The translations under genes and the position numbers were made by a program. Below are positions 1 through 64,000 of a DNA stretch of 64,000 nucleotides, one piece after another; positions within the stretch are counted from its first letter, which is position 1, and each line of letters opens with the position of its first letter. Location of the stretch: NCBI GenBank assembly GCA_963737265.1, contig CAVTRY010000016.1, positions 224,001 to 288,000 of the forward strand, written 5' to 3'. Source of the stretch: an uncultured delta proteobacterium (GTDB lineage Bacteria; Myxococcota_A; Polyangia; Fen-1088). The notes beneath the pieces were generated by a model that had not been told where the DNA came from, did not search any database, and was given only the letters and a program-made list of their open reading frames with translations.

Positions 1-748
1 CTTCCTCGATGCCAACGCGGACGTGATGCCGGCCTTTATTCGCGCGTGGTTCGAGGGGGCGAGAAAACTTCGCGAGGACAAGCAGTCGTCGGTCGCAGTC
101 ATTGCCAAGGCCTTCGCGCAAACCACCGAGGAGACGGCCGCGATCCTGAGCAAGATCAAACCGGCCACCTTTGCCGACAATCGAGCCTTCTTTGGCCTGG
201 AAACCGAGACCTCGCCCTATGCCACGCTGTTTACGGAAGCCGCCGAGATCTGGAAGCGCGAAGGCGTGATCAAGGAGATCCCCAATCCGCGCAAAGCCGT
301 CCGCACCAAGTTCCTGGAGGCCGTTGCCCCGGACTACGCCGGAGAAACGGTCCAAGAAGACTTCACCTTTGCGGCCAAGGGGGCCAAGGGCGAGGCGCTG
401 CTTTCCAAGAGCATGTCGATCTATTTTCGCTCCGGCTCGGCCGAGCTGGATCCCAACGCCCGCCGGGTTGTGGACGCCTTCGTCGAACGCGTGGTGGGTG
501 TGTTCCAGAACGCCTACCTGCGCGTGGAAGGAAACACTGACAACGTGGGCAATCGAAAGTCGAACGTGGCACTGTCGCGCCAGCGCGCCGAGGCCGTGGT
601 CGACTACCTTGTCACCCGGCACCGGTTCCTTCCGGCCCGCTTCGTGGCGGTCGGCAACGGACCGGACCGGCCGGTGTCCGACAACAAGACAGACCAAGGG
701 CGCGAATGGAACCGGCGCACAGATTTCCGTGTGGTGCCCAACTTCTAG
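1..748 (+). CDS. ABC-type solute-binding domain fused to a C-terminal OmpA-like peptidoglycan-binding domain (5' part outside the window)
   Basis: C-terminal OmpA motifs F.SGSAEL, VEGNTDNVG, N..LS.QRA.AV, NRRTDF; same architecture as 11036-12805. Confidence 0.8.
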   Translation, partial: FLDANADVMPAFIRAWFEGARKLREDKQSSVAVIAKAFAQTTEETAAILSKIKPATFADNRAFFGLETETSPYATLFTEAAEIWKREGVIKEIPNPRKAVRTKFLEAVAPDYAGETVQEDFTFAAKGAKGEALLSKSMSIYFRSGSAELDPNARRVVDAFVERVVGVFQNAYLRVEGNTDNVGNRKSNVALSRQRAEAVVDYLVTRHRFLPARFVAVGNGPDRPVSDNKTDQGREWNRRTDFRVVPNF

Positions 749-769
749 CGACTGAAAAGAACCAAAGCC

Positions 770-2491
770 ATGAAGCGAATCGTACTTGCCCTTCTTGCCG
801 TCCACCTTTCCCCAACCGCGCGGGCGCAATCCGCGAACGACCCCATCCCGCTCGACACCATTGCCAGACCCGCCAACCAGACCACTGGACACGGCGGACG
901 CAAGTCGGCGCGCGCACTGCCTGGCGAAAACCAGAACAAGTTGGTCGTGTTGTTGGTGGCGGACATGTTCCGCGCGGATTACTTGACCCGCTATGCTGCC
1001 GACTTTGGTGCCGGTGGATTCAAACGCTTGCTGGGTGACGGCGCGGTTTTCCTCGGCCGATACCAACAGCAGAACACCTATACGGCGGTGGGCCACGCCA
1101 TCATCGCCTCGGGTGCGTACCCGTACGTGAATGGAATCGTGCAAAACAGGTACTACAATCGCGAGCGGAAACAGGTCGAATCGATGCTCTTCGATCCCGC
1201 GTCCAAGCTGCCGGGGTCGCAAAGTACGCCCGAGGATGAAACTTCGCCGCGAAACCTTCTGGGATCGACCGTGGGGGACGAGCTCAGGCTGGCTTCTCCG
1301 TCGTCCAAGGTTGTTGCGGCTGCCATCAAGGATCGCGGGTCCATTCTGCTTGGGGGTCATCTTGGCCAGGCGTACTTCATGGCCGACGCCACCGGCGACA
1401 TGATCACCAGCAGTTACTACGCGGCGAAACTGCCCGATTGGGTCCAGGCCTTCAACGCGCGCAAGGTAGCCGATGCGGTCCTCGGCAAGACCTGGCAACG
1501 ACTGCTGCCCGCCGATCGCTACCATGAACCCGACGACTACCGCATGGAATTCGATGGCAAGGGCCTGGGGCGAGTTTTTCCGCACCAACTGACGGCCAAG
1601 GAAAAGCACCTTGGCGCGGACTACTACGCGGCCTTCACGCACACGCCGTTCGCGCTCGACTACACCTTCGAATTTGCGCGCGCGGCGCTTGACGGCGAGC
1701 AATTGGGCAAACGGGGCGTCACCGACATCTTGGCGATTTCTATTACGCCAACGGACATTGCGGGGCACGCCTTTGGTCCCTACAGTCAGGAGATGCACGA
1801 CATGGTGGTGCGGCTCGACCGTGGTTTGGCCGCCTTCCTGCCCGAACTCGACCGGCGGTTCAAAGCCGGCGAGGTCACGGTTGTGTTCACCGCGGATCAC
1901 GGGGCCGCGCCCATTCCAGAATGGAGCGACGAACACAAGCTCGGCGGTGTGCGCATCAAGAAAGCCACCATCAAGAAGCAAGTCGAAACCACGCTTGCCA
2001 CCCGCTATGGCGAGGGCAACTGGGTGCTTGCCTTGGAAGATCCCAGCGTGTACTTGAACCGCGAACTCATGGCGCAAAAAAAGCTCGACCCGGCCGAGGT
2101 AGAGCGAACCGCGGGGGAAGCCATCTTGGCCCTACCAGGATTTCTTGGGTACTTTACGCGAACGCAGATCCAGAACGGATGGATCCCGCCCACCCGCTTG
2201 GCCCAGTCCGTGGTGCGTTCGTATGCCAATCGCAGCAGCGGCGACGTCATCACCGTGGCCGCGCCATTTTCATTCTGGGGCAAGTACGCAGAGAAAGACT
2301 GGGGCACGACCCACGGAAGCCCCTATCGCTACGACACCGATGTGCCGCTCATTTTGATGGGAAAGCCATTCCGCCCCGGCTACTACGGCGAAACCAGCAT
2401 GGTGGACCTGGCCGCCACCTTGTCCGAAGTGCTGCGCCTGGCACGGCCATCCGGATGCGAGGGCGAGCCCCTGAGCGCGGCCCTGAGGTAG
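770..2491 (+). CDS. Alkaline phosphatase family (PafA-like) secreted phosphatase
   Basis: Signal peptide; motifs VADMFRADY, TYTAVGH, D.AGHAFGP, TADHG, HGSPYRYDT.VP. Confidence 0.85.
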   Translation: MKRIVLALLAVHLSPTARAQSANDPIPLDTIARPANQTTGHGGRKSARALPGENQNKLVVLLVADMFRADYLTRYAADFGAGGFKRLLGDGAVFLGRYQQQNTYTAVGHAIIASGAYPYVNGIVQNRYYNRERKQVESMLFDPASKLPGSQSTPEDETSPRNLLGSTVGDELRLASPSSKVVAAAIKDRGSILLGGHLGQAYFMADATGDMITSSYYAAKLPDWVQAFNARKVADAVLGKTWQRLLPADRYHEPDDYRMEFDGKGLGRVFPHQLTAKEKHLGADYYAAFTHTPFALDYTFEFARAALDGEQLGKRGVTDILAISITPTDIAGHAFGPYSQEMHDMVVRLDRGLAAFLPELDRRFKAGEVTVVFTADHGAAPIPEWSDEHKLGGVRIKKATIKKQVETTLATRYGEGNWVLALEDPSVYLNRELMAQKKLDPAEVERTAGEAILALPGFLGYFTRTQIQNGWIPPTRLAQSVVRSYANRSSGDVITVAAPFSFWGKYAEKDWGTTHGSPYRYDTDVPLILMGKPFRPGYYGETSMVDLAATLSEVLRLARPSGCEGEPLSAALR

Positions 2492-2555
2492 GGCACGCAC
2501 GGGTCCCCTCCGATGAAGGGTCGCGGCGAGGCAAGACGGTCTTAGCTCGAGCCAG

Positions 2556-3251
2556 TCAATCCTTCTGCCGATCCATGATGACGAGTTTTTGCCAGATTTT
2601 GCCGATGAGACCTGCTGTGAGATCTTCAAGGTCATCAACGGCGTCGAGAATGACGGGGTCGGCAAGCCCTTCGGCGTACAGCGCCGCTACCTTGCCAACC
2701 AGAGCCAACAGCTCGCAGGAATAGTCGAGGTAGCGCCGAAGCTCGACCTCGCCGAGAGTCCGTTTCGGCGACGAGGCGGTCGGGGGCGCCCCCACCAGGA
2801 TAGCCTTGGGATCCTTGGTGAGCTGATGCATGTCAACGATATGGGCGACGGTTCTCAACTTGTGAACCATCCGAAGCGTGCGGGTACGCTTCAAGCGATC
2901 CTCGATCTTAAAAAGGAAAAAGATGCCGGTGCCGAGAAAAAACAGGGTACCCAAGGTCGCCTCGCTTGCCTGGATCAGCTCCGCGAGGGCCGTGACCTGA
3001 AAGTTTACGTGCAGGTGGCGCACGGCAATGGCAAGCACGGACAAACCGGCAAGGAGGAGGAGTGAGACGCCGACTCGCAGGGGGATGTTTGGGCGTCGCA
3101 GTCGGTCGACCTCGGTGATGGAGTCGCGGGTGATCTCGGCGAGTCGGGCCGCCAGTTTGCTGAGACTCGCGTCGGGAAAGCGCTCGCGGATGCGCTGTCC
3201 GAGGCGCTCTGTCGTTCTCAGGATCTCGCCTGCGTCCAGTCGTTCGTACAT
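2556..3251 (-). CDS. Hypothetical membrane protein (2 TM)
   Basis: 231-aa ORF with two hydrophobic segments and plausible composition; function unknown. Confidence 0.65.
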   Translation of the reverse strand: MYERLDAGEILRTTERLGQRIRERFPDASLSKLAARLAEITRDSITEVDRLRRPNIPLRVGVSLLLLAGLSVLAIAVRHLHVNFQVTALAELIQASEATLGTLFFLGTGIFFLFKIEDRLKRTRTLRMVHKLRTVAHIVDMHQLTKDPKAILVGAPPTASSPKRTLGEVELRRYLDYSCELLALVGKVAALYAEGLADPVILDAVDDLEDLTAGLIGKIWQKLVIMDRQKD

Positions 3252-3331
3252 GGTGTTACGCAGGAAGCTAGGCCCAAGTCAGGCTGGTCAAGCTGCCGCC
3301 CCCTCTATATTCCCGCGAGATTCCCACCCAC

Positions 3332-3919
3332 TCAGGCTGGACCGGGCTTCACGTCGCCCACGGCACCGAAGAAAACGCGCGCACCTTGCAAACGCCCCTC
3401 CTCGGCCGCGCACTTGCTGCGCACGGATTCGAGGTCGCGCTTTAGCGTTTCCACGGCCGAGCGCTGCTCGTCGATCTGGCGCTGCAGATTGCTCATGGCA
3501 GCCTGGCGCTCGCTGGACGCCTTTTCGACGTCGGCGCGCTTGGCGTCGGCCACGGCACGCACCACGACGATCTTGCGGGCAGCGTCCCGCAGCACGTCGG
3601 TGGGCGCCTTGCCGATAGCGCCGAGAAAGGCCTTGGCCGCGGCCAGCTTCGAGGCTTGCGGCAAGCTCTCGTCGAGTCCGTGCAAAAAGCGTTCGAGCGC
3701 CTCGACTTCGTCGGTGTTGGGAATGCCCGCTTGATCGTAAAGGGCCTGGAAATCGAGTTCGCCCTGCGCCACTACCTGGGCGGGCCCGGCAAAGCTCGTC
3801 GCATCCGCGCCAGGGTCCTCGGGAACCTGGCATTTTTCGAGTTCGGCCATGGCCGCGCTCGTGGCCTCCTGGCCGGTGTCGGTTTCAACGAAGAGGGATT
3901 TGAGTTTGTTCCATGCCAT
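3332..3919 (-). CDS. Hypothetical coiled-coil protein divergent from pspA
   Basis: 195 aa; amphipathic N-terminus ([10 protein letters not shown]) and heptad-rich C-terminal half; TATAAT upstream. Confidence 0.7.
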
Positions 3920-3994
3920 GGGAGCCTCGCCTGCGCGGCGGATTATAGGTTAGACTCATCCTTTGACCCAGCCCGAGTGAACAAGGAGCGAGAT

Positions 3995-4705
3995 ATGTCC
4001 GAAGGCGGTGGATTCTTCAAGCGACTTTCGAACCTGCTGAGCGGCTTCATGAGCCTGTGGATCTCCGACGTGGAGAAGGAGCATCCGGAGATCGCCTACG
4101 AAAACGCCATCAACGCCATGGTGGAGAAATACGCCAGGCTCAAGCGCGCCACCGCCGCCATCATCCGCCGCCGCGACGAAGTCAACGAGCGCTACACGAA
4201 CCAGGCCAAAGAGCTGGCCGAGGTCACGTCGGATCTGGACGTCGCGGTGCAAACCGCCAAGGACGATCTCGCCCTCATTCTCATCCAGAAAAAGAACCAG
4301 CTGGAAAAGGAAGTCGCCGATCTCAAGACCGACCTCGAAACCGCCGGCACGGACGCAGGCAGCGCCAAGGCTTCGCTGTTGCAGGTACAGGCCGAGATTA
4401 AGAAGTTGCAGGCCGAGAAGGACAACATGCTGGCTAAGATGGAAAGCGCCAAGGCGCGCATCCGCATTCAGGAACAGCTGGACGGCCTGAGCGTGGATGC
4501 CGAGGTCAAGGCCCTCGAAAACGTGCGCGGCCACATCAAGAACACCATCGCCGAGGCCAACCTCGGCAAGGAGCTGTCCGAGTCGACGCTCGATCAGAAG
4601 CTCAAGGCCCTGCGCGCCCAGACCGGCGACGTGACCGCGCGCAGCCAGCTTGACGAGATGAAAGCCAAGATGGCGGCGAAAAAAGCCGCGGTCAAGACTC
4701 TTTGA
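3995..4705 (+). CDS. pspA: PspA/IM30 (ESCRT-III superfamily) protein
   Basis: AAGGAG RBS before ATG 3995; amphipathic N-terminal helix [15 protein letters not shown] motif, long coiled coil, about 236 aa. Confidence 0.85.
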
Positions 4706-4743
4706 TTTCTTAAAGACCCCGCTTGAAGTCGCAGGAGCCGCGC

Positions 4744-6579
4744 ATGCACCCAGCTTGGGCCGAAGAACTTCGACAACGTTACCGGCGCGGCGAGGCCAGC
4801 CAGTTCATCCTGCACGGCAATGTCTTCGATGTCGTTGCCTGGGACGGCAAGCTCATTCCGCTCGGCACCTATCTGGCCGAGAACCTGCTCGGCGAAACCA
4901 AGGACATCGTGGCGGTCTTCAATCTCGCCAGCGGCGGCACCTTGGTTCGCCGCAAGGCCGACCTGGGCGGATTCGAGGATCTGGTGGTGCAGCGCCAGCC
5001 GAGCAAGTTTCTGCCCGCCATGGAGCGCATCCTCAAGACGCGCACCAAGGTCGCCTTGGTGGTCGAGTACGCCGAGACGCTGGCCCCGGCCGCCGACGCC
5101 GCCATGATGAGCGAGGAAGATCGCACCGCGGTCGTGACCCTGCACCGCTGGTCGCTTTCGCCCGAGATCGCCGACTCGGACAACGTGGTGTTGCTGCTGG
5201 CGGAAAACCTGTCCGAGCTTCATCCCAAGCTGGTGTCCAATCCACGCATCGCCACCGTGCGCATCCCCATGCCCGACGAGGCCACCCGCCGCACCGTCGT
5301 GGATCTAGTCATGCCGGGCGCCGACGCCGCGTATGCCGCACGACTGGCCAACGTCACCGCGGGACTGCGCGCGGTGCAGATCCAGACCATCTTGCAACCC
5401 CCGCCAGCGGGCGCCGAGGACGGCGAAGAAGATCGCTTCAAGTTCATCCACGGCCTGCTGGGAGCCACGGACGCCGCCGTGCCCAGGGCGCGCAAGCTGG
5501 CCGCCATCACCAAGGGCATGGGCCGCGACGAGATCCGCGTGGTGGTGGCGCCCGACGCCGCCCAGGGAACGCCCGACGACGTCGCCAAGCGCGAACGCGA
5601 CGAAATCGACAGAATCATCACCCGGCGCAAACGCGAGATCATCGAGCGCGAATGCTACGGACTTATCGAATTCGTCGAATCGAGCCACGACTTTCGCGTG
5701 GTGGGCGGTATCGAGGGCGTGAAAACCGAGCTCGTGCGCATCGCCAAGGCCATTCGCGAAGGCCACACCGAGCGCGTGCCCATGGGCATTTTGTTCACCG
5801 GCCCCATGGGCGCGGGCAAGACCTTCGTGGCCGAGGCCTTCGCCAAGGAATCCGGGCTGACCACCATCAAGCTCAAGAGCTTCAGGTCGAAATGGGTCGG
5901 CGCCACCGAGGCGAATCTCGAACGCATCTTGCAAGTGATCCAGGCCATCGGCCAGGTGGTAGTCATCATCGACGAAGGCGACCGCTCGTTCGGCAACCAG
6001 AGCGACGGCGAGGGCGATGGTGGAACCTCGTCTCGGGTCATCGCGCGCCTCAAGGAGTTCATGTCGGACACCAGCAACCGTGGCCGCATCCTCTTCATCT
6101 TGATGACTAACCGGCCCGACAAGCTAGACGTGGACATCAAACGCGCCGGCCGCCTCGACCGCAAGGTGCCGCTGCTGTACGCCCAGACCGCCGAGGAAGT
6201 CGAAGCCGTGCTGCTGGCCCAGGTCCGCAAGCACAAGCTGACCTGGGATGTGACCTTTCCCGCGGATCGTATCGAGATTTCGCAACCCATGCTTGGACTT
6301 TCCAACGCCGACTTCGAGGCCATCACGCTGCTGGCCGCGGAATACGCCGCTGGACCCGAGATGGATCTCGTCGTCCGCATCGGCAAAGTCCACATGGTGC
6401 AAGCCATGGCGGACTACCTGCCCTCGCGCGACGGCAAGATGCTCGAATACATGGAGCTCTTGGCCGTGTTCGAGGCGTCCAATCGCCAGATGCTTCCCAA
6501 GAAATACCAAAACATGACTGCCCAGGAATTGCAGGCGCGCCTTGATGTCTTGCGCCTGGAATGCGGACAGCGGCGATGA
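4744..6579 (+). CDS. AAA+ ATPase (classical clade) with a degenerate N-terminal AAA-like domain
   Basis: Walker A GPMGAGKT, pore loop SKWVG, Walker B IIDEGD, second region of homology TNRPDKLD...RAGRLD. Confidence 0.9.
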
Positions 6580-6594
6580 CCAAGGAGACGAGCC

Positions 6595-7053
6595 ATGGAA
6601 TTTTTCCCCGAGATCCCCATTAGCGATCAGCAGGCCCAAGCCATTGCCCGCGGCCTTTACACCCTAGCCGCCGTCGACGGCGTGCACGAACGCGAAGCAG
6701 CCCTCATCGCCAACTTCTACGGCACCACGGCCGGCGGCGAGGCGCACCCTATGACCAGCCTGGCCGAGATCGAGCGGCTCGGACCGCTTTCGCCCGCGGA
6801 GCTGGCGGCCGCCTTGGCCGGCGACGACCTGCGCCAGCTGTTCGTCAAAGCGGCGCTGCTGCTCGCCTATATCGACGGCACAGTGACCGCCTCCGAACGC
6901 GCCCAGATTGCGGCGTACAGTGCCGCCCTCGGCGTTTCGGCGGATCGGCAAGCGGCCCTCGAGGAATCCGTGCGCGACCACCTGATGCAGCCCCTATCCC
7001 GCCTGGACAACAGCGAGGAAGTGGGCAAAGTCGCCAAACAGCTCGGGCGGTAG
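6595..7053 (+). CDS. TerB-like protein
   Basis: Two A..DG....E repeats (LAAVDGVHERE, LAYIDGTVTASE); AAGGAG RBS. Confidence 0.75.
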   Translation: MEFFPEIPISDQQAQAIARGLYTLAAVDGVHEREAALIANFYGTTAGGEAHPMTSLAEIERLGPLSPAELAAALAGDDLRQLFVKAALLLAYIDGTVTASERAQIAAYSAALGVSADRQAALEESVRDHLMQPLSRLDNSEEVGKVAKQLGR

Positions 7054-7272
7054 GGCAACTGGCGGGGTGAACCTCATGAAGGCAGTGGACCTTGGCATCT
7101 CCAAGGTTCGTGTGGCGCTGCCGGGGCGTGGGTAGACACGTCTTGAGTTGACTTAGTCGACTGCTTAGTCCACCCGTGAGGCATGAAGTCGGTCAATGTT
7201 CACGACGCAAAGACCAGGTACTCCCGGCTGCTGGCGATGGTCGAGCGAGGTGTCCAGGTGCTCAGCTCCGAC

Positions 7273-9054
7273 GGGTGGGTTGCACGGGTCCGGGTTTCAT
7301 GACTGGGCGGCCTGGGCTTGGGTGTGAGGCCAGAGGGCGAGCCAGGCCCCCGGGTTGTAGAAGGCAACCCTGAGCGCGACCATGGCTTCAAGGCCGACCT
7401 CGCTCCAGAGCATGCCGCCTTGCTTGCAGCGCCGGCCGACGAGGCGCTTGTTGGTGCTTTCGATGGCGGCACTGGCCAGCGGATAGCCGGCAGCGTGGTA
7501 TGCGGGGTAGTCCATCATGTGCTTGTGGCGGCTCAGGTAGCCGGTCAAGTCGTCGAGGGCTTTGACCGCTTGGCTGCCGGTGGAGCGCTGCCGCTCTTGG
7601 GCGAGGCCCGAGAGCACCTGGTCGACCTTGCCGTCCATGATGGCCTCGGTACGTGGCAAGACCCAAGATGGCACTGCTTTCTTGTCCGGCACGACCTTGT
7701 GACCTGCCTCCCAGACATGCTGCTTGGCGTGCTGGCAGTCGAGGATGCCAAGCAACGGCTGGTCGCAGAAGATCTCGTCGCTGTGCTCGATGAAGTAAGC
7801 GCCACCGTCGGAGACACGGACTACCTTCTGGCGAGACAGCACGCCCTGGGTCGTGGCGGCGGCGTGCAGCTTGTGCCAAAAGCCGTCTCGGTCGTTGAGT
7901 GTTGCGACGTAGCGCCGGTCCAGCAAGACGCCTCGGCCGGGGCTCTCCTCGCAGGCGTGTTCCCCGAGGTAGGTCAGTCCCATGCACACCTCGCGGCCGG
8001 CGACCCGTGGTGAGCGCCCGGTGGGCCCCATGGGCGAGCCAGCGACCTCGGACAGGGTACTCGGCGCCTGATGGCGAAGGGCACGTTCGCCGGTCTCGCT
8101 GACCGCTGCCGACTGTGTGGCGTTCGGGACCGCAGACGGCGCCTTCGCCTCGTCGGTCGCTTTGCGCCGTGGCTCTTGTCCTGGTTTCCAGGTCAGGACG
8201 TGAACACCGTCAACCTCAATCACGCCGAAGCCCTCTGTACGCTTGGGCGCACACAGGTCACCGCGAGCCTGGGCGTGCACCTGTTGGTCGTACTTGCTCC
8301 AATGGGCTTCGGCATCGGCCTGGGCGGCCTGGGCGGCACGCGTTCCATCTTCGGTCACCCATCGCTTGGCGGTGCTCCCGTCGGGAGCCACGGCCCACAG
8401 GTAACGGAGTTCCTCGACGGCCTCGTCGAAGCTGCCCATCCGGCAGGCCAGCCTTTCGGTCGCCTCGCGCACATCGTCGGCGTATTCGCCCGCAGGAAGG
8501 CCCCAAGCCTCGTCAAAGGCAAACCAGCTGCGGCCGCAAACACACTCGTTGCGTCGACGATCGGCTTCCACCCGACCGAATCTCGCCACGAACGTCGTTC
8601 TCTCAAATCCTCTGGATTTGGCTTGCTTTCCACAGGTGCAGACTTGTCCAGGTCCATGAGCCCGCGCGGCCTGCTGGATGACCAGTTCCATGGCTCTTCG
8701 GCCCACAGTCGACAACGTCGTCGCCAGCGCAGCCCCCAGCGTCGCCACGGACATGCCATCGCCGCGCAGCGCTTGTTGTTCGAGCTCGTTCAATTTCTGG
8801 ACGAGCGGTTCCAGAGCCTGCAAAGTCAATCCTGCGACATTGGGTCGTCTCATGGCGGTGCCTCCTTCTTGGATAGCTGAAGGCATCGCCATGAATCTCC
8901 TTCCTACGCAAATTCCTTCCATTTTGGGAACCACGCCAGGGCCCGTTTTCCGAGCGCGCCACCCACCAACTCGCCCTCGAATCAACGTCCCGTAGCGCGC
9001 TCGGAAAACGGGCCCTTCAGCCGCCACCAGAACCCGGGCCCGTGCAACCCACCC
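7273..9054 (-). mobile_element. Insertion sequence, ISKra4/ISLre2-like (Mutator-type DDE)
   Basis: 24-bp terminal IRs GGGTGGGTTGCACGGGYCCGGGTT (23/24 match); 9-bp target duplication AGCTCCGAC at 7264-7272 and 9055-9063. Confidence 0.9.
7297..8853 (-). CDS. Transposase (ISKra4/ISLre2-like)
   Basis: CxC..CxC zinc-binding region, EVDG, SDGG, LDCQHAKQH, GYPLASAAIES.NK..RRCK..G..W; AAGGAGG RBS. Confidence 0.85.
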   Translation of the reverse strand: MRRPNVAGLTLQALEPLVQKLNELEQQALRGDGMSVATLGAALATTLSTVGRRAMELVIQQAARAHGPGQVCTCGKQAKSRGFERTTFVARFGRVEADRRRNECVCGRSWFAFDEAWGLPAGEYADDVREATERLACRMGSFDEAVEELRYLWAVAPDGSTAKRWVTEDGTRAAQAAQADAEAHWSKYDQQVHAQARGDLCAPKRTEGFGVIEVDGVHVLTWKPGQEPRRKATDEAKAPSAVPNATQSAAVSETGERALRHQAPSTLSEVAGSPMGPTGRSPRVAGREVCMGLTYLGEHACEESPGRGVLLDRRYVATLNDRDGFWHKLHAAATTQGVLSRQKVVRVSDGGAYFIEHSDEIFCDQPLLGILDCQHAKQHVWEAGHKVVPDKKAVPSWVLPRTEAIMDGKVDQVLSGLAQERQRSTGSQAVKALDDLTGYLSRHKHMMDYPAYHAAGYPLASAAIESTNKRLVGRRCKQGGMLWSEVGLEAMVALRVAFYNPGAWLALWPHTQAQAAQS

Positions 9055-9139
9055 AGCTCCGACGGCCGGCTTGACCCCTACGGCATCCGGCGCCTGGCCC
9101 CGTAGCCGAATTCGTCTAGATGGCTAGTGCCGTCCGCCA

Positions 9140-9301
9140 GAATTTCAACCAGCACTTGGCTGCGTTGAACCTAAGTCGGGCTTGCCCGATGCGAAGGCGC
9201 CCAGGCCAGCGATGCGCCGCCCGCCACGTCCTCCCTGCATGACGTCGAAGGCGCGCACGCTCGCTTCCGTCGTCGAGCCGCGCATGAACCATCTTGGCCA
9301 T
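9140..9301 (-). pseudogene. Possible ribbon-helix-helix antitoxin remnant
   Basis: MAKMVHARLDD... then, in another frame, RIAGLGAFASGKPDLGS; resembles small antitoxins found next to PIN toxins. Confidence 0.3.
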
Positions 9302-9366
9302 CTGGGAGCCTCCGTAGTACAAATGGCATTTCGTATGACAGGGCCGCGTCCGTCAAGCAGGGCAAC

Positions 9367-10176
9367 CTACAGCGCCTTGAATGCCTGCTTCACTTCGCGC
9401 TCGACCGCCGGGAAGCCGGGGTCGATTTCCAGATCGGGACGCCAGGCCAGGCCCATTTCGACCAGGTCGTAGGTCTTCTGGATACGGGCGCCGCTGACGA
9501 TTTTTCCCGCGGCGTCGCGGTCGCGGCCGAGCATGAAGAGCGTGTCGCTGATGAGCAGAGCAGAGCGAATGTCGTGCGTGACCAGCACGACCGTATTCAG
9601 CTCGTCCATGTTGGCGACCTCGATGATGAGCTTGGTAACGTCTTCCAAGGCGGCGGGATCGAGGCCGGAGAAGGGCTCGTCCATGAGCAGAAAGGTCTTC
9701 TGTTGGACCACTTGCTGTGCAATGGCCACGCGCTGGCGCTGGCCACCCGAAAGTTGCGCCGGAAAATAGCGGGCGCGTTCGCTCAGGCGAAAACGATCCA
9801 GTAGAGCCAAACCCTTGCTGCGCGCAAGGGTGCTGGAAAGGCCGTTGGCTTCACCCGCGACGAGCAGGTTGTCGAGCACGGTGCGGTGGGCGAGCAGGGG
9901 ATAGCTTTGCATCACGAAGCCCACCGAGCCGACCGGCAAGAGCGCGCCGCCTGGTCCGCGCACGCTGCCACGGTCGGGTTCGTCGAGGCCGGCAATGAGA
10001 CGCAGAAGGCGCGTCTTGCCCACGCCCGAGGGACCGAGCAAGCCCACCACCTGTCCGGTCACCACGCCGGGCCGCACCCGATCGCGAACGTCGAAAGTCA
10101 GGCCTTGCAGGATCTGAGCGTCGCCTAGCTTCTGCCAGACATCGCGAACCGACAGCAGAATGTCGCCAGCGGCCAT
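9367..10176 (-). CDS. ABC transporter ATP-binding protein (NitT/TauT type)
   Basis: GPSGVGKT, LSGGQRQR, LLMDEPFSGLD, VTHD; TGATG coupling to the permease. Confidence 0.9.
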   Translation of the reverse strand: MAAGDILLSVRDVWQKLGDAQILQGLTFDVRDRVRPGVVTGQVVGLLGPSGVGKTRLLRLIAGLDEPDRGSVRGPGGALLPVGSVGFVMQSYPLLAHRTVLDNLLVAGEANGLSSTLARSKGLALLDRFRLSERARYFPAQLSGGQRQRVAIAQQVVQQKTFLLMDEPFSGLDPAALEDVTKLIIEVANMDELNTVVLVTHDIRSALLISDTLFMLGRDRDAAGKIVSGARIQKTYDLVEMGLAWRPDLEIDPGFPAVEREVKQAFKAL

Positions 10177-11018
10177 CAGCGCCTCACCCTTTGCAGGAGA
10201 ACGTGCGGACAAAGAATCCGCACGGACACGGCCATGAGGTAGTCGAGCAGCAACCCGAACACGAGAATGGCGATGAGCACGGCATAGACCTCGGCCAGGT
10301 GAAAATGTTTGTTCTGGTTGAGAATGAGCGCTCCCACACCACCCTCGGCGCGCGAGATGCCCTCGACCATGGTAATCATGGCCCAGCCCATGGCCAGGTT
10401 CTGGCGTAGGGTATCGAGAGCCTTGTCCAAGGTGCCGCGCACCACGACTTCCCAGAAGATGCGTCCCTCGCCCGCGCCGAGCACGCGCATGTAGTCGTAC
10501 TGCTCGCGCGGGATCTCCAGCACCGCTTGCGCCATGGCGGTGACGAAAAAGGTCGACATGCCGAAGGTGAGCAGCCAGACCTTGAGGGTATAGCCGCCGC
10601 CCGTGAGCAGGGTGAACGGGAACACCAGACCGGTCAGCCCTAAGAAACGCAGCTTGCTGATGGCGTCGACCAAAGGCCTGAAAAAGGCGATGATGCTGGC
10701 GTAGGACAGTGCCATGGAAATGGCCACGGTCAGCAGGGTGGCGTGGCAGATGAGCTTGAGGGTGGAAAACAGTTCCGGCCCCATGCCTTGCTGCCACCAC
10801 AAAGTCCCGAAGGCGCGCAGCACTTCGCCCGGCCCGGGCAGGCTCGCCCACGGTGAAGCCGACCAGACGGTGAGCGCGATCGCCACCCAAAAAGCGGTGA
10901 CCATGAGCAAAAAGGGCCCGCCCAGCACCTGGTCGGGCAGAAACGCCCGCCGTACTAGGCCGAGACGAGTGCCCGCAGAGCGTGCTTCTTTCGCAGGCCG
11001 GGACGTTGTTGGCGCCAT
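10176..11018 (-). CDS. ABC transporter permease (NitT/TauT type)
   Basis: Multiple TM segments; EAA-like loop DYMRVLGA; AEGGVGALI motif. Confidence 0.85.
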   Translation of the reverse strand: MAPTTSRPAKEARSAGTRLGLVRRAFLPDQVLGGPFLLMVTAFWVAIALTVWSASPWASLPGPGEVLRAFGTLWWQQGMGPELFSTLKLICHATLLTVAISMALSYASIIAFFRPLVDAISKLRFLGLTGLVFPFTLLTGGGYTLKVWLLTFGMSTFFVTAMAQAVLEIPREQYDYMRVLGAGEGRIFWEVVVRGTLDKALDTLRQNLAMGWAMITMVEGISRAEGGVGALILNQNKHFHLAEVYAVLIAILVFGLLLDYLMAVSVRILCPHVLLQRVRR

Positions 11019-11035
11019 GGGGAAGATCGATTGCG

Positions 11036-12805
11036 CTACTGAGACAGGCCGAGGACGATCTCGACCCGGCGATTCTTGGCGCGGCCTTCGGCGCTGTCGT
11101 TGGCTTCCAGCGGCTCGGCCGATCCGTGGGCGAAGACCTTCACGCGGCCTTCGGGGAAGTTGGCCGACGACTGCTCTTCCAGCCATTTCTTGACGGCAAA
11201 GGCGCGCGACTCGGACAGATTCTGGTTCTTTTCGACCGAGCCGACGTTGTCGGTGTGACCGTGCACTTCGACGACGGTGCCGCTGGCCACGACCAGATCT
11301 TTGAACATGGCGCGCAGCTGGGTCTGGGCTGCCGGCAAGAACTTGTTGCTGCCCGAGGCAAACTTGATGTCCCACGCGCGGCGGCTGACCACCTGCTTGA
11401 CCCGCTCCCCGGTGAAGGTGGCCAGATCCGCCTGCGCGGCGGTCGCCTTCTGCGCGCCACCGGCCAGCTCTTTCACGAAGCTGGTGTCCAGGATATCCCC
11501 GACCGGGTAATACGCAGGCATGAGCTTGGGATACTGGGACTTCACGATCTCGGCGAACACCGTGTACGTGGCGGCGAAGATGTTCGTCGAGCCAGGCACC
11601 ATGCCGAAGAGCTGCTGATTGTCGGCCAGGTTATTCACCGCCGAGCCACCCAGTTCGACCTGCTGACCTTTCTTGTCGGCCTGGTTGACCACGCGGAAAT
11701 ACTTGTACCAGTAGGCGCCGTCCTTCTCGTTGTAGACCAGGGCCGACAGCGCGGCTGCGCGGCGCAAGGCATCTTCGTCCTTCTTGAGCACGTCGCCGGC
11801 GTCGAAGGTGGCCTCGAGCATGCCGGTGACCAACTTGCGATTGGCGGCCATCCACTTCTTGCTGCCGATGATCACGTTGGGCATCTGCGAGCGGTATTCC
11901 TTTGTCGACACGATGGAAACCAAGCCGCCCTTCTTTTCGGCCACAGTCACGTCGCCCGGGGTCCAGGTCACCACCGCATTCACGCAGTGCTTTTCCTTCT
12001 TGCCCGTCTTCACGTTCTTGAGCTCGGTGCAAAAGTCGCTGACATATTTCTGGGCGGCGTCGATGTAGTCGGAGGCATTGACCCAGTTGAGCGCGTCGGG
12101 ATCGTAGGTCGTCTCGTCGGGGTTGTTGGCAATGCCATTGTCGCCCAGCCACTTGAGGGCGATGTTCCAGTCGCCGTCGCGAAGCACGCCGGCCACCAGG
12201 CCCCCACGCGCGGCCTGCGGGTTCTGCTTCCAGGCCGCGGGGCCCATGAATTTGTCCTCGCCGCGGCTATAGCCGGCCGAACCGACCACCTGAGCCACGT
12301 AGTCCGGCCCGAGCTTGCGTAGCCTGTCGTTCAGCCCCTTGAGAAAGGGCGCCGAGCCGTCGCCCATGATGGCCACGAAGTGCGCGCCTTGCGCCGGGTT
12401 GGCTTCGCCCTTTTTCAGGCCCTCCGCAAAGGCGGCCATCAGGCTCGCCATCTGATCGGTGTTGTCCTCGCGGATGAGTTTCAAATTGACGCCGTTCTTG
12501 CACATCAAGCTGCCTTCGGCGGCTTGCTTGCCACCGGTGGCATAGATGAGCCCCATCTGTGCGTTCCACGCCCAATGGTAGAAGCGCACCTCGGGCTTGT
12601 CGGCGCAGCCGGGCGCAGCAGCCACCGGGACCGCCAGCGCTGGATCCGAAGGCAACTCCGCCTTGGGTGGCACCGCCGATCTCTGGTGCTCGGCTTCGGG
12701 CGCCAGCTGGGAGAGCTTGTCGCGGTTCTTGTAGACAGCAGCGCCGACCGCGCCAAGGACCAGCAAGGTGACGAGTGTCTTCGAGAGCGGTGTCAATTTG
12801 GCCAC
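11036..12805 (-). CDS. Membrane-anchored solute-binding protein (NMT1/SsuA-like) fused to an OmpA-like domain
   Basis: N-terminal TM segment; SRGEDK and VTWTP SBP-like motifs; C-terminal HGHTDNVG, LSESRA, KNRRVEI; GTG start with GGAGA RBS. Confidence 0.85.
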   Translation of the reverse strand: MAKLTPLSKTLVTLLVLGAVGAAVYKNRDKLSQLAPEAEHQRSAVPPKAELPSDPALAVPVAAAPGCADKPEVRFYHWAWNAQMGLIYATGGKQAAEGSLMCKNGVNLKLIREDNTDQMASLMAAFAEGLKKGEANPAQGAHFVAIMGDGSAPFLKGLNDRLRKLGPDYVAQVVGSAGYSRGEDKFMGPAAWKQNPQAARGGLVAGVLRDGDWNIALKWLGDNGIANNPDETTYDPDALNWVNASDYIDAAQKYVSDFCTELKNVKTGKKEKHCVNAVVTWTPGDVTVAEKKGGLVSIVSTKEYRSQMPNVIIGSKKWMAANRKLVTGMLEATFDAGDVLKKDEDALRRAAALSALVYNEKDGAYWYKYFRVVNQADKKGQQVELGGSAVNNLADNQQLFGMVPGSTNIFAATYTVFAEIVKSQYPKLMPAYYPVGDILDTSFVKELAGGAQKATAAQADLATFTGERVKQVVSRRAWDIKFASGSNKFLPAAQTQLRAMFKDLVVASGTVVEVHGHTDNVGSVEKNQNLSESRAFAVKKWLEEQSSANFPEGRVKVFAHGSAEPLEANDSAEGRAKNRRVEIVLGLSQ

Positions 12806-12938
12806 GATGAGTCTTCTCCAAAGTTTCGGTTGTTGACGACGAGTGGCTGTAGCGTCCACTCAAACCCAAGTCGCGTCAAGGTCAGAGCGGACCATGCTAA
12901 CATGTTCGCCAAAGGACTGACGCGCCAAGAACCGGGTC

Positions 12939-13763
12939 ATGACAGAACCATCGAAAGAAAAGGACAGCCCCTTCCGGCGCGCCTTTCTTAATCAGTACAA
13001 CGGCATCCTGATGGGTGCCGCTGGCCTGTTCGCGTTGGCCACGTTTTCCTGGCTACCGCTGGCGGTGGGGGTGGGCCTCGAGGTCTTGTGGATGACCTTC
13101 GTGCCCGACAGCAGCTTTTTCAAGCGCTGGGTTGGCTTGCAGCAGTCGCGCGAAGGCCAAGAACGCATCAAGCGCGAGACCGAGGCAATCCTCCAACACC
13201 TCGATCCGAGCTACGCCCAGCGCTTCGTCGAGCTACAGCAGGTGGCCGACGAGGTGCTGACCCTGTCCAAGGAGAACCAGTCCTTGGAGACGCGGCTGGT
13301 GGAGGACGAGCTGCAGAAGATTGGCCAGGTCCTGTTTTCGTTCCTGCGCATGGCGCGCGCCCACCAGCGCCTGGCCCATTTTCTCGGCGAAAATCCAGTC
13401 GGCGAGATCAAGTCCGATCAAGCCGAGTGCACTTCCGACCTGCGCCGCGAGCAGGATCCACGCGTGCAGGCCAGTCTCAAACAGGCACTTTCGCTGGCGG
13501 AAAAGCGCCTGCGCCAGCACGAGCAGATCGCCAACTCGGCGCGAGCTCTCGCGGTCCAGATGGAAACCTTGGAGAAGGCGCTGGGTTACCTCAAGTCGCA
13601 CATCGTGGCCATCGGTAGCCACGAAGAGTTGGCCAGCGAACTCGATGGCCTGGTCATGGGTGTCGATTCGGTCGAGCGGATGGAGGCCGAGACCGGCGAC
13701 GCCCTGGCCGAGCTGCACCACTTGGCCGACTACCGCGAGAAGCGGGTGGCGACCAAAGGCTAG
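12939..13763 (+). CDS. Hypothetical membrane protein with a long coiled coil
   Basis: Two N-terminal TM segments followed by a heptad-rich helical region. Confidence 0.7.
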   Translation: MTEPSKEKDSPFRRAFLNQYNGILMGAAGLFALATFSWLPLAVGVGLEVLWMTFVPDSSFFKRWVGLQQSREGQERIKRETEAILQHLDPSYAQRFVELQQVADEVLTLSKENQSLETRLVEDELQKIGQVLFSFLRMARAHQRLAHFLGENPVGEIKSDQAECTSDLRREQDPRVQASLKQALSLAEKRLRQHEQIANSARALAVQMETLEKALGYLKSHIVAIGSHEELASELDGLVMGVDSVERMEAETGDALAELHHLADYREKRVATKG

Positions 13764-13780
13764 CAACACGGAAAGGAACC

Positions 13781-14065
13781 ATGACCACGATCCTTGCGAC
13801 GATCATCCCTGCTGCGGTTGTGCTGATCACCCTCTTCGGCCTCCTGGCCCGTGGCAACCCCAGGCCCGGGGGCGTGGCGCTGTTCTGGCGCGTGGGTTTG
13901 GTCGGCCTTGGCCTTGGCTTTGCCGTTTGGTATTTGACCTCGAAAAGCGGACTTCTGCCCGCCGTGCCGGAAGCCGTTCACCACGCCGACACGGGATTGC
14001 TCGTGGGCGCGTCCGCCATCGTCGTCATCGCGGCCCTGGGCTCTGCGCTCAAGCGCCAACGCTGA
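13781..14065 (+). CDS. Small membrane protein (3 TM)
   Basis: AAGGA RBS; three hydrophobic segments. Confidence 0.65.
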   Translation: MTTILATIIPAAVVLITLFGLLARGNPRPGGVALFWRVGLVGLGLGFAVWYLTSKSGLLPAVPEAVHHADTGLLVGASAIVVIAALGSALKRQR

Positions 14066-14104
14066 CCGTGCGCTTCCTGGCGGGCGAGAATTGCCACAAA
14101 AAAA

Positions 14105-14449
14105 CTAGCCCGGCGGCCAGGCGAGCAGTCGGCCTGCCAGCACATGCAGGTGAACGTGGGCCACGCTCTGGCCAGCGTCGGGACCGGCGTTCATCACCAC
14201 GCGGAAGCCGCTGTCGGCGAAGCCGGCCTCGCGGGCCAGCTTGGTCGCGACCACCATCAGTCTTCCAAGCAAGGCGGCGTCCTCGGGCTTGGCCTCGATC
14301 AGGCTGGCGAGGTGGCAAATCGGGATCACGAGTTGATGAAACGGCGCCTTGGGGCCGATGTCCTTGAAAGCAAGCACGTCATCGTCGCGATAGGTGATGG
14401 CGGCGGGAATTATTCCCTCGCAGATCTTGCAGAACAGGCAGTCAGTCAT
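14105..14449 (-). CDS. hinT: HIT family nucleotide-binding protein
   Basis: DCLFCKI, AFKDI.P.AP.H, GQSVAHVHLHVL, WPPG. Confidence 0.9.
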   Translation of the reverse strand: MTDCLFCKICEGIIPAAITYRDDDVLAFKDIGPKAPFHQLVIPICHLASLIEAKPEDAALLGRLMVVATKLAREAGFADSGFRVVMNAGPDAGQSVAHVHLHVLAGRLLAWPPG

Positions 14450-14479
14450 GGTCACCTCCTTGGTCAGCTCCTTGTTTTT

Positions 14480-15838
14480 TCACAGCAATGCAAGCAAGCG
14501 CTTCCGCGTTTCTTCCGACGACGACCTCTCATGCGTTCCCTGGCGCAGGAATGCTGCAATTGCATCGATCTTGGCGATGGCCCGATCGGTGCGCGGGTCG
14601 GCGCCGGCTTGGTAAGCGCCGAGCAGAATCAAATCGCGCTTTTGCTCATAGCTGGCCAAAAGCTCGCGCACCTCGGCCGCCGCTTGGCGGTGCTCCTGGT
14701 CCACGACGAAGGGCATGACTCGCGAAAGCGAGGGCAACACGTCGATGGCGGGCCAGTGATTGCGGTCGGCGAGCACGCGCGACAGCACGATGTGTCCATC
14801 GAGAATCCCACGCGTCTCATCGGCGATCGGTTCTTCCATGTCGCCACCCGCGACCAGCACGGTGTAAAGGGCCGTGATCGACCCACGGCGCGCATTGCCG
14901 GTGCGTTCGAGCAGGCGCGGCAGCAGGGCAAACACGCTCGGCGGGTAGCCGTGGCGCGCTGGCGGCTCGCCCGCGGCCAGACCGACTTCGCGCTGGGCGC
15001 GGGCGAAGCGAGTCAGTGAATCCATCATCAGCAACACGCGCTGGCCTCGATCGCGGAACCATTCCGCGATGGCGGTCGCCACGAAGGCCGACTTCAGGCG
15101 GACCAAGCTCGGCGCATCGCTGGTCGCGCACACCACCACCGAACGAGCGCGGCCCTCGGGCCCCAGCGCATCCTCAAGAAATTCGGACACTTCACGCCCG
15201 CGCTCGCCGACCAAACAAATGACATTCACGTCCGCTTCGGTGTTGCGCGCGATCTGACCGAGCAAGGTGGACTTGCCCACACCCGATCCCGAAAACAGGC
15301 CCACGCGCTGGCCTTCGCCCACGGTAAGAAAGGCGTCGATGGCTCGCACGCCGAGCGCCAGCGGGCGCCGAATGCGCTGGCGCTCCAGCGGATCGGGGGC
15401 CGACCTGTCAACCGGCCAGTCTTGGGTGAAGCCGCGGATCGGGCCAGCGCCATCCACGGGTTCGCCGAGGCCGTTTAGCACGCGACCCCGCAGTCCTTCG
15501 CCGATCGGAATGACCAGGGATCTGCCCGTGGGACTCACCACCGCATCGGGACCGATGCCCGCCACCTCGCCAAGCGGCACGAGCACCACCTCGTCGCCAC
15601 GAAAGCCGACCACCTCGGCTTGCATGCGAACCGTCGGCCTTTTCGCGGAGTCGCCGGGCAAGGCATCGACATCAAGGTAGACCAGCTCTCCCACGCGGAC
15701 GCCGGGTACCCGGGCACGCACGACCAACCCAGTTACTTCGGTCACGCGACCCGCGACGCGCAGTGGGTTCACGCGGTCGAGCGCACTCAGCGCTTCGGAA
15801 ATCTCGACCAGCCTCGGTTCGCCATCGCTTTCAGACAC
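14480..15838 (-). CDS. sctN: FliI/YscN (SctN) type III secretion ATPase
   Basis: GQRVGLFSGSGVGKST, LVGERGREV, LMMDSLTRFARA, GYPPSVF, GILDGHIVL; start codon approximate. Confidence 0.9.
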   Translation of the reverse strand: MSESDGEPRLVEISEALSALDRVNPLRVAGRVTEVTGLVVRARVPGVRVGELVYLDVDALPGDSAKRPTVRMQAEVVGFRGDEVVLVPLGEVAGIGPDAVVSPTGRSLVIPIGEGLRGRVLNGLGEPVDGAGPIRGFTQDWPVDRSAPDPLERQRIRRPLALGVRAIDAFLTVGEGQRVGLFSGSGVGKSTLLGQIARNTEADVNVICLVGERGREVSEFLEDALGPEGRARSVVVCATSDAPSLVRLKSAFVATAIAEWFRDRGQRVLLMMDSLTRFARAQREVGLAAGEPPARHGYPPSVFALLPRLLERTGNARRGSITALYTVLVAGGDMEEPIADETRGILDGHIVLSRVLADRNHWPAIDVLPSLSRVMPFVVDQEHRQAAAEVRELLASYEQKRDLILLGAYQAGADPRTDRAIAKIDAIAAFLRQGTHERSSSEETRKRLLALL

Positions 15839-16361
15839 CGCGTTCACCTTTGGTTTGCGGCCAAACACCCCGCAATGCACGTTCCAAGGCATCGAGCTGC
15901 GTCTCTAGGCGCGCGTCGAGTCGCCCGACCGGCGTCTCGACCACACAGCCATGCCGGCCAACGGTTGTATCGGCAACCACGCGAACGTCCGCAGCGGCCG
16001 CAACCTTCGTCAACCAGTTTGGCCGCGCAAGCTCCACCGCCGCGCGGTCGTCGGGGTGAACGCGCAGCACGACCTGCCCGCCTTGCGCTCGGCTCGCCGC
16101 CAGGGCCTGCGCCGCGATTTCACCCATGACCGAAGGCGCAAGCTCCACCGCGCGACCCACGATCTTTTCGGCCATCTTGCGCGCCAACACCAGCGCCGCA
16201 TCCGTGGCCGCCGCTCGCTCCGCCTGCGCGGCCGCACGCGCCGCAACCAACAACTCGGTCACCTCGGCGCAGGCAGTCTCGCGGCTAGCCGTGGCCGCTT
16301 GGGTGGCCGGCACGGGTTGCGAACGATGCGCTAGCTCGGCTGCTTTCACGATGCGGCCCAT
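15831..16361 (-). CDS. sctL: FliH/SctL stator protein
   Basis: LRVHPDD and GCVVETPVGRLDA motifs; directly upstream of sctN. Confidence 0.8.
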   Translation of the reverse strand: MGRIVKAAELAHRSQPVPATQAATASRETACAEVTELLVAARAAAQAERAAATDAALVLARKMAEKIVGRAVELAPSVMGEIAAQALAASRAQGGQVVLRVHPDDRAAVELARPNWLTKVAAAADVRVVADTTVGRHGCVVETPVGRLDARLETQLDALERALRGVWPQTKGERGV

Positions 16362-16365
16362 GATC

Positions 16366-16398
16366 GGGTTTTTACCATCCGAGCATGGATCTTCCTAA
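16366..16398. repeat. 33-bp imperfect direct repeat, copy 1 (duplicate of the 3' end of the 17212-18088 gene)
   Basis: GGGTTTTTACCATCCGAGCATGGATCTTCCTAA versus 17206-17238; 4 mismatches. Confidence 0.8.
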
Positions 16399-16519
16399 CC
16401 AAGCCAAACGCAACCTGCGCGGGCAGCAGGCCCGAGTTCAATCTTCATGCCGCGACCAAGGGCGCTGTCAAGGACGAGCAGGGCCGGCTCGCCTTGTGCA
16501 AATACATCCTGTGCCCCCA

Positions 16520-16859
16520 GCAATTACGCGACCGGCGTCCTTCGTTTCGCCATCAGCATAAACGGCCCCAGCCCAACCTACGAGCAAACCATCGACGGTC
16601 AGGCCGCACTCCCGACGGGGACTTGGGAGCACGTCGCTGTGGTTCTCGGTTCCAGCGGCGGCATTATGTATCTTAACGGCGTTCAAGTAGGCGCCAAATC
16701 CACGCTGACCCTTCGTCCGGCCGACCTCGGCAATCTTCAAAACTACTATATTGGGCGGTCGCAGTTCGCGGTGGATCCATATCTGGACGGTGACATCGAC
16801 GAATTCCGCGTCTACGACCGTGCGCTCGCCCCCAGCGAAATTCAGACCTTGGCGAACGG
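16520..16859 (+). pseudogene. LamG/concanavalin-like domain fragment
   Basis: W.HVAVV, MYLNGVQV, YIGRSQF.DPYLDGDIDEFRVYDRAL...EI; no N-terminus. Confidence 0.7.
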
Positions 16860-17025
16860 TGAAGAACTGTCCAAAAATTGGACAGTTCTTCAGCAGCCGA
16901 GCCAAGGGCTCGGCCGCAGGTGGGGTGAAGTCCGCGAATTTACTTCGCGGACGAGGGGAGGGCAGCGGCCTGGGCAGCGGCCCTCCTTTCAAAAATCTTC
17001 AAGACGGGTCCATTTATGGACACGT
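16860..17025 (+). mobile_element. Dispersed hairpin mini-element, copy A (long form)
   Basis: Near-identical to 36684-36837 (reverse), 58804-58901 and 63765-63860; four palindromes; followed by CTTGAG. Confidence 0.85.
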
Positions 17026-17205
17026 CTTGAGTGACCTGTCGCTGGCCGGGACCCCTCTCGCTCGCGTCTGCCACGCATGGTAAGGCCGGCACCGAAGAGG
17101 ACGATGGTGGCGGGCCGCGCATTGTTTCGAAGAATGCCGCGATTGCGCTCGGCCAGCGCGCGGCGTTCGGCCTCGGCCATCCGTCTGGCACCGACGTCGC
17201 ACCGT

Positions 17206-17238
17206 GGGTTCTTACCATCCAAGCATGGGTCTTCCCAA
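17206..17238. repeat. 33-bp imperfect direct repeat, copy 2
   Basis: GGGTTCTTACCATCCAAGCATGGGTCTTCCCAA. Confidence 0.8.
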
Positions 17239-18088
17239 GGAAGCTGGCAGGCGCCCCGCGACTCTGAAAAGCGAGCCTGGGCTTTCCGCGGCGAGCTCGG
17301 ACTTGAGTGCGACCAAGCCGATGTGGAGCAATCGATCGCCGACCGTGCGTGCGGAAGGCGGAATCGTGGTGTTGGCATGGTCCGCGGCGGCCGAGCGATC
17401 TGCGCTGGACAAGGTTTCGAGAGACGCCTGCCCGATCGCGCGCGCCCACGGTTCGCCGGCCGATGCCATGGCCCGCGCGCGCAGGCCGGGAGCCGCGCCC
17501 GCGAGGGACTGGCCCACGGTTCGCGCACCATGGCGGGTGGCCTCCGCCAGCAACTCCTCGAATTGCAGATGGCAAAGCCTCCGCGCCACGGATTCCGCAA
17601 GCGCTCTCGCACAAGGGCTCAAGCCAACCGAAGGCCAAGCGCTCGATGTCGCGGTGAATTCCCGCTGACAGGCGCACCGGCGCGTCCATCGTCAGGCCGA
17701 CATCCGCGTCGAGCAACCCCTCGACAACTGCCCGCACAGAAACTGCCCCCGCAGCCTGCGGCAATCCGCTCCACAACGTGCGTAACAGGTACGCCGGCTC
17801 GCCCGCCAGTGCCTCGTGGATCCAGCTCGGATGCAATCGTTCAAGTCCCATGGGCAGCCCGCTCGCCGCCTCCCGCAGCCACTCGGCCCGAATCTGCGCC
17901 TGTGCTTCCACGCCCACGGCGCGCAGCGCCCGCCACGCCTTGGAACACGACTGGCGGCGATTTTCGTCCAGCGCGTCGAGGCTCGCTTCCTCGGCGCCCG
18001 TGGCGAGCATGAAGAGCAGAATGCCGCGCTCTTCGCGGCCAGTTTCTGCCAGGGTCGAAGCTCCCCTGGATGTCACGCCGTTCGCCAC
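17212..18088 (-). CDS. Probable T3SS sorting-platform component (SctK-like by position); frameshift near 17600
   Basis: Two overlapping ORFs join into one helical protein (..LEPLCESA / AESVARRL..); LERLHPSWI motif; lies upstream of sctL-sctN. Confidence 0.5.
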
Positions 18089-18215
18089 GCCCGCAGCCTA
18101 GCAGCCCGTGACGAAAGTCTCCACGCCGCCGCTCGGGCGTTTCGGGCGTGTCAGAGCCCCGCGCGCGACGAAAGCGACGCGAGGGCGACAGGAATGTCGT
18201 GTTTCGACTCCCCGC

Positions 18216-18398
18216 TTAAACTAGTCGACGTGCGCCGTCGCTATCCGACTGCTCGACCTGGGCAACCTCGAGGTAGCGAATGCGAAAGGCGTCGCCGCCG
18301 TAAGCGGTAAGGCCCCAATCCATCGCGTCTTCAAGGTCGGCGAAGAGCGCCGCCGGAGTATTTTGCCCGTCGGGAATGATTGCGAAGCAATGGATCAT
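18216..18398 (-). CDS. Small hypothetical protein
   Basis: GGGGAGG RBS; 60 aa with globular composition. Confidence 0.6.
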   Translation of the reverse strand: MIHCFAIIPDGQNTPAALFADLEDAMDWGLTAYGGDAFRIRYLEVAQVEQSDSDGARRLV

Positions 18399-18575
18399 GG
18401 CCGACCTCCCCTTGAACCTCTAGTGGCGCCCTGATGAGTTTCCAGCATGGCTGGCGAAAACCGGACAGAGCCGACGAAAAGCTGACGGGCGGTGGTTGAA
18501 AATTCCTGCACGAGCGTCTCCTTGAAGAGGGTACACCCTGGGCGAAGCAAGCCGCGGACCAAGATCGCGCGGCGA

Positions 18576-19113
18576 TTATTGCCTCTTCTTTTCGGTCGCG
18601 CTCGGCGATCGCTTGAAGCCTAGCAGTCCCGGCGCGTCCTCAACGCGATAGAGCCTGACGCTAACCTTGTCGTTGCGATCCGCATAGAGACGCGTGTGAT
18701 GCGGTAAATAGCCATCCGCCCTGATCTCAAGATCGATCGGACCGCCGCCCCGCGGCCGCGTCAGCTCGGCATCCATATTGCCGGGCGAAAATTTGGCGAC
18801 TTGCTTCTGCCCCCACATCGCGACCGCTTTCACCGGCGGCGACACGCTCAGACGCAGGGTCACGTTTTCCGAGAACGGATTGGCCTCGCGCTCTTCGGTC
18901 TTCAGCTCTTCGGTTTTAGGCTCTTCGTGGTCGTCCTTGGCGACGTCTTTGACCGGCTCGAACGACCACCGGAGTCGGCTCGGCTGGCAACGCGCTTGGC
19001 TTGCTCGATTGCGATGTTGGCACCTCGCGGTTTTGCGGCGCGACCTTGTCGCCCGCGCTCGAACAGCTGCACAGGAGGACCAGCGCGATCGAAGATCGGC
19101 GACGCGCGCTCAC
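18576..19113 (-). CDS. Probable lipoprotein co-transcribed with the L,D-transpeptidase; frameshift near 18960
   Basis: GTGA overlap; signal ..LVLLCSC; continues in another frame as EPVKDVAKDD..TLRLSVSPPVKA..DGYLPHHTRL. Confidence 0.55.
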
Positions 19114-21200
19114 TGGCCGCCTCCAGCTTTGCTGTCCGGGCCGCTGGACGCCGCCGGCGGTTTGCCGTCGCCGTATTTCACGCCCGGCTTGGGCACATAG
19201 CCCGCGATGGGCTGTTGCAGCTTGCCTTTGATTTTGCCCTTCAAGGTTTCGACCGGCACGGGCGGATCCAACTGGAAATAGAACCCGCGCGTTGGCAGGC
19301 GCATGTCGTAAACCTCGCCATCCCAGTAGAAGGTGCGACGGAAGCCGAGCGCCATCGGCCCCAGCACCTTGGCGCGATGGTGCCCAAGCACGAAGGAAAA
19401 CATGCGCACGGCCAGGTTGTTGTAGAGCCGGTGACAGCCGTGGGAAAAACGACCACGCAAAGACAGGTAGTCGAACGAGCCGTGGGTGCGAATCCCGTTG
19501 TCGAAGTAGGCGAGTTGGCTTCCGTGCCGGCGCAGCTGTTCGTGAATGCCGGCCACCAAGCCATAGGCCGAAAGGTAGCCGGGGCCGGTCTCGTCGTAGT
19601 TCACCACATGCGGATAGCCACCCGCGACCCATTTCGTCTTCACCATCGAGCCCATCGGCGACGACGTGGGCGGAAGCCACACCGGCGCGACCACGATGTG
19701 GCGCCATACCCGCGCGCCCACGTCGGAATCCTTGTAGCGGTAGTATTCCTCACCGTCCGAGGCAAGCTCCGAGCGCCAGCCGCCGATGGTGGTGCGCCAA
19801 TTGACCAGTGGCACTTTTTCCCCGCGCCACTTCACGAACAGCGTGAACGACGGGTAGCGCTCGCGCGGCTGCGATACGCGGTTGCCCTTGCTGTCGAAGG
19901 GAAAGTCGTACCAAATGTCGCCGCGATCGATCTCGGCCAGCAAATCCATGTGCGGGCCGTAATACTCGGGCAAGGCAGGAAAGCGCACGGCCGCACGCAG
20001 CGAACGAAAGTCTTTGTCGGGATGGCGGCGAAAAAAGGCCAGCGCGTCCTCGGCGGTCGACAAGCCTAGGCGCGCCAGGAGCGCGAGGGTTGCCTGGCCC
20101 ACCAAATCCGGCACTGGCACGTCGTCGCCGGCGGCATTCTTGTAGGTCGGCGGCCTGCGCTGCTCGCCTCGCTTGGGCAGAGGCATGGCATCGATGGCGC
20201 TGCCGTCCTCGATGATCCTGCCGGCGTGGGCCGCGCGTTCGGCCAGCACCCGTCGCAGGGCGAGAAAATCGTTTTGCAGCAGCGGCCGCGCCATGGCCTC
20301 GAGCGTTCCACGCGTGAGATCGGCCTGGGCGAAGACGGCATTCTTCTGCTGAAAATCCAGGGCGGCGGCGCGCATGGGACCATCGTAGGCGCCGGCGTGG
20401 TGTTTGCCTGCATCGAGTAGCCCTTCGCACATCAGGCGTTTTTCCACCTCGGCGAAGGCCGCGCGCTCGGCCTCGACGCGCAGGTGATCCTTCACGTCCT
20501 TGGCGTAGCGCTGATCCTTGCCGGCTAGCTCTTCCAACGTTGCGATGCCGGCCTTCTTCTGCGCGGCTTCCAGCCGCAGAGCGCGAAAGTGATGCTTGGC
20601 GGCTTCCTTCTTCTCGGTGCTCTTGCCCCAGGTCTCGATGCTGTCCACGGCCAGCAGCTTCGCCGCGTCCACCGCGCTTTCGCAGGTGCGTCCGGCGTCT
20701 TCGAGAAATCTTCTTCGCACCACCGACAGCGAGGGCGGAACGCCGTAAAGCTCCAAGTAATTGCGCTCGCCGGGCGGCAGCGGCTCGCCGTCTCCGTCGC
20801 TGCGGTCATTCGCCAGACCGACAAATACGGCGCGGTAGCGATTGGGCAACGGCGCACCGTCGGCGGCCTTGCCGTCTTGAAAGATGAACGGCGCGAAATC
20901 GTCGGAAAGGTCCACAATTGTCAGACCTCGGCTGCGCGCCACCGCAGCATCGACCAGGCGTTCTTTTCCGAAGGCGACTTGAATCGCGCGACGCTCGGGC
21001 GGAAGCCCCGATGAAGCTTCGGGCAAGGCATCGTCGTCGGGTTGGGAACTGACGGGAACCGCCGGGGAGGTTGCCGGACGCAAGGGCGGTTCGGCATGGT
21101 GCACGGCTTGCGGCGCGGGCGCGTCCTTGCCCCGGCACGAAATCGCGCCGCTCGCGGCGAGTAGAATTGGCAGTAGTGACTTGGTCGATTTGCGCTTCAC
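19110..21200 (-). CDS. L,D-transpeptidase (YkuD family) with a peptidoglycan-binding-like domain, lipoprotein
   Basis: IRTHGS....RGRFSHGCHRL catalytic motif; DGPMRAAALDFQ; lipobox-like AISC. Confidence 0.85.
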   Translation of the reverse strand: MKRKSTKSLLPILLAASGAISCRGKDAPAPQAVHHAEPPLRPATSPAVPVSSQPDDDALPEASSGLPPERRAIQVAFGKERLVDAAVARSRGLTIVDLSDDFAPFIFQDGKAADGAPLPNRYRAVFVGLANDRSDGDGEPLPPGERNYLELYGVPPSLSVVRRRFLEDAGRTCESAVDAAKLLAVDSIETWGKSTEKKEAAKHHFRALRLEAAQKKAGIATLEELAGKDQRYAKDVKDHLRVEAERAAFAEVEKRLMCEGLLDAGKHHAGAYDGPMRAAALDFQQKNAVFAQADLTRGTLEAMARPLLQNDFLALRRVLAERAAHAGRIIEDGSAIDAMPLPKRGEQRRPPTYKNAAGDDVPVPDLVGQATLALLARLGLSTAEDALAFFRRHPDKDFRSLRAAVRFPALPEYYGPHMDLLAEIDRGDIWYDFPFDSKGNRVSQPRERYPSFTLFVKWRGEKVPLVNWRTTIGGWRSELASDGEEYYRYKDSDVGARVWRHIVVAPVWLPPTSSPMGSMVKTKWVAGGYPHVVNYDETGPGYLSAYGLVAGIHEQLRRHGSQLAYFDNGIRTHGSFDYLSLRGRFSHGCHRLYNNLAVRMFSFVLGHHRAKVLGPMALGFRRTFYWDGEVYDMRLPTRGFYFQLDPPVPVETLKGKIKGKLQQPIAGYVPKPGVKYGDGKPPAASSGPDSKAGGGQ

Positions 21201-21647
21201 GATGTGGCGCCCGTGGATCTACTGCGGTCGCGACCTCATGGCGAGATTTGTCTGGACCGCGGAGCACAAAGGCAAAATCCCATGAACTACTGTCCATGGC
21301 GGGCGAGGGGTTTCACCCATCCCCGAGCCGGGACACCAAGAAACGCCTGGATTCGGCGGCAGTGCTGCGCGGGCTGCGAAATTGCTCCATCGGCTCAGCC
21401 CAGGTTTGGTGCCATCTGGGACAAACTCGTCGGCGAATGGTACGGGGGACCGGCCCAGCCTTGGCCAGAGTACCTTCAAGCCGTGTTCGCAGACGTGAGA
21501 CGCGAGCCAACCAAGGATGCTCTTCTCGCGATCCAGCGTGAGTGTAAACAGCGCCTGACGGTGCTACGAATCTGGGAGGTTAGTCCGTGGTCTGCGCCGG
21601 TAGCGCCGACTGCGTGCCCCGTGTAAATTGGGCTGCGGGAGTAACCC

Positions 21648-22979
21648 ATGATGAATCTGTCGCCACCGCGCGGTTTTCTCGCCGGTCTCTGCTTGCTTGA
21701 AATGTTCACGACCTCGGGCTGCGGCAGCGATACCGGCGCGCCACCGGTCTACGCGCCAAACCTCAAGCTCTTGGTGCTCTCCGACCCGCACTACTTCGAT
21801 CCCTCGCTCGGCACCTCGGGTGCGGCGTTCGAGGCCTACCTGGCAACCGACCGCAAACTCATCGCAGAGAGTGACGCCATCATGCAGGCCATGGTCGCCC
21901 AGGTGCAGGCAGAAAATCCGCAAGTCGTCCTCATCTCCGGCGATCTCACCAAAGACGGCGAGCTGCTTTCGCACCAATCTGTGGCGCGCTACCTGCACCA
22001 GATGCAGTCCGGCGGGACCAGTGTCTTCGTCGTGCCCGGCAATCACGACATCGAGAACACAGGCGCAATGAGCTATTCAGGCGATAGTCAAACCCCCGTT
22101 CCGACCATCTCGGCTTCCGACTTCGCCACCATCTACAACGATTTCGGCTACGGCAACGCCATCTCTCGCGACAGCCAATCGCTGAGCTACGTGGCCGAGT
22201 TGGTGCCCGGGCTCTGGCTTCTGGCACTCGATTCGTGCATCTACACCGATGCGCTGGGCGGCTCGCAGGTATCGGGGCGCTTTCAGGACAGCACCATGGT
22301 TTGGATCAAAGCCCAGCTCAACGAGGCACGGAAGGTCGGCATCCGAGTCATCGGCATGATGCACCACGGAGTCCTTGAGCACTTCACCGACCAAGCGCTG
22401 ATTTTTCCCGAATACCTGGTGAACGACCGCGCAACCGTGGGCAGCATGTTTTCGAATGGCGGCATGGGAGCGGTTTTCACCGGACACTTCCACGCCAATG
22501 ACATCACCCAGGGAGCGCCGAGCGGTGCCACCAAGTCCATCTACGACATCGAGACCGGCTCGACTGTCACCTATCCCTGTCCCTACCGCATCGTCAACCT
22601 CGCCAGCGACGTCCTCACCATCACCACGAAGCACGTCACCAGTATCGACTACGACCTCAACGGCGCACCGGATTTTCAGACCTACGCGCACGACAGCCTG
22701 CGCGTTGGACTGGAAGGGCTCATTACCGGCCTCATCGAGCAGCCGCCCTATTCGCTTTCTGCCAGCGATGCCGCGGCGTTGGCACCCTGGCTCGGCGACG
22801 GCCTGGTGGTTCACTACGCTGGCGACGAGGTCATGCCCGCCGATGTCCTGGCCGAGAGCCAGACGCTGCTCGCCGCGACCGACTTCGTTCATCAACTTTC
22901 GGGGGCGATGCTACAAAGCATCTACACCGACTTGCCGCCGCCCGATAACAACGTGACCTTAGATCTGTCTGCGCGGTGA
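21648..22979 (+). CDS. Calcineurin-like metallophosphoesterase, lipoprotein
   Basis: SDPH, ISGDLTKDG, PGNHD, MHHG, TGHFH motifs. Confidence 0.9.
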   Translation: MMNLSPPRGFLAGLCLLEMFTTSGCGSDTGAPPVYAPNLKLLVLSDPHYFDPSLGTSGAAFEAYLATDRKLIAESDAIMQAMVAQVQAENPQVVLISGDLTKDGELLSHQSVARYLHQMQSGGTSVFVVPGNHDIENTGAMSYSGDSQTPVPTISASDFATIYNDFGYGNAISRDSQSLSYVAELVPGLWLLALDSCIYTDALGGSQVSGRFQDSTMVWIKAQLNEARKVGIRVIGMMHHGVLEHFTDQALIFPEYLVNDRATVGSMFSNGGMGAVFTGHFHANDITQGAPSGATKSIYDIETGSTVTYPCPYRIVNLASDVLTITTKHVTSIDYDLNGAPDFQTYAHDSLRVGLEGLITGLIEQPPYSLSASDAAALAPWLGDGLVVHYAGDEVMPADVLAESQTLLAATDFVHQLSGAMLQSIYTDLPPPDNNVTLDLSAR

Positions 22980-23259
22980 ACAGACAGAGGCCCATTGTTT
23001 GGGTGAGGTGAACCATGATAGTCTGAGGCTTTGGCGATGCTCCGCGACGAGTGTGTCGACAGTCCGTGCCAGTGCCCGCCCTACTGGCAGGCTCGCCATC
23101 TGCGCCACAGGCCCCAGGCGCAGACCGAACTGTTCGACGTTTAAGCCGTCCCCGGCCGGCCCCAGCCTCATGCCAGCCGGCCCAGCCTCATGCCGCACGC
23201 TCAGGCGGGTAGGCCAGGCGCCCGTCTGCCCAGGCGTCCCAATTGTGGGTAGGTTACCG

Positions 23260-23592
23260 ATAGAGAAGCTGATTCCGTTGATTCCCCGCCCTCGCTGCCA
23301 TCTTGTCCGATACCACGGCATCCTCGGTCCAGCGGCCAAGGATCGCCCCAAGGTGGTGCCGACCCCGCCTGCGCCGCCCGCTCCAGGTGCGGCGAGCGCC
23401 GAAGCGGCAGGCGCCGACAAGGTGGGCGAAGGCGAGTCGCGCGAGATCGATCTCAACAAGCTACCAAGAGTCAGCCGACTACCTTGGGCCCTTCTTCTCA
23501 AACGCGTGTTCCTGACAGACGCGCTGAAATGCTCGAAGTGCCAAGGCCGCATGAAGATCCTGGCTGCGATCACACAGCCAGAAGCGATACGC
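23260..23592 (+). pseudogene. IS91/ISCR-family (Y2 HUH) transposase C-terminal fragment
   Basis: LIPRPR.HLVRYHGIL.P; WA.LLKRVF..DALKC..C.GRMKILAAIT. Confidence 0.8.
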
Positions 23593-23609
23593 GGCACTGG
23601 TTTCACCTG

Positions 23610-24338
23610 TCAGTCGCCCTGTGTGAGATCGATTTCCTTGCCGGCGTCGAAGGAGGCGTAGCCGATGGGAACGGATGGCAGCGCCGCATCGTCGCCGGAC
23701 GGGGGAATGCTCTCGACCCGATCGACGGCGAAGCGTTCGATCCACTCGCCCTTGGGGCCTTGCGTGCGGATAGCGAGAGGCGCACCCCATTGGGCGGACC
23801 AGCAGATGCGCGCGTGATCGGTCATATTCTTGTCGCCGCTGACGAGAAGCCGCCACGAACAGTCCATTCGATTTTGCCGATCCTGTCGTGCACCTCGCTC
23901 GTTTTTCAGGGGCGCAATCGCTCGCACCACGAACTCGGACTTGGGTCGGTCGAGAACGTGGGCCAAGCCGAACCAATCCGAAAACACGCCAATGCGGTAA
24001 AGCTGGTTGCGCTTGACGTCCAGCGAGAGTCGCCTGCGATGATCGATCAAACGATAGGCGTAATCGCCGCGCGTTCCCGCCTGGCTCAGGTAGAGATCCA
24101 GGACTCCGTCGGTGCGCCGGTGCAGAAACTCGGTACCGTGTCGCCAGAGTTGCAGCCGATGGGACGCACCGTCGCTGCCCAAATAGTGAGCTTCGAGGTA
24201 CACATGCTTGGCGGCGGATTCGACCGGAAACGCAGCTTCCCAGTCGAGCGCGGCCTGGCTGGCGAATGCGGAAGCGCAACAAACACCGGCGACGGCACAG
24301 GCGACCAGCGAGCACCAGCGCCGTTTCGGTCGTGTCAT
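23610..24338 (-). CDS. Secreted hypothetical protein
   Basis: Signal peptide; 4-bp overlap with the upstream phosphodiesterase gene. Confidence 0.7.
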   Translation of the reverse strand: MTRPKRRWCSLVACAVAGVCCASAFASQAALDWEAAFPVESAAKHVYLEAHYLGSDGASHRLQLWRHGTEFLHRRTDGVLDLYLSQAGTRGDYAYRLIDHRRRLSLDVKRNQLYRIGVFSDWFGLAHVLDRPKSEFVVRAIAPLKNERGARQDRQNRMDCSWRLLVSGDKNMTDHARICWSAQWGAPLAIRTQGPKGEWIERFAVDRVESIPPSGDDAALPSVPIGYASFDAGKEIDLTQGD

Positions 24339-26692
24339 TGCCTGGTTGCCTTCGCCTTGTCGAAGTAGGTTTCGCTGGTGTTGTTGTCCATGAGCAGTAC
24401 CTTCGTCGTGAGGGTCATGGAGTACTGGGTTTCGCTCGCCGGGGAAGCACAGGCGACGTCGTCAGGATTGCAGACCATGGGCAAGGTGACTGGACCCGCT
24501 TGGCCCGTCGACGGCGTTACCGTGTAATTGACGGTTGTGCCGCGTAGAAGAGCTTCCTTGAGAACTCGGCCATCGGCCTGCGACATGCTGAGACCCAGCA
24601 GATAGGCCGCGGTCGGCGCGACATCCACGTTACCGCTCGGGTACGTGTCCGAGAACCCGGACTTGAAGTCGGGGCCGCCGGCGATCAGCGTGTTGTGCAC
24701 GTCGATCGGGCTGAAGGACCCGTGCATGCCGCGGTAGTTCTGCGCGCTCTCATATTCGGTCCCTGGAACGGCCGCGTTCGACGCGGTCGCGGCAGTGTCG
24801 TTCCAATCGAAGCTGACGACGATGTCCGGCGTGGGCGGAGAATTGCGGGTCGCGCCTTCCACCTTGATGTCCTTGAGCGACATCGTCCCCGGTACCGCGC
24901 CGTAGTTGCTGCGCACGAAGATGGCGCCGTACTGTTTGCGCTCTTGCAGCGCCGTCACGATCGAGGCCACGAGGGTCCCTTGGTGGCTCGGAACGTACAG
25001 ATAGTCGGAGCCGCCGTTGGCCGCGATAATCACGGCATCCGAAGGCACCGTCGCCGGCACCAAGAACGCTCCGGTCGTGTACTTGAAATTGGCGCCCTTG
25101 CCGCACGCGGTTCCGGTCGCATCGTCCATTTGCACGGGATAGAGCGGATCGCCGGTGGTCTTGATGCCTGATATGACCGGATCCGACGTGCAGCCGACAC
25201 CGTCGTAGACATGGGCGAAACCGGCTCGTGTGAGAAGGTCCGCCGTGCGCACGTCGCCAGAGACCGAATAGCCCTGAGGATCGGCGGCGCCCACCACGCC
25301 CGCGCCGCCGTCCGGCCCGCTGGCAATGGCCCGCAGGGGGAAGAAAGCAGGATCACCCGCGACGATGCTGTGGCCGTGGTCGGAGACCACGATGACGTCG
25401 GTCGTGGCGTCCAGCCCCAGCAGCGTGATTTCAGCCTGCAGCTGCCCCAAAAGCTTGTCCTGGTCGCGCAAAGCATCCACGCAATCAGGCGACCCAGGAC
25501 CGAAGGTGTGTTCGGTACTGTCGGGATTGCGGAACCAAATCAGACTGAGGTCGGGCTGCAATCGAGGCAAAATGTAGCCGGTGTAAATCCCCATCATGTA
25601 TTCATTCTTGGCGTTGTGGGGCGAGCCTAGGGCCGAGCGCGGGTCGGAGGTCACGCCATCCGCCAGATAGACGATGTCGGCGTTGGTGGTTCCGGTCGGA
25701 TTGCCGTTGCCGGCATCCAGCGTGATGACGCCGCCGTCGTAAGGGACGTGGGTGGTGTTGGCCGGAAGCGCGAAACCGGCGCCGAGCAAGGCCGTGGCGA
25801 ACGATCGCGGGAAGGCCATGTTCTCGTCGAGAATCACACCGCCGCTTCCGTCTTCGCGATAGTCTTGCAAGTAGGCGGGGCCTGACTTGCCCACCGCCGC
25901 GGTCTTGAGGCCCGCGCGGTGTGCAGCCTGAAAGAGCGTATCGACCAGGAAGAGCGCGCTGTTGTTCTGACCCACGTAGTAGTTGTCCAAATCATGGAGG
26001 ATGGACCAGTCTTCGGTGAACACAGGCTGGCCGAAATTCACGGCGGTGCCGGTCGCGTCGTTGCCGGTCGGGCCGGGCTGGAATTCGGTATTGCCGTAGA
26101 ATCCATGTGTCCCTGGGTACGAACCGGTCGCAAAGGCCGCACCATTCATCATGGTGAAAGTGGGAAAGACCGAATGGTTGTCCGTGAAATTCACCCCGGT
26201 TTGGTCGCGCAGCTTGGCCAGGTTGGGCGTGTTCTGCGTCGTGACCGAGTCTGGACGAAGTCCGTCCCACACAAAAATGATGACCTTCTTCGTCTGCGCA
26301 ATCGAGCCATCCGTGGCGCCGTCGACGGACGGTGACGAACCATCGACTCCGCGTCCGTCGACGACAACACTGCCATCGGCGACAAGCGGCGCATCGGGTA
26401 CCTTGGCGTCCGCCGCCGGCACGTCGGATCCGGCCGCGTCCGTGGCGACGGCACCGCCCGCACTCACGGCCCCTCCTGCACCGAGCGCCCCGCCCGAGCC
26501 GACGGAGCCATCCGGACCGCCGAGACTGCCGCCTGCCCCATGGACAGCCCCATCCTGGCTGCCGCCGGTGGCACCCGATGTTCCACCCGTTCCCGGACTT
26601 CCTCCGGTGTCGGAGCCGCAAGCTGCGACGGAGAGAGTAAGGGCCACTGCAAGGAGCTTCAAGGCCGACGAACGAAGAAGAGTGATTTTCAC
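24335..26692 (-). CDS. Alkaline phosphatase superfamily nucleotide pyrophosphatase/phosphodiesterase, lipoprotein
   Basis: Lipobox VAAC, Gly-rich linker, VWDGLRPD, FPTFT, PDSTEH, VSDHGH, GMHGS. Confidence 0.85.
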   Translation of the reverse strand: MKITLLRSSALKLLAVALTLSVAACGSDTGGSPGTGGTSGATGGSQDGAVHGAGGSLGGPDGSVGSGGALGAGGAVSAGGAVATDAAGSDVPAADAKVPDAPLVADGSVVVDGRGVDGSSPSVDGATDGSIAQTKKVIIFVWDGLRPDSVTTQNTPNLAKLRDQTGVNFTDNHSVFPTFTMMNGAAFATGSYPGTHGFYGNTEFQPGPTGNDATGTAVNFGQPVFTEDWSILHDLDNYYVGQNNSALFLVDTLFQAAHRAGLKTAAVGKSGPAYLQDYREDGSGGVILDENMAFPRSFATALLGAGFALPANTTHVPYDGGVITLDAGNGNPTGTTNADIVYLADGVTSDPRSALGSPHNAKNEYMMGIYTGYILPRLQPDLSLIWFRNPDSTEHTFGPGSPDCVDALRDQDKLLGQLQAEITLLGLDATTDVIVVSDHGHSIVAGDPAFFPLRAIASGPDGGAGVVGAADPQGYSVSGDVRTADLLTRAGFAHVYDGVGCTSDPVISGIKTTGDPLYPVQMDDATGTACGKGANFKYTTGAFLVPATVPSDAVIIAANGGSDYLYVPSHQGTLVASIVTALQERKQYGAIFVRSNYGAVPGTMSLKDIKVEGATRNSPPTPDIVVSFDWNDTAATASNAAVPGTEYESAQNYRGMHGSFSPIDVHNTLIAGGPDFKSGFSDTYPSGNVDVAPTAAYLLGLSMSQADGRVLKEALLRGTTVNYTVTPSTGQAGPVTLPMVCNPDDVACASPASETQYSMTLTTKVLLMDNNTSETYFDKAKATRQ

Positions 26693-26736
26693 GCTGTACC
26701 TCCGAGTTCCTCCTTAGCAACTGCCACGACATCTGC

Positions 26737-26777
26737 TGTGACCGTCGCGTGACAATTTGGCTTACTTCTGGTTACGG
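26737..26777 (-). promoter_or_regulatory. PHO box-like tandem site
   Basis: Minus strand TTGTCAC-GCGA-CGGTCAC plus weaker upstream half-sites; 11-bp period. Confidence 0.6.
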
Positions 26778-26996
26778 AAATATCCTTGGATTGGCTTCGA
26801 CATTTTCTGAATCCTTTCGGCTCGGCCGAAATCGAAACCACGCAGCACCAAAGTCTGAGCGTGAATTGACACAAGGTTCATGGACGAATCGTCAATGATC
26901 AGGATAACTCGCATGACCACAGGTCTTCGGCACGTGAACGACGCATCGCACTACTACGATGCCAAACGACGAGCCCTGGGTCATCTCTCAAGATCT

Positions 26997-27014
26997 TTGT
27001 CACGAGAATGTCAC
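26997..27014 (+). promoter_or_regulatory. PHO box-like site
   Basis: TTGTCAC-GAGA-ATGTCAC, 11-bp direct repeat upstream of the porin-pst operon. Confidence 0.65.
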
Positions 27015-27136
27015 CGGGCTCAAGGCGATTAGGGCGAGATTGCTGCTGTCTGGTCGCTCGGCAGCCCGTTGACCTCGCTTTACGGCGACCTGTCGCATTG
27101 GCAATGCCATCGTCCGAGAACGATTGCTGCCGCGAT

Positions 27137-27181
27137 TGTTCACACAATCGTCACAGTATTCTTCTCTCGCCTGAGTATGTT
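27137..27181 (+). promoter_or_regulatory. PHO box-like site with a possible -10 element
   Basis: TGTTCAC-ACAA-TCGTCAC followed by TATGTT just before the porin start. Confidence 0.5.
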
Positions 27182-27188
27182 GCCACGC

Positions 27189-28733
27189 ATGACAAACACG
27201 ATACGCGCAGTCCTGTATCCGTCGCTTTTTGCATCATGTCTGCTGAACTCGACCTTCGCGCATGCTCAAACAGACAGCGCGACGCTTGGAGGACAGCACC
27301 AAGGAGAACCAACTGTCGGTGCCAGCCCGAGTTATCCACCCATGGAGTCGGCCGCGCCAATTCCGCCTGCCGCTCCCGCGCTTCCACCTGCGCCCACGCT
27401 CGTTGCGGCGAGCCCGGCTCAGCCCGCGCCTCCGAGCCCTCCGTCGGTCACGTCAAAATTCAGCGCGACTTTCTACGGATTCGTCGAATTCGATGCCATC
27501 CACGACTCGACCCAAAGTTTCAACGATCTGGCAGGAAATGCGACGATTGCGCCAAGCGGTTCTTTCGCCGCGAGCCACGACCGCATGATCTTCGGCGCGC
27601 GCAACTCGCGCCTGGGCTTCAAGCTCAAGGGGCCCGAAACCGAGACGATCAAGTCTTCGGGTATCGCCGAGATGGACTTCCTGGGCAATCAGCCGCAAGG
27701 ATCGCCCAGCCCGGCGGGTTCTCCAGCGGTGTCCGAGTCGGCCTATTTCGCCAGTCCGACCTTCCGTATCCGTCACATGGCGCTCAAGCTCGAAACGCCC
27801 TTCGTGGACATCCTGGCTGGACAGTACTGGCAGCTCTTCGGGTGGCAGTCCAATTTTCATCCAAGCAGCGTCGATATTCAGGGATTGCCGGGACAGGTCT
27901 ACTCCCGTGCGCCCCAGTTGCGACTGTCCCACACGGTGAAGACCGACATGGTGAATGTCGAAATTGCAGTCGCTGCCTCGCGTCCGCCTCAACGTGACTC
28001 GGGCCTGCCCGACGGACAGGCAGGCTTGCGCCTCATCATCAACGATTGGAAGGGCATGCGCACCGCTGGCGGAACGGGCACATCGGTCGATCCGGCTTCC
28101 ATCGGTGTGTCCGGCGTCGCTCGCAGGTTTCGCCTGCCGGAGTACGCCAATGCGCCCGTCCAGACCCAGACCATCAACGGCTACGGCATCTCTGTCGACG
28201 GCCTTATTCCGGTCGTTCCCGCTACCGCCAGCAATTGGGACAATGCTTTAACGCTGACAGGTTCCTTCGCGCGTGGTCAGGCCATCGCAGATTTGTTCAC
28301 GGGGCTGACGGGCGGAGTAGGCCTCAACCCACTTCCAGCGGACTCAACTGGGAAGGCATCAAGCTTCGCCATGGACATCGACAATGGTCTCGTGATCTTC
28401 GATGCCAACGGTCAGATGCACGCCATTCGCTGGCAAGCGGTACTGGTCGGATTGCAGTACTACTTCCCCACCAGCCCGTTTCGCATGTGGGTTGCCGCGA
28501 ACTATTCACATATGAGCTCAAGCGATATCCAGAACATCGTCGTCGGCACGAGCGGGTCCAATGTCAACGGCAAGATCTTCAACAAGTCCGATTTCGCCGA
28601 CGGCAATCTCTTCGTCGACGCCACCCAATCCATTCGCTTCGGTCTGGAGTACGCGTGGTTCCGGCAGACTTACCTCAACGGTGTCAAGGGGACCAACCAC
28701 CGCGTCCAGCTCTCAGGCTTCTATTTGTTCTAG
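27189..28733 (+). CDS. Outer-membrane porin (DcaP-like beta-barrel), likely phosphate uptake
   Basis: Signal peptide, Pro-rich linker, FYGFV..D, SRLGF, LAGQYW; C-terminal aromatic residue (YLF). Confidence 0.75.
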   Translation: MTNTIRAVLYPSLFASCLLNSTFAHAQTDSATLGGQHQGEPTVGASPSYPPMESAAPIPPAAPALPPAPTLVAASPAQPAPPSPPSVTSKFSATFYGFVEFDAIHDSTQSFNDLAGNATIAPSGSFAASHDRMIFGARNSRLGFKLKGPETETIKSSGIAEMDFLGNQPQGSPSPAGSPAVSESAYFASPTFRIRHMALKLETPFVDILAGQYWQLFGWQSNFHPSSVDIQGLPGQVYSRAPQLRLSHTVKTDMVNVEIAVAASRPPQRDSGLPDGQAGLRLIINDWKGMRTAGGTGTSVDPASIGVSGVARRFRLPEYANAPVQTQTINGYGISVDGLIPVVPATASNWDNALTLTGSFARGQAIADLFTGLTGGVGLNPLPADSTGKASSFAMDIDNGLVIFDANGQMHAIRWQAVLVGLQYYFPTSPFRMWVAANYSHMSSSDIQNIVVGTSGSNVNGKIFNKSDFADGNLFVDATQSIRFGLEYAWFRQTYLNGVKGTNHRVQLSGFYLF

Positions 28734-28756
28734 TCGAACCTCGAAAGGAGACAGTG

Positions 28757-29785
28757 ATGAAGACTATCGGATTGCTTGCTACTGCGGCAGTAACGCTGTG
28801 GAGTGCCTCGGGCACGGCACAGACCTTGGTGAACGGCGCGGGGGCCACGTTCCCATACCCGATCTATTCGAAGTGGTTCTACCAGTACCACAAGCTTCAC
28901 CCGGACATCCAGCTCAACTACCAGTCGATTGGCTCGGGCGGCGGCATCAAGCAAGCCACCGAAGGAACCGTCGACTTCGGGGCCAGCGACGGCCCGATGA
29001 ACGACGCGCAGTTGGCTGACTTCACCAAGAAACGTGGGTGTGGCGTGCTGCACTTCCCGACCGTGCTTGGTGCGGACGTGCCAACCTATAATATTCCCGG
29101 GCTCAAGACCGAGTTAAACTTCACGCCCGCGGCCCTAGCGGGAATTTTTCTTGGCCGCATCACCAAGTGGAATGACCCGGAGCTTGTGAAGCACAATCCG
29201 GGAGTCACGCTACCCAACCAGGACATCGTCGTGGTCCACCGTTCGGATGGAAGCGGAACCACCTACGTCTGGGTCGACTACCTTGCCAAGATCAGCGCCG
29301 AGTGGAAGAGCAAGGTCGGCGTGGGTACTTCGGTCAACTGGCCGGTCGGGCTGGGAGGCAAGGGGAACGAAGGCGTCTCAGGCCAGATTCGACAGACCGA
29401 CTATTCGATCGGGTACGTGGAGTTGGTCTATGCCGTGCAGAACAAGCTCAGCCACGGGAAGGTGCAAAATCAGGCCGGAAAGTTCGTGCGGGCCGATCTT
29501 GCGTCGGTCACGGCGGCGGCGGCCGGGGCCGCGAAGGCCATGCCCGAGGATTTCCGGGTTTCGATCACCAACGCACCCGGCGCCGAGTCCTATCCTGTCT
29601 CCAGCTTCACCTGGCTGCTCATCCCTTCCAAGATTTCCGATCCGAAAAAGCGAGAGATCTTGGTGGGCTTCCTCAAGTGGATGCTGCACGACGGACAGAA
29701 GATGACGGAGGCCCTCTCCTACGCCCAGCTTCCGCAGACGGTCATCGCCAAGGAAGAAAAGGCCATCGGGCTTATTCAACCGTGA
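28757..29785 (+). CDS. pstS: Phosphate ABC transporter binding protein
   Basis: GAGATFPYP, YQSIGSGGG, DFGASD, HRSDGSGTT. Confidence 0.95.
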   Translation: MKTIGLLATAAVTLWSASGTAQTLVNGAGATFPYPIYSKWFYQYHKLHPDIQLNYQSIGSGGGIKQATEGTVDFGASDGPMNDAQLADFTKKRGCGVLHFPTVLGADVPTYNIPGLKTELNFTPAALAGIFLGRITKWNDPELVKHNPGVTLPNQDIVVVHRSDGSGTTYVWVDYLAKISAEWKSKVGVGTSVNWPVGLGGKGNEGVSGQIRQTDYSIGYVELVYAVQNKLSHGKVQNQAGKFVRADLASVTAAAAGAAKAMPEDFRVSITNAPGAESYPVSSFTWLLIPSKISDPKKREILVGFLKWMLHDGQKMTEALSYAQLPQTVIAKEEKAIGLIQP

Positions 29786-30771
29786 CCAACGCGACCACCC
29801 CACTCGGAACCTCCCCGTCAACGGAGACGGGGGACGCTCGGACGAGCTTCGTCGCTCGCCTGCGCGATGGGGATCAGATTGCCCGCTTGGTCGTGTCGCT
29901 GGCCGCTGCGACCATCTTCCTAATCACCGCCGTCATTTTCGCCGAACTGGTCTTGCAGTCAAATCCGGCCAGGCACCAGTTCGGCTGGCGCTTCCTCATC
30001 ACCAGCACCTGGGATCCGGTCGCGGGGGACTTCGGGGCGCTGCCGTTCATCTACGGGACCATCGTGACCTCCGCGGTGGCCCTGGTCATCGCGGTTCCCC
30101 AAGGGGTGGCATCGGCCGTTTTCCTCGCCGAGCTGGCTCCGCGCCGACTTTCGGATGCGCTGACTTTCCTGATCGAGCTGCTCGCCGCGGTTCCAAGCGT
30201 CCTCTACGGACTGCTTGGGATCTTCATCGTCGTGCCGTTCCTGCAGCAACACGTGGTGCCTATCTTGAAGTCGACCCTGGGCTTTTTGCCCATCTTCTCG
30301 GGCGCCTTCTATGGCGTCAGCTACTTTTCCGCGGGCGTGGTTCTTTCGGTGATGGTCGTGCCCTTCATAGTCTCGGTTTCACGTGAAGTGCTCTTGGCGG
30401 TCCCGAGGGAGCAGCGAGAAGCGTCGCTGGCGCTCGGAGCCAGCCGCTGGCAGACCACCTGGCGAGTCGTATGGCCGAACGCCGCGCGCGGTATTCTCGG
30501 CTCGGTGTTCCTGGCGCTGGCGCGCGCCCTAGGGGAAACCATGGCGGTGACCATGGTCATCGGGAACACGCCGCGCATCTCGGCTTCGTTGCTGGCGCCG
30601 GGATACTCAATCGCCGCGGTCATCGCCAACGAGTTCACGGAAGCGACCGGCGACCTCTATCTCTCGGCGCTGATCGAGCTGGGGCTGGTTCTCTTCGCGG
30701 TGACCTTCATCATCAACGGCCTGGCCAGGATTCTGATCCTAGCGGCGTCCCGCAAATGGGTGGCGGCATGA
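29782..30771 (+). CDS. pstC: Phosphate ABC transporter permease
   Basis: WDP..GDFGALPFIYGT, LAAVPSVLYG, RALGETMAV. Confidence 0.95.
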   Translation: MTNATTPLGTSPSTETGDARTSFVARLRDGDQIARLVVSLAAATIFLITAVIFAELVLQSNPARHQFGWRFLITSTWDPVAGDFGALPFIYGTIVTSAVALVIAVPQGVASAVFLAELAPRRLSDALTFLIELLAAVPSVLYGLLGIFIVVPFLQQHVVPILKSTLGFLPIFSGAFYGVSYFSAGVVLSVMVVPFIVSVSREVLLAVPREQREASLALGASRWQTTWRVVWPNAARGILGSVFLALARALGETMAVTMVIGNTPRISASLLAPGYSIAAVIANEFTEATGDLYLSALIELGLVLFAVTFIINGLARILILAASRKWVAA

Positions 30772-31616
30772 TTTCCTTCGAGACCCGCAAAGCCGCGGCC
30801 AACGTCGCGATGGTTGTGGTGACCGGGCTTGCGGCCCTGGTGACAACGGGCACCCTGCTAGGGATTCTCGGCTACCTTGTCTGGCATGGGGCGCACAGCC
30901 TTAGCTTCACCTTCTTCACCGAGCTTCCGACTCCCGTTGGGGAAACCGGAGGTGGAATGGCGAACGCAATCGTGGGCAGCGCCAAGGTGCTAGCGCTGGC
31001 AACGCTTTTGGGGCTTCCCGTAGGGTTCCTTGGCGGCGTCTTTCTTTCCGAGTACGCCAGCGCGGGACCCGCCTTTGTTTTGCGCTACGTGACCGACCTG
31101 CTCAACGGTGTTCCCTCCATCGTGATCGGCATCGTCGCCTATGCACTCGTGGTCAGGCGTCTGGGGCACTTCTCCACCTTCGCGGGAGGCATCGCCCTTG
31201 GGGTAATGATGATTCCCATCGCGGTGAGGAGCGCCGAAGAATATCTTCACGCGGTTCCACAGATGCTTCGCGAGGGCGGGCTGGCGCTTGGAAGGCCGAA
31301 GTGGAGAGTCATCGCCACGGTGGTCATCCCCGCCGCATTCCGCGGCATCCTCTCGGGGGTCATGCTCGATTTGGCGCGAGTCGCTGGAGAAACCGCGCCG
31401 CTTTTGTTCACCGCCCTCAACAACCAATTCTGGAGCCCGGGATGGAATCAACCCACGGCCACCTTGCCAGTTATGATTTTCACCTACGCGATATCGCCCT
31501 ATCCAGATTGGCACCAACAGGCATGGGCTGCGGGCTTCGTCCTTCTGATGGTGATTCTGCTGGTCAACATCCTGGCCCGACTCACCCTCGCTCGCGGGCA
31601 CGCTGCCCATGGTTGA
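30768..31616 (+). CDS. pstA: Phosphate ABC transporter permease
   Basis: [28 protein letters not shown]. Confidence 0.95.
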
Positions 31617-32487
31617 TGACCTTGATGAGCCGCCCTCACACGCCAACGGAGATCTCGCTGCCATGACCGATCCTCTCGCACCGCAAATCGAACCGGGCCC
31701 CGCGCCCGCCAAGGATCATTCTCGTGAAGGCTCCGATCCGGCCCGTGGTATCGTGGTTTCTTCGCTCAGTTTCTACTACGGCCAGACCCAGGCGCTCTTC
31801 GGCATCGATATCTCGTTTCCTTCGAAGAAAGTATCGGCGCTTATCGGGCCGTCGGGATGTGGCAAGTCCACGTTTCTTCGTACCCTGAATCGCATGAACG
31901 AGACGGTGAAAGGCGTGCGTTGCGAAGGTAGCGTCACGCTGGACGGGCAGGACATCTTCAAGTGCGATGTCAACAAGCTCCGTCGCCGGGTCGGAATGGT
32001 ATTCCAGCGTTCGAACCCTTTCCCGATGTCGATCTTCGCGAACGTGGCCTACGGCCTGGATGTAAACGGACTCGGCAGAGGGGCCAAGATCAAACAGGTC
32101 GTCGAAGAGAGTCTGGTCAAAGCCGCACTGTGGGACGAGGTCAAGGACAAGCTGCACACTTCGGCGTATGGCCTGTCCGGAGGTCAGCAGCAGCGCCTCT
32201 GTATCGCCCGCGCCCTTGCCGTGAAGCCCGATGTCTTGCTCATGGACGAGCCCTGTTCGGCCCTCGATCCGATCGCCACCGCCAAGATCGAGGATCTGCT
32301 CTACACTTTGCGTGGCGAGTGCACGATCATCATCGTTACCCACAATCTGCAACAGGCGGCGCGCGTCTCCGAGCACACCGCGTTCTTCCTGATGGGACGC
32401 CTGGTGGAATTCAGCCCGACGACGGAGATGTTCGAAAATCCACGCATGGAGGAAACCGAGGATTACGTGACCGGGCGATTCGGCTGA
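31609..32487 (+). CDS. pstB: Phosphate ABC transporter ATPase
   Basis: [39 protein letters not shown]. Confidence 0.95.
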
Positions 32488-32516
32488 TTGGCAGCAGAGG
32501 GAAGGAAGACGAGAAT

Positions 32517-33183
32517 ATGACGATACAAATGATCCAACAACTCGATGTGCTGCGCGAGAGGCTGTTGGCCATGGCCGATTTGGTCGAGAAGGCGCTCGAA
32601 CGGCAGTGTGAAGATCCTCGCACATCGAGACGAGCTGGAGGCGCGCCGAATACTCGACTACGAGGCCGAGATCAATGCGCTCGAAATGGAAATCGATCAC
32701 TTGGCGACGCAGATGCTCGCCTTGACTCAACCGGTTGCCAAGGATCTTCGCTTCATCACCGCGGCCATCAAGATCAACAGCGACCTCGAACGCATGGGCG
32801 ACCTAGCGGTCAACATCGCGCGCAGCTCGCTGCGACTGCTCAAGAATCCCACACCGCCGGGGATGACTGAGATCCCCGAGATGGCCAAGCAGGTTCAAGA
32901 AATGGTTCGGACTGCGGTCCAAGCCATTGAGCAAGGCGACGACGAACGCGCCAGAGCCGTGTTGCGCTCCGACGATAGCGTCGACGCCCTCAAGAACCGG
33001 ATGTTCGAGCAGATGGTCCATGGCATCGAGAAAGACGCCACCGCCGCTGCGATGAACGTGGATCTGATCTTCATCGCGCATAGCCTCGAACGAATTGCCG
33101 ATCATGCGACCAACATCGCGGAAGACGTGCTTTTCTTCGTGAAGGGCCTGGATGTTCGCCATCGCACCGGCCTCGTCTCCTGA
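32517..33183 (+). CDS. phoU: Phosphate signalling protein PhoU (frameshift near 32601)
   Basis: QPVAKDLR, DLERMGDLA, LERIADHATNIAE; the N-terminus (LRERLLAMADLVE) lies in another frame. Confidence 0.85.
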
Positions 33184-33213
33184 GCACTTGATGCGCCGAG
33201 CCGCAGGTCGACA

Positions 33214-33253
33214 TTGACAGGCGTGTCCACGGTGATTATCGTTCTCTTACGAT
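33214..33253 (+). promoter_or_regulatory. Sigma70 promoter with an ArsR operator-like palindrome
   Basis: TTGACA-N17-TATCGT; inverted repeat ATCGT-N6-ACGAT overlapping the -10 and the start codon. Confidence 0.65.
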
Positions 33254-33599
33254 GAAGACATCCAGGAAGACGTCCGAGGCATGTTGCCCGCCCGCGGACG
33301 AAGCGGCGGACATGCGGCCCGTCCAGGGTGACGAGGCGGACAAGGAGATGGCGCTTCTGGCGAAGGCCGTCGGACACCCGGCGCGGGTGAAGATCCTCCG
33401 TCTCTTGGTGCGGGAAAGCAACCGCTTCTGCGGCGATATCGTCGACGAGCTGCCGCTGGCCCAATCCACCGTGTCCCAGCATTTGAAGGTGCTCAAGGAG
33501 GCCGGACTGATTCGAGGAGAGGTTGAGGGCCCGCGCGGACACTACTGTGTTGAGTCTCGAACACTAAGACGCCTCAAGGCCCTCGTGGGAGGACTTTGA
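33252..33599 (+). CDS. arsR: ArsR/SmtB family repressor
   Basis: N-terminal [34 protein letters not shown]. Confidence 0.9.
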
Positions 33600-33642
33600 T
33601 GTCGTTTCGCTCACGCTGCATATCGTTTTTGACCGATAGGAG

Positions 33643-34108
33643 ATGGCTATGACTGACACCATCAAGGTCTTGTTCATTTGTGTCCACAATGCGGCGCGCA
33701 GCCGTATGGCGGAAGCGCTGCTGCGAAACCTGGGAGGTCCTCGGTTCGAGGTCACAAGCGCCGGCTACGAGCCCCGCGAGGTCAACCCTATCGTCGTCGA
33801 GGCCCTGCAGGCCGTCGGGCTTTCCGTCGCTCACCCTGGACCACAACCTACGGTCTTCGACTGGTTCAAGACGGGCAAGATCTTTCACTACGTCATCACG
33901 GTTTGTGACGAAGAGCACGACACAATGTGTCCGATCTTCGCGGGAGTCACGCAGCGGCTCTCGTGGAGCTTTCCAGATCCCAGCACGTTCACGGGCAGCC
34001 ATCCCGAACGACTCGCGCGCGTGGTCGAAGTTCGGGATGCCATTCGAAAAGAGCATCGAGGCATGGCTAGGAACTCTCGACATCACCCCGAGTCCAATCC
34101 CCCAATAG
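33643..34108 (+). CDS. arsC: Arsenate reductase, LMW-PTP fold (frameshift in an A-run near 34047)
   Basis: [29 protein letters not shown]; the C-terminal SIEAWL lies in another frame. Confidence 0.85.
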
Positions 34109-34131
34109 GGGCAGGTAGGCAGGCCATTGAC

Positions 34132-35253
34132 ATGCAGACTTCCAAGACCAGTGTCGCCGGCAAGCTCTCCTTCCTCGACCGATATCTGACTCTTTGGATC
34201 TTCCTCGCCATGGGGCTCGGGATTTCACTGGGGTTCATGGCACCAGGGTTTACGACTGCTCTCAACCGCATGAGCGTCGGCACCACATCGATCCCGATTG
34301 CCTTCGGCCTTATCCTCATGATGTTTCCGCCGCTCGCAAAGGTGCGCTACGAAGAGATCGGCAAGGTCTTCCGCAACAAGCGCGTGCTTCTTCTGTCCCT
34401 TGTGCAAAACTGGATCATCGGCCCGATCTTGATGTTCGGGCTCGCGGTCATCTTTCTGCACGACAAACCCGAGTACATGCTCGGGCTCATTCTCATCGGC
34501 CTCGCACGTTGCATCGCCATGGTGATCGTGTGGAACGACCTCGCAAAGGGCGACACCGAATACTGCGCGGGCTTGGTCGCGCTCAACTCGGTTTTCCAGG
34601 TGCTGTTCTTTTCGGTCTACGCATATTTTTTCGCCACACTCCTGCCGCGATGGCTGGGAATTCAGAGCGCCGTGGTCAACATCACCATCGGTGAGATCGC
34701 GAAGAGCGTCGCTATCTACCTGGGCGTGCCGTTTGCCGCCGGCTTCTTCACACGTCGGGTGCTTGTGAGGGCGAAAGGGCGGGACTGGTACGAGAATAAC
34801 TTCGTACCGCGCATCGGGCCGATCACGCTGGTGTCGCTGCTCTTCACCATCATCGTGATGTTTTCCCTCAAGGGCGAGACCATCGTGCAACTCCCGCTCG
34901 ATGTCCTCCGCATCGCGGTTCCGCTCCTCATCTACTTCGTGCTGATGTTCGCGGTGTCGTTCTTCATGAGCAAGCGGGTGGGCGCGAACTACAAGCAGTC
35001 CGCCACGCTCTCCTTCACGGCGGCGTCCAACAACTTCGAGCTGGCCATCGCGGTCGCCATCGCCAGCTTCGGCATTCACAGCGGGGCAGCCTTTGCCGCC
35101 GTCATCGGCCCATTGGTCGAGGTTCCCGCACTCATCGGACTCGTAAACGTCGCCCTCTGGGCGCAGAAACGCTACTTCCCGAACACGCCGCTTGAGGTCG
35201 CGCCGCCCGCGTGCGCTACCGAAGGAGCCTCAATCTCTCCATCGAAAGCCTGA
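34132..35253 (+). CDS. acr3: Arsenite efflux pump ACR3
   Basis: [38 protein letters not shown]. Confidence 0.95.
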
Positions 35254-35335
35254 ATCCATGCACCGTGGTCAGTGCTCGCGCGACAAAAAGCCGCACGCCC
35301 TCGTCGAAGCCACGCGTCTTCTCAGCGCTGACTTG

Positions 35336-35749
35336 GCGTCCTCGGCGGTCGACAAGCCTAGGCGATTGCCTGGCCCACCAAATCCGGCACTGGCACTTCG
35401 TCGCCGGCGGCATTCTTGTAGGTCGGCGGCCTACGCGGCTCGCCTCGCTTGGGCAGAGGCATGGCATCGATGGCGCTGCCGTCCTCGATGATCCTGCCGG
35501 CGTGGGCCGCGCGTTCGGCCAGCACCCGTCGCAGGGCGAGAAAATCGTTTTGCAGCAGCGGACGCGCCATGGCCTCGAGCGTTCCGCGCGTGAGATCGGC
35601 CTGGGCGAAGACGGCATTCTTCTGCTGAAAACCCAGGGCAGAGGCGCGCATGGGACCATCGTAGGCGCCGGCCTTCGCGATGTGGCGCCCGTGGATCTAC
35701 TGCGGTCGCGACCTCATGGCGAGATTTGTCTGGACCGCGGAGCACAAAG
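35336..35749 (-). pseudogene. Decayed duplicate of the L,D-transpeptidase 5' region and upstream sequence
   Basis: Matches 20044-20396 joined to 21195-21271; small internal deletion, ~0.8-kb deletion, start codon GTG mutated. Confidence 0.9.
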
Positions 35750-35768
35750 ACGTAATACGATTGTCCCC

Positions 35769-36308
35769 ATGAAACGCGTCTTTCTCCTGTCGGCATTTCT
35801 CGTCGGTACCATCGCAACAATGTCCGGAACGGCTCGGGCGACCGAAGTGGGAACTTCACGCATGTTTGGCCTCGGCGTTCAACTTTTCGAACCCACGGCG
35901 ATCGTCGGCAAGCTCTTCCTCGACCGGAACGACGCGCTCGACTTCGGCATTGGCGTCTACGGCTGGGGCTACGGAACCTGCTACGACAGCAACGGGAGCT
36001 ACTACTGCAACGGCAATCCAGGACACAACGTAAGCCTTCACTTCGACTATCTCTACGAGGAGCCCATCGTAAATTCCACGGTCAGGCTCGATTGGCACGC
36101 GGGCGCTGGCGGGCGCCTGATTTTCGGGGACTACGACAACTACAATCACCACGTAGCCCTGCTGGCCCGCGTGCCGCTCGGGCTGGACTTGACCTTTCGT
36201 CGTCCCCAATGGCTGGAGGTCTACCTCGAAGTCGCGCCGGCTCTCGTGATCGTGCCGCCGCTTTACTTCGACATCGACGTCGGGCTGGGCGTCCGAGCCT
36301 ATTTTTAG
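35769..36308 (+). CDS. Small outer-membrane beta-barrel protein
   Basis: Signal peptide, amphipathic strands, C-terminal GVRAYF. Confidence 0.75.
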   Translation: MKRVFLLSAFLVGTIATMSGTARATEVGTSRMFGLGVQLFEPTAIVGKLFLDRNDALDFGIGVYGWGYGTCYDSNGSYYCNGNPGHNVSLHFDYLYEEPIVNSTVRLDWHAGAGGRLIFGDYDNYNHHVALLARVPLGLDLTFRRPQWLEVYLEVAPALVIVPPLYFDIDVGLGVRAYF

Positions 36309-36310
36309 AG

Positions 36311-36568
36311 CTATTTCGTGTCCGACGGTGGGGTCTCGTAAAGCGAGTCACTCACGATGATCGATCCAGAAGCGGGGTTCCGTGTCTCGCTGGAGACGAA
36401 GTCAGACTCCTGCTCGACGACGTAGCCCGACTCTCCGCCGGGATCGGTCGCGTTCGGAATCTCGGACGCCACCGCGCCCGACGCCACCGGCTCCGCGAGC
36501 ATCGGCACGCCAGACGCGCGGGCCTTCCATCGTGCGATAGCGAGCTCGAAATCAGCGTAGGAAATCAT
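36311..36568 (-). CDS. Small hypothetical protein
   Basis: MISYADFELAIARWKAR followed by an acidic disordered tail. Confidence 0.5.
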   Translation of the reverse strand: MISYADFELAIARWKARASGVPMLAEPVASGAVASEIPNATDPGGESGYVVEQESDFVSSETRNPASGSIIVSDSLYETPPSDTK

Positions 36569-36643
36569 CGACTGTAGCGTACCGGGTTCTCCGTCACGCC
36601 GCAATCGCTTCCGCAACGTCTGATTTCGCAGCTTCGCCTCAAG

Positions 36644-36834
36644 ACGTGTCCGCGAAGTAAATTCGCGGACTTCACCCCTCAAGACGTGTCCATAAATGGA
36701 CCCGTCTTGAAGATTTTTGAAGGGAGGGCCGCTGCCCTCCCCTCGTCCGCGAAGTAAATTCGCGGACTTCACCCCACCTGCGGTCGAGCCCTTGGCTCGG
36801 CTGCTGAAGAACTGTCCAATTTTTGGACAGTTCT

Positions 36835-36837
<3 letters not shown>
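36644..36837 (-). mobile_element. Dispersed hairpin mini-element, copy B (long form plus an internally deleted tandem mini-copy)
   Basis: Begins at the ettA stop codon; both units end ACACGT next to CTTGAG. Confidence 0.85.
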
Positions 36838-38511
<1,674 letters not shown>

Positions 38512-38616
38512 GGGCCGCGCAGTTTACCCGATGATCTTCCTTCGTCACGTCCTGTGAAACGGTTGGCGCGCAAATCGACCCCAGTCGGCGCTTGACGGCG
38601 ACCTGCGCGTGCTATT

Positions 38617-39543
38617 TTGCGTGCCTTGGACAAGCCGGTCGTCATCGTCAATCCGCGCTCGGGCGGCGGGCTCAGCGAAAAACGCTGGGCCAGCGTGATT
38701 GGTCCGCTCAGCGATGGGCTGGGCGCCTTCGACACGCGCTTCACCGAATCCCAAGGTCACGCGCGCACGATTGCGCACGAGGAGGCCAAGGCCGGACGCA
38801 AGCTGGTAGTGGCCCTGGGCGGCGATGGCACGATTTCCGAAGTGGCCGATGGCCTGGTGGCCGCGGGCGGCGACGCCGAAATGGGCATCATCCCGCGCGG
38901 CACGGGTGGCGATTTTCGCCGTACCCTGGGCATAGAGAACCATCTCTTCGCCGCGGCCGAGCATGTGCGCAAGAGCCGCGCGCGCAAGATAGACGTGGGT
39001 CGGATTTCGTTCGTCACCCACGACGGTGCGGATGCCAGTCGCTGCTTCGTCAACATCGCGTCCTTCGGCTTCTCCAGCGTGGTCGCCCAGCGCGCCAACA
39101 GCGGGTCGAAGCGCCTCGGCGGCCGGATTTCGTTCTTTTCCGCGGTGGTCTGCTCGCTTGCGACCTACGACAACGCCGAGGTCATGGTCTCGGTCGACAA
39201 TGGAGAGGCGCGGCGCATGACTTTGTTGCTTGCGGCCGTGGGCAACGGCCGATTCTTCGGCGGCGGCATGAAAGTGTGCCCCGAGGCCATCCTGGACGAC
39301 GGCCAATTCGATCTGGTGACGGTGGGCGACCTTGGCCGGCTGGAGCTGCTGGCCAAGATCCACCGCATCTATTCCGGCAACCACCTTTCTATGAAGGAAG
39401 TGCAATCCGCGCGCTGCCGCCGTCTGAGCGCAAGTCCGGCCGACCCAGCCAAAGAGATCCTCTTGGATATCGACGGCGAAACCCCGGGACGGCTGCCCGC
39501 CAGGGTGGAAATTCTCGAAGGAGCATTGCGCCTCCGAGGTTAG
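38617..39543 (+). CDS. Diacylglycerol kinase family lipid kinase (YegS/BmrU-like)
   Basis: VNPRSG, GGDGT, PRGTGGDF, GNGRFFGGG, IDGE. Confidence 0.9.
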   Translation: MRALDKPVVIVNPRSGGGLSEKRWASVIGPLSDGLGAFDTRFTESQGHARTIAHEEAKAGRKLVVALGGDGTISEVADGLVAAGGDAEMGIIPRGTGGDFRRTLGIENHLFAAAEHVRKSRARKIDVGRISFVTHDGADASRCFVNIASFGFSSVVAQRANSGSKRLGGRISFFSAVVCSLATYDNAEVMVSVDNGEARRMTLLLAAVGNGRFFGGGMKVCPEAILDDGQFDLVTVGDLGRLELLAKIHRIYSGNHLSMKEVQSARCRRLSASPADPAKEILLDIDGETPGRLPARVEILEGALRLRG

Positions 39544-39625
39544 ACGCGCTGCGATCATCCCGAGATCGCGCGCAGGCCCTTGAAGGTCACGCAAGCTTGA
39601 TGCTACGGTGGCCCCGCCCCGCTTA

Positions 39626-40129
39626 ATGCAAATCCACCTGGCGAAGTCCGACATCACCGAGATGGCAGTCGATGCCATCGTAAGCCCCGCAAATTCGCTG
39701 GGCATCATGGGCGGAGGTGTAGCCGCGGCGCTGTCCCGCAAGGGTGGACCCCTGATTCAGCGCGAGGCGATGACGCTGGCGCCGATTGCCGTGGGAGCCG
39801 CCGTGGTCACCAACGCCGGCCGCCTCCGGGCGAAGAACATCATTCACGCCCCGACCATGGAAGAACCGGGCCTCAAGGTCTCGGTTGAAAGCGTCCGCCG
39901 TGCCACGCGCGCGGCGCTCCTCGCCGCGAGCCAGCGCGCCTTTCCAGTTATCGCCATCCCGGGCCTAGGTACGGGTCTTGGCGGCGCCAATCCGGCCGAT
40001 GCCGCGCGCGCCATGGTCAACGAGCTACGCTCGCACAAGCAGCCCAACCCCGCCACGGTGTGGCTGGTGGATCTCAACGACGAAGTCCTCGCCAATCTGG
40101 AAGAGGCGCTGCGGACGACGACGCCCTGA
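39626..40129 (+). CDS. Macro domain protein
   Basis: DIT...DAIV.PAN, GGGVAAA, IIHAPTM, PGLGTG. Confidence 0.9.
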   Translation: MQIHLAKSDITEMAVDAIVSPANSLGIMGGGVAAALSRKGGPLIQREAMTLAPIAVGAAVVTNAGRLRAKNIIHAPTMEEPGLKVSVESVRRATRAALLAASQRAFPVIAIPGLGTGLGGANPADAARAMVNELRSHKQPNPATVWLVDLNDEVLANLEEALRTTTP

Positions 40130-40169
40130 TTTCGATTTCGACAGAGAATCAACCCCGAAGGAGGTTTGC

Positions 40170-40991
40170 GTGAAGATCCTTGTACCCGTGAAGCGAGTTC
40201 CCAACCCCGAGCTGAAGCTCAAGATCGCCGGTGGCGCGGTCGATTTGGCCGGCACCACTTGGCAAGTCAACCCGTTCGACGAATACGCGGTCGAGACCGC
40301 GCTGCGCTTGACGGAGAAGAGCAAGGGCGGCGAGCGCTCGGGCGAAGTGGTGGTGGTGAGCATCGGCCCCAAGGAAACAACCACCCAACTTCGACAACTG
40401 CTGGCCATGGGCGCGGATCGCGGCATTCTCGTCGCCGGCGACGACGGCGCGCTGGATGCGGATCTGGTGGCGCGGACGCTGAAGGCCGTGGTTGAAACGG
40501 AAAAACCGGACCTCGTGGTCATGGGCAAGCAGGCCGTCGACGGCGACGACAATCAAGTCGGACAGCTTCTGGCCGGCTATCTCGGTTGGCCCCAGGCTAC
40601 CTTCCTTTCGACGCTCACCCTGGCCGCCGACGGCAAGTCCGCCACCGTCCTGCGCGAAGTGGACACCGGCGTGGAAGAGCGGCGGGTTCGCCTGCCGGCC
40701 ATCGCCACCGTCGACCTGCGCATCATCGCCAAGAAGGCCGTGCGCAACGAGGCCCTGTCGGGTCCAGAAGCCGAATGGGAAGACACGCAGCGCCTGGCCT
40801 CGCTAAAGGGCATCATGGCGGCAAAGAAGAAGGAGCTGAAAGAGATCGCCGCCGAATCGCTCGGCGGCGGCGGCGGCATCCTGGTCAAGACCCTGCGCCA
40901 CGAAAATCCACCGTCGCGCAAGGCCGGCGTAAAGGTGGCCTCGGTTGAAGAGTTGGTTTCCAAGCTGCACACGGAAGCAAAGGTGATTTGA
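40170..40991 (+). CDS. etfB: Electron transfer flavoprotein beta subunit
   Basis: [32 protein letters not shown]. Confidence 0.95.
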
Positions 40992-41956
40992 TGTCCGCGA
41001 CTGTCGTTTTTCTCGAAACCTCTTCCACCAACCTGCGTTCGGCGTCGCTGCCCGCGCTGACCGCGGCGCGCGCCCTGGCCAAGCACCACGGCGGCCCAGT
41101 CGTCGGTGTCGTCATCGGCGCTGGCGTCGGCGCCGCGGCTGTCGACGCCGCCCGCTACGTCGACAAGGTGCTGTGCTTCGACAACCCGGCGCTGGCCGCC
41201 GCCCTGGCCGAAACCTGGGCGCCCCTGCTCGCGGGCGCGGTCAAGGGCTCCGGTGCCACCGCGCTCGTCGCCTCGGCGACCTCCACCGGCAAGGACATTC
41301 TGCCCCGCGCCGCCGCCCTACTTGGCGCAGGCATGGCAAGCGACGTGGTGGCGGTACTCGGCGCCAAGTCGTTCCGCCGGCCGACCTATGCCGGCAACGC
41401 GCAGACCGAGGTCGAAGTCACGACGGCCACGGTGGTCTGCACCGCACGCCAGACCGAATTCGCTCCCGCGGCGCCTGCCGCCAGCCCCGGCACGGTCGAA
41501 AGCAAAGATCCCGGCGCCATCGACGCCCTAGGTTCCGAATTCGTGGCCCTGCACGCCACCACCAGCGCACGCCCGGATCTCGCCGAGGCCAAGGTGGTCG
41601 TGTCCGGCGGTCGCGGCATGAAAGAGGCGGCGAACTTCAAGGTGCTGGAAGAGCTGACCGATGCTCTCGGTGGTGCGCTCGGCGCCAGCCGTGCCGCCTG
41701 TGACGCCGGCATGGTGCCCAACGACCTGCAAGTCGGACAGACCGGCAAGGTGGTAGCGCCCGAGCTCTACTTCGCCGTCGCCCTTTCCGGCGCCATCCAG
41801 CACTTGGCCGGCATGAAAAGCTCCAAGGTCATCGTGGCCATCAACAAGGATCCCGAAGCGCCCATCTTCCAGGTCGCCGACTACGGCCTGGTTGCCACCT
41901 GGGAATCGACGCTGCCCCAGCTCATCGCCGAGATCAAGAAGGTGAAGGCGGCGTAA
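40991..41956 (+). CDS. etfA: Electron transfer flavoprotein alpha subunit
   Basis: [35 protein letters not shown]. Confidence 0.95.
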
Positions 41957-41963
41957 CAACGGC

Positions 41964-42070
41964 GGACGACACATTCATGGAAGCGGGACGGACAGCTGCT
42001 TCATCCAGGCGAGGTTCGGGCACGCGAGCCTGGGGACGACGAGCATCTACACTTTTGTGTCGATCAAGAG
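41964..42070 (+). pseudogene. Tyrosine recombinase C-terminal (box II) remnant
   Basis: Frameshifted MEAG/TD.CFIQARFGHASLGTTSIYTFVS resembles L.EAGTD...IQ..LGH.S..TT.IYTHVS. Confidence 0.55.
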
Positions 42071-42132
42071 CGGGTTGGATGCGGGGAGGTGCAGGAGGTA
42101 TATTGGACAGCGGAATCATTCGAGGGATCGTC

Positions 42133-42342
42133 ATGGCCGAACCAGCCCATCAGCGTCAGCAGCTCTTCGAGAAGATTGCTCGCCTATCTCCTGACCGTGT
42201 GGCGGAGGTCGAGGACTTTGTGGATTTCCTCGCCCCGCGGACTACCGATCGCGAGCTCGCCCATGCATCCGTGGCGGCTTCCGTGCCGGCCTTTGCGAAA
42301 GTCTGGGACAATCCCGAGGATGACGTCTACGACCAGCCGTAG
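42133..42342 (+). CDS. Probable antitoxin (DUF2281-like)
   Basis: KIARLSPDRVAEVEDFVDFL...AFAKVWDNPEDDVYD; directly upstream of a PemK/MazF gene. Confidence 0.75.
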   Translation: MAEPAHQRQQLFEKIARLSPDRVAEVEDFVDFLAPRTTDRELAHASVAASVPAFAKVWDNPEDDVYDQP

Positions 42343-42351
42343 CGGTCCAGC

Positions 42352-42557
42352 ATGCCCTACCACTTCGGCGACGTCATCTTTGTCCCGTTTCCATTCACCG
42401 ACCAATCGACTACGAAAAGGCGTCCGGCGGTTGTCGTCAGCTCGGATGCCTATCACCGCGACCGGCCGGACATCATCCTGATGGCCGTCACCAGTCAAAT
42501 GCGCCCCGCGCCCACGCCGGCTTGCTCAAGCCTTCGGTCATCAAGCCCTTACTCACA
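42352..42557 (+). pseudogene. PemK/MazF toxin, internally deleted and truncated by the repeat array
   Basis: GDVIFVPFPFTD...KRRPAVVVS; resumes as AGLLKPSVIKPLLT in another frame and is then cut by the array. Confidence 0.8.
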
Positions 42558-43329
42558 CAGATCCCTGACCGACCACAGATCCCTGACCCACAGATCCCTG
42601 ACCGACGGTAGTTGAAACCATCGCAGATCCCCGCGACCGACGGTAGTTGCCAGATCCCTGACCGACGGTAGTTGATCCTCAGATCCCTGACCGACGGTCA
42701 CGCAGATCCCCCCCCAGATCCCCCCAGATCCCCAGATCCCCGACCGACGGTAGTTGCGGCGGATCCCTGCCCCCAGATCCCCCAGATCCCCGACCGACGG
42801 TAGTTGCGGCGGATCCCTGCCCCCAGATCCCCGACCGACGGTAGTTGCACAGATCCCCGACCGACGGTTGTCCAGATCCCCGACCGACGGCAGATCCCCG
42901 ACCGACGGTCAGATCCCCGACCGACGGTATCGCAGATCCCCGACCGACGGTAGTTGCGGCAGATCCCCAGATCCCCGACCGACGGTAGTTGCGGCAGATC
43001 CCCAGATCCCCGACCGACGGTAGTTCCCACAGATCCCCGACCGACGGTCAGATCCCACAGATCCCCGACCGACGGTCAGATCCCACAGATCCCCGACCGA
43101 CGGTCAGATCCCCGACCGACGGTAGTTGCCCAGATCCCCGACCGATGGTGCAGAGACCCCCGACCGACGGTCCAGAGACCCCCGACCGACGGTAGTTCAG
43201 ATCCCCGACCGGGGAGATCCCGGGGAGATCCCCGACCGACGGTAGTTGCCCAGATCCCCGACCGACGGTAGTTGCCCAGATCCCCAGATCCCCGACCGAC
43301 GGTCCCAGATCCCCGACCGACGGTAGTTG
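42558..43329 (+). repeat. Polarised array of about 40 variably 3'-truncated units of CAGATCCCCGACCGACGGTAGTTG
   Basis: Units counted by eye; shared start AGATCCC; core palindrome ACCG-A-CGGT. Confidence 0.95.
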
Positions 43330-44525
43330 AAGATGGACGTGCTGCAATTCCAGAGCTCCAGTTTGAAGTCGACCCAATAGGTCCTATGGCAGGTGCACTG
43401 GACACTCCAGCAGGCCGCGGATTGGCCATTCCGGTGTGGGAACGAAGGTGCGCAACGGCGGCGAACGCCTGGCGAGATGCCTTCGAGACAGAAAGCTGCC
43501 TTTATGAGGCAGAAGTGCCTTTCTCATCGAGGCTCGGTGGCCCTGCCTCACGGCGACGCTGGGGCTCCGCCGGGCGAAGCATGGGCATCCTGCACGCCAT
43601 CCGTTCCCTCGCTCAGCACGCGTGCGAACCTGCGCATCCAGTAGGTCCCGAACGGGAACACGACATCGGCGACGCCAGCGGTCCATGCCCTGATGGCCAA
43701 GCGGTACCGCTCGAGAAACGCCTTGCTGCGGCCGATCGCCTCGATCCTTGGCCACTTGCTTCTGGCGGCGACGCGCGGGCTGATAGCGAAGTGCGGCTCG
43801 GCGCTTTTCGGGCAGTCAAAAGGGTTTTGGGCGAGAATGGCCTCGCGACCGAGGACAGTCTTGCCAGTCGCGCGGCGGCGTTCGCGGTGTTCGGTTTCGG
43901 CGGTGCGGACGCGGTCGGCCACGAGAGCGTTCCATTCGTCCTGAGTCTGACAGCAGAAGCCGCTGGGCCTGCGTAGAGGCAGAATGGCGACCGCGGGCTA
44001 CTGTCCTTCGGAGCGAAAGAAATACTTCGGTCTGGTGGCGATGAGTCGTTGTGTGGTCAGCGCGGCCTGGAAGCTACTGACGCCGGGCCATTCCTCGATG
44101 GTGTCAACCAAGTCGGCGGCGGACGGGTTGGCGTAGGCGTAGACCATCTTGTCGAGAACGTCGTTGGGTTCGACGAGGCGGACGACGGAGGTTGGGTCGG
44201 ACGACCAGAAGGCCTCGAAGCGACCGAGATGGGTGTTCTGGCAGCGGGCAAGGAGGGCGTGAAAGTGTTCGGCAAAGATGGGGAAGTTGCCCTCGGCGTC
44301 GTGCAGCCCAGCGTGGTAGTGGTTGGACATGGCCACAACGAAGAAGATTTCGACCTTGGCTCTCTGCGCGGCGAGGGCGAGGCAATAGACAAAGGCGTTG
44401 TTGGTGTCCTCGTTGCTGAGCGACAATTACATCTCCCCAAAGACGACAGCTACGTCGCCCCGCTTTGAGGCGCGACGGTGACCGTGAGGTAGACCTCCAA
44501 GCCCGCAAGCGGGCAGGAGGCACCT

Positions 44526-46024
44526 TTGAAGCCGGTCACCGACGCCCAAGTGAGGCGTTTGATGGAAGAGATGAGCAAGATTGGAAAAGTAGGCCAGGCC
44601 GCCATGAAGGCGGGCATGGACCGGAAGACAGGGCGGCGATACATCGCCGCGGGCAAGCTACCGTCGGAGCTACGGCAGCCGCGGTGGTGGCGGACGCGCC
44701 CTGACGCGTTCGCCGAGGACTGGCCAGCCGTGGCCAAGTTGCTGGAGGAAACGCCTGGGCTGGAGGCTCAGACGGTGCTGGAGCTGCTGGAGGCGAAGCA
44801 GCCAGGGCGGTACAACGAGAGCCATCTTCGGACAATGCAGCGGCGAATCCGTCGCTGGCGGGCCGAGCATGGTCCTGCGCGTGAGATTTGGTTCACGCAG
44901 GCGCATCGGCCCGGTGAAGCCGCGCAAACCGACTTCACGTCGACGGCGGAGCTTGGTGTGACGATCGTGGGCCAGCTATTCGTGCACCTTTTGTGCGTGA
45001 CGGTGCTGCCGTACTCGAACTGGCAATGGGCGACCGCGTGTCTGTCGGAGTCTCTGGCAGCGCTTCGGCGAGGGATCCAGTCGGCGCTGTTCCAGCTTGG
45101 GCGGGTGCCGCGATACCACCAAACCGACCACTCGACGGCGGCGACACATCAGATCGCTCGCGATGCGGAAGATCGCACTTTCAACGATGAATACAAGGCG
45201 GTCATGCGGCACCTCGGAATGGAGCCACGAACTACAGCCGTCGGGGCCAAGGAACAAAACGGCGATGTGGAGGCCAGCAACGGCGCGCTCAAGCGTCGGC
45301 TTGAACAAGCGTTGCTGGTGCGTGGCAGCCGCGACTTCGCGGACCAAGACGACTACGAACGCTTCGTAGCCAAGGTGGTCCGCAAAGCCAACGCTTCGCG
45401 AGGCCCGCGCGTCGCCGAGGAGATCGAAGCCATGCGGCCGCTGGTGGTGGAGCGTTTGCCGGAGTACGCAGAAATGACGGCACCTGTGGCGTCGACGAGC
45501 ACCATCCGGGTCAAGTCGTGCGCCTACTCGGTGCCGTCGAGGCTGATCGGCGCACGGGTGAGAGTCCGCGTGTTCGAGCACCGAATCGAGGTGTACTACG
45601 CCGACAACTTGGAATTGGCCTGCGACAGGCTGCGAGGCAAGACCGCGCGCATCGACTACCGGCACGTCATCTGGTCTTTGGTGCGCAAGCCGGCGCGTTT
45701 TCTCGCTACGTCTACCGAGAAGAGCTGTTTCCAAGCGTGACTTTCAGGCGGGCATACGACGCGATCCAGGCGACCAAGCCTGGAATCAAAGGCGACGTTG
45801 AATACCTGCGCATTCTTCACCTGGCCGCCAGCACGATGGAAGCCGATGTCGAGCAAGCGCTCACGACTCTGCTTGCCGATGGGACCATCTTGACGGCGGA
45901 TGCAACCAAGAAGAGATGCACACAGGCGACGGACAGTACCTATCCACCGAGCGTCCCCGCGCTCGAAGCACCGCTGGTCGATCTCGCGTCCTACGACCTG
46001 CTCCTCGAACAGGTGGCATCATGA
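44526..46024 (+). CDS. istA: IS21 transposase (frameshift near 45692)
   Basis: QTDFT, TDH, NGDVE DDE motifs; YSVPSRLIG; KP(G)AFSRYVYREELFP continues in another frame. Confidence 0.85.
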
Positions 46025-46869
46025 CCAACGTCTCCGTAGACACGGTCAAGCCGAGCGCGCTCGACGCTCTGCTGGTGCTTCTGCGCGCGCTCAAGCTGCC
46101 TGCCTTCACCCGGCACGCCGAGGAGATCGCGATCAAGGCCAGCCGCGAGGGGTGGACCTTCAGCCAATACCTCCAGCACCTGGCCGAACTGGAAATCGAA
46201 GAGCGCCGAACCCGTCGCATCGATCGCGCGCTTCGCGATTCGGACCTTCCCACGGAGAAAACCCTGGCCACCCTGGAACGTGGTCGGCTGTCACCCAAGG
46301 TGATGAAGCAGATGGCGAGCCTGTGTGAGGGTGGCTTTGTCGAACGTGGGGAGAACCTGCTCGTCTTCGGACTGCCCGGCCGAGGCAAAAGTCACGTTGT
46401 GGCTGCCATCGGCCACGAACTCATCCGGCGCGGCTACCGGGTCCTCTTCACGCCGACCTTCGCGCTTGTCCAGAGGCTGCTGGCCGCCAAGCGCGACCTT
46501 CGCCTGGAACGAGAACTGGCCGCGCTCGACATCTATCACGCCGTGATCCTCGACGACATCGGCTACGTCCAGCAGAGCCGCGATGAAATGGAGGTCCTTT
46601 TCACCTTCCTGGCCGAGCGGTACGAACGCAAGAGCGTCCTCATCACCAGCAACCTGGTCTTCAGCGATTGGATCCGCATTTTCAAGGATCCCATGACCAC
46701 CGCCGCCGCCATCGACCGACTGGTCCACCACGCGGTCATCCTTGAGATGACCGGCCCCAGCTACCGCAGCGAAGAAGCACGAAAGAGAGGCGTCACCACC
46801 CCAGCGACAACTACGACAACTACCGATCAACCAACGACAACTACCCCCGACAACAATGGGGCGATGTAA
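46021..46869 (+). CDS. istB: IS21 helper ATPase
   Basis: GLPGRGKSH, ILDDIGY, LITSN, AAIDRLVHH. Confidence 0.95.
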   Translation: MTNVSVDTVKPSALDALLVLLRALKLPAFTRHAEEIAIKASREGWTFSQYLQHLAELEIEERRTRRIDRALRDSDLPTEKTLATLERGRLSPKVMKQMASLCEGGFVERGENLLVFGLPGRGKSHVVAAIGHELIRRGYRVLFTPTFALVQRLLAAKRDLRLERELAALDIYHAVILDDIGYVQQSRDEMEVLFTFLAERYERKSVLITSNLVFSDWIRIFKDPMTTAAAIDRLVHHAVILEMTGPSYRSEEARKRGVTTPATTTTTTDQPTTTTPDNNGAM

Positions 46870-47019
46870 TTGACGTCACCGGGTGAATGTAGTTGACGTC
46901 CAGCACCTCGTCGGGACGCAGGAAGAAGCGCCGCTCGGAACAACGGCGCGTAATCATGTAGTCGGCACCCGGAAGCACCTGGCGTGGAAGGCTCATGCCG
47001 GGGTATCGGTCAGGGTGCC

Positions 47020-47258
47020 AGAGAAGTTGCTTCGAGAACTACCCTCGGTTCGGATCACCGATCACCCGCGGGCTTCGAGAATTACCCTCGGTTCGGATCA
47101 CCCGGAGAAGTTGCTTCGAGAATTACCCTCGGTTCGGATCACCAGCGGAATTACCCTCGGTTCGCACCCGAGAAGTTGCTTCGAGAATTACCCTCGGTTC
47201 GGATCACCAGACGAGACGGTTCGGATCACCAGAATTGTTCGGATCACCAGAATTACCC
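47020..47258 (-). repeat. Polarised array of GGTGATCCGAACCGAGGGTAATTCTCGAAGCAACTTCTC units (minus strand), variably truncated
   Basis: Related to, and inverted relative to, the left array (GATCC..ACCGA.GGTA.TT). Confidence 0.9.
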
Positions 47259-47274
47259 GAAACCATCGATCAGG

Positions 47275-47415
47275 AACCGCCCGCAGTGAGCGTCCCGAGG
47301 CGCGCAGGAGACTTGACATGTCGTAGCTGTCGATGGCGTCGTAGGTGCCGATCATCAAGAGCACGATGTGGGGCGTGTACTCCGGCACGACGCTGCCTGT
47401 GGACGATAATGGCGG
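47275..47415 (-). pseudogene. SGNH/GDSL hydrolase internal fragment
   Basis: PHIVLLMIGT(Y)D....YDMS..(frameshift)PARLGTL resembles the block III GTND region. Confidence 0.55.
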
Positions 47416-47448
47416 CCAAGCACCAGGTCGGCGCGGGCCTTGTCAATG

Positions 47449-47931
47449 TCACTTTGGCGAGCGGCTGCCCGAGGTCGAGATGCGCTCGAGGCTCTTGAGG
47501 TCGGCGAGATCCTGGTCTCGGCCGGATGCACGTTTGTTCTTAAGCAATGCCAACCGACCGATGATGGGAATGGTGCGACCGTCGATCTCGATGCTGGCAC
47601 CATCCGCCATCGCCTCGTCGAAGGTGATGCCGTCGACGCGGTTGATGATGTCGATGCGCAGCGGTGGAACCCCGATCTGCAGCACGCCGTCGTAGCTGGC
47701 GAAGTCGCCTTCGCTTACTTCGAAAGCGGACAGCGACGCGCCGAAGGCCCCCAAAGCACGATAGACCAGCGCCGCATTGCCGCTGGTCGCCCGTACCAAG
47801 ACATCCAGATCCTTCGTGGCCCTGGGATGTCCGTGGAAAGCGACGGCGTGCCCGCCGACCACCACGAACTCGGCGCCTGCGTCGCAGAGGGCGAGCAGGA
47901 GATCGCGAAAGTCGTCGGGAAGGTCGATCAT
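47449..47931 (-). CDS. Nucleotidyltransferase-fold protein
   Basis: VVVGGHAVAFHGHPRATKDLD, RIDII, KNKRASGRDQDLADL. Confidence 0.8.
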   Translation of the reverse strand: MIDLPDDFRDLLLALCDAGAEFVVVGGHAVAFHGHPRATKDLDVLVRATSGNAALVYRALGAFGASLSAFEVSEGDFASYDGVLQIGVPPLRIDIINRVDGITFDEAMADGASIEIDGRTIPIIGRLALLKNKRASGRDQDLADLKSLERISTSGSRSPK

Positions 47932-48152
47932 GTCGCTCGCCTGCGGACGAACCTGCAAGGGATCTGCGCGCGTGCGTAGACGGGCAGCGCATGCCCCGCA
48001 AGGCTGTAGCTTATCCGCGTGAGCCGGTGGACCAATGAAACAGCCTCTGCGCCGAACACCGGGGTGAAGTCAACCTCAGGGTCGCCGAGGTGAGCCTTGC
48101 GCAGGGTCATTCGCGCCCGTCTCGCTTGCGACCGTCTTTCGGCGTCCGTCAT
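47928..48152 (-). CDS. Small partner protein of the nucleotidyltransferase
   Basis: ATGA overlap with the nucleotidyltransferase gene; 74 aa. Confidence 0.6.
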   Translation of the reverse strand: MTDAERRSQARRARMTLRKAHLGDPEVDFTPVFGAEAVSLVHRLTRISYSLAGHALPVYARAQIPCRFVRRRAT

Positions 48153-48339
48153 GTGCCAATCCCCACGCCGCCAGAATAGCGTCTTTGCGAGCGGACGCCA
48201 AACATCCGCAGCCGGCCACCCGTAGCCGGCGGCACCGTTTCCACCGAGGTCAGCGTGGGCGAGCGAGGGAGCGGCTGCGCGCCGGTCGCCTTGACGCCGG
48301 CCACGCCTTTGTCTTGGGCGCGGCCCGTAGCGCTCGCCG

Positions 48340-48427
48340 CTAGCTGGCCAGCTTCGCGATCAAGTCGCCGACCTCGCGCGTGCCCGTACCCATCTTGCCG
48401 GCGGAGAGACTCTTGATCTTGATGCCC
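48340..48427 (-). pseudogene. 3' fragment of an isopropylmalate/isocitrate dehydrogenase family gene
   Basis: IKIKSLSAGKMGTGTREVGDLIAKLAS* resembles the LeuB-family C-terminus; begins exactly at the repeat. Confidence 0.6.
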
Positions 48428-48574
48428 GTTCCTATCCCCCGTTCCTATCCGAGGGTACTTTTGAGGACGGATGAGATCCCTCAAATAGCAGGAACCATGT
48501 CCGGCTTCCGGGCGCGAGGGCTGGCGCTCAACTACCCTCGGTGAGGAATCGGAGATACCCTCGGTTCGGATCAC
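48428..48574. repeat. REPIN-like unit, copy 1
   Basis: Inverted ends TCCTATCCGAGGGTA...TACCCTCGGTGAGGA around a conserved ~75-bp spacer; repeated at 49857 and 50167. Confidence 0.85.
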
Positions 48575-49850
48575 CTACGAAGTGGTCGAGAAGGTGGCCC
48601 GCCGATGTGGCTTTCTCAAGCGTCGCCGCGATGTCGCGCCCGCGGCGCTTCTGGTAGCGTGCATTTCGGCCCTGGGCGCGGGCGCCGCCATGTGGCTTGC
48701 CGATATCCTGCGCGCGTTCAACGCCTTTACCGGGAAAGCCGTTCGCTACAAGCCGTTCCACAACCAGATCAGCAAGCCGAAGTTTCCCGACTTCGTACGC
48801 GCGATTCTGGAGGAGTTGCTGGCAAAGCTCACCGCGCCCGTGCTCGAGGGGTTACCGAAGAGCAAGCTGGCCCAGTTCGAGGAAATTGTGGCCCACGACG
48901 GAACCTCGTTTGCCCTCAAGAACACCCTCGCGAAGAAGTGGCCGGGGCGCTTCAAGAAGCTGACACCGGCTGCAGTAGAACTCCACGTCACGATGAGTGT
49001 CCTCAGCGACAACCCGGTCGCGATTACCTTGGCTCCGGACAGGGAGGCTGAGCGCCCGTTCCCTCCCAAGGCGGCTTCCCTCAAGAACCGCCTGCTGCTT
49101 GAGGACCGTGGATACCAGGAGCGAGAGTTCTTCGTCGCCGTACAAGACGCCGACGGTTCCTTCATAGTCCGTGGCACAAAGTGCATCCGGCCGACAATCC
49201 GGACCGCTCGCGATAGCCAGGGCTGTCGTCTCCGTCACCTTGAAGGAAGACGCCTCTCGTGGTCCCTGCTCCCCCGTCATGACGTCGACCTCGAAATCGA
49301 TTGGAAGCGCGACTCGGGCAGGACCTACAGCGGTCGTCTTGTCGTCATCTATGCCGAAGGAAAGCGGAACCAGGCGTCCTTCGTCTACCTGCACACGAAC
49401 TTGCCCCGTGAGACTTTCTCCGCGCACGACGTGGGGCAGATCTACAGGCTAAGGTTCTACAGGCTAAGGGGCAAGTCGAGCTGCTGTTCAAAGAATGGAA
49501 ATCCCGCTCAAACCTCCACAAATTCGACACCGGCAAGGCCCCCATCGCCGAGGGCTTGATCTGGGCCAGCCTCCTCGCAGCTACGCTCAGGCGCTGCATC
49601 ACCCACGCGGCCGAGCGTGCGTGCGGCATCCCGCTGTCCACACAGCGCGCAGCCCGTTTCGCCAAGCACTTCCTCGACGCAATCCTGGCTGCCGTCCTTG
49701 AATGCAGCACGAGCCTCTTCGACGACATACGCGCCGCCTTCGCTTTCCTCGTTGGCAACGCGCTTCGGGCACATCCGAAGCGCGACCGAAAAACCGGACG
49801 CCTCGCCGCGGGACTTCGCCATGTGGCCGTCGCCTAAGTACCTACGTATG
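48575..49850 (+). pseudogene. IS4 family transposase, 5'-truncated and frameshifted, with its right end
   Basis: HDGT, EDRGY, YRLR(W)QVELLFKEWKS broken by a tandem TCTACAGGCTAAGG duplication; end CCTAAGTACCTACGTATG. Confidence 0.8.
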
Positions 49851-49856
49851 AAGACA

Positions 49857-50341
49857 TCCTATCCCCCGTTCCTATCCGAGGGTACTTTTGAGGACGGATG
49901 AGATCCCTCAAATAGCAGGAACCATGTCCGACTTCCGGGCGCGAGGGCTGGCGCTCAACTACCCTCGGTGAGGAATCGAGGAATCGGAGAATTACCCTCG
50001 GTTCGGATCACTCCGACCTCAGGGAATTACCCTCGGTTAGGCTTTCACCGGTTAGGTTAGGCTTTCACCGGTTAGACTTTCACCTCCGCGGTTAGGCTTT
50101 CACCTCCGGTTAGGTTTTCCACCGTACACAGGGAATTACCCTCGGTTAGGCTTTCAAGGCTTTCAAGGGTACTTTTGATGACGGATGAGATCCCTCAAAT
50201 AGCAGGAACCATGTCCGACTTCCGGGCGCGAGGGCTGGCGCTCAACTACCCTCGGTGAGGAATCGAGGAATCGGAGAATTACCCTCGGTTCGGATCACTC
50301 GGAGCGGATCACTCGGAGAATTACCCTCGGTTCGGATCACT
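49857..50341. repeat. REPIN-like copies 2 and 3 plus truncated arrays (AATTACCCTCGGTTCGGATCAC and AATTACCCTCGGTTAGGCTTTCACC)
   Basis: Directly visible repeats that share the TACCCTCGGT core. Confidence 0.9.
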
Positions 50342-50547
50342 CCCCGAAGGGGGCAGCGCGGCCGTTGACCTCCGTTCCCGGAAGATTCGTTCCGGCGCAA
50401 ACCCGCTGAGGCCGAGCGAAGCAAGCGATGGGCAGGGTGGGAGGCGGGGCCGAAGCCGGGCGTCCACTCTCCCGAATGCCCGCACGGCATCAACCTTTCC
50501 GTCACAACGGCGATTGTCGTTGTATGATTGTGCCAATGAGCCGGCTT

Positions 50548-51513
50548 ATGGCGGCCGAACAAGTCAAGAGCGTGGCCGAAACCATAGACCGGCTGGAGCG
50601 CAACGTTGCGCGCGTTATCCGGGGCAAGCCGGAGGCGATCCGCAACTGCGTGCTGGCACTGCTGGCGCGCGGGCACCTGCTGGTCGAGGATGTCCCCGGC
50701 GTTGGCAAGACCACGCTGGCGCGCGCCCTGGCCGCATCCATCGGCGGCACCTTTCACCGCATCCAATTCACCAGCGACCTTTTGCCGTCGGACATCATCG
50801 GCGTGTCCGTCCTGGTCAACGGCACCGGAAGCTTTGACTTCAAGCCCGGGCCGCTGTTCGCCAACGTCGTGCTCGCCGACGAAATCAACCGCACCACGCC
50901 GCGCACGCAAAGCGCGTTGCTGGAGGCGATGAACGACAACCAGATCACCGTCGACGGCACGAGCTACCCGCTCGAACAGCCCTTCTTGGTCGTCGCCACG
51001 CAAAACCCCGAGGAACACTACGGCACCTATCCCCTGCCCGAGTCGCAGATGGATCGCTTCGCCCTGCGCATCCGGCTCGACTATCCCTCGGCCGCGGATG
51101 AAAAGGCGCTCCTCCTCGAAGCGCCGGTTCTCGCCGAGGAAGCGCTGGCGAAAGTGCAAGCCGCGTTGTCGCTGGGCGAAATCGTGGCCCTGCAAGAGGC
51201 CGCCGCGCGCGTACACCTGTCGCCCGAGCTGGCTGGCTACATCGTCGACGTGGCGCACGAAACCAGGCGTTCGCCCTTTCTGTCGCTCGGCATCTCGCCG
51301 CGCGGGGAGCTCGCCTGGCGCAATCTCGCGCGCGCTGCCGCGCTGGCCGCGGGTCGCGAATTCGTGCTGCCCGACGACCTCAAAAACCTGGCGCTGCCGG
51401 CCCTCGCCCATCGCCTGGTCCTCGTCACCCAACTCGATTCCACCGGGCGCGCACGCGAGGAGGCCGAGCGAATCGTCACCGACATTCTCAGCCGCGTGCC
51501 GGTGCCGGGCTAG
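50548..51513 (+). CDS. MoxR family AAA+ ATPase
   Basis: HLLVEDVPGVGKT, RIQFTSDLLPSDI, LADEINR, ATQNP. Confidence 0.95.
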   Translation: MAAEQVKSVAETIDRLERNVARVIRGKPEAIRNCVLALLARGHLLVEDVPGVGKTTLARALAASIGGTFHRIQFTSDLLPSDIIGVSVLVNGTGSFDFKPGPLFANVVLADEINRTTPRTQSALLEAMNDNQITVDGTSYPLEQPFLVVATQNPEEHYGTYPLPESQMDRFALRIRLDYPSAADEKALLLEAPVLAEEALAKVQAALSLGEIVALQEAAARVHLSPELAGYIVDVAHETRRSPFLSLGISPRGELAWRNLARAAALAAGREFVLPDDLKNLALPALAHRLVLVTQLDSTGRAREEAERIVTDILSRVPVPG

Positions 51514-51530
51514 ACGGAGCCATCGTCATC

Positions 51531-52610
51531 GTGCTTGGCCTGCGCGCGCGCTTCCGGCGTTGGTTCCGACCGCCCCGCAAGTTCCGCCTGACCCGCGAAG
51601 GCAAGTGGTTCATCGCCGCCACGCTGGTACTGGGATTCGCTGCGGTCAACGGCGGCATCAATCTACTGTTCCTCATCTTCGGCATGCTGCTGTGCCTGCT
51701 GGTGGCCAACGGCGTGCTGGCGGAAGCTTGCATGCGTCATCTGGATGTGCGGCGGCAGCTGCCCTTCGCCATACACGCCGGCAGCCCCTTTCTCATGGGG
51801 ATTGCCGTACGCAACCGCAAAGCTCGCCTTCCCGCCTTTTCCCTCGAAGTCGAGGATTTGACCACGGACCACAAACCAGTGGAACGTCGCTGCTTCTTCC
51901 TGAAAATTCCCGCCCATCGCCGCCAGGAAACCTCGTACCGGCGGACGCTGTCGCGGCGAGGAATCCATCGTTTGACCGGAATGCGACTTTCCACCCGTTT
52001 TCCCTTCGGGCTTCTTCGTCGCTCCATCGACGTCGACTCGCCCGCCGACCTGCTGGTCTACCCGGCGCTGGTCCCGGTTTCCGATCTCACGCTGCGCACG
52101 GGGCTCGCACATCTGGGCGACGAACAACACGCGGCACGCGGCCGCAGCGGGGATTTTCATGGTTTGCGCGAGTCGCGGCCAGGCGACGATCCCCGCGACA
52201 TTCACTGGCGAACTTCCGCGCGGCGCGGTCGCGCCTTCGTGCGCGAGTTCGAGGAAGAATCGGGACGCACGGTGGTCGTCGTCCTCAACACCCTGGGCGA
52301 GATCGAAGACGGCGCCGAGTTCGAGGCCGCCGTCTCCTACGCCGCGTCGCTGGCCCTCTTGCTGCTGCGGCGAGGATTGCGGGTTGGCCTCGTCGCCGGT
52401 GCCAGCCTCGTCGCGCCGGACGCGGGCACCGCCCAGGCCGGACAGATCCTGCGCTGCCTGGCGATGGTCGAAAGGTCGGCCGAAGCAGTGCTCGACGGCG
52501 AGCAACGAATTCGGACGTGGCAAGGCGCGACCCTGCTCACCGTGACGCCGGCACCCGGCAAGCCAGGCATCGAGGCGAGCACGAGGGCCGCCGCAGGGAG
52601 GTGCGCGTGA
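51531..52610 (+). CDS. DUF58 domain protein
   Basis: LTREG, FPFGL, LRE.RPGDDPRDIHWRTSAR, VREFE. Confidence 0.9.
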   Translation: MLGLRARFRRWFRPPRKFRLTREGKWFIAATLVLGFAAVNGGINLLFLIFGMLLCLLVANGVLAEACMRHLDVRRQLPFAIHAGSPFLMGIAVRNRKARLPAFSLEVEDLTTDHKPVERRCFFLKIPAHRRQETSYRRTLSRRGIHRLTGMRLSTRFPFGLLRRSIDVDSPADLLVYPALVPVSDLTLRTGLAHLGDEQHAARGRSGDFHGLRESRPGDDPRDIHWRTSARRGRAFVREFEEESGRTVVVVLNTLGEIEDGAEFEAAVSYAASLALLLLRRGLRVGLVAGASLVAPDAGTAQAGQILRCLAMVERSAEAVLDGEQRIRTWQGATLLTVTPAPGKPGIEASTRAAAGRCA

Positions 52611-54901
52611 GGTTCCGCCACGTCCACAAGCTCGCGACGTACTCGCTGGCCGCGATCGCCTTTTTCACCCTGGCGACATCGGGCGTGCTGCCCCCCCTCA
52701 CCCTCATGCTGGTCGTTCTGGCGGGCGCCGTCTCGTGGCTGGCCGACCCCGAAACGCGCTTCGGGCTCTTGCTCGACCGCTGCGCCAGCCTGCTCAACAT
52801 CGCCACCCTGCTCTTTCTCGCCGCGTCCGTGTTCCAAGTCGCGCGCAGCTTTCCCGACGTGGATCTCTCGCCGTTCCTGAACTTCGTACTTTTCCTCCTC
52901 GTCTACAAACTGTGCCAACGCCGTGGCAACCGCGACTATCTGCAAATCTACGTGCTGTCGTTTCTGATCATGCTCGCGGCGGCGTGGACCGCAAGCAGCG
53001 TGGTGTTCGTGGCCGGCTTCGCCGTCTACGTCGTGCTCGCCACCTGGACGCTGATCCTCTTTCATCTGCGCCGCGAAATCGAAGAAAACTACATCGTCCG
53101 CCACGCCAGCGAATCGCAGGCCGAGCAGGTCACCGCAACCCGCGTGCTCAATTCTCGCCGCGTGGTGGGGCTGTCCTTCTTCCTCACCACCGGCGCCGTG
53201 GCCTTGGTCGTGCTGGTGGGCTCGTCGTTGGTCTTCGCCATGGTCCCGCGCGTCGGCCTCGGCTTCCTCATGGGCGGCGTGCGCCGCCAGATCGGCATCG
53301 CCGGCTTCTCCGACGAGGTCCGCCTGGGCAGGCACGGTCTAATCGCGACCGACAACCAGACCGTGGTCCTGCGCGCGCAGGTTCCGACCATCGCGTCCAT
53401 CGCCAACGAGCGTACCCGCGACCGAGTCATCTCGTCGCTCTACTGGCGCGGCACGGTCTACGACACCTACGACAACGGCCAGTGGTTGCGCGCGCGCGAG
53501 GACAAAGCACGCACGCAGCTTTCCGTGACCGCGTCAAGCGCGGATCTGAGCCGAACCTATGTTATTGCCGATCCCCTTGACGTTCATTTATCCGTCGGAC
53601 GCAAGGCTGCTGTGCTGGGCACGACCGTGCAGACCATCGAAATCGTCGCGCTGTCGCATCCCGTGGCCTTCGCCCTCGACCGCCCGGTGGCATTCGAAAT
53701 ATCGCCGCCGCCGACCGGCTCGTTCACTGCCGTCGACCTCGAACCGCGCTGGTCGGGCGAGGTGTCGCTGCGCATGTTTCACGTCAATCCCGCCAATCCC
53801 TACGAACGCCGGCAGCCCATGACCGAGTTTACGGGCGCGAGTTATCGCGTCTATTCCCGCGATGCCAGCCCGGGAAAGGCCGGGCGCGCCGCCCTTGCCG
53901 ACGACGAGCTGGCGCCGGGCGCGTTCGACAACTACCTGCGCGTTCCACAATCGCTGGCGCCGCGCGTGCGGGACTTGGCCAAGACCATCGCCAACGGGCA
54001 GCCCTCGCCGGCCGCCAAGGTGCAAGCCGTGGTCGACTGGCTCAAGCGAACCCACGGCTACACCACCGATCTCAAACGCGACGAACGCATCGCCGATCCA
54101 CTCGAGGATTTCCTCTTCGCGGAGAGGGCCGGCCACTGCGAATACTTCGCCTCGGCCGCCGCCATCCTGCTGCGTCTCGGCGGCGTGCCCACCCGCTACG
54201 TCAACGGCTTCCTCGGCGGCGAATGGAACGATCTGCGCAAGGTCATCACGGTGCGAGAAAATCGTGCCCATTCATGGCTGGAAGCCTACGTCGGTGGACG
54301 GGACCGCCTGGACCACGCCGGTTGGGTGCGCGTGGACGCCACGCCCGCCGTGGACCGAATTTCGCACATGGGGATTTTGCGCCAATTGCTCGATTCCGCC
54401 GAGCTGCTCTGGGGCCGCTGGGTCGTCGAATACAATGCCAGCCAGCAGCTCCTGCTCGCGCAGCGCCTGGGGCAAAGGTTCGGCTTTCAGGGCCGCGCGT
54501 ACGACCCGGTTCGCGGTCACACGCCGCTGACCAGAAAACAGGTGCTGGTCGTCACCGCCCTGGTCGTGCTCGCCGTCGCCATCGCGAGCCAGCGCAAACG
54601 CCTGCGCGGTTGGCGAACCAGAGGACCTGTCGCGCGCGCCCACCAGCAGAGCGAGCAGCCCATCTTCCGTATCTATCGGACAACGCTCAGCCGTCTGGCC
54701 AGCGGCGGCACGGCCCGCCTGCCGAGCGAAAGCCCGCACGCCTACCTCGCGCGCATGGAAAGCCAGCGACTGGCCGGCGTTGCCGTGCTCGCCCGCCTCA
54801 CCGACAGCTACGCATCGGCGCGCTACGGCGACATGCGGATTCCACCCGAGGTGGTGGCGCAGCTCCGACGCGAAGTCGGTCAGATCGGACGCGCACCGTA
54901 A
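52607..54901 (+). CDS. Membrane transglutaminase-like protein (TgpA/DUF3488 type)
   Basis: Multi-TM N-terminus, LYWRG, GHCEYFAS, AHSWLE, WVRVDATP, ARYG. Confidence 0.9.
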   Translation: MRFRHVHKLATYSLAAIAFFTLATSGVLPPLTLMLVVLAGAVSWLADPETRFGLLLDRCASLLNIATLLFLAASVFQVARSFPDVDLSPFLNFVLFLLVYKLCQRRGNRDYLQIYVLSFLIMLAAAWTASSVVFVAGFAVYVVLATWTLILFHLRREIEENYIVRHASESQAEQVTATRVLNSRRVVGLSFFLTTGAVALVVLVGSSLVFAMVPRVGLGFLMGGVRRQIGIAGFSDEVRLGRHGLIATDNQTVVLRAQVPTIASIANERTRDRVISSLYWRGTVYDTYDNGQWLRAREDKARTQLSVTASSADLSRTYVIADPLDVHLSVGRKAAVLGTTVQTIEIVALSHPVAFALDRPVAFEISPPPTGSFTAVDLEPRWSGEVSLRMFHVNPANPYERRQPMTEFTGASYRVYSRDASPGKAGRAALADDELAPGAFDNYLRVPQSLAPRVRDLAKTIANGQPSPAAKVQAVVDWLKRTHGYTTDLKRDERIADPLEDFLFAERAGHCEYFASAAAILLRLGGVPTRYVNGFLGGEWNDLRKVITVRENRAHSWLEAYVGGRDRLDHAGWVRVDATPAVDRISHMGILRQLLDSAELLWGRWVVEYNASQQLLLAQRLGQRFGFQGRAYDPVRGHTPLTRKQVLVVTALVVLAVAIASQRKRLRGWRTRGPVARAHQQSEQPIFRIYRTTLSRLASGGTARLPSESPHAYLARMESQRLAGVAVLARLTDSYASARYGDMRIPPEVVAQLRREVGQIGRAP

Positions 54902-55062
54902 GAAGCCGTTGGCTTGACAGAGGGTGCTAAGATGCCGGGGTCTTTTGCCACTTTGGCGAGAGCCGAGAGTCACCCATGCCAGCCGATCAGAATTCCGCGC
55001 GCAGCGCACCCGTCAGCCGTGCTTTTCGGCGCAAAATCAGTAGCTTCGGCCAAGGCGCCGAC

Positions 55063-55078
55063 CGGCACCCACATTGCA
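55063..55078 (+). promoter_or_regulatory. Sigma54 -24/-12 promoter
   Basis: CGGCAC-N5-TTGCA (GG-N10-GC) just upstream of a GGAG RBS and ATG 55096. Confidence 0.65.
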
Positions 55079-55095
55079 GTGCCTGGTCGCGGAGC

Positions 55096-57174
55096 ATGCC
55101 TTCGAAAGTTTCCCAATCCGTCCTAGCTGCTGTCCTCGCCGCCTGCGCGCTTCTGGCGACGAGCAACGCTCTTGCCCAATATGGCGGCACCACCACCATT
55201 AGCGGAACCGGCGGCGCTACCGGCAGCCTGAGCTCCTCGGACTTCACCCTGTATTACGAGAAGTACGACTCAAGCCAGGGGTGGATTCAGATGAACCAGA
55301 CGACCGATCAGTTGTATTTCTTCAACCGGGCCCGCTGCGAGTGCGACCAAGCCATGAATGCGGAGTTCAAGGTTGTAATCAAGCCAGGGACAACCACCGC
55401 ACAGACGATCCAGAACCTGGCCTACAGCAACGGCACTAGCGGCAGCGGCAGGCTGTACGCAAGCGGCAGCGGCTACGACTGCCTCCAGCCTCTCTCCCTA
55501 GCGGGTGGCCTGGCGTCTTACTGCACGAATCTGTGGCAGCCGGGAATCGACAGGGCGGACTTTCCCATGACCAACTTCGAAACGGCGCCGTCGAAGGGCG
55601 TCGAGAGTCCTGCCATCCCTGTGGCTTGGCTTTACAACTCCGTAACGTCGGCATGCACAAGCAACTGCGACACAATCAGCACCTGCTCGACGACGGCGCC
55701 CAGCAATATCAACATCTACTTCTGGGCGCAAATGACGTTGAACAACACTCCCGACCTCGACGGCCTGACGATCGCCGCGAGACTCGTCGGTCAAGTCGCC
55801 TATGCACCAACCAACGTGACTGTCGAGGGCGGAAACAATGCATTGATCGTGAACTGGTCCTGGCCCACCGGCGAGACCCCATCCGCAGACGCCAATTTCT
55901 TCGGCGTCCAGCTCTTCTGTCAGCGCGGTGCGAATAACCAGGTCTTCAAGGACAAGACGTTTGGCCAGGCCTATATGACGGCGGCAACTTTGTGCCCCGA
56001 CACGGCGCCTACCGTCGCTACCCCCGGACCATTCTCCAACCTCGACCCCAAGTACCTGTGTTCGGGTCTCATTCCGCCGACCACCAGCAGTTACCGCATC
56101 ACCGGGTTGCAAAACGGGATCCCCTACGGCGTCGCTGTCGCCGCCGTGGACAAGTTTGGCAACATCAGCGCCGTTACCAACGCCGATGTCGTGTACGGGA
56201 TGCCCATTCCGACCGTCGACTTCTATTCGGAATACCGAAGCGACGGCGGGACGGCACAAGGCGGCTACTGCACGCTCGACCGCTGGCATACCCGGCCGGG
56301 CGCGCTGGCGCTCTTCTTCGTGGTTGGGCTCGGGCTCGTCCTGGTGCTGCGCAAGCGCGGCAACCGGCGGCGGCCAGGGCCGCCCAGATCGGGAACGCTG
56401 GTGCTGGTGCTTGCGACATCGGCGCTGGCAGCCGGCCAGGCGCGCGCGCAGGGCATCTACCACGACAATTCCTTCGTCGAGGACAACGCCCTCGAAGCGT
56501 GGAACGGCACGCCGCGCGAGTACGCCATCGAGGCGCGCTTCGGACTCTACACCCCCGATGTGGATTCCGCGTTTGGCGCCAGTACCACGAAACCCAACGC
56601 CTTCATCTTCGGCAACGAGAAGCGGCCCATGTTCCAGATGGAATTCGACTGGGAGATCTTCCAGGAATTCGGCACCCTCGCCGTGGCCGGCGCCATCGGC
56701 TACTACAAGGAAAACGCCTGGGCGTGCAAGCAGATCGAGCTGCTCGCCGACCCGACAACGTGCGCACGCTCGGGCGACAACACCAGCCTGCGCCTGATTC
56801 CGGTGGCAGCGCTGCTAGTGTACCGCATGGATGAGGGCGCCCGCCAGTGGAAGATCCCGCTCGTGCCCTACGCCAAGATCGGCCTCAATTATACCGTTTG
56901 GACCGTGAACGACGGCAACGGCAATGTGCCTGACTACATCGGCGGCGGGCGAGGCCAAGGCGGTACGGCGGGCTGGCAAGCGGCGGTGGGCATGTCGCTC
57001 CTGCTCGACTTTCTCGACCCCGGCGCAGCCCGCGGCTTCGACGCCGATTCCGGCGTGAACCACACCTACGCTTTCTTCGAGCTGGACCACATCGACGGCT
57101 CCGGCCTCGGCAGGAAAAACGTCCTGCACGTCGGCGACGACACCTGGTTCACCGGCCTGATGTTCGAATTCTAG
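55096..57174 (+). CDS. Cys-rich/FN3 surface protein with an internal MYXO-CTERM-like anchor fused to an outer-membrane beta-barrel (MXAN_2561/MXAN_2562-like)
   Basis: Signal peptide; FN3-like ITGLQNG.PY.VAVAAVD; GGYC-TM-RKR; second signal ..ARAQ; barrel ending MFEF. Confidence 0.7.
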   Translation: MPSKVSQSVLAAVLAACALLATSNALAQYGGTTTISGTGGATGSLSSSDFTLYYEKYDSSQGWIQMNQTTDQLYFFNRARCECDQAMNAEFKVVIKPGTTTAQTIQNLAYSNGTSGSGRLYASGSGYDCLQPLSLAGGLASYCTNLWQPGIDRADFPMTNFETAPSKGVESPAIPVAWLYNSVTSACTSNCDTISTCSTTAPSNINIYFWAQMTLNNTPDLDGLTIAARLVGQVAYAPTNVTVEGGNNALIVNWSWPTGETPSADANFFGVQLFCQRGANNQVFKDKTFGQAYMTAATLCPDTAPTVATPGPFSNLDPKYLCSGLIPPTTSSYRITGLQNGIPYGVAVAAVDKFGNISAVTNADVVYGMPIPTVDFYSEYRSDGGTAQGGYCTLDRWHTRPGALALFFVVGLGLVLVLRKRGNRRRPGPPRSGTLVLVLATSALAAGQARAQGIYHDNSFVEDNALEAWNGTPREYAIEARFGLYTPDVDSAFGASTTKPNAFIFGNEKRPMFQMEFDWEIFQEFGTLAVAGAIGYYKENAWACKQIELLADPTTCARSGDNTSLRLIPVAALLVYRMDEGARQWKIPLVPYAKIGLNYTVWTVNDGNGNVPDYIGGGRGQGGTAGWQAAVGMSLLLDFLDPGAARGFDADSGVNHTYAFFELDHIDGSGLGRKNVLHVGDDTWFTGLMFEF

Positions 57175-57182
57175 GGAAAGAA

Positions 57183-58049
57183 TTGAACCACAGAGAGCAC
57201 AAAGAACACAGAGGCCGCGCGGAAGAAAAGGGTTCGGATCTAGAATCCGAAAACCCTTCCATTTCCGGTCTCCGTGAGCTCCGTGCTGTCTGTGGTGAAA
57301 ATCCGGATCCGCCCCAGCGCACGCTTCGCCTGGTCGTCGAATACGACGGCACCGGCTTCGCGGGCTGGCAACGCCAGGACGGGCAGCTCACGGTGCAGGG
57401 GTGCCTGGAAAAAGCCTTTCTCGCCATGACCGGCCAGACGGTCAGCGTGCGCGGTGCCGGCCGCACCGATTCCGGCGTCCACGCCGATGGCCAGGTGGCG
57501 AGCGTCGATGTCGCCTCGCGTATTCCCACCCTGGGCTTTCTGCGCGGCCTCAACACCCACCTGCCGCCGGAAATCGCCGTGCTGGAAGTTGCCGACGCGC
57601 CCGCGGGCTGGAGCGCGCGCCACGATGCGCGCGGAAAGATCTACCGCTACCTGATCTGGAATCACCCCGTGCGGTCTCCTCGCCAGGCACGCCGCACGTG
57701 GCACGTCTACGACCCGCTCAACACCCACGCCATGCGCGGCGCGGCCGAGGTTCTGCTCGGCGAGCACGACTTCCGCGCCTTTCGATCGTCCGACTGCGAC
57801 CGCATCAACACGCGCCGGATCATCCGCCGCTTCGACGTGCGCCGCGACGGCGTGTTACTTGCGCTCGAAATCGAAGGCACGGCCTTTCTGCGCAACATGG
57901 TCCGCATCCTCGCCGGCACGCTGGTGGCCGTGGGCAAGGGCAAGATGACCGCAGACCACGTAACGACCCTGCTCAACAGCGGCGACCGCACCCAGGCCGG
58001 CGTGACCGCCCCAGCCTGTGGACTGACGTTGGTGAGAGTCATCTATTAG
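57183..58049 (+). CDS. truA: tRNA pseudouridine(38-40) synthase
   Basis: EYDGTGFAGWQ, GAGRTDSGVHA, GEHDFRAF, FLRNMVR, APACGL. Confidence 0.95.
   Translation: MNHREHKEHRGRAEEKGSDLESENPSISGLRELRAVCGENPDPPQRTLRLVVEYDGTGFAGWQRQDGQLTVQGCLEKAFLAMTGQTVSVRGAGRTDSGVHADGQVASVDVASRIPTLGFLRGLNTHLPPEIAVLEVADAPAGWSARHDARGKIYRYLIWNHPVRSPRQARRTWHVYDPLNTHAMRGAAEVLLGEHDFRAFRSSDCDRINTRRIIRRFDVRRDGVLLALEIEGTAFLRNMVRILAGTLVAVGKGKMTADHVTTLLNSGDRTQAGVTAPACGLTLVRVIY
57186..57296. repeat. Palindromic CACAGAG-type element within the 5' end of truA
   Basis: AACCACAGAGAGCACAAAGAACACAGAG ... CTCCGTGAGCTCCGTGCTGTCTGTGGT with an inner hairpin. Confidence 0.7.
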
Positions 58050-58054
58050 TTGAG

Positions 58055-58606
58055 CTACACTATGGACGCGAACTCTTCGAACGGGATGCGCGTCGAGGGC
58101 TCGGTTTCCGCTTTGATCTGCCAGTCGTTGAGCTCGGAAGAGATCGTCTGAGCGCGTCCGCCCACCATGATGAGGGCGATGACCTGGGCCTCCGTTGGCA
58201 GGGCCAGAACGTCCCGAGCCGCCTGTGCATCGAACCCGGCCACCGGATGGGTCACGAGATTCCGCTCGGTCGCCGCCAGCAGCAACAGCGCGGTCGCCAT
58301 GCCGGTGTCGAACTGGTGGTAGTCGCGCCCATCCGGCGTCCTGCAACCGAGATCGGCATGCGACCACACGGCGACGATCATCGACGCCTGTTTGGCCCAG
58401 GTGGCGTTCCCGGGCGCCAGCACCCCGACCATGCGTTCGAGCGCGCCCTTGCTGCGAGCGAAAACGAAGCGCCAGGGTTGCTTGTTCGCACACGACGGCG
58501 CCCGGCTGGCCGCCGCAGCCAGCTCTCGGATGAGCGCATCGCTCACCTCCACCGCCGCGAACGAACGCAGCGCCCTACGTTGCTTGACGACATCCTCAAA
58601 TTCCAT
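58055..58606 (-). CDS. Nitroreductase family protein
   Basis: RRALRSF, APSCANKQPWRF, FDTGMA, HPVAGFD. Confidence 0.9.
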   Translation of the reverse strand: MEFEDVVKQRRALRSFAAVEVSDALIRELAAAASRAPSCANKQPWRFVFARSKGALERMVGVLAPGNATWAKQASMIVAVWSHADLGCRTPDGRDYHQFDTGMATALLLLAATERNLVTHPVAGFDAQAARDVLALPTEAQVIALIMVGGRAQTISSELNDWQIKAETEPSTRIPFEEFASIV

Positions 58607-58678
58607 CGTGTGCTCCAGCGCCAGTCTAGCCCGCATTCGCCACCGCCGCACGACCCGCAGCTTTTCTCGATGGGTGCC

Positions 58679-59358
58679 TCACACTTCTCCTCGGTCCATC
58701 CACTTCGGAACGCTCGTGACCTTGTAGCGCTCAAGAAGTCGGAGCAACAAAACCGGATCCTGCTCCAGCAAGACCATCTGGCGATGTTCGGGCCTGAGAA
58801 ACCGCAGGTGGGGTGAAGTCCGCGAATTTACTTCGCGGACGAGGGGAGGGCAGCGGCCCTCCCTTCAAAAATCTTCAAGACGGGTCCATTTATGGACACG
58901 TCTTGAGCCACAAGCACGTCCAGGAATTGGAGTAGCGGCGCGAAAAAATCCTTGGCGCCAGGGAGACCCAAAGGCTTCTGATGGAGGCCAAGTTGTGCCC
59001 AGGTCCACATCTCGAAGAACTCCTCAAGGGTACCAAGTCCGCCGGGCATCGCGATAAAGGCGTCCGCCAGCTCGGCCATCATTTTCTTCCGCTCGTGCAT
59101 GCTCGAAACCACGTGCAGCTCGGTCAACGAATCATGAGCGACCTTCTTCTCCACGAGCGCACGCGGAACGACACCAATGACCTTGCCGCCAGCAGCAAGC
59201 ACGGAGTCGGCGAGAGCCCCCATGAGTCCCACCTTCGCGCCGCCATACACGAGCACGCGGTCGGTTTCAGCAATGACTTTTCCGAGCGCTTTCGCGCCGG
59301 CCATGAAGAGTGGGTCGGCACCTGGACTTGAACCGCAGTACACGCATATGTTTCGCAT
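58679..59358 (-). pseudogene. LOG family nucleotide phosphoribohydrolase split by the mini-element
   Basis: [25 protein letters not shown]; displaced C-terminus FLRPEHRQMV...PKWMDRGEV* at 58679-58803. Confidence 0.9.
58804..58901 (+). mobile_element. Dispersed hairpin mini-element, copy C (98 bp)
   Basis: Excision restores an intact 193-aa LOG frame; no target duplication; abuts CTTGAG. Confidence 0.9.
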
Positions 59359-59362
59359 CGAT

Positions 59363-60070
59363 CTATCCGGCTAGCATCGCCTGCACCGCGTCGCGCACGC
59401 GTTCGTTGAGCCCGGCGCGCGCTTCGTCGTCGAGGCCCTGCGTGGCGATGGGCTCGCCAATGACGGCAGTGATGGTGCCGCCGCGGAGCAGGAAACTTCC
59501 GCGCGGCATGAGCGCCCGCGTTCCGCGCAGGGCGACCGGCACGATGGGAACGCCCGCCTTCACGGCCAGGTGAAAGCCGCCCTTTTTGAACACGCCGAGG
59601 TTACCGTCGCGCGTGCGCGTACCCTCGGGAAAGATGAGGACGGATTCCCCGTTGTGGATGCGCTGGCCGGCCTGGTCGATGCTTCGCCGCGCGGCCACCG
59701 GGTTCTGGCGGTCGATGAAGATGAAGCGCCCGGCGCGCATGGCCCAGCCGAACAGCGGAATGCGGCCGAGCTGTTTCTTGGCGATCATGCGCAAGCGACG
59801 CGGAACGGCCACGAACATGGCCCAAATATCCAGCGACGAGGCGTGATTGGCCATGAAGACGTAGGGCTGGTTTGCATCCAAGTTGGCGCGATTCTCGACC
59901 ACGATCTTCACGCCGGCGAACGATGTCACCCAGGCGGACCAGGCGCGGGCCAGATCCAGGACGCGATTGCCACTCGGGTCAACAAGGCGCAGCACCAGAC
60001 CCCAGACGCTGCCGACGATGGTCGCGAACGCGATGAACAACAAAGTTGCAACGGCTCTCAGGAAAGACAC
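59363..60070 (-). CDS. plsC: 1-acyl-sn-glycerol-3-phosphate acyltransferase
   Basis: NHASSLD, FIDR, FPEGTRT, FKKG. Confidence 0.9.
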
Positions 60071-60092
60071 CGGTGCATGGTATCCTCCCGGC

Positions 60093-60998
60093 GTGGATTT
60101 CCGGAAGACCTACTATGTGCTTCCGAACCTTTTCACACTGTCGTCCGTACTGTGTGGGTTCGCTTCCCTCGCTCTCAGCGCCTCTGGCCGCAGCGGGGCC
60201 GACCTCTATCTGGCGGCGCTTGCCATCTGTTTCGGCCTGTTTTTCGACACGTTCGATGGTCGAGTCGCTCGCCTGACCAAGACCCAGACCGATCTTGGCC
60301 GCGACCTCGATTCGCTGGCCGACGTCATCACCTTCGGCGCCGCGCCGGCCCTGCTGGTGTACAAGTGGGGCCTGACTGATTTCGGCATGATGGGCATCTT
60401 CATCGCCGGTCTGTTCGTGTGCGCGGGCGCCATGCGCCTGGCGCGCTTCAACGTGCTTTCCCGTCGCGACGAGGCGTCCGGGCACAAGAAGCCGAGTAAA
60501 TTCACCCTCGGCCTGCCCATCCCGCCGGCGGCCAGCTTGCTGGTCTTCATGGTCATCGTCAGCCGCAACGCTGGCGAGTACAAGCTGGTCAGCGAGGGAT
60601 CCACCGCCATCATCGTGCTGGTGCTGTCGTTCTTGATGGTCTCGCGCGTGCGCTTCCGTTCGTTCAAGGAGCTGCGCCTGACCGCCAAGACCGTCGGCGT
60701 GGTGCTGCTGGTGGGCGGCGCGTGCGCGTCCTGGGTCGTGTCGGGTTTCGCCAAGGCGTTTATCTTCCTGTTCCTCGTGCTGGCCTACATCGTGCTCGGC
60801 CTGGCCGAGGAGGTCCTGTTCTACCGACGTCGGCGCGCACAAGAGCGCAAGCCCGCCGCGCCGCCCGCGCCCGAGGCGCCCGCCGTGCCCGACGAGGAAG
60901 TTCTGCGCGAGCTCGGCGCCTTCGACGACGACGAGCAGCCGGACAAGGACACGGACAAGGATCCGGAAAAGGACCCGCTAAGCGAGCCCGGTCGCTAG
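60093..60998 (+). CDS. pssA: CDP-diacylglycerol--serine O-phosphatidyltransferase
   Basis: LPNLFT, D.FDGRVAR...G.DLDSLAD..TFG.APA, RLARFN, GLPIP. Confidence 0.9.
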   Translation: MDFRKTYYVLPNLFTLSSVLCGFASLALSASGRSGADLYLAALAICFGLFFDTFDGRVARLTKTQTDLGRDLDSLADVITFGAAPALLVYKWGLTDFGMMGIFIAGLFVCAGAMRLARFNVLSRRDEASGHKKPSKFTLGLPIPPAASLLVFMVIVSRNAGEYKLVSEGSTAIIVLVLSFLMVSRVRFRSFKELRLTAKTVGVVLLVGGACASWVVSGFAKAFIFLFLVLAYIVLGLAEEVLFYRRRRAQERKPAAPPAPEAPAVPDEEVLRELGAFDDDEQPDKDTDKDPEKDPLSEPGR

Positions 60999-62389
60999 TT
61001 TTTTGCCACGACCGGCGGCAGTGCCTTGAGGATGGCGATGCGCGGCCGGACGGCGTCCAGATAGGCCGCGCGATTGGCCACCCCTGCCTCGCGCAGCACC
61101 GGCAACTTGCTTGGATCGATGAACTGGCCGTTCTTGACCACGCTGAAATGCAGGTGCGGGCCGGTGGAAAGTCCGGTGGTGCCGACGTAGCCGATGACTT
61201 CCTTCTGCTGCACCATCTTGCCGGTTTTGAGGCCCTTGGCGAATCGGGACAGGTGGTAGTAGCGCGTTTGCAGTCCGTTTGGGTGCACGATGGCGATGGT
61301 GTTGCCCGAACCGCGCTGCATGTCCGCCTCGACCACCTTGCCGCTTGCCGGCGCCCACACCGGCGTCCCGACCGGCGCGGCGTAGTCCACGCCCAGGTGG
61401 GCCCGAATCGTGTGCAAGATGGGATGGAAGCGCTTGAGATCGAATTTCGAGCTGATGCGCACGTAGCGCAGCGGCGACTTGAGCATGCTCTTGGCCAGCG
61501 CCTGGCCCTTCTCGTCGTAGTAGTGGCCGTGGCCGCGTTCGCCGCTCGGGTTCCAGTAGAAGCCGCGGAAGGTGCCGGTCTTGCCGCTGTACTCGGCCGC
61601 CAGCAGCTTGCCGTACTTGTAGAACTGGCCGCCGAGAAACTGCTTTTCGACGATGACCTTCCAGCGATCGCCGGGATGGGTGTCGGTGTAGAAATTGATG
61701 TCCCAGGCGAACAGGTCGACCAGCAGACTGACCAGCGCGCCCCCCTCGCCTGCCTTCGAGACCGACTCGTAAAGCGACGATTCGGCGGTGCCGCAGGCCT
61801 GCGCAAGCTTGATTTCCAGGGGTTTTTCCTGCTTCTTGGCCTGCCAGGTACCGTCCGACTTGCGCGTCACCTGGTAGCGCAGCACCGGCGTGGGCATGTA
61901 CTCGAAGCTCTCGGGCGTGCCTTCGTCGTCGCGATCGACCTGGTACTTTTCGCCCGCCCGAATCAGCTTGGGATCGACCAGCTTGGTCAGCGCGGCGGTC
62001 ACCCCCAGCGCCGCCCCGCCAAAGCCTTCGCGCGCCAGCACCGTGCCGAGCGTGTCCGACGGACCTATCTGTCCCTCGATGGCATGACCGTCGGGACTGT
62101 CGCCACTGGCCGCCGCCTGATCCGCCGGCTTCTCCTTCTTCTTCTCATGGTAGTCCGCGCCCAGCAGCGACGGCGGAATCGACTCCGACAGCGCCTCGCG
62201 CTTGCCGTCGACCAGCGACTGGCTGGTGGAAACCGGCCTCATCAGGTTGTGAACGGAGGTGTCGTGGCGAAAGAAGAAGAAGTAGATGTTGACCGCGGTC
62301 AGCACCACCAGCAGGCCGCCCAGGCCAAGCGAGTTACGCATTTGTTGCGGGCGACGCTTTTTGCGCCTTGGAACCAGCGAACGTGCCAC
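60995..62389 (-). CDS. M23 family peptidoglycan endopeptidase (MepM-like)
   Basis: HLGVDYAAP, YYHLS, TGPHLHF; N-terminal TM segment. Confidence 0.9.
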   Translation of the reverse strand: MARSLVPRRKKRRPQQMRNSLGLGGLLVVLTAVNIYFFFFRHDTSVHNLMRPVSTSQSLVDGKREALSESIPPSLLGADYHEKKKEKPADQAAASGDSPDGHAIEGQIGPSDTLGTVLAREGFGGAALGVTAALTKLVDPKLIRAGEKYQVDRDDEGTPESFEYMPTPVLRYQVTRKSDGTWQAKKQEKPLEIKLAQACGTAESSLYESVSKAGEGGALVSLLVDLFAWDINFYTDTHPGDRWKVIVEKQFLGGQFYKYGKLLAAEYSGKTGTFRGFYWNPSGERGHGHYYDEKGQALAKSMLKSPLRYVRISSKFDLKRFHPILHTIRAHLGVDYAAPVGTPVWAPASGKVVEADMQRGSGNTIAIVHPNGLQTRYYHLSRFAKGLKTGKMVQQKEVIGYVGTTGLSTGPHLHFSVVKNGQFIDPSKLPVLREAGVANRAAYLDAVRPRIAILKALPPVVAKN

Positions 62390-62445
62390 CCCCTATAACC
62401 ACCACACCGTCGCGGGCACGTCAACTTCGAGTCGCGCTTTTTCCG

Positions 62446-62730
62446 TCAAACTCGCCCCTCGCGCTCGATGAACTCCAGCAGGGCGTGGCCCTTGTCGCGT
62501 ACGCGCTTTTTCAAATCCGCGTGCCGGCGCCGCTCTTTCCAAAGCTCCTCCGTGATCTGCAGGGCGGTCAGGATAGCCAGCGACTGGGTGTCCGCGGTGT
62601 GCGTCTGCTTCTGCAGCTCGCGCAAGTGCTTGTCCACGTGGGCGGCCATCTCGCGCACGACCCGTTCTTCCTCGTCGCTGCGCAGGGTGAAGCGATGGCC
62701 GGCAATGGTGACGACGACAGGACTCTTCAT
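62446..62730 (-). CDS. zapA: Cell division protein ZapA
   Basis: VTIAGHRFTL, A..VD..L, AILTAL.I.EEL followed by a coiled coil. Confidence 0.9.
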   Translation of the reverse strand: MKSPVVVTIAGHRFTLRSDEEERVVREMAAHVDKHLRELQKQTHTADTQSLAILTALQITEELWKERRRHADLKKRVRDKGHALLEFIEREGRV

Positions 62731-62820
62731 GCATTCCCCTGCCAGACACTTTACCCCTTGGCGAACCGGCGCGTCTCCCTCGTTCGCGTTGCCGGCGGCG
62801 AAGCCAGGTCGGACGACGCG

Positions 62821-63195
62821 TCAGGCCTCGCCGATTGGAGACGAACAGGCGACGCTCGACAGCGTCGAAAGACCGAGCGATGAAAGCACCATGCGATCCT
62901 CCAGACTGACGTCGAGGAAGCGGATCCCCATGCCACCGGTGTTGGGGGCATCGCTCACCCAGCGCACTTCCCCGCGCAGTTCCAGCGGACGGTCGCGCCA
63001 AGGGATGTCGAGCCACACGCGAACCGATTCGCCGGTGGCGTCGAGATAGTCCGAGCAAAAGAAGAGGCCGTCGGCGCTCACGTCGGTCACCACGCCCTCG
63101 ACGACGAGGCTGTCGCTCACATACTTGGCCTCGATCTGCACCTTCATGCGGGCAGACCGTCTCAGCTCTCTCGACCTCTCAAGGTATGGCAACAT
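62821..63195 (-). CDS. PilZ domain protein
   Basis: RRSAR, DVSADG, GEVRW, GMGIRF. Confidence 0.85.
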   Translation of the reverse strand: MLPYLERSRELRRSARMKVQIEAKYVSDSLVVEGVVTDVSADGLFFCSDYLDATGESVRVWLDIPWRDRPLELRGEVRWVSDAPNTGGMGIRFLDVSLEDRMVLSSLGLSTLSSVACSSPIGEA

Positions 63196-63470
63196 CTTGT
63201 GAACCCCCGTCGCATCGTCCGGCATTCAGCATTCGCCAGCATTCAGCCCCATCGGTTGTCGTGTCAACTTCTGTAGCGTTAGAGCCGCTACCGGCGTGTT
63301 CTTGACCAAGTCCCAGGGTAGACGCGATGCATTTTCAGGCGTTGATTCGCGAGCGGAGTTTTTTCCATACGAAAGTCGCCACCCGTGCTACAACTTCCCG
63401 CCCGGTCAGCCGACTGGCTTTACCGACCGGCTTTACCGACCAGACTTCGCCTAACATTTTCCGCCCGCTC

Positions 63471-63543
63471 GGGCCCATAGCTCAATTGGTAGAGCTGCGG
63501 ACTTTTAATCCGTAGGTCGCAGGTTCAATTCCTGCTGGGCCCA
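63471..63543 (+). tRNA. tRNA-Lys (TTT)
   Basis: Acceptor stem GGGCCCA/TGGGCCC; anticodon loop CTTTTAA; T-loop GGTTCAATTCC. Confidence 0.95.
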
Positions 63544-63569
63544 CCGCCCCTCGCCAAAAAACTGAATAG

Positions 63570-63644
63570 GACCTCGTCGTCTAGTCCGGCCCAGGACAGT
63601 GGCCCTTCAAGCCACGAACACGGGTTCGAATCCCGTCGAGGTCG
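63570..63644 (+). tRNA. tRNA-Glu (TTC)
   Basis: Acceptor stem GACCTCG/CGAGGTC; anticodon arm GTGGC-CCTTCAA-GCCAC; GGTTCGAATCC. Confidence 0.9.
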
Positions 63645-63764
63645 CTAGCTGCCTGCCCCCAGCAGGATGCAAGCGGGATGCGGCTGAATCGCTCCCCTTC
63701 ACAGGCCGGCCGAAGCCCGAGGGTGGCTACTATTCCGCCCGGACAACCGATCATCTATCGACGA

Positions 63765-63860
63765 AGGTGGGGTGAAGTCCGCGAATTTACTTCGCGTACG
63801 AGGGGAGGGCAGCGGCCCTCCCTTCAAAAATCTTCAAGACGGGTCCATTTATGGACACGT
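63765..63860 (+). mobile_element. Dispersed hairpin mini-element, copy D
   Basis: Near-identical to copy C; followed by CTTGAG. Confidence 0.85.
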
Positions 63861-64000
63861 CTTGAGGCGAAGTCCTCCAGATGGAGAGAATCTGGTCGAA
63901 AGATGTTGAGAATCTGGCGGGAGAGACCGGAGAGAGCGCGCAAGCTGCGGCAACGGGGAATCGGTGGAAGTTCACCATCGCCCGCCGCAAGTGAGGATGG

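What the first reader, a model, noticed from the sequence alone, without database searches (positions are those of the whole stretch)
1..14065. Candidate envelope-remodelling system: PspA (ESCRT-III) + AAA+ ATPase + TerB + two SBP-OmpA tethers + ABC transporter
Seen: a pspA-AAA-terB operon, a divergent coiled-coil gene, a 2-TM coiled-coil gene with a small membrane partner, two SBP-OmpA fusions and a NitT/TauT-type permease/ATPase, all within 14 kb. No pspF/B/C or liaRS genes are in the window. Known: PspA/IM30 belongs to the ESCRT-III superfamily, and OmpA-like domains bind peptidoglycan. Inference: one multi-component machine couples a wall-anchored ABC sensor/transporter to ESCRT-III-like membrane repair. 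PspA-AAA neighbourhoods have been noted in comparative genomics, but I know of no functional study of this complete set.
Basis: partly seen in the sequence, partly recalled or inferred. Interest (0 to 1): 0.75.

Follow-up and report, generated by a model that had tools for sequence, protein, structure and literature searches.

The report
PspA–AAA+ membrane system with wall-tethered transporter
This stretch carries a rearranged copy of a conserved bacterial gene set that pairs a membrane-shaping PspA protein and its likely ATP-driven partner with a nutrient-type transporter whose binding protein is tied to the cell wall; the link was already noted in print but has never been tested at the bench.

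Summary
It missed three things: a PafA-like alkaline phosphatase (770-2491), an unconserved 2-TM gene (2556-3251) and a 1,782-bp ISKra4-type insertion sequence (7273-9054) between terB and the ABC genes.

The refutation test was run and the link survived. In 48 of 54 testable proteobacterial loci, eight genes lie co-linear on one strand: CC > SBP-OmpA > permease > ATPase > 2-TM coiled-coil (TMCC) > PspA > AAA+ > TerB. In all, 50 of 54 hold the ABC module beside PspA-AAA+. Several Myxococcota show the order PspA > SBP-OmpA > permease > ATPase > TMCC > AAA+.

The set is modular:
- CC/ABC/TMCC and PspA/AAA+/TerB each also occur alone.
- The window's first SBP-OmpA belongs to a separate conserved pair with PafA.
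- In three loci the transporter is gone, and an unrelated peptidoglycan-binding SBP fusion takes the place of SBP-OmpA.

Ravi et al. 2024 (mSystems) already described the PspA / two-domain AAA+ / TM protein / ABC / PBPb-OmpA neighbourhood. My four literature searches found no functional study.

Verdict: a real, conserved system and a new member of a known but uncharacterised kind. The mechanism (AAA+ remodelling of PspA polymers under control of a wall-tethered periplasmic sensor) is inferred, not shown.

The parts
1..748 (+). SBP-OmpA1 (3' 248 codons; the gene starts 793 bp upstream of the window): N-terminal TM anchor, NMT1-like solute-binding domain, C-terminal OmpA-like peptidoglycan-binding domain
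   Evidence: Pfam OmpA 3.4e-19. The full protein has NMT1_2 9.3e-10, NMT1 and OmpA. The upstream part was read from the genome. Its closest relatives (59-68% identity) sit beside PafA homologues in 4 other genomes.
770..2491 (+). PafA-like secreted alkaline phosphatase, 21 bp after SBP-OmpA1. It forms a conserved pair with SBP-OmpA1 and is not part of the PspA/ABC core.
   Evidence: NF042991 PafA 1.7e-126, below cut-off. Pfam Phosphodiest 1.1e-26. No hit in the 72 loci. Hits beside SBP-OmpA1-like genes in L116-L119.
2556..3251 (-). 2-TM protein of unknown family, downstream of CC; not conserved with the system
   Evidence: No Pfam, NCBIfam or PADLOC hit. Two hydrophobic segments. No hits in related loci. 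No similarity to the gene at the same place in L006.
3332..3919 (-). CC: short N-terminal helix, disordered acidic/proline-rich linker, small helical domain, then an ~80-residue single helix. Divergent from pspA here; first gene of the operon in Betaproteobacteria.
   Evidence: hhalign, Myxococcota CC vs Betaproteobacteria CC: probability 96.6%, E 5e-10. AF2 model pLDDT 81.9. Fold search gives only generic coiled coils.
3995..4705 (+). Divergent PspA/IM30 (ESCRT-III superfamily), the second PspA paralogue of the genome
   Evidence: PF04012 65.3 bits. Vipp1/PspA 6zvr 2.9e-10 over residues 6-226. A more canonical PspA lies on contig C7. All 30 aligned orthologues end in K-[STA]-[MLV].
4744..6579 (+). 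Two-domain AAA+ ATPase: conserved N-terminal ~315 residues of no known family, plus a classical AAA module with Walker A GPMGAGKT, Walker B VVIIDEGD, pore loop KWVG and RAGRLDR
   Evidence: PF00004 1.2e-26. p97/Cdc48 D2 1e-38 over residues 318-536. Motifs read. N-domain versus C-domain hhalign shows no similarity.
6595..7053 (+). TerB-like small cytoplasmic protein, last gene of the pspA-AAA-terB unit
   Evidence: Pfam TerB 22.3 bits, cut-off 24.4. The orthologue in L048 scores 32.9 bits. Present after the AAA gene in 51 of 54 testable proteobacterial loci.
7273..9054 (-). ISKra4-family insertion sequence, a simple insertion in the spacer between the convergent terB and ABC ATPase genes; not part of the system
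   Evidence: Transposase NF033572 3.1e-52. Ten near-full-length copies (about 1,782-1,800 bp aligned; this one included) and one 942-bp partial copy in the genome. 24-bp inverted repeats. 9-bp target duplication AGCTCCGAC.
9367..10152 (-). ABC transporter ATP-binding subunit
   Evidence: PF00005 8.7e-23. NCBIfam sulfate, phosphonate, taurine and nitrate type ATPases around 1e-30 to 1e-37, all below their cut-offs.
10176..11018 (-). Type-I ABC importer permease (BPD_transp_1), NitT/TauT-like
   Evidence: PF00528 35.3 bits against a cut-off of 26.4. Weak SaoP, NtrB, SsuC and TauC hits.
11036..12859 (-). SBP-OmpA2: N-terminal TM anchor, divergent solute-binding region, OmpA-like domain; first gene of the ABC unit
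   Evidence: Pfam OmpA 1.4e-16. TM segment at residues 17-35. 73% identical orthologue heading the same unit in L005, which matches the family HMM at 1.8e-110.
12939..13763 (+). TMCC: 2-TM hairpin plus cytoplasmic helical bundle. Divergent from SBP-OmpA2 here; lies between the ABC ATPase and PspA/AAA in fused operons.
   Evidence: hhalign, Myxococcota vs Betaproteobacteria: probability 97.8%, E 6.5e-13. AF2 model pLDDT 83.7. Family of 887 cluster representatives at E<=1e-3. No Pfam family.
13781..14065 (+). Small 3-TM protein after TMCC; not conserved with the system
   Evidence: Three hydrophobic segments. No family hit. No hit in related loci.

Best explanation
The region holds a split, IS-interrupted copy of a conserved, modular envelope system.

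Module A is a type-I ABC importer (NitT/TauT-like permease plus ATPase). Its solute-binding protein is anchored in the inner membrane by an N-terminal helix and tied to peptidoglycan by a C-terminal OmpA-like domain. Two accessory proteins go with it: the 2-TM helical-bundle protein TMCC and the soluble coiled-coil protein CC.

Module B is a divergent PspA (ESCRT-III superfamily), a two-domain classical AAA+ ATPase with intact ATPase and pore-loop motifs, and a TerB-like protein.

Shown: the gene content, the homologies, and the recurrent fusion of both modules into one co-directional operon in two phyla.

Inferred: PspA polymerises on the inner membrane. The AAA+ acts on it as an ATP-driven remodeller or disassemblase, which makes it a functional analogue of Vps4 and not an orthologue. 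TMCC is the membrane adaptor that joins the two modules. The wall-tethered binding protein reports a periplasmic or cell-wall state (a ligand, or the membrane-to-wall geometry) that governs where or when the membrane is remodelled. The transporter is dispensable for that signalling role in some lineages.

SBP-OmpA1 with PafA is a neighbouring but separate unit.
For: Gene content and homologies:
- Searches give the family assignments.

Co-occurrence in Proteobacteria:
- 72 loci were found through the AAA+ protein.
- Of 54 proteobacterial loci with enough flank, 48 carry all eight genes co-linear on one strand and 50 carry the ABC module.
- The tblastn count was 45 of 54.

Co-occurrence in Myxococcota:
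- G175, G075, G011, G150, G290 and G234 have PspA > SBP-OmpA > permease > ATPase > TMCC > AAA, with or without TerB.
- L005 and L078 keep both modules within 10 kb despite a different order.
- In the listed rows, 12 full-length SBP-OmpA homologues lie within 5 kb of the AAA gene on the same contig.

Evidence that the SBP has a role beyond transport:
- In L012, L060 and L062 the permease and ATPase are absent. SBP-OmpA is replaced by a PG_binding_1 x2 + SBP_bac_8 fusion at the same operon position. The pairing of a wall-binding and a solute-binding domain is thus kept with unrelated domains.

Other points:
- The AAA+ has Walker A, Walker B, pore-loop and arginine motifs, invariant in 35 sequences.
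- PspA has a conserved C-terminal helix, and the tail K-[STA]-[MLV] is present in 30 of 30 sequences.
- Contigs from four RNA libraries cover the whole Accumulibacter operon. One 3,432-nt contig bridges ATPase, TMCC, PspA and AAA. This is weak evidence, because contigs do not prove a single transcript.
- Ravi et al. 2024 reached the same association independently.
Against: - In the window the two modules are not one operon. pspA-AAA-terB and the ABC unit converge, separated by 531 bp of spacer plus the IS. CC and TMCC are each divergently transcribed.
- The modules are separable. CC > SBP-OmpA > permease > ATPase > TMCC stands alone in L121-L125, and G049, G271 and G240 (94-96% complete) have no AAA N-domain match. 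PspA-AAA-TerB stands alone in L004, L081, L111, L112 and L058.
- 23 of the 36 full-length SBP-OmpA homologues read are not next to the AAA gene.
- The loci were found through the AAA gene and many come from related species (about 20 from Accumulibacter), so the counts are not independent.
- No physical interaction or activity has been shown.
- The ligand is unknown.
- The homology of TMCC to Snf7/ESCRT-III stated by Ravi et al. could not be reproduced.
- Sequence comparison did not show the N-domain to be a degenerate AAA fold.
Confidence: 0.6

Rival explanations
1. There are two independent functions that merely sit together: an ordinary solute importer (sulfonate, nitrate or phosphorus-compound type) with a wall-anchored binding protein, and a separate PspA-type stress effector with its own ATPase. 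The adjacency reflects operon shuffling or co-regulation under the same condition, not a joint mechanism.
For: Each module occurs alone. In the window they are convergent units. SBP-OmpA1 pairs with the phosphatase PafA in 5 genomes including this one, and one relative's SBP passes the Phosphonate-bd cut-off. Both fit plain nutrient scavenging.
Against: 48 of 54 proteobacterial loci have all eight genes co-linear with short gaps. The adjacency is kept in a second phylum with a different gene order. TMCC sits with either module: with AAA in L080, L095 and L096, and with ABC in L121-L125. Three loci drop the transporter yet keep a wall-binding SBP in the operon, which a nutrient importer would not explain.
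Confidence: 0.15
2. It is a membrane-protein quality-control or extraction system. The Cdc48/FtsH-like AAA+ pulls TMCC, or damaged transporter subunits, out of the membrane, and PspA seals the bilayer. PspA itself is not the ATPase's substrate.
For: The AAA module is closest to Cdc48/p97, PAN and FtsH rather than Vps4. TMCC is the gene immediately upstream of the AAA in the PspA-first operons and in L080, L095 and L096.
Against: There is no protease domain or partner protease in the conserved set. PspA-AAA-TerB units exist without TMCC or any ABC gene (L004, L081, L111, L112).
Confidence: 0.12
3. It is an anti-phage or envelope-breach defence system. A wall-tethered periplasmic sensor detects envelope perturbation, and PspA, AAA+ and TerB respond.
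For: PADLOC gives domain-level hits of the OmpA domains to ZorB (7e-12) and of the AAA module to IetA (3.2e-10) and TRIP13. From recalled knowledge, TerB and PspA have historical links to phage stress.
Against: The hits cover only generic domains. No ZorA, nuclease or other effector is present and no full PADLOC system matches. The operon is near-universal across sampled Accumulibacter and Comamonadaceae species rather than patchy. Whether the flanks are defence islands was not examined.
Confidence: 0.08

Closest known systems
PspA / two-domain AAA+ / TM-'Snf7' / ABC / PBPb-OmpA gene neighbourhood of Ravi et al. 2024 (mSystems, PMC11237479; e.g. OGG56892.1, Cand. Handelsmanbacteria)
   Same: It has the same components: PspA, an AAA+ with an extra N-terminal domain, a TM helical protein just upstream of the AAA+, an ABC ATPase, a permease, and an SBP fused to OmpA. 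The order printed in their Table S3 row matches L076, L077 and L113-L115 here.
   Different: In the window the set is split into four transcription units and interrupted by an IS.

In what I read of that paper:
- TerB has 0 occurrences in the main text and supplement.
- I did not search the paper for the module separability or the PG_binding_1-SBP_bac_8 replacement.
- Coiled-coil partners are mentioned only generically.

Their 'divergent Snf7' and 'inactive AAA' calls were not reproduced by my tests. I saw passages and three Table S3 rows, not the whole supplement.
ESCRT-III / Vps4 (CdvB/CdvC) of archaea and eukaryotes
   Same: An ESCRT-III-superfamily polymer gene lies next to a classical-clade AAA+ with a pore loop, which suggests ATP-driven polymer turnover at a membrane.
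   Different: The AAA+ is not a Vps4 orthologue. It has no MIT domain, and the CdvC model scores 42 bits against a cut-off of 650. Its best matches are Cdc48/p97 D2. [quoted passage not shown]
Classical Psp response (PspF-PspABC of E. coli; LiaIH; ClgR-PspAMN of mycobacteria)
   Same: A PspA effector with a small membrane partner. TMCC is a 2-TM partner, as PspM/Rv2743c is. The Atlas's nearest cluster with a Pfam family is Rv2743c, at a score of 0.87, which is a lead only.
   Different: There is no PspB or PspC in the genome and no sigma-54 activator in the window. The Rv2743c HMM does not hit the TMCC gene. The ATPase here is a classical AAA+ and not an NtrC-type regulator.
NitT/TauT-family ABC importers (SsuABC, TauABC, NrtABCD)
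   Same: An NMT1-like SBP, a BPD_transp_1 permease and an ATPase of the sulfonate, nitrate or taurine type.
   Different: The SBP carries an N-terminal membrane anchor and a C-terminal OmpA-like wall-binding domain. The operon also includes two coiled-coil proteins and often PspA/AAA+. The ligand is unknown.

Membership tests
PspA/IM30 (PF04012; ESCRT-III superfamily) | Match to the family profile above its curated cut-off, over the full length | tested here: met
   65.3 bits against 33.9, profile positions 2-216 of 220. Vipp1/PspA 6zvr 2.9e-10 over residues 6-226.
PspA/IM30 (PF04012; ESCRT-III superfamily) | Self-assembly into rods, rings or carpets on membranes | not testable with these tools
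   Needs purified protein and electron microscopy.
Classical Psp regulon (PspF-PspABC) | PspB and PspC membrane partners | tested here: not met
   PF06667 and PF04024 give no match in the whole genome, which is 99.5% complete.
Classical Psp regulon (PspF-PspABC) | Adjacent NtrC-type sigma-54 activator (PspF) | tested here: not met
   The genome has 39 PF00158 matches and none falls within C16:224001-288000.
ESCRT-III/Vps4 system | ESCRT-III-superfamily gene adjacent to a classical AAA+ gene | tested here: met
   The PspA stop is at 4705 and the AAA start at 4744. The adjacency is kept in all loci with both genes.
ESCRT-III/Vps4 system | Vps4 orthology: N-terminal MIT domain and Vps4/CdvC-type AAA | tested here: not met
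   Residues 1-315 have no Pfam hit. CdvC NF041006 scores 42.3 bits against 650. The best solved relatives are p97/Cdc48.
Ravi et al. 2024 PspA-AAA+-ABC-PBPb/OmpA neighbourhood | PspA, ABC ATPase, permease and SBP+OmpA fusion in one neighbourhood with the AAA+ | tested here: met
   All lie within 3995-12859. The same set is seen in relatives. In the window they are not a single operon.
Ravi et al. 2024 PspA-AAA+-ABC-PBPb/OmpA neighbourhood | AAA+ with two AAA domains, the N-terminal one inactive | tested here: inconclusive
   The C-terminal domain is clear. N-domain versus C-domain hhalign gives probability 0.2%. The Atlas gives only unnamed clusters. By eye, [15 protein letters not shown] and VVLLLAEN sit where the P-loop, Walker B and sensor-1 would be; this reading rests on recalled motif positions.
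Ravi et al. 2024 PspA-AAA+-ABC-PBPb/OmpA neighbourhood | [quoted passage not shown] | tested here: inconclusive
   A 2-TM helical protein is at that position. However:
- 0 of 42 members match Snf7 or PspA among the 25 families listed of 69, and none of the 25 listed families for 98 members is Snf7 or PspA.
- The Snf7 HMM does not hit the gene.
- Profile-profile comparison with PspA gives probability 17%, E 0.0014, over 55 columns.
- The top 50 VIA fold matches are BAR-like bundles at Z 9-11, within the noise for helical proteins.
NitT/TauT-type ABC importer | NMT1-like SBP, BPD_transp_1 permease and ABC ATPase | tested here: met
   SBP-OmpA1 has NMT1_2 at 39.2 bits. The permease scores 35.3 bits on PF00528. 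The ATPase scores 81.9 bits on PF00005. The SBP region of SBP-OmpA2 has no Pfam hit of its own, but its orthologue matches the family HMM.
OmpA-like peptidoglycan-binding domain (PF00691) | Profile match; conserved Asp and Arg of the peptidoglycan-binding site | tested here: met
   69.4 and 61.0 bits against a cut-off of 27.2. TDNVG...LS..RA is present in both proteins. The identity of the binding residues is recalled, not tested.
TerB (PF05099) | Profile match above cut-off | tested here: inconclusive
   The window protein scores 22.3 bits against 24.4. The orthologue in L048 scores 32.9 bits. Orthology is shown by the family HMM at E around 1e-40 in L002-L006.
Zorya or other catalogued anti-phage systems (PADLOC) | Full set of system proteins (e.g. 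ZorA+ZorB) | tested here: not met
   There are only OmpA-domain hits to ZorB and AAA-domain hits to IetA and TRIP13. No ZorA or effector is present.

The most novel reading that the evidence does not exclude
Bacteria do have a working counterpart of the ESCRT-III/Vps4 pair. In it, a dedicated PspA paralogue is turned over by a Cdc48-like two-domain AAA+ that recognises the conserved PspA C-terminal tail. The pair is wired through a 2-TM BAR-like adaptor (TMCC) to a solute-binding protein that spans from the inner membrane to the peptidoglycan. Together they form a trans-envelope sensor-effector machine that triggers ATP-driven inner-membrane remodelling in response to a periplasmic ligand or to the membrane-to-wall distance.
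Probability: 0.3. Interest if true: 0.8.

Novelty: new member of a known kind. Interest (0 to 1): 0.5.

Why it matters
Recent reviews say that bacteria lack a Vps4-like ATPase, and that how PspA/Vipp1 polymers are regulated or taken apart is open (PMC7619361, PMC10936438; passages). This family offers a concrete, widely conserved candidate, and culturable carriers are listed (Ideonella lacteola, Aquabacterium parvum, Verminephrobacter). That makes the question directly testable.

The wall-tethered binding protein is kept even where the transporter is lost. This points to an unstudied way of coupling the cell wall or periplasm to cytoplasmic membrane remodelling.

The operon is present in nearly all sampled Accumulibacter species and is represented in wastewater metatranscriptomes. 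It may therefore matter for organisms used in phosphorus removal.

Tried and rejected
- Complex prediction of the full AAA+ (A3) with PspA (A4): score 0.00 and no verdict. This says nothing either way. Three earlier hand-ins met a full queue.
- Fold searches:
  - TMCC model: Foldseek gives nothing at E<=0.001. VIA-wide gives BAR and F-BAR bundles at Z 9-11, within the noise for helical proteins, with no ESCRT-III in the top 50.
  - CC model: only generic coiled coils at Z about 6.
- Profile searches of TMCC and CC against PDB sequences: nothing below E 0.06.
- hhalign of CC or TMCC against PspA: probability under 2% with small alignments and 17% with a 98-sequence TMCC profile.
- Snf7 and Rv2743c HMMs on the genome: no hit at TMCC.
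- AAA N-domain against C-domain: no similarity. The Atlas gives unnamed clusters.
- Composite-transposon idea for the two direct IS copies flanking -2870..9054: rejected. Copy B has a perfect 9-bp target duplication and copy A a 7-of-9 one, so they are independent insertions.
- Riboswitch or other RNA clue to the ligand: no Rfam match in window 1-16000, L048, L076 or L001.
- Promoter and terminator scan: no more sites than in shuffles.
- The 2556-3251 gene as a conserved partner: no similarity to the gene at the same place in L006.
- My first reading that L113-L115 lack PspA was wrong. A divergent PspA heads those operons.
- 27 of the 40 sampled phylum loci hold a paralogous AAA family without system partners. 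In the 21 loci examined, conserved downstream neighbours read by eye as obg (12 loci), rplU (11) and rpmA (6). These were set aside as not orthologous.
- Earlier-findings look-up was not open.

Full report
**What is in the sequence**

The window is about 63% G+C, so raw ORF lists are crowded. I chose frames by codon-position G+C and checked them with Pfam, NCBIfam and PADLOC. The window is G000:C16:224001-288000.

Reading left to right:

| Gene | Coordinates | Notes |
|---|---|---|
| SBP-OmpA1 | -793..748 (+) | Membrane-anchored solute-binding protein with NMT1-like and OmpA-like domains; truncated by the window edge |
| PafA-like phosphatase | 770-2491 (+) | 21 bp after SBP-OmpA1 |
| 2-TM gene | 2556-3251 (-) | No family |
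| CC | 3332-3919 (-) | Coiled-coil |
| PspA | 3995-4705 (+) | |
| AAA+ | 4744-6579 (+) | |
| TerB-like | 6595-7053 (+) | |
| ISKra4-type IS | 7273-9054 | |
| ABC ATPase | 9367-10152 (-) | |
| Permease | 10176-11018 (-) | |
| SBP-OmpA2 | 11036-12859 (-) | |
| TMCC | 12939-13763 (+) | 2-TM helical protein |
| 3-TM protein | 13781-14065 (+) | Small, no family |

It missed PafA, the 2556-3251 gene and the IS.

The IS has 24-bp inverted repeats and a perfect 9-bp target duplication. It is one of ten near-full-length copies in the genome, and there is also one 942-bp partial copy. A second copy in the same orientation lies at -2870..-1088 and has its own imperfect duplication (7 of 9). These are independent insertions, not a composite transposon and not the cause of the gene order.

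Without the IS, terB and the ABC ATPase gene converge across 531 bp. PspB and PspC were not found in the genome. None of the 39 sigma-54 activators is in the window. A second, more canonical PspA lies on another contig.

**The refutation test: Proteobacteria**

A scan of one genome per species with the AAA+ protein returned 72 loci: 6 from Myxococcota or Polyangia (68-73% identity) and 66 from Pseudomonadota (39-54%).

Using the Accumulibacter phosphatis locus L048 as a guide, I found one co-directional operon: CC > SBP-OmpA > permease > ATPase > TMCC > PspA > AAA+ > TerB.

Profile comparison shows that the window's CC and TMCC are homologues of the betaproteobacterial genes: probability 96.6% (E 5e-10) and 97.8% (E 6.5e-13) respectively.

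54 of the 66 loci have at least 5.9 kb upstream and 2.45 kb downstream of the AAA start. An HMM scan of those 54 gave:
- 48 with all eight genes co-linear on one strand;
- 2 lacking only TerB;
- 3 lacking permease and ATPase;
- 1 with only PspA and AAA+.

A cruder tblastn count gave 45 of 54.

Two caveats apply. The loci were found through the AAA gene, and many are related species (about 20 from Accumulibacter), so these are not independent events.

**The refutation test: the window's own phylum**

The AAA N-domain matched 85 of 301 sampled genomes. I fetched 40 of the 84 foreign hits, mostly the best-scoring ones, and scanned them with family HMMs.

27 hold a shorter paralogous AAA family with no system partners. 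Its conserved downstream neighbours (in 12, 11 and 6 of the 21 loci examined) read by eye as obg, rplU and rpmA. I set these aside.

The other 13 show these arrangements:
- CC > PspA > SBP-OmpA > permease > ATPase > TMCC > AAA > TerB (L076, L077).
- The same order split over two contig ends in G011 (L079 with L120).
- Divergent PspA > SBP-OmpA > permease > ATPase > TMCC > AAA (L113-L115). The PspA was recognised only.
- A split arrangement like the window's (L078).
- PspA > TMCC > AAA, with or without TerB (L080, L095, L096).
- PspA, AAA and TerB alone (L081, L111, L112).

Among the six Myxococcota loci:
- L005 keeps both modules within 10 kb in yet another order, with two unrelated genes (DUF1592 and DUF1552) between them.
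- L006 has SBP-OmpA, TMCC, CC and the PspA unit.
- L004 has only PspA-AAA-TerB within 10 kb upstream and 6 kb downstream.

**The reverse direction**

I searched SBP-OmpA1 against the same 301 genomes. That call lists 150 of 1,140 rows, and I read the full-length matches from the listed rows. There are 36 foreign ones.

- 12 lie within 5 kb of the AAA match on the same contig, and a thirteenth is G011.
- The four closest relatives of SBP-OmpA1 (59-68% identity; G121, G071, G076, G135) sit next to or near PafA homologues, on contigs other than the AAA gene. SBP-OmpA1 with PafA is therefore a separate conserved pair.
- Five further loci that I examined (G049, G271, G240, G026, G096) are CC > SBP-OmpA > permease > ATPase > TMCC units with no PspA or AAA in the 2.7-4.7 kb that follow.
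- G049, G271 and G240 had no AAA N-domain match at all. G096 has TerB > PspA > AAA on another contig.

The system therefore consists of two separable modules that are frequently, but not always, joined.

**A telling variant**

In L012, L060 and L062 the permease and ATPase are missing. SBP-OmpA is replaced, at the same place between CC and TMCC, by a small Sel1-like protein plus a protein with two PG_binding_1 domains and an SBP_bac_8 domain.

A wall-binding domain fused to a solute-binding domain is thus kept with unrelated folds while the transporter is lost. This argues that the tethered binding protein does more than feed an importer.

**The proteins**

- **PspA** aligns over its full length with solved Vipp1/PspA. 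All 30 aligned orthologues share a C-terminal helix and end in K-[STA]-[MLV].
- **The AAA+** has a classical module closest to p97/Cdc48 D2 (1e-38). Walker A, Walker B, the KWVG pore loop and the arginine residues are invariant in 35 sequences. It is not a Vps4 orthologue: it has no MIT domain and the CdvC model scores 42 bits against 650. Its N-terminal 315 residues are strongly conserved but match nothing. Ravi et al. call this region an inactive AAA domain. By eye the motif positions fit, but I could not show it.
- **TMCC** folds confidently (pLDDT 83.7) as two TM helices plus a helical bundle. It belongs to a large uncharacterised family of 887 cluster representatives at E<=1e-3. None of my tests links it to Snf7 or PspA. 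The resemblance to BAR domains (Z 9-11) is within the noise for helical proteins. A language-model lead to mycobacterial PspM/Rv2743c (score 0.87) had no HMM support.
- **CC** is a short N-terminal helix, a disordered linker, a small helical domain and an ~80-residue helix.
- **The SBP** is of the NMT1/SsuA/NrtA kind. One relative also passes the Phosphonate-bd cut-off. The ligand is unknown.

**Expression**

Contigs from four metatranscriptome runs cover all 30 bins of the Accumulibacter operon. One contig of 3,432 nt bridges ATPase, TMCC, PspA and AAA. Another, of 2,687 nt, bridges SBP-OmpA to TMCC.

Contigs cannot prove a single transcript, and DNA carry-over is possible. This is weak support only.

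**Literature**

- **Ravi et al. 2024** (PMC11237479; I read passages of the main text and of one supplementary file). It describes bacterial PspA with a two-domain AAA+, a membrane-anchored 'divergent Snf7' and coiled-coil proteins. [quoted passage not shown] TerB is not mentioned there (0 occurrences).
- **Popp et al. 2022** (passages) does not describe the set.
- **A 2025 review** (PMC7619361, passages) says a Vps4-like ATPase appears absent in bacteria.
- **Makarova et al. 2024** (PMC10936438, passages) confine ESCRT systems to archaea and eukaryotes. They note that some archaeal ESCRT loci carry a ProX binding protein, an interesting parallel.
- Four full-text searches (listings only for the other papers) found no functional study. 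The library lacks most subscription journals.

**Mechanism**

I commit to the following, with about 0.6 confidence in the functional link and about 0.35 in the details.

1. PspA assembles on the inner membrane.
2. The AAA+ threads or remodels it, as a functional analogue of Vps4.
3. TMCC is the membrane adaptor shared by both modules.
4. The SBP, anchored both in the membrane and in the wall, reports a periplasmic ligand or the envelope geometry.
5. The ABC importer either transmits that signal or takes up the ligand.

Shown: the homologies and the synteny. Inferred: every interaction and activity. The complex prediction gave no verdict.

**Verdict**

The system is real and conserved, but it is already in print as a comparative-genomics observation, so this locus is a new, rearranged member of a known, uncharacterised kind.

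- a quantified eight-gene core that includes CC and TerB;
- the two-module structure;
- the SBP-OmpA1/PafA pair as a separate unit;
- the non-homologous replacement of the tethered SBP;
- the conserved PspA tail.

Noticed in passing
window 7273-9054, and C16 221131-222912 (window -2870..-1088): An active-looking ISKra4-family IS: 1,782 bp, 24-bp inverted repeats, 9-bp target duplication. The genome holds ten near-full-length copies (99.4-100% identity, this one included) and one 942-bp partial copy. Two direct copies flank the roughly 10-kb SBP-OmpA1...TerB segment, which could make it prone to deletion.
   Followed up: yes
window 1-2491; L116-L119: SBP-OmpA1 and a PafA-like alkaline phosphatase form a conserved pair in five genomes including this one. 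One related SBP passes the Phosphonate-bd cut-off. Together these hint at a phosphorus-containing ligand for this SBP branch.
   Followed up: partly
PspA C-termini: window 4600-4705 and the 29 orthologues in alignment A4: All 30 PspA orthologues of this system end in K-[STA]-[MLV] after a variable Ala/Gln-rich linker and a conserved helix TARxQL[DE]xxK. This could be a recognition tail for the AAA+.
   Followed up: partly
L082-L094, L097-L110 (27 loci from the same phylum): A paralogous 570-600-residue two-domain AAA family occurs without system partners. In the 21 loci examined, conserved downstream neighbours (12, 11 and 6 loci) read by eye as obg, rplU and rpmA. An upstream coiled-coil ORF (7 loci) and an FHA-like ORF (5 loci, also read by eye) recur as well. 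Its function is unknown.
   Followed up: partly
L001:3325-5358 (-), about 9 kb upstream of pspA: A 677-residue MFS-transporter / spermidine-synthase fusion. Ravi et al. report PspA neighbourhoods with spermine-synthase/7TM fusions. Here it lies beyond an IS and SurA-like genes, so a link is doubtful.
   Followed up: no
window 14105-15892 (-): A HIT-family hydrolase and a FliI/T3SS-type ATPase (PF00006 2.2e-87, T3SS_ATPase_C) directly follow the finding. This presumably marks the edge of a flagellar or injectisome-type cluster.
   Followed up: no
L114:11706-13061 (+): In G290 an FHA / sigma-54 activator / HTH_8 regulator lies about 1 kb downstream of the AAA+ gene. It could be a regulator of that operon.
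   Followed up: no
L048:4100-12300: The Accumulibacter operon is fully represented in contigs of four wastewater or bioreactor metatranscriptome runs from different studies.
   Followed up: partly

Follow-up and report, generated by a model that had tools for sequence, protein, structure and literature searches.

An orphan, hairpin-ended miniature element inserted in a single polarity at C-TGA-G in a delta proteobacterial genome

Inverted tips bordered by an identical short repeat are the textbook signature of a DDE-type MITE, whereas insertion in one orientation is what is expected of HUH elements; one of the latter, IS91, inserts beside a tetranucleotide and makes no staggered cut. IS110-type elements specify their targets too, and these are longer than the one described here. 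Tyrosine HUH transposases have also been associated with families of inverted repeats, termed TIRYT, and some REP families have no dedicated transposase, as described in passages of PMC3733652. According to the same passages, a REP is defined by a conserved unpaired GTAG (or CGTC) tag beside its hairpin (PMC3733652). Here we describe a family of repeats that can be compared with these systems, found in a 64,000-nt stretch of DNA (hereafter the window) and then compared across the whole genome (G000) and its relatives. The literature on bacterial MITEs (3-bp duplications; Planctomycetes) and on CTGAG as an IS target held no description of it that we could find.

The motif GACACGTCTTGAG occurs six times in the window, against 0.06 occurrences expected from shuffles, and marks the right end of the repeats listed in Table 1. 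A reading of the window made from the sequence alone had placed four copies of a mini-element here, and all four hold after small corrections of their boundaries, the one on the minus strand being separated into a full copy and an adjoining piece. The full-length copy at 16860 has a 12-nt duplication inside hairpin D and a G instead of C as its left flanking base, and a Laminin_G_3 ORF (16447-17034) runs through the entire copy. In the canonical copy at 36678, the left TGA (36837-36835) terminates an ABC-F ATPase gene (36835-38511, minus strand), whose orthologues in sister species end at the same codon without the element in 12 of 12 cases examined. In the piece beside it, which matches query 63-93 and the terminal motif, hairpin C is joined at a shared GGAC to the element's final 10 nt. 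Both truncated copies miss the left 54-58 nt. The one at 58803 has lost no target DNA, carries CCGC microhomology at its left junction and has empty counterparts in three relatives (G005, G008 and G011); the one at 63765 follows tRNA-Lys and tRNA-Glu at a distance of about 120 nt, and homology with relatives stops about 107 nt before it, so it has no empty-site comparison. A possible trace of the element suspected at 7135-7146 is not a relic of the same family (family 1); it is a right end, standing alone, that belongs to a sister family (family 2) sharing that terminus.

Table 1. Copies, termini and target sites of the miniature element in the window
Feature	Position	Strand	Description
GACACGTCTTGAG occurrences	7135, 17019, 58895, 63854; minus strand 36638 and 36678		
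Lone right terminus, family-2 type	7133-7147	+	TAGACACGTCT + TGAG
Full-length family-1 copy	16860-17031	+	172 nt counting flanking TGA...TGA-G
Internally deleted piece	36638-36677	-	adjoins full copy 36678-36838
Canonical full-length family-1 copy	36678-36838	-	C-TGA-153 nt-TGA-G
Unoccupied target CTGAG	49048-49052	+	paralogous empty site of full-length copy G000:C23:532361-532522
Left-truncated family-1 copy	58803-58907	+	element positions 55/59-160
Left-truncated family-1 copy	63765-63866	+	element positions 59-160

Comparison of all copies in G000 defines a non-coding element of 160 nt with five GC-rich hairpins, A to E. Family 1 occupies 58 loci, 25 of which keep both ends, and 24 of these 25 are complete copies that are mostly 98-100% identical at unrelated loci; the remainder lack the left end (18), the right end (12) or both (3). 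The left terminus, (C)TGAAGAAC, is no less fixed than the right one and is present in 37 of the 58 loci. This overturns the earlier picture of one fixed end with variable far ends: the shorter copies are not one-ended products but left-, right- or internally deleted derivatives, and two of their deletion junctions show microhomology. The element is also a hot spot for other ISs, and in metagenome assemblies the contigs that match it stop or diverge at its borders.

Hairpins A and E, which form the two ends, are palindromes related to each other; the tips of the element are accordingly inverted repeats of AGAnnTGTCCA, and in family 1 these read AGAACTGTCCA and AGACGTGTCCA and match at 9 of 11 positions. 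The folding energy of the element as single-stranded DNA, with its five hairpins, is -60.3 kcal/mol, whereas shuffles give -21.7 (z = -12.8). When 12 copies of the element from 5 genomes are compared, pairs form in 96.8% of the cells of this structure, with both-sided changes in 5 base pairs, located in hairpins A and D. On their inner sides, A and E are flanked by TCA, not TGA. Hairpin A alone was also considered as a nested mini-insertion and was ruled out, its flanks being TGA...TCA with no direct repeat. Such compensatory changes would suit a structured RNA or terminator module without mobility of its own, which recombination has spread and a host function has maintained, as would the many copies that directly follow genes and the presence of the element in contigs of one metatranscriptome, where DNA carry-over is possible. 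We consider this very improbable: the insertions are precise blocks of 156 nt in otherwise identical paralogous sequences, the complete copies are near-identical at unrelated loci, some copies lie inside reading frames, and Rfam returned no family match (a chance-level miRNA hit only, 17.6 bits vs a cutoff of 70, E = 1).

Empty counterparts exist for five insertion loci: three copies of full length, a truncated one and a copy of a TGT-type subfamily discussed below. For the three full-length copies, the empty site is CTGAG and the filled site C-TGA-[153 nt]-TGA-G, and the empty sites are near-identical to the filled flanks; the vacant site in the window, for instance, matches its occupied paralogue at 100% on the left and 95.6% on the right over 250 nt. 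TGA is therefore present once before insertion and on both sides after it. With these pairs, the repeats are copies of an orphan, non-autonomous miniature transposable element, as the sequence-only reading had proposed. That reading had further taken CTTGAG as the flanking target, of the CTTG/GTTC type used by IS91; since the empty sites read CTGAG, the CT belongs to the element and only TGAG is target, and the CTTG string arises across the right junction of filled sites. Insertion always takes a single polarity, into 5'-C-TGA-G-3': in element orientation, TGA borders both sides of 24/24 complete family-1 and 12/12 family-2 copies, and TCA none of the 36. C precedes the left TGA in 33/37 family-1 and 17/18 family-2 left ends, and G follows the right TGA in 41/41 family-1 copies, giving a conserved target of only 5 nt. 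Because TGA flanks both sides, the outermost 3-4 bp of both terminal stems are made with target bases, the left C-TGA pairing with an inner TCA-G and the right TGA with an inner TCA. The internal TCAAGACG does pair with CGTCTTGA, and the extension of a stem by the target, noticed earlier at one end, holds for both.

These boundaries bear directly on an IS91-like rolling-circle element, with a fixed origin end abutting CTTG and variable termination ends. G000 holds 28 Y2_Tnp matches and CTTG does span the right junction, yet the empty sites contain no CTTG, 37 of 58 loci keep the fixed left end, truncations affect both sides, and the IS91-like ISs of this genome have unrelated ends and unconserved flanks; we find this reading hardly credible.

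About a third of the copies sit exactly on the TGA stop codon of a host gene, and the insertion keeps the stop; in 17 of 52 copies the left TGA closes an open frame 200 codons or longer, as compared with 337 of all 5347 CTGAG sites (p = 1e-8). Some copies lie within reading frames.

Related families show that the flanking trinucleotide is constant within a family and differs between families (TGA, TGT, AGA or ATA). Family 2, also of 160 nt and accompanied by mini versions, has the same inverted AGAnnTGTCCA tips (about 19 nt), the same flanks and the same target as family 1, yet its TGA flanks meet no local hairpin or complement at the tips. In sister species, a related subfamily targets C-TGT-G, and the empty sites of one of its copies, in G002 and G010, have this sequence. 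In some subfamilies the trinucleotide and the inner arm of hairpin A change together, as TGA/TCA, TGT/ACA and AGA/TCT. The earlier suggestion that the element chooses its target by complementarity gains from this covariation and loses from its exceptions, namely a TGT-type copy in a TGA site (L068), several mismatched copies and family 2. The first base of the left tip also varies (A, T or C).

No enzyme could be attached to these ends. In G000, no IS-sized pair of element tips was found with the tip motif at up to one mismatch, with a looser motif-pair scan or with TGA-flanked inverted 9-mers, the latter two scans giving only IS-interrupted or neighbouring MITEs; the DNA inward of 12 lone ends is not repeated, apart from known ISs. 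No autonomous partner was seen in 89 genomes of the same family or at 37 metagenome loci, where the hits are members of MITE families, incomplete copies or probably chance matches, with no transposase beside a tip. A scan of a genome collection gave, among the matches listed, mostly chance hits in unrelated phyla. DUF4096 and DDE_Tnp_4 each had 0 matches. Genes for HUH enzymes are present, with 9 RAYT/TIRYT-like Y1 loci beside the Y2_Tnp matches. The terminal motif is absent within 1.5 kb of five of the 9 Y1-like genes, and flank comparison of the remaining ones showed other short repeats rather than element tips; in two groups of Y1-like genes examined for a RAYT/TIRYT link, G000:C23:170311-171234 and C11:693778-694714 among them, the terminal motif was missing and no inverted repeats flanked the genes. 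Clustering of the 28 Y2_Tnp loci and inspection of their ends gave two IS91-like families with ends unrelated to the element, and the single TnpB locus in G000 also lacks similar ends. Three "skip" joints in contigs of one run resemble other subfamilies rather than excision. The orientation of family-1 copies shows no link with local GC skew, taken as a sign of the replication strand (18 vs 14 on the plus strand, 13 vs 10 on the minus strand), a comparison limited by a median absolute skew of only 0.011 and an assembly in 25 contigs.

Two readings other than an HUH mechanism would account for a trinucleotide on both sides. One is site-specific recombination through a circular intermediate that carries one trinucleotide at its junction and then joins a target with the same 2-3-nt core, resembling the DEDD enzymes of IS110/IS492-type elements or the serine recombinases of IS607-type elements. 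Identity of the core would explain both the repeat and the polarity, the core is short, identical on both sides and family-specific, and G000 has seven IS110-type DEDD matches; with merely 5 conserved target nucleotides, no IS110-type or serine-recombinase element with these ends seen in G000 and a lone TnpB locus of different ends, we regard it as improbable. The other is an ordinary DDE-type MITE, whose transposase binds the inverted tips as double-stranded DNA and makes 3-nt staggered cuts in C-TGA-G, repair then duplicating TGA, by cut-and-paste or copy-paste and akin to IS5-family groups that insert at three nucleotides. The inverted tips of both families and the nearly palindromic target fit it, and L068 is as expected if a protein rather than the element reads the target; the doubling of TGA fits it formally only, as a cut without stagger yields the same sequence. 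A two-fold symmetric transpososome should however give both orientations, so the strict polarity (TGA in 36 of 36, TCA in none) counts against it, as do the trinucleotide fixed per family, the variable first base of the left tip, the lack of a partner IS in G000 despite the near-identity of complete copies, and the null results for both DDE domains. We hold it to be a serious but rather unlikely explanation.

Our tentative preference, which we would still put somewhat short of an even chance, is an orientation-specific, HUH-like cut after TGA. An orientation-specific enzyme acting in trans would move the element. The likeliest candidate is a single-strand HUH nuclease (Y1, RAYT/TIRYT-like), which would recognise the conserved terminal stem and cut 3' of TGA at two places, in the left flank and at the right end of the element itself. 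Two such cuts would reproduce the apparent duplication of TGA without a staggered cut, and the inner TCA, instead of TGA, beside hairpins A and E would limit cutting to the outer sides. We favour it over the DDE-type MITE. In its favour we count the boundaries set by the empty sites, the strict polarity, the conserved fold, the presence of HUH genes, the searches that yielded no DDE partner, the excess of copies on stop codons and the precedent of the TIRYT-associated repeats. HUH mobilisation had also been proposed from the sequence alone; the orientation-specific insertion agrees with it, while TGA on both sides is formally a target duplication, an outcome which that reading had listed as a refutation. 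Against it we count the inverted tips with an identical 3-nt repeat and the perfectly symmetric geometry of the cuts; the nearly palindromic target and the strongly conserved base after the cut, which to our knowledge the known Y1 transposases do not need; the Y1-like genes, none of the nine being flanked by element tips, and the unrelated IS91-like ends; an orientation that does not follow GC skew, weak as that skew is; and the tips of family 2 without hairpin or complement.

A broader and more doubtful version is that these repeats form an unrecognised class of hairpin-ended mini-elements, perhaps widespread in soil and peat relatives of the organism, for which a strand-specific enzyme (HUH or other) would read a conserved terminal stem and cut after a family-specific trinucleotide partly specified by the complementary inner arm. 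If so, this would be a natural insertion system, DNA-guided and re-targetable, that has the appearance of a DDE MITE and survives preferentially on TGA stop codons. Should a non-DDE mechanism, possibly guided by the element, lie behind the polarity and the family-specific trinucleotide, it would represent a new way of choosing insertion sites. It would also offer a tractable case for the old question of the spread of orphan palindromic repeats, with exact pairs of empty and filled sites and recent copies that are nearly identical. Even on the ordinary reading the element is useful for annotation, as it supplies or replaces gene ends: the ORF with the LamG domain reads through it, and the ABC-F gene stops in it.

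Set against known systems, the element resembles the IS5-derived DDE MITEs (IS1031/IS427-like, with three target bases duplicated) in its small size, inverted tips, 3-nt repeat at a short preferred target, lack of coding capacity and many near-identical copies. It differs from them in a polarity fixed relative to a non-palindromic centre, in a family-specific trinucleotide, in tips that fold into local palindromes taking in the flank, and in having no matching transposase. With the IS91 family it shares an HUH enzyme family abundant in G000, but its target is CTGAG rather than CTTG/GTTC, both its ends are fixed, and they are unrelated to those of the IS91-like ISs in this genome. As in the REP/REPIN-RAYT and TIR-TIRYT systems, in so far as passages of PMC3733652 describe them, short palindromic units occur as inverted pairs, scattered between genes and occasionally within them, the HUH tyrosine enzymes are encoded elsewhere, with RAYT/TIRYT-like genes present in G000, and some repeat families are orphans. 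Unlike REPs as those passages present them (PMC3733652), the element has precise empty and filled sites and a defined 5-nt target. It also has no GTAG, its CGTC lies within the stem of hairpin E, and the RAYT/TIRYT-like genes of G000 are flanked by other repeats.

IS200/IS605 elements and their miniature derivatives likewise insert in one orientation next to a fixed 3-4-nt sequence, here the left flank CTGA (33/37 and 17/18). They have no inverted termini and their subterminal hairpins share one orientation on a single strand, whereas the tips of our element are inverted repeats with hairpins reaching the very tips, its complement simply lengthens the stem, the base after the cut is conserved, and no Y1 gene has these ends. 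The complement of its left end lies 3' of the hairpin, while in IS608 it is on the opposite side. What the element does have in common with the IS608 model, as set out in parts of PMC3201880, PMC5934647 and PMC5027513, are the hairpins at its ends, a complement of the cleavage sequence at the hairpin foot and an insertion that would need no staggered cut.

The borders of the element are set by its empty sites. The full-length copy at G000:C22:7007-7168 (G000 being the source genome, with contigs C1 onwards) has a counterpart without the element on G002:C21 of another genome, which is 98-99% identical and reads CTGAG at the empty site. The copy at C12:77405-77578 has a paralogous empty site on the same contig, with flanks 99.6-100% identical, and that at C23:532361-532522 has two, at 49048-49052 of the window and on C14; all of these read CTGAG as well. 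The filled site in the three cases is C-TGA-[153 nt]-TGA-G, and each insertion adds a net 156 nt (168 nt in the C12 copy, owing to a 12-nt internal duplication). Therefore, the CT of CTTGAG, which the sequence-only reading had assigned to the flank, is part of the element, TGAG is target, and TGA is present on both sides. One TGT-type copy has empty sites in G002 and G010 that read C-TGT-G. In metagenome contigs from soil and bog, the match within a 1.1-kb stretch is confined to the element, and their branch points at 16859/16860 and 17029-17034 agree with its borders.

Using a canonical copy as BLAST query, we found 58 loci of this element (family 1) in the source genome (6.55 Mb in 25 contigs, 63% G+C), copies split by an IS being counted as two loci. 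The ends do not follow the proposed pattern of one fixed end and variable far ends, since both are kept at 25 loci, the left is missing at 18, the right at 12 and both at 3. Complete copies make up 24 loci, most of them 98-100% identical; one unit measures 160 nt, and C precedes the left TGA in 33 of 37 left ends. As single-stranded DNA it folds into five hairpins, A to E (-60.3 kcal/mol against a shuffle mean of -21.7, z = -12.8); the palindromes that form hairpins A and E are related, so that each tip carries AGAnnTGTCCA, in inverted orientation relative to the other. A search of Rfam with the element gave no match.

The window corresponds to G000:C16:224001-288000. The four copies noticed earlier are indeed present in it, with six occurrences of the 13-mer GACACGTCTTGAG where shuffles predict 0.06, and the trace at 7135 is a 15-nt lone end of the superfamily. 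The truncated 58803 copy has empty sites in three genomes (G005, G008 and G011) with no loss of target DNA, and its left junction has CCGC in common with element positions 55-58, as would be expected from a microhomology deletion following full insertion. Just upstream of the truncated 63765 copy lie two tRNA genes, and homology to sister species ends soon past them, as at an island border. The window also holds two pairs of direct repeats about 15 kb apart.

Coordinates of element copies and other features in the window and in the source genome (G000)
Feature	Position	Strand	Basis
Full-length family-1 copy	16860-17031	+	site reading
Full-length family-1 copy	36678-36838	-	site reading
Internally deleted piece adjoining the 36678-36838 copy	36638-36677		site reading
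Family-1 copy without left third	58803-58907		site reading
Family-1 copy without left third	63765-63866		site reading
Lone terminus, 15 nt, superfamily tip	7133-7147		site reading
Hairpin-D site	window 16940-16975		
Hairpin-D site	G000:C13:174716-176143		
Hairpin-D site	G000:C15:160876-162302		
Hairpin-D site	G000:C12:63086-66005		
Hairpin-D site	G000:C21:79602-79789		
Laminin_G_3 ORF	16447-17034		
ABC-F ATPase gene	36835-38511	-	
tRNA-Lys(TTT)	63471-63545		
tRNA-Glu(TTC)	63570-63645		
Direct repeats, 300 nt, 97%	20090-20389/35366-35665		
Direct repeats, 89 nt, 93%	21195-21283/35673-35761		
Y1-like match and repeat arrays, region	42577-43330; 44085-44420 (-); 47018-50343		
Y2_Tnp matches, examples	G000 C13:567816-568361; C8:26479-27171; C11:1331874-1332539		
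IS3-like IS copies, examples	G000 C11:1395709-1397140; C12:22871-24302		

Hairpin D is an insertion hot spot for further ISs: two copies have an IS4/5-like IS of about 1.43 kb at the identical position, and in two others a different insert occupies that spot. The 12-nt duplication in hairpin D, present in the 16860 copy of the window and at three more loci, looks like an IS excision footprint (9-bp duplication plus 3 nt) that later spread with the element. At locus L032 (G000:C11:1156840-1162393), two inverted full-length copies enclose about 5.4 kb, much of it absent in sister species, so that the segment may be composite or rearranged.

With the right 105 nt as query, matches were obtained in 8 of the 12 sister species of the genus, three other genera of the family and one genome of another family, and in two species hairpins B-C-D are tandemly amplified between A and E with an 87-nt period. 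Among 12 copies from five genomes, 96.8% of structure cells are paired and five pairs, three of hairpin A and two of hairpin D, have changes on both sides; none of 500 shuffles reached the observed covariation score, which counts copies, not events, the sequences being related. Scanning for the tips gave a second 160-nt family (family 2), with inverted ends of about 19 nt and a GC-rich interior unrelated to family 1; its 12 full copies all have TGA on both sides, and 17 of its 18 left ends have C ahead of TGA. The scan also gave mini versions of 39-57 nt and lone ends, including the one in the window. Elsewhere, in genomes and metagenomes, the same tips go with other trinucleotides: TGT in G008 and G002, AGA in G064 and ATA/ATG in G004. 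Other families of the superfamily (loci L218-L220 of G064; L235, L242, L246 and L264 of metagenomes) have in common GCGCAAGTGATCG(A/G)AATCATTGGA, a conserved internal motif about 25 nt long.

Read in the orientation of the element, all 24 complete family-1 copies and all 12 family-2 copies have TGA on either side and none has TCA, whereas a symmetric enzyme acting on CTGAG/CTCAG should yield both kinds of flank. Element orientation showed no link to GC skew in the source genome, where the skew itself is very weak. Every observed sequence would be reproduced by an HUH nuclease that cuts on the 3' side of TGA twice, once in the flank to the left and once at the right end of the element itself, and we tentatively favor movement by an HUH-like mechanism. 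That the element is a DDE MITE seems rather unlikely: inverted tips, a 3-nt repeat and a nearly palindromic target are in its favor, but the polarity is strict, the trinucleotide depends on the family, the left tip varies in its first base and no partner was found despite very recent amplification, all of which fits an orientation-specific enzyme better. Core-dependent site-specific recombination is improbable, and the small remainder is divided between the IS91 model and an RNA module that is not mobile.

The idea of a hairpin completed by the target is literally true: in hairpin A, the inner arm TCA-G is the pairing partner of the left C-TGA, and in hairpin E the inner TCA pairs with the right TGA. 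Its extension to target choice by complementarity holds only in part: left trinucleotide and inner arm agree in some subfamilies (TGA/TCA in the source-genome copies plus six more, TGT/ACA in L064, AGA/TCT in L073), but are mismatched in six copies, including L068, a TGT-type element in a TGA site; the inner arm of hairpin E does not covary with the flank across subfamilies, and family 2 has no local complement to its flank. Four TGT copies pair with the inner arm through T-G wobble only. Judged from these sequences, element-encoded guidance of target choice is possible.

In 17 of 52 copies the left TGA closes an open frame of 200 codons or more, against 337 of 5347 CTGAG sites overall (p = 1e-8), an excess that we read as survival of stop-keeping insertions, not targeting. 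The ABC-F ATPase gene is stopped by the TGA on the left of the 36838 copy; the gene ends at the same codon in 12 of 12 sister species, all without the element (TAG in 8, TGA in 3, TAA in 1; C-TGA-G in one species). The 16860 copy lies inside the 3' end of the Laminin_G_3 (LamG-domain) ORF, which now reads through the entire copy, taking 57 residues from it before a TGA just beyond.

A transposase bordered by the same end, proposed as a check, did not turn up: no IS-sized element with these tips was found in the source genome, 89 same-family genomes or 37 metagenome loci. The 28 Y2_Tnp (IS91-type) matches of the source genome cluster where ISs are abundant and represent at least two IS families, in one of which the downstream end is constant and the upstream end varies; these ISs were rejected as mobiliser, their ends being unrelated to the element. 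Nine RAYT/TIRYT-like Y1 loci form two groups, all under curated cut-offs, with HUH and catalytic-tyrosine motifs recognized by eye in the groups that were translated; flanked by other short repeats, they were rejected as carriers of the element tips. The weak Y1 HUH match in the window (RAYT/TIRYT-like, 24.9 bits) sits between two short-repeat arrays with units of about 22-44 nt. The source genome further holds one TnpB, seven IS110-type matches and about 23 copies of an IS3-like IS of about 1432 nt with variable 3-bp duplications, while DUF4096 and DDE_Tnp_4 gave no matches there. The left inverted repeat of the IS3-like IS is like the left end of the mini-element at 17 of 25 positions, compared by eye.

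The HUH reading has precedents: IS608 recognizes its tetranucleotide through base pairing (PMC5934647, PMC3201880), and families of inverted repeats linked to tyrosine transposases are on record, as are orphan REP families (PMC3733652). The Y1-like loci of the source genome, each group with its own flanking short repeats, resemble the REPtron/TIRtron arrangements that the latter source describes (PMC3733652).

Follow-up and report, generated by a model that had tools for sequence, protein, structure and literature searches.

Organisation of the locus

The window, that is, the whole stretch of 64,000 nucleotides that was analysed, contains a HUH transposase gene that lies between two arrays of short repeats. 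This element copy sits in a mazF pseudogene, and its left array starts after ...KPLLT. The features of the locus are the following:

42352-42557, plus strand: mazF/PemK toxin pseudogene, the insertion site of the element (Pfam PemK_toxin, E 1.3e-8)
42558-43329, plus strand: left array, downstream of the gene and facing it, about 40 units of CAGATCCCCGACCGACGGTAGTTG with truncation on the 3' side
42614-42623, plus strand: 10-nt GAAACCATCG within the left array, equal to the DNA immediately beyond the right array
43330-43547, no strand: unique spacer from the innermost left unit to the stop codon of the HUH gene
43548-44413, minus strand: HUH Y1 transposase gene, distal part (approximately residues 31-316)
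44414-46905, plus strand: IS21-family insertion dividing the HUH gene
46906-46996, minus strand: HUH gene, initial 30 codons or so (MSLPRQVLPGADYMITRRCSERRFFLRPDE)
46997-47058, minus strand: innermost full right-end unit and the leader conserved in homologues (AAGCAAC...GACCGATA...ATG)
47059-47258, minus strand: right array of truncated GTGATCCGAACCGAGGGTAATTCTCGAAGCAACTTCTC copies, located upstream of the gene
47259-47268, plus strand: right flank with the other copy of the 10-mer, GAAACCATCG

Relative to its 111-aa homologues, the mazF pseudogene has kept residues 1-55 and 67-81, while residues 56-66 are absent; AACCATCG agrees with the following mazF codons (T-I-E/D) that the homologues predict. 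We saw no target duplication at the outer limits of this element copy, although most of it is enclosed by a flank repeat of 8-10 nt. The simple nick-extend-rejoin model discussed below does not account for the flank sequence found again within the left array. The IS21-family insertion is bordered by a 6-bp target duplication (CCTCGT at 44408-44413 and 46906-46911), its istA is present as two overlapping ORFs and its istB spans 46021-46869. Being split by this insertion and carrying an in-frame TAG at 43998-44000, the HUH gene of the window is dead.

The transposase

The gene between the arrays encodes a RAYT-like HUH Y1 tyrosine transposase, as the first-pass annotation had recognised. The protein carries the HUH motif SNHYH and a helix with the catalytic tyrosine (YAYANP). 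Residues H60, H62, Y120 and N124 are unchanged across 24 relatives, and the HUH Y1 superfamily motifs, here SNH(Y/H)H and Y120-x3-N124-P125, are invariant in the 24 sequences. When the AF2 model (pLDDT 85) was compared with the PDB using Foldseek, the top match was 4er8_A, the E. coli TnpA-REP with a REP hairpin (E 2.5e-7, TM 0.74 on the target), with which the catalytic-tyrosine helix also aligns in sequence. The next matches were IS608, ISDra2 and IS200 TnpA (E 1e-4 to 1e-3). These matches cover the N-terminal 170 residues or so of a protein of about 316 aa; no fold was assigned to the additional C-terminal half (about 150 aa).

All 24 relatives match the NCBIfam model REP_Tyr_transpos (best E 1.1e-14). 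Bit scores are at hand for two members of the 24, the window's protein (23) and the intact relative P0003 (33.6), and both lie under the curated cut-off of 80. The Pfam domain Y1_Tnp (PF01797) gave no match to the window's protein at E <= 0.01 and matched one of the 24 relatives (E 0.0038), which does not place the family in IS200/IS605. There is no tnpB gene in the element.

Left and right arrays

Each element end measures 22-25 nt and consists of a locus-specific tip of 10-13 nt followed by a core of 12-13 nt that is conserved in the family; the two ends are inverted. The sequence AGATCCCNGACC occurs 25 times, only on the plus strand and only in the left array (42558-43329), with 0.02 occurrences expected and none of 100 shuffles reaching 25. 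The units of the left array, about 40 in number, share (C)CAGATCC as their starting point but differ in where they stop. In a jump-alignment of the array to its innermost copy, 39 segments begin at the first base of CAGATCC. We repeated the alignment with a reference extended by 8 bases on the 5' side, which allows earlier starts, and retained the 36 segments of at least 7 nt; 33 of them start at positions -2 to +2 of that base, the wobble consisting of 0-2 additional C. The ends range from 6 to 26, with modes at 8 (5/36), 19 (7/36) and 24 (9/36), and are thus ragged, yet non-uniform. At many junctions there are 1-4 filler bases (C, CC, CA, CGG, A). Part of the array is a higher-order duplication with periods of 50, 35 and 28 nt (94-98% match), so that the number of independent events must be smaller than the number of units.

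The right array (about 47021-47258, minus strand) has 7 inward-pointing units beginning with GTGATCC. Five of the seven segments (at least 7 nt) start at the same (G)GTGATCC base, with ends at 11, 13, 19, 24, 30, 38 and 38. The four outer full units contain GGTAATTC, whereas the innermost one contains GGTAGTTC; the outer units hence did not arise by simply copying the innermost unit in its present form. Variants are also grouped by position on the left: the 5 outermost hits carry CCCTGACC, the 20 inner hits carry CCCCGACC, and two neighbouring units at 43151-43197 are CAGAGACCCC. Numerous units consist of the tip alone, without the conserved core. Single units show no excess of folding over shuffled sequences (z -0.73 and +0.64). 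Fixed starts with varied stops on both sides, inward orientation, a common core and the clustering of variants had all been claimed from a first inspection of the DNA, and all of them were borne out by these counts and by those for the core.

Conserved core and gene-less elements

With at most one mismatch, the common core ACCGANGGTANTT, which both arrays share, has 30 matches in the window against 0.39 expected. All of them lie within 42601-50331, and the remaining 56 kb or so of the window have none. Within the conserved core there is a tetranucleotide GTAG/GTAA/GTAC, which is not followed by a hairpin inside the unit. Beyond the element (42558-47258), at 48436-50345, we found more arrays of the same unit and three gene-less mini-elements of 140 nt:

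48436-48575, minus strand: mini-element 1, with inward ends (GTGATCCGAACCGAGGGTA... minus, CCCCCGTTCCTATCCGAGGGTAC... plus)
48576-49864, plus strand: IS4-family insertion separating mini-elements 1 and 2 (limits approximate)
49865-50012, minus strand: mini-element 2, near-identical to mini-element 1
50013-50164, minus strand: array with another tip (GGTGAAAGCCTAA) and the same core CCGAGGGTAATTCC
50165-50345, minus strand: mini-element 3, shortened on its inner side, with additional GTGATCC-type units

The gene-less doublets with inward ends fold as long hairpins. Truncated tips are stacked at the mini-elements as well, which we count as support for an action in trans.

Homologous loci

The element family occurs in Myxococcota. 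Inward-pointing arrays at homologous genes had been set beforehand as a test, and they are present with the same polarity: over 70 loci, the core regex matches upstream of the gene 103 times on the gene strand and 5 times on the other, and downstream 122 times on the opposite strand and 10 times on the gene strand. Flanks were counted in loci L001-L051 where at least 400 nt were available (47 upstream, 46 downstream). At least one core is present upstream in 31/47 loci and downstream in 26/46, and at least two in 25 and 22 loci, respectively; the regex finds nothing in 16 upstream and 20 downstream flanks. The far core matches that were inspected lie in four additional clusters, in L004, L015, L018 and L019. 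No further gene is conserved beside the arrays, the biggest neighbour cluster being kinases at 7 loci. Two relatives with 35-42% identity, in a Kofleriaceae locus (L052) and in Enhygromyxa salina (L065), show the same architecture with unrelated end sequences.

On formal alignment, starts are less variable than ends in the homologues too, as the first-pass annotation had asked. The start entropy is lower than the end entropy in 25 of 30 arrays, higher in 2 and equal in 3; of 408 segments, 205 have a start at most 1 nt away from the mode and 121 an end at most 1 nt away from the mode. Some copies extend into unique interior DNA: those in L019 and L029 pass the start codon, and those in L062 and L063 reach more than 200 nt inside the 3' end of the gene. 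This is more easily reconciled with processive copying than with a second cleavage site. In some homologues the arrays are near-regular with both ends fixed (downstream in L023 and L012).

These regular arrays, together with the block duplication in the left array, would be expected if slippage and unequal crossing-over had acted on an existing tandem repeat without involvement of the transposase. Slippage preserves the repeat phase, however, and does not predict a sharp start with ragged ends, copies that enter unique DNA and the coding region, an equal inward polarity at both ends with unrelated unit sequences, or the strict tie to a single gene family. We consider such a minisatellite origin improbable.

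Several gene copies per genome are found, including pairs that are 98-100% identical, and such copies bear differing arrays; the arrays must therefore change in place. For example, homology between L009 and L010 is restricted to 4950-6129, and they have 7 and 4 tips. Among the copies of E. salina SWB005, the tip motif derived from L065 occurs 1-11 times upstream and a second motif 0-7 times downstream, counts that are lowered by the variation of the tip sequence itself among copies. Potentially, the arrays could be selected and functional, as binding sites for several transposases or as regulatory or buffer DNA, with the truncated units as decay products. In many loci the innermost unit and a conserved leader lie 25-60 nt before the start codon, and Tn7 and Mu have several end-binding sites, both of which speak for such a platform. 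On the other hand, copy number and arrangement vary freely among near-identical copies, numerous fragments consist of the tip without a core, and a third of the upstream flanks (the 16 of 47 above) have no core match at all, so that we find a selected function quite improbable.

Finally, the arrays might be misassemblies of a repetitive end. The exact unit number is uncertain in any single assembly, and many homologue contigs from the protein search have a length of just 1-3 kb, as if assemblies tended to break at the repeats. But the architecture recurs in independent assemblies: it is seen in isolate genomes of E. salina as well as in MAG contigs, 0.1-3 Mb in length, and NODE/k141 contigs from short reads. 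An artefact, which had been named at the outset as a possible refutation, is thus hardly credible.

Proposed mechanism

The anatomy of the arrays, their polarity, their link to the gene family and their turnover in place are established here. On balance we favour, with modest confidence, the view that the window's locus is a dead copy of a TIRtron-like ("TIRYT"-type) Y1 HUH element, whose arrays would be by-products of abortive nick-extend-rejoin events. Judging from the unit starts, the enzyme would introduce a single-strand nick at the 5' border of the tip and retain the 5' end via a phosphotyrosine. A polymerase would then elongate the released 3'-OH to a variable extent, recopying the tip, the core and the interior, and the new 3' end would be rejoined with the enzyme-bound 5' end. 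Replication would fix one added copy with an exact tip start and a stop where synthesis had ended. Repeated rounds would add such copies on the outer side of either end, with one strand per end, and mirror-image arrays would result; ordinary unequal exchange would afterwards duplicate blocks of units.

The products of Y1 cleavage are a 5'-phosphotyrosine and a free 3'-OH, and according to the parts of the TnpA-REP study available to us its authors consider that the covalent link could be resolved by any single-stranded DNA with a 3'-OH (PMC3479197). Polarity alone is no proof of 5'-linked chemistry, since the complementary strand reads as a fixed 3' end and a ragged 5' end. The first-pass annotation had preferred nick-and-transfer to slippage. 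Polarity, sharp starts and gene linkage uphold this preference, and these, together with known HUH chemistry, suggest the enzyme as the maker of the junctions, a role that we infer. The arrays probably record its cut-and-rejoin activity, because related myxobacterial genes bear the same stacks.

Several observations count against this model. Clean enzymatic rejoining does not predict the filler bases at the junctions, and the left-array ends are grouped at their three modes and show no smooth decay. The near-regular arrays of some homologues, the flanks without a core and the mismatch between the outer and innermost right-array units count against it as well.

Fillers and favoured stop points would be accounted for if the enzyme's part were limited to nicking or blocking and the junctions were formed by host repair: the nick or bound protein would break or stall a fork, and the free end would recopy the tip inward from the sister strand and be joined by microhomology or end-joining with filler. 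Linkage and polarity would be equal to those of the nick-extend-rejoin model, and the Ku/LigD end-joining of myxobacteria also counts for it. However, 33 of the 36 left-array starts fall inside a 3-4-nt window, and end-joining after a break is usually less sharp; moreover, TnpA-REP itself carries out strand transfer in vitro, as described in the available parts of PMC3479197. We regard host repair as an unlikely source of the junctions, though one to be taken seriously.

Within the nick-extend-rejoin model, we suggest only tentatively that the arrays may be a roughly chronological ledger of single events, left by an undescribed Y1 HUH clade whose ends grow outward in place. The earlier idea of an ordered record is plausible, as the outer units hold older variants; the "telomere-like" comparison made with it is only a metaphor. 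If the ledger reading is true, each unit would mark the stop point of one abortive copying run, the outer units would be older versions of the tip, and we would see transposase-driven creation and turnover of tandem repeats in bacteria.

The way in which RAYT-type enzymes amplify their cognate repeats has yet to be settled. The genomes that carry the present family appear to preserve products of the resolution of the covalent intermediate at either end of the element, across dozens of loci and for differing end sequences, which makes the proposal of resolution by any 3'-OH directly testable. Natural intact genes exist in a culturable host, E. salina. The mechanism would supply a concrete enzymatic origin for one class of bacterial minisatellites, may explain why assemblies break at these transposase genes and points toward a possible natural DNA-recording activity.

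Comparison with known systems

A gene between inverted ends is a known layout, both from RAYT/REP and from TIRYT/TIRtron systems. TIRtrons have a RAYT-like HUH Y1 gene between non-REP inverted repeats, which can form small families and dimers or clusters, and TIRYT proteins differ from RAYTs in length and signature residues (Di Nocera et al. 2013, PMC3733652, as far as its text was available). Our element resembles them in that it likewise combines a RAYT-like gene with terminal inverted repeats that are not REPs. It differs in that the TIRtron motif GGGGWSAS is not the core found here. In the available text of PMC3733652, Myxo, Sorangium, Haliangium and others have no text match, and polarised arrays of tip-anchored, 3'-truncated end copies do not appear; nor did we find them described in the available parts of the literature on either system.

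RAYT, REP, REPIN and BIME systems were compared using the accessible parts of Nunvar 2010 (PMC2817692), Bertels 2017 (PMC5581495) and Messing 2012 (PMC3479197). TnpA-REP (4er8) is the closest fold, with the catalytic layout H59/H61/Y115/N119 against H60/H62/Y120/N124 here (PMC3479197, same parts). As in these systems, the gene lies between inverted short repeats, the core has a GTAG-like tetranucleotide, and the gene-less inward doublets resemble REPINs in folding as long hairpins. The differences from the classical GTAG-hairpin organisation, which the first inspection had also pointed out, are equally clear. The units are non-palindromic and form no hairpin, whereas RAYT repeats are imperfect palindromes with a 5' GTAG; each array has one orientation (see the strand counts for the 70 loci), whereas REPs alternate in BIMEs; and the core is not dispersed in the window as REPs are, being confined to 42601-50331. 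While RAYTs are mostly single-copy and vertically inherited, these genes are multi-copy with recent duplicates, and their product has the extra C-terminal half, with the two scored members below the RAYT cut-off.

With IS200/IS605 elements (IS608, ISDra2) the family shares the Y1 HUH fold, the lack of a visible target duplication at the outer limits of our copy and, presumably, the single-strand nick-and-rejoin chemistry. Those elements, however, end in subterminal hairpins and have neither inverted terminal repeats nor arrays, and our family differs from them in having almost no Y1_Tnp matches and no tnpB.

HUH elements are associated with tandem repeats, and Helitrons/Helentrons bear tandem arrays. 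The rolling-circle elements (one-ended transposition of IS91/ISCR; Helitrons/Helentrons) resemble our arrays in having a fixed nick start and a variable end of copying. Their enzymes are of the Y2 type, with helicase partners or domains, and their variable end lies kilobases off and makes new cargo, whereas here stacks of 8-50-nt end fragments have formed at both ends.

Organisation of the arrays in the window

The HUH gene, a minus-strand Y1 tyrosine transposase gene, lies between two arrays, one downstream (left) and one upstream (right). A unit of these arrays is one copy of the element's end, with a locus-specific tip followed by a family-conserved core; it is truncated at its 3' side and points toward the gene. 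From left to right, the features are:

42352..42557: mazF/PemK pseudogene, outermost on the left, before the left array
42558..43329 (+): left array, followed by a unique spacer
46996 to 46906, then 44413 to 43548 (-): reading frame of the HUH gene
about 47021..47258 (-): right array
right of the right array: unique DNA (1.2 kb) that carries an ORF for a DUF2204 nucleotidyltransferase
48436..50345: second block, with arrays, mini-elements and, inside it, IS4
right of the second block: housekeeping genes, the first encoding a MoxR-type ATPase

The left-unit pattern AGATCCCNGACC occurs 25 times in the window, always on the plus strand and always in the left array (0.02 expected). Allowing at most one mismatch, there are 10 matches to GTGATCCGAAC, none of them on the plus strand; six lie in the right array and four at 48564..50340. 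The shared core ACCGANGGTANTT is found 30 times, confined to 42601..50331.

We aligned each array to its own innermost copy, using a dynamic programme that permits jumps between any reference positions at a fixed cost. In the left array 39 segments begin at the first base of CAGATCC. With 8 further reference bases on the 5' side, and counting segments of at least 7 nt, 33 of the 36 starts fall within -2 to +2 of this base; the ends of segments of at least 7 nt range from 6 to 26, with modes at 8, 19 and 24. The right array has a common start base in five of seven segments and ends at 11 to 38. The sharp starts and ragged ends described in the first-pass annotation are thus borne out, and so is its statement that variants cluster by position: in the left array the CCCTGACC form makes up the five outermost matches and the CCCCGACC form the 20 inner ones. 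It had also set the units apart from classical hairpin REPs, and the folding test was indeed negative for a hairpin in single units.

If each unit had been split by the insertion of the next, one would expect tails with a variable start and a fixed end. Such tails are nearly absent, and we reject nested insertion because only 3 of the 36 segments start away from the tip. The left array also contains higher-order blocks with periods of 50, 35 and 28 nt (match 94-98%), and therefore some units arose by block duplication. Plain slippage with unequal exchange accounts for these duplications but explains neither the sharp start nor the polarity nor the linkage to the gene.

At 50013..50164 of the window, and in the upstream arrays of four related loci (L007, L009, L019 and L032), outer blocks often differ from inner ones in the tip and have the same core. 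Either the tip turned over in the master copy, or an element inserted beside the remains of another. A leader (AAGCAAC(T)T ... GACCGATA ... ATG) is conserved in the stretch that separates the innermost unit from the start codon, at 46997..47030 of the window and, in the related loci L002, L013, L014 and L019, just upstream of position 5001; it might serve as a promoter, operator or binding site.

The broken gene and the insertion site

The HUH gene of the window is broken twice. An IS21-family element (44414..46905; IstA and IstB matched in Pfam and NCBIfam), whose inverted ends begin TGCTG, separates codon 30 from codon 31 and is accompanied by a duplication of 6 bp (CCTCGT); in addition, an in-frame TAG stands at 43998..44000, where relatives have Gln. 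The IS21-family element may itself be frameshifted, because its istA reads as two overlapping ORFs (44526..45740 and 45518..46024). An IS4-family transposase gene (48576..49864; NCBIfam transpos_IS4_1, E = 7e-40) lies between two 140-nt mini-elements; its ORF has a stop at 49559, with coding-like sequence going on beyond. On the minus strand between the right array and the mini-elements (47449..48152), a 74-aa ORF and a 169-aa ORF for a DUF2204/AbiEii-like nucleotidyltransferase overlap, and the two may be a toxin-antitoxin pair. An Rfam scan of 41500..51000 (E <= 1) gave no RNA families.

To the left of the left array, 42134..42557 holds a small antitoxin-like ORF and then the mazF pseudogene. 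Measured against 111-aa MazF homologues, residues 1-55 and 67-81 are kept and 56-66 are absent; mazF had decayed or been damaged separately from the insertion. Its reading ends ...KPLLT at the first left-array unit, and the codons expected next (T-I-E) agree with AACCATCG, which is present twice, at 47261..47268 just beyond the right array and at 42616..42623 inside the left array. Because mazF stops at the first unit and its next codons match AACCATCG, the element lies inside mazF, and a flank repeat of 8-10 nt brackets most of it. A search for the mazF C-terminus on the right-hand side (tblastn, four homologues) detected nothing past the T-I-D codons, which leaves a clean split of the gene unproven.

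As a 10-mer, the repeat reads GAAACCATCG, at 42614..42623 in the left array and at 47259..47268 directly outside the right array. The left-array copy sits after the three outermost units, which are of the old CCCTGACC type. The 10-mer resembles flank DNA that the array has captured, or a target duplication. The latter is not expected of Y1 transposases, and by eye we saw none at the outer limits of two related loci, L002 and L007. Potentially, the flank repeat could come from a copying run that once crossed the end into flank DNA.

Arrays at related loci

In the GTDB species genomes, one scan found 70 loci with a related gene. The window lies outside this set, and its best blastn match is L024 (84% over 425 nt). 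All named lineages among the loci are myxobacterial (Myxococcales, Polyangia, Polyangiaceae, Kofleriaceae, Nannocystaceae and Enhygromyxa); 61 of the matched stretches are without a stop codon and nine have one. According to Tandem Repeats Finder, arrays directly adjoin the gene in many loci. By eye they are built as in the window: the tip is specific to the locus, the core is conserved, and truncated copies are stacked outward while pointing inward on either side of the gene. No other gene shows conservation next to them.

We searched for the core as CCGA-N-G-[GT]-T-[AGT]-N-T. In the 1.5 kb upstream of the genes 103 matches lie on the gene strand, that is, inward, versus 5 on the other strand; in the 1.8 kb downstream 122 lie inward, on the opposite strand, versus 10. 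The remaining matches are one inside a gene and 77 farther away, and those of the far ones that were inspected fall into four extra clusters, in L004, L015, L018 and L019. Among L001-L051, counting flanks of at least 400 nt, at least one core is present in 31 of 47 upstream flanks (at least two in 25, at least three in 16) and in 26 of 46 downstream flanks (at least two in 22, at least three in 14); these counts are lower bounds, because the regular expression misses variant cores.

Within arrays, the units agree up to 10-13 nt 5' of the core and abruptly no farther, which puts the unit start at about the same distance from the core despite the locus-specific tips. CC at -6/-5 is common to almost all arrays. 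When the 30 arrays with at least four segments were parsed with jumps, start entropy was lower than end entropy in 25, higher in two and tied in three, and units beginning at the modal start (n = 179) measured 7-49 nt, with a median of 16. An earlier parse with a shorter reference placed 205 of 408 starts versus 121 of 408 ends at most 1 nt from the mode. Homologues therefore do carry inward-pointing arrays whose starts vary less than their ends, a point that the first-pass annotation had proposed to check.

Nearly regular arrays exist, downstream of the genes in L012 and L023. A unit in L019 takes in the whole conserved leader as well as the ATGAGC start and then jumps back to a tip, in L029 the repeated stretch comprises the leader and about 110 nt of coding sequence, and in L062 and L063 an outer copy extends more than 200 nt into the gene's 3' end. 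Distant clades (32-43% identity) are without the Polyangia core and have the same architecture as the Polyangia loci throughout. Their ends are, for example, TACCAGGTTG in L052 and, by eye, GGACTC-N-GAGTC followed by the palindrome TGATC...GATCA in Enhygromyxa. The upstream ends of L059-L066 (Enhygromyxa salina) show by eye two short palindromes, GACTC-N-GAGTC and TGATC...GATCA, and for that reason this end appears nearer than the Polyangia units to a classical hairpin end.

Turnover and gene-less elements

Most copies within one genome are 60-90% identical. Recent duplicates are L009/L010 (100%), L015/L017 (99.3%) and five E. salina SWB005 copies (97.9-99.3%). The homology of L009 and L010 is confined to 4950..6129 (99.6% identical), which reaches from about 50 nt before the start to some 180 nt beyond the stop; both have the same tip, with 7 versus 4 copies in a different arrangement. 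At the E. salina copies, the counts of one tip motif derived from L065 are 1-11 upstream, and those of a second are 0-7 downstream; tip sequence differences between the copies lower these counts. Such differing arrays around near-identical genes show that the arrays change faster than the gene, and in place. L029 has three gene copies within 10.9 kb (2959..4141, 4946..6128 and 7542..8622), and L011 has a second partial copy (1166..2140) near the gene; the elements either cluster or insert next to one another.

The window has three gene-less mini-elements, about 140 nt long and nearly identical to one another, whose ends face inward; each folds as one long hairpin via its inverted cores (z -1.6 to -1.8). 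They resemble REPINs, as do the doublets of L018, which have a spacer of about 35 nt. Gene-less elements show the same stacking of truncated tips as gene-bearing ones, which would imply that the enzyme acts on them in trans.

The protein

The window's HUH protein had no match in Pfam and scored 23 bits with NCBIfam REP_Tyr_transpos, versus a cut-off of 80. Of 6686 candidates in a protein search, 592 are relatives at E <= 0.001; among the 120 matches listed, most have 303-316 aa and 60-93% identity, and some carry the name RayT or putative transposase (one source). Many of the family proteins among the matches listed come from contigs no longer than 1-3 kb, as would happen if the arrays interrupted short-read assembly, and for this reason the family may be under-represented in binned genomes.

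Across 24 aligned relatives, with identities as low as 32%, R17, R18, S58-N59-H60-x-H62, D67, Y120 and N124-P125 are invariant. The AlphaFold model of P0003, an intact relative (mean pLDDT 85), has as its best PDB match 4er8_A (E = 2.5e-7, TM 0.74 on target), the E. coli REP-associated transposase on a REP hairpin, followed by the IS608, ISDra2 and IS200 transposases. The active site of 4er8, given in the text of PMC3479197 as H59, H61, Y115 and N119, has a spacing identical to that of the family's H60/H62/Y120/N124. These results uphold the initial description of the protein as a RAYT-like HUH enzyme. The structural match is limited to the N-terminal half of P0003: residues about 170 to 300 have no PDB structure match, and the best ESM Atlas score for the C-terminal half, 0.86, is below a meaningful level. 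Searching PDB sequences with the family profile gave 4er8 only (E = 0.27).

Origin of the arrays

The array feature is real, family-wide and tied to the enzyme. Y1 HUH enzymes cut single-stranded DNA, hold the 5' phosphate via the tyrosine and free a 3'-OH. On the strand that reads from tip to core, every junction has a variable 3' end on one side and a fixed 5' end on the other. With moderate confidence, we infer a mechanism in which the enzyme would nick, the freed 3'-OH would be extended for a limited distance, and the enzyme-held 5' end would be rejoined to the extended 3' end, giving the variable-3'/fixed-5' junction. At both ends, on opposite strands, this would produce mirror-image arrays. 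The authors of the TnpA-REP structure propose, in the text of PMC3479197, that any 3'-OH could resolve the covalent link.

Run lengths from 7 to more than 200 nt fit a polymerase run better than a second specific cut. A second site-specific cleavage is an unlikely source of the ragged ends, because no common motif precedes the three favoured ends and some copies continue into unique DNA for tens to hundreds of nt. We rank second a version in which the enzyme makes the break or stall and the cell does the joining; the 1-4 filler bases present at many array junctions, as well as the preferred stop points of the units, are compatible with it. Nicking, limited extension and rejoining can be tested with natural intact genes.

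Relation to known systems

In the literature available as text, we found no description of tip-anchored, 3'-truncated, inward-polarised arrays or of the myxobacterial family, on both of which figures and supplements might bear; term look-ups in the text of PMC6006769, PMC2817692, PMC5581495 and PMC3733652 likewise turned up neither. RAYTs are mostly single-copy, and their flanking 16-mers are abundant genome-wide in two RAYT groups (text of PMC5581495). The myxobacterial family departs from RAYT/REP systems on several counts. It does fit the definition of the TIRYT/TIRtron, the name given by Di Nocera et al. to RAYT-like genes with non-REP inverted repeats (text of PMC3733652). The kind of element is thus already known, and what is new is the architecture of its ends and the origin that this implies.

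Follow-up and report, generated by a model that had tools for sequence, protein, structure and literature searches.

Nested arrays of element ends and gene fragments around a RAYT-like HUH gene in an uncultured Myxococcota genome

The window, a stretch of 64,000 nt that we analysed from the genome of an uncultured Myxococcota bacterium (G000), includes a lineage-specific insertion of ~8.5 kb (41957-~50490) between etfA and moxR. The etfA gene (40988-41956, plus strand; Pfam ETF and ETF_alpha), given here for context, forms the left border of the insertion, and homology with congeners at the etfA side ends at ~41953-41965. The stretch 47259-50341 is the right half of the insertion. A spacer (50342-50492), with a small repeat at 50353-50418 that is also seen in congeners, separates it from the moxR region conserved amongst congeners. 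In 9 of the 10 congeners that have both genes on one contig, etfA and moxR are only 12-507 bp apart. The original prediction suggested comparing this site between relatives, and the comparison is informative: nine of ten lack the insertion, and since congeners have an empty site, the gene fragments described below are not ancestral to it. A descent of the fragments from genes once resident at the etfA/moxR site is thus rejected. We found no larger precursor island at this site, which a history of island erosion requires. A search of 41900-50600 against Rfam (E up to 0.1) gives no match. Short contigs from four public short-read runs fail to bridge the arrays. In X1 and in X2, a single contig passes over the IS21 element described next, but the shorter flank is only 33-41 nt, not enough for calling an allele.

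The insertion contains a RAYT-like HUH-Y1 gene on the minus strand (46996-43554), outside 47259-50341. Comparison with paralogues identifies its first ~29 codons (MSLPRQVLPG...) at 46908-46996 (minus strand), and residues ~29-315 follow as a pseudogene at 43554-44413 (minus strand) with an in-frame TAG at 43998-44000. The two parts are separated by an IS21-family element inserted within the gene (44414-46907, plus strand; istA and istB, matching Pfam rve, Mu-transpos_C_2 and IstB_IS21). Given the IS21 insertion and the stop codon, the window copy of the HUH gene is dead. The IS21 element has more than 20 matches in the genome at 99.6-99.9% identity, some of them partial copies. The window istA is frameshifted, with an IstA of 404 aa versus 499 aa in the copy on contig C13, and the other copies have one additional G after 45691.

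The gene is RAYT-like, and was compared with the RAYT/TnpAREP proteins (HUH-Y1, class 2 of Quentin 2018). The NCBIfam REP_Tyr_transpos profile (NF047646) matches residues 5-138 with an E-value of 8.1e-8 and a score of 32.3 bits, short of the 80-bit cut-off. The protein matches no Pfam family at E-values up to 1, and a genome scan with PF01797 (Y1_Tnp) recovers none of these HUH copies. Residues N59, H60, H62, Y120 and N124 are invariant across 12 sequences of 37-100% identity. They include an HUH motif of the form NHxH (SNHYH in the window copy) and a catalytic-tyrosine motif of the form Y-x-x-x-N-P (YAFTNP in the reference); the motif forms of the RAYT subclasses are given in the available text of PMC6006769. 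For an AF2 model of the protein (mean pLDDT 76.2), the top Foldseek match is E. coli TnpAREP (4er8_A; E 8.2e-7, target TM 0.70), followed by the IS608 and ISDra2 TnpA proteins, while sequence searches of the PDB, both with the single protein and with a profile, return nothing relevant. There are at least 2151 homologues, and relatives are named RayT at JGI. The genome itself has at least four full-length copies of the gene plus stubs. Identity among these paralogues is 60-94%, and every one has an arm variant of its own; the window copy is 59.6% identical to the intact copy on C14 (tblastn).

The repeats around this gene are the two inverted arms (L and R) of a REPtron-like element. In each arm, the core CCGAGGGTA comes after an outer terminus of ~9-10 nt. 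The window has 14 copies of the form TACCCTCGGT of the core, every one on the plus strand and between 47040 and 50331; shuffled sequences give an expectation of 0.04, and none of 100 shuffles reaches 14. Array 1 (42557-43330, minus strand) is an amplified R arm in which the segments are nested and begin at the outer terminus, and its plus strand reads CAGATCCCCGACCGACGGTAGTTG. Array 2 (47018-47284, minus strand) is an amplified L arm whose minus strand reads GGTGATCCGAACCGAGGGTAATTCTC..., with a diverged outermost unit. To the right, three mini-elements of ~140 nt, without a gene, have the same arms as the HUH element. Mini-element 1 (48433-48581, plus strand) includes L arm(s), a spacer of ~90 nt and two R arms, and is 92.8% identical to mini-element 2 (49856-50016, plus strand), which was delimited by repeat comparison. 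Mini-element 3 (50161-50341, plus strand), with an L arm truncated inside the core and with R-arm units, is 98.6% identical to mini-element 2. Repeat comparison also identifies an R-arm array of a second sequence type (TACCCTCGGTTAGGCTTTCA) at 50013-50160 (plus strand). The shared unit of ~138 nt appears three times, at 48452-48589, 49879-50016 and 50166-50303. Mini-elements are 93-99% alike inside one locus and ~73% alike between loci. For mini-element 1, a long-range stem is predicted, with 5 bp and 9 bp separated by a 2-nt internal loop; relative to shuffled sequence its z-score is -1.2 to -2.8, and in three of four folds (-1.2 to -1.8) it is not more stable, so we place no weight on it.

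Exact cores number 45 in the genome; 36 are counted in the window, on C13 and at C23:212k, and another count places 40 in three loci. Allowing one core mismatch, there are about nine array loci. The layout of L array, gene and R array is found in the window and on C11, C14 and C18. It extends to other Myxococcota: in the 11 closest loci, L cores are found upstream of the gene in all 11 and an R core in none, and R cores are found downstream in 9. More distant HUH homologues have similar arrays with a different core. We have met arrays of this kind only with the RAYT-like HUH family, here and in other Myxococcota. The original prediction tied the repeats to an HUH enzyme; they do belong to a RAYT-like element, but 47259-50341 itself holds no HUH gene.

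The arrays are polar. Their segments have a fixed start at the outer terminus and a variable stop inwards. Over 10 arrays, 164 of the 265 pieces into which we parsed them begin at unit position 0-2 (the parse is greedy and noisy, and ~20% of the pieces begin deeper inside the unit), and only 73 of the 265 reach the inner end. For Array 1, 48 of 53 parsed pieces begin at unit position 5 or lower, and 7-mers present in 38-41 copies at the terminus give way to 13-15 copies at the inner end; in a second example, the copy number declines from 42 to 13. The nested series is continued by stubs of the HUH gene 5' end, 29-182 codons long, each followed by a new terminus. By eye, the nested polar pattern is present in three relatives. 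Measured by k-mers, the gradient holds in 8 of 13 arrays of relatives, is flat in one and reversed in four. This polarity fits site-specific nicking by an HUH enzyme followed by aberrant rejoining.

Several gene fragments lie between and beside the repeats. At the left there is a mobile toxin-antitoxin module, found at other loci in congeners G008, G010, G012 and G005. It includes a DUF2281-like antitoxin gene (42134-42342, plus strand; Pfam DUF2281, E 1.6e-4, below cut-off) and a mazF remnant (42352-42556, plus strand; Pfam PemK_toxin, E 1.4e-8, profile positions 3-59 of 109) with an internal deletion of ~34 nt near 42516. Aligned to the intact G008 copy (L022), mazF is truncated at 42556/42557, the first unit of the left array, and the description of this gene as cut exactly at the array is accurate. 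To the right of Array 2 is an internal piece, ~25-29 codons, of an SGNH/GDSL-type hydrolase gene (47301-47387, minus strand), related to a 442-aa gene in G001 and G004, to which its DNA is 84% identical and around which synteny is not kept. The piece is located between repeats as proposed, but it is not cut at one: ~20-45 nt of unassigned DNA lie between it and the array.

Next is a TA-like two-gene module (47449-48152, minus strand), recognised from Pfam and colinear relatives, with a nucleotidyltransferase (47449-47958, minus strand; Pfam DUF2204, E 1e-5) and a 74-aa partner (47928-48152, minus strand). The pair is intact, as originally described, and colinear with a pair in congener G009 (169 aa and 76 aa; 85% identity). 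It has at least 220 relatives in metagenome contigs; amongst 80 loci holding the nucleotidyltransferase, one has even a single core. The closest relative, on a metagenome contig (L162), has 93% DNA identity and is located downstream of a LeuB-like gene, 2.3 kb beyond its 3' end; we find no core beside it on that contig. In the window, the corresponding LeuB/IPMDH-like tail (48340-48421, minus strand) comprises the last 27-28 codons and the stop, and matches the 3' end of the congeners' 355-aa IPMDH-like gene with 88-92% DNA identity. The predicted length of the tail holds, and the tail abuts a repeat end, with 11 nt of filler that include a CCCG microhomology before the first unit of the L arm at 48433. 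The tail and the nucleotidyltransferase pair form a single uninterrupted ancestral piece, since the closest relative of the pair is found downstream of a full LeuB-like gene. Neither a full LeuB-like gene nor a full SGNH gene is found elsewhere in G000, so a resident copy was not the source of these two pieces. Where synteny places the LeuB-like gene of the congeners, G000 has a different gene, without an arm scar.

The last fragment is an IS4-family DDE transposase remnant (~48577-49851, plus strand; Pfam DDE_Tnp_1), which lacks the first ~205 nt of its 1459-bp intact relative and has a 14-nt duplication near 49456 that shifts the frame. It begins 0-5 nt from an R-arm end (...GGATCACC), in agreement with the predicted 5' truncation at a repeat. 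Its right end at ~49851 is the natural IS end and not a repeat-made joint, which indicates that the copy entered by its own transposition. We also considered whether the 138-nt unit is an IS4 end and rejected this, as the intact relative is bounded by inverted ends of its own and by a 6-bp target duplication. There are no repeats at the cargo-internal joints, from the SGNH piece to the nucleotidyltransferase and from its partner to the LeuB tail. Elsewhere in the genome, no arms lie beside two further truncated copies of IS4 or beside an isolated LeuB fragment, and no cargo copy is found together with arms. Other array loci also contain PIN, RHH, DUF4258 and ISL3 pieces. Mapping of donors, another suggestion of the original prediction, produced relatives for mazF, SGNH, LeuB, the nucleotidyltransferase and IS4, but no full LeuB or SGNH source in G000. 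In three of the five joints with a known intact partner, CGAGG occurs 0-6 nt past the donor break, a post hoc observation with a chance per joint of 0.023 (strict reading) or 0.11 (loose reading) that we take as a hint only.

We consider it somewhat probable that the locus is a dead REPtron-like element whose ends were amplified by nicking and rejoining, and that the intervening DNA is eroded mobile debris. The HUH enzyme would nick just 5' of the terminus and stay attached to it via its tyrosine, and the terminus would then be re-ligated to a non-cognate 3'-OH. With a 3'-OH on DNA newly made from the nick, the terminal stretch would be duplicated in tandem; with one in flanking DNA, a deletion would follow that leaves the neighbour cut exactly at the terminus. 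The DNA between the arrays would be debris of other mobile DNA that once lay beside the arms and then eroded, rather than captured cassettes: toxin-antitoxin modules, a copy of IS4, and part of an island downstream of LeuB with its nucleotidyltransferase pair. As the window HUH gene is dead, such events must either date far back or have depended on paralogues acting in trans, and these are only 60% identical to the window copy. The microhomology at the LeuB joint could also be produced by ordinary illegitimate recombination.

The finding that arm termini are joined to unrelated DNA with a fixed polarity bears out the original prediction, and bears on how the fragments came to lie there. One alternative is that the enzyme captures DNA, either by joining termini to arbitrary DNA or by copying with template switching from the nick, such that cassettes accrete. 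It would account for three joints with unrelated DNA that are flush or near-flush at a terminus with one polarity, for a block missing from 9 of 10 congeners, for the lack of full LeuB-like or SGNH genes elsewhere in G000, and for CGAGG near the donor break in three of five joints (post hoc); Helitrons and IS91/ISCR, which are other HUH families, are reported to capture flanking DNA in the available text of PMC4778049 and PMC13181058. We nevertheless find it rather improbable. The LeuB tail and nucleotidyltransferase pair are one ancestral piece, the joints internal to the cargo have no arms, the SGNH piece is not flush, and the IS4 copy arrived by itself with a natural right end, all at odds with the integron-like accretion of cassettes first proposed. 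Truncated IS4 copies and a LeuB fragment also exist without arms, the segments are neither ORF-sized nor in a single orientation, and a core is found in only 1 of 80 nucleotidyltransferase loci. The original prediction also named repeat-mediated deletion, and this fits better, here anchored at the arm terminus.

The repeats may instead be passive, with arrays that grow by slippage or unequal recombination in a junk island fragmented by illegitimate recombination and IS-mediated deletion, and with no part for the HUH enzyme. The microhomology at the LeuB joint, the generic decay seen elsewhere without arms and the abundance of other mobile debris in the island agree with this, and mini-elements 93-99% alike per locus and ~73% alike between loci point to local duplication rather than transposition. 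Slippage or unequal exchange, however, would produce in-register units with both ends truncated alike, whereas the observed starts are fixed and the ends variable; moreover, such arrays are found only alongside the RAYT-like HUH family. We regard passive repeats as unlikely, if still worth considering. The mini-elements might also be attC-like sites of a degenerate integron (CALIN-type) with an integrase elsewhere in the genome. Units of ~100-140 nt with imperfect inverted ends, in direct orientation and with short DNA between them, are compatible with that, but the arms are the ends of the HUH gene unit, and all 22 PF00589 matches of the genome lie away from this contig (C16), as the prediction of no tyrosine integrase would have it, and away from the other array loci. 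To our knowledge, attC clusters do not include arrays of half-sites, and we give this explanation hardly any credence.

The cellular role of RAYT/TnpAREP and the spread of REP-type repeats are still open questions, according to the available text of PMC8266576 and PMC6006769. The footprint of this Myxococcota RAYT-like family is unusually legible, with arrays whose nested segments share one fixed end. If it records nicking and rejoining, it locates the in vivo cleavage site and the polarity of a RAYT-like enzyme, and such an enzyme would reshape neighbouring DNA by duplications and flush deletions. Bolder, and in our estimate doubtful, is the idea that the RAYT-like enzyme is a sequence-independent joining engine, in which the covalently held terminus would be ligated to any 3'-OH, multiplying its own ends and fusing them to DNA from foreign sources or distant sites. 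In that case the enzyme would be a bacterial equivalent of gene-fragment capture by Helitrons, and each event could be read back from the nested arrays as from a fossil record. For annotation, gene fragments that end exactly at repeats need not imply capture.

The closest known systems are REPtrons, tnpA_REP/RAYT genes flanked by REP/BIME, as described in the available text of Ton-Hoang 2012 (PMC3333891), Quentin 2018 (PMC6006769), Nunvar 2010 (PMC2817692) and Bertels & Rainey 2011 (PMC3116915). In common are an HUH-Y1 protein with NHxH and Y-x3-N(P) and a fold closest to TnpAREP 4er8, cognate repeats inverted on both sides of the gene, and a repeat variant for each paralogue. The family here differs in its 316-aa protein with a conserved C-terminal part of ~180 aa, and in its sub-cut-off NCBIfam score and lack of a Pfam Y1_Tnp match. 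It has several gene copies per genome, whereas RAYT is usually single-copy; its repeats are not dispersed at high copy like the intergenic REPs, and its arms are predicted to pair across ~90 nt rather than to form one hairpin each, and are multiplied into polar arrays of nested terminal segments. The available text of PMC6006769 has no mention of tandem repeats, arrays or myxobacteria, and its supplements may list this family. Our literature search returned no paper linking a REP-associated tyrosine transposase with Myxococcota.

With IS200/IS605 elements, the family shares the catalytic fold (IS608 and ISDra2 TnpA; PDB matches 2-27) and presumably the chemistry, the nicking of single-stranded DNA via a 5'-phosphotyrosine intermediate. 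Those elements, however, have a distinct subterminal hairpin at each end, without inverted arms or end arrays, and spread as identical copies, whereas here the paralogues are 60-94% identical and the arms mutually inverted. IS91/ISCR and the eukaryotic Helitrons, rolling-circle elements that pick up flanking DNA (PMC13181058 and PMC4778049), resemble it in HUH chemistry at a fixed end, from which a variable extent of DNA is copied or joined, with gene fragments adjoining the ends, but they have ori and ter ends and encode Y2 or Rep-helicase enzymes, and they relocate the captured DNA. Here the fold is Y1 with one conserved Tyr, and there is no sign of cargo moving with the arms. Integron cassette arrays and CALINs also have direct arrays of imperfect palindromic units of ~100 nt with short DNA between. 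They carry one promoterless ORF plus attC in one orientation, in contrast to the mixed gene pieces, two-gene module and IS remnant found here, where no integrase is nearby and the units are HUH element ends. Adjacent deletion mediated by an IS is classical behaviour of transposable elements, and it resembles the present case in that neighbour genes are cut exactly at the element end; the difference is that here the end is also duplicated many times, in nested form.

The window has 14 copies of the core TACCCTCGGT, all on the + strand and between 47040 and 50331, with 0.04 copies expected from shuffles, which bears out the repeats noticed originally. The repeat finder reports a dense array at 47018-47260, three copies of a unit of about 138 nt (48452-48589, 49879-50016 and 50166-50303), and a second, far larger array at 42553-43350, with a unit that is approximately the reverse complement of the 47018-47260 array unit (inverted pairs I6-I15). 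In a BLAST comparison of 43351-47017 to the genome, we find an IS21 embedded within another repeated sequence, a 316-aa ORF. This ORF is intact on contig C14 of the same genome (L003:3716-4666), with L-type arm copies directly upstream; the region 3' of it (L003 about 4900-5700), judged by eye, may hold the beginning of a group II intron reverse transcriptase. The window copy, on the minus strand, is split by the IS21 (46996-46908 and 44413-43554) and has a TAG at 43998-44000. The protein has zero Pfam matches, and its match to the NCBIfam REP_Tyr_transpos profile (E 8.1e-8) is under the cut-off. It has at least 2151 homologues, with relatives named RayT by JGI, and residues N59, H60, H62, Y120 and N124 are invariant in 12 aligned sequences with identities down to 37%. 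The structure nearest to the AlphaFold model (pLDDT 76.2) is E. coli TnpAREP with a REP hairpin (4er8, E 8.2e-7, target TM 0.70), followed by the IS608 and ISDra2 TnpA.

In the orientation of the gene, the window has amplified L arms upstream and amplified R arms downstream. L arrays are also found upstream on contigs C11, C14 and C18; downstream there are R arrays on C11 and C18, and a single L-type copy on C14. In the 11 closest loci of other Myxococcota, L cores are upstream in all 11 and R cores in none, and R cores are downstream in nine. More distant homologues have arrays with different cores. This is the REPtron layout of tnpA_REP genes, as described in PMC3333891 and PMC6006769.

The 138-nt units are versions of the element without the gene: an L arm, a spacer of about 90 nt and an R arm. 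Their predicted fold is a 5-bp outer stem, a 2-nt internal loop and a 9-bp core stem. The predicted outer stem differs and covaries between loci, TTCCT/AGGAA in the window and TCCCC/GGGGA on C13; the folding energy of the stem has no clear advantage over shuffles. The basic layout, in which cognate repeats flank a RAYT-like gene, is of a known kind. This family differs from the known RAYT systems in that the protein is longer and under the profile cut-offs, there are multiple copies per genome, the repeats are not dispersed, the arms are predicted to pair across the spacer, and the end arrays are polar and nested. No description of such polar nested end arrays was found in published abstracts and passages.

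Oriented so that the terminus comes first, then CCGAGGGTA, then the inner sequence, every array is a string of segments, all beginning at the terminus and breaking off at varying distances inward. In a greedy parse of 10 arrays, 164 of 265 pieces start at unit positions 0-2 and 211 at position 5 or less (sum of the table), and only 73 extend to the inner end of the unit. From the terminus inward, 7-mer copy number falls from 38-41 to 13-15 in the larger window array, from 42 to 13 on C23, and from 9 to 2 on C13. The series extends into the HUH gene, with stubs of its first 29-182 codons on C11 and C12, behind each of which a new terminus begins. Among 13 arrays of relatives, eight had the gradient, one was flat and four were reversed. 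The cargo joints follow the array rule, unrelated DNA and then a terminus: mazF' with ACAGATCCC and LeuB' with ...CGTTCCTAT on the + strand, and IS4' with GGTGATCCGAAC and the right flank with AGTGATCCG on the minus strand.

Of the cargo pieces, the mazF gene has an internal deletion of about 34 nt and stops at 42556, flush against the first array unit, as noticed originally. Congeners have the DUF2281-mazF module at other places, and in G008 it lies in one case 0.8 kb away from an intact REPtron. The SGNH hydrolase piece is not flush with the array; its 87 alignable nt (47301-47387) derive from a gene that encodes 442 aa in G001 and G004 and has no full copy in the source genome. The IS4 is kin to a 1459-bp IS intact in G008 (5 copies, a 438-aa transposase, its own inverted ends). 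Its first approximately 205 nt are missing, which agrees with the 5' truncation noticed originally, and a 14-nt duplication is present; the right end is the natural terminus of the IS, 5 nt from an L-arm segment. The two other copies in the source genome are cut at different positions and have no adjoining arms; the one on C23 is broken by a 153-bp palindromic MITE-like insert (532366-532518). Comparable material is found at the other array loci: pieces of RHH, PIN (twice), HTH, DUF4258 and ISL3 on C12, and on C13 a fragment of a restriction enzyme together with an IS21.

The nucleotidyltransferase gene pair is intact, as originally noted. The LeuB-like tail, thought to start exactly at a repeat, is near the repeat end but separated from it by an 11-nt filler. 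It matches the 3'-terminal part of a gene for 355 aa that is absent from the source genome; a second piece of this gene, 78 nt long, lies alone at C11:363278, with no adjoining arm. Downstream of the gene in G002, G004 and G008 come variable DNA and further partial duplicates of the gene's 3' end, 17-188 codons in length. This 3' end is a hotspot in these congeners (L016, G002:C1; L015, G004:C400; L017, G008:C25), where the variable DNA includes MmeI-like restriction-modification, S8 peptidase with AAA ATPase, and helicase pieces. Among 80 metagenome loci encoding nucleotidyltransferase relatives, one has a single exact core and none matches other window segments. In the closest (L162, 93% DNA identity to the window pair), the pair is preceded, at a distance of 2.3 kb, by the end of a LeuB-like gene that has the same orientation, so the tail and the pair came to the site as a single piece of a LeuB-downstream island. 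The gap in L162 is mostly a 2.1-kb stretch, probably a mobile element, 90.5% identical to sequence on C11.

Pfam annotation of 28 ORFs identifies, from left to right, etfB/etfA (ending at 41956), a DUF2281-like gene, a piece of PemK/MazF, IS21 istA/istB, the DUF2204 nucleotidyltransferase, a transposase of the DDE_Tnp_1 type, and MoxR, which starts at about 50428. In the 10 congeners with both genes on one contig, the distance from the etfA end to the conserved moxR region is 12-507 bp in nine and 4590 bp in one. The sites read in G002, G004, G005 and G008 have unrelated small inserts, and none of six loci compared at congener sites has the core. By this comparison, 41957 to about 50490 is an insertion in this lineage, and an ancestral presence of the fragments at this site is ruled out. 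Insertions recur in this spacer. The G005 insert, 4.6 kb long, carries one glycosyl-hydrolase-like and one repeat-rich gene; G008 has a small extra gene, and G004 (L021, C48) has a spacer of about 390 bp with a long imperfect palindrome.

HUH-Y1 enzymes such as those of IS608 and TnpAREP cut single-stranded DNA and keep the 5' end on a tyrosine. Site-specific nicking there, at the terminus, would give every segment one fixed end. Rejoining of the nicked end to the 3' end of a strand newly made from the nick would duplicate the terminal stretch, and joining it to a flanking 3' end would delete the flank as far as the terminus. We infer such a nick-and-rejoin process, which would account for the arrays and the flush truncations alike. 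Slippage or unequal exchange is an unlikely origin of the arrays, as it leaves no fixed end on each segment and the arrays have one.

The locus was originally read as a possible platform for HUH-driven capture, with repeat ends joined to arbitrary DNA. The block is indeed new to the etfA-moxR site, two fragments have no resident source in the genome, and CGAGG lies just past the break in the intact donor at 3 of 5 joints (chance per joint 0.023 strict or 0.11 loose, in a post hoc test). However, LeuB' and the nucleotidyltransferase pair are contiguous elsewhere, joints inside the cargo have no repeats, and the IS4 right end is natural. These leave capture unsupported, and we consider it improbable. 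The same three observations fit cargo that would consist of eroded neighbours of the arms; no larger ancestral island for such cargo was found.

The IS21 (2494 bp, 44414-46907) has more than 20 matches in the genome (99.6-99.9% identity), partial copies included. Three or four are inside or within about 1.2 kb of HUH arm arrays (window 44414-46907, C11:682052-684547, C18:156757-159250 and C13:242091-244594), which suggests a target preference for them. The window istA is frameshifted by one G absent after 45691 (404 aa versus 499 aa). One short contig in each of the soil runs X1 and X2 bridges the HUH gene across the IS21 (44408/46911), leaving out 2502 nt and placing 4-5 other letters between the two sides, the shorter of which is only 33-41 nt; these joints hint at an uninterrupted HUH allele or a close paralogue. 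A separate tandem repeat at C23:537725-538220, with no adjoining HUH gene, has units of about 127 nt with a related core, CCGAGGGTA in some and AACCCTCGG in others. Just 5' of moxR, a sequence of about 65 nt (50353-50418) with no Rfam match recurs at several unrelated places in G001, G008 and G011 with 83-86% identity.
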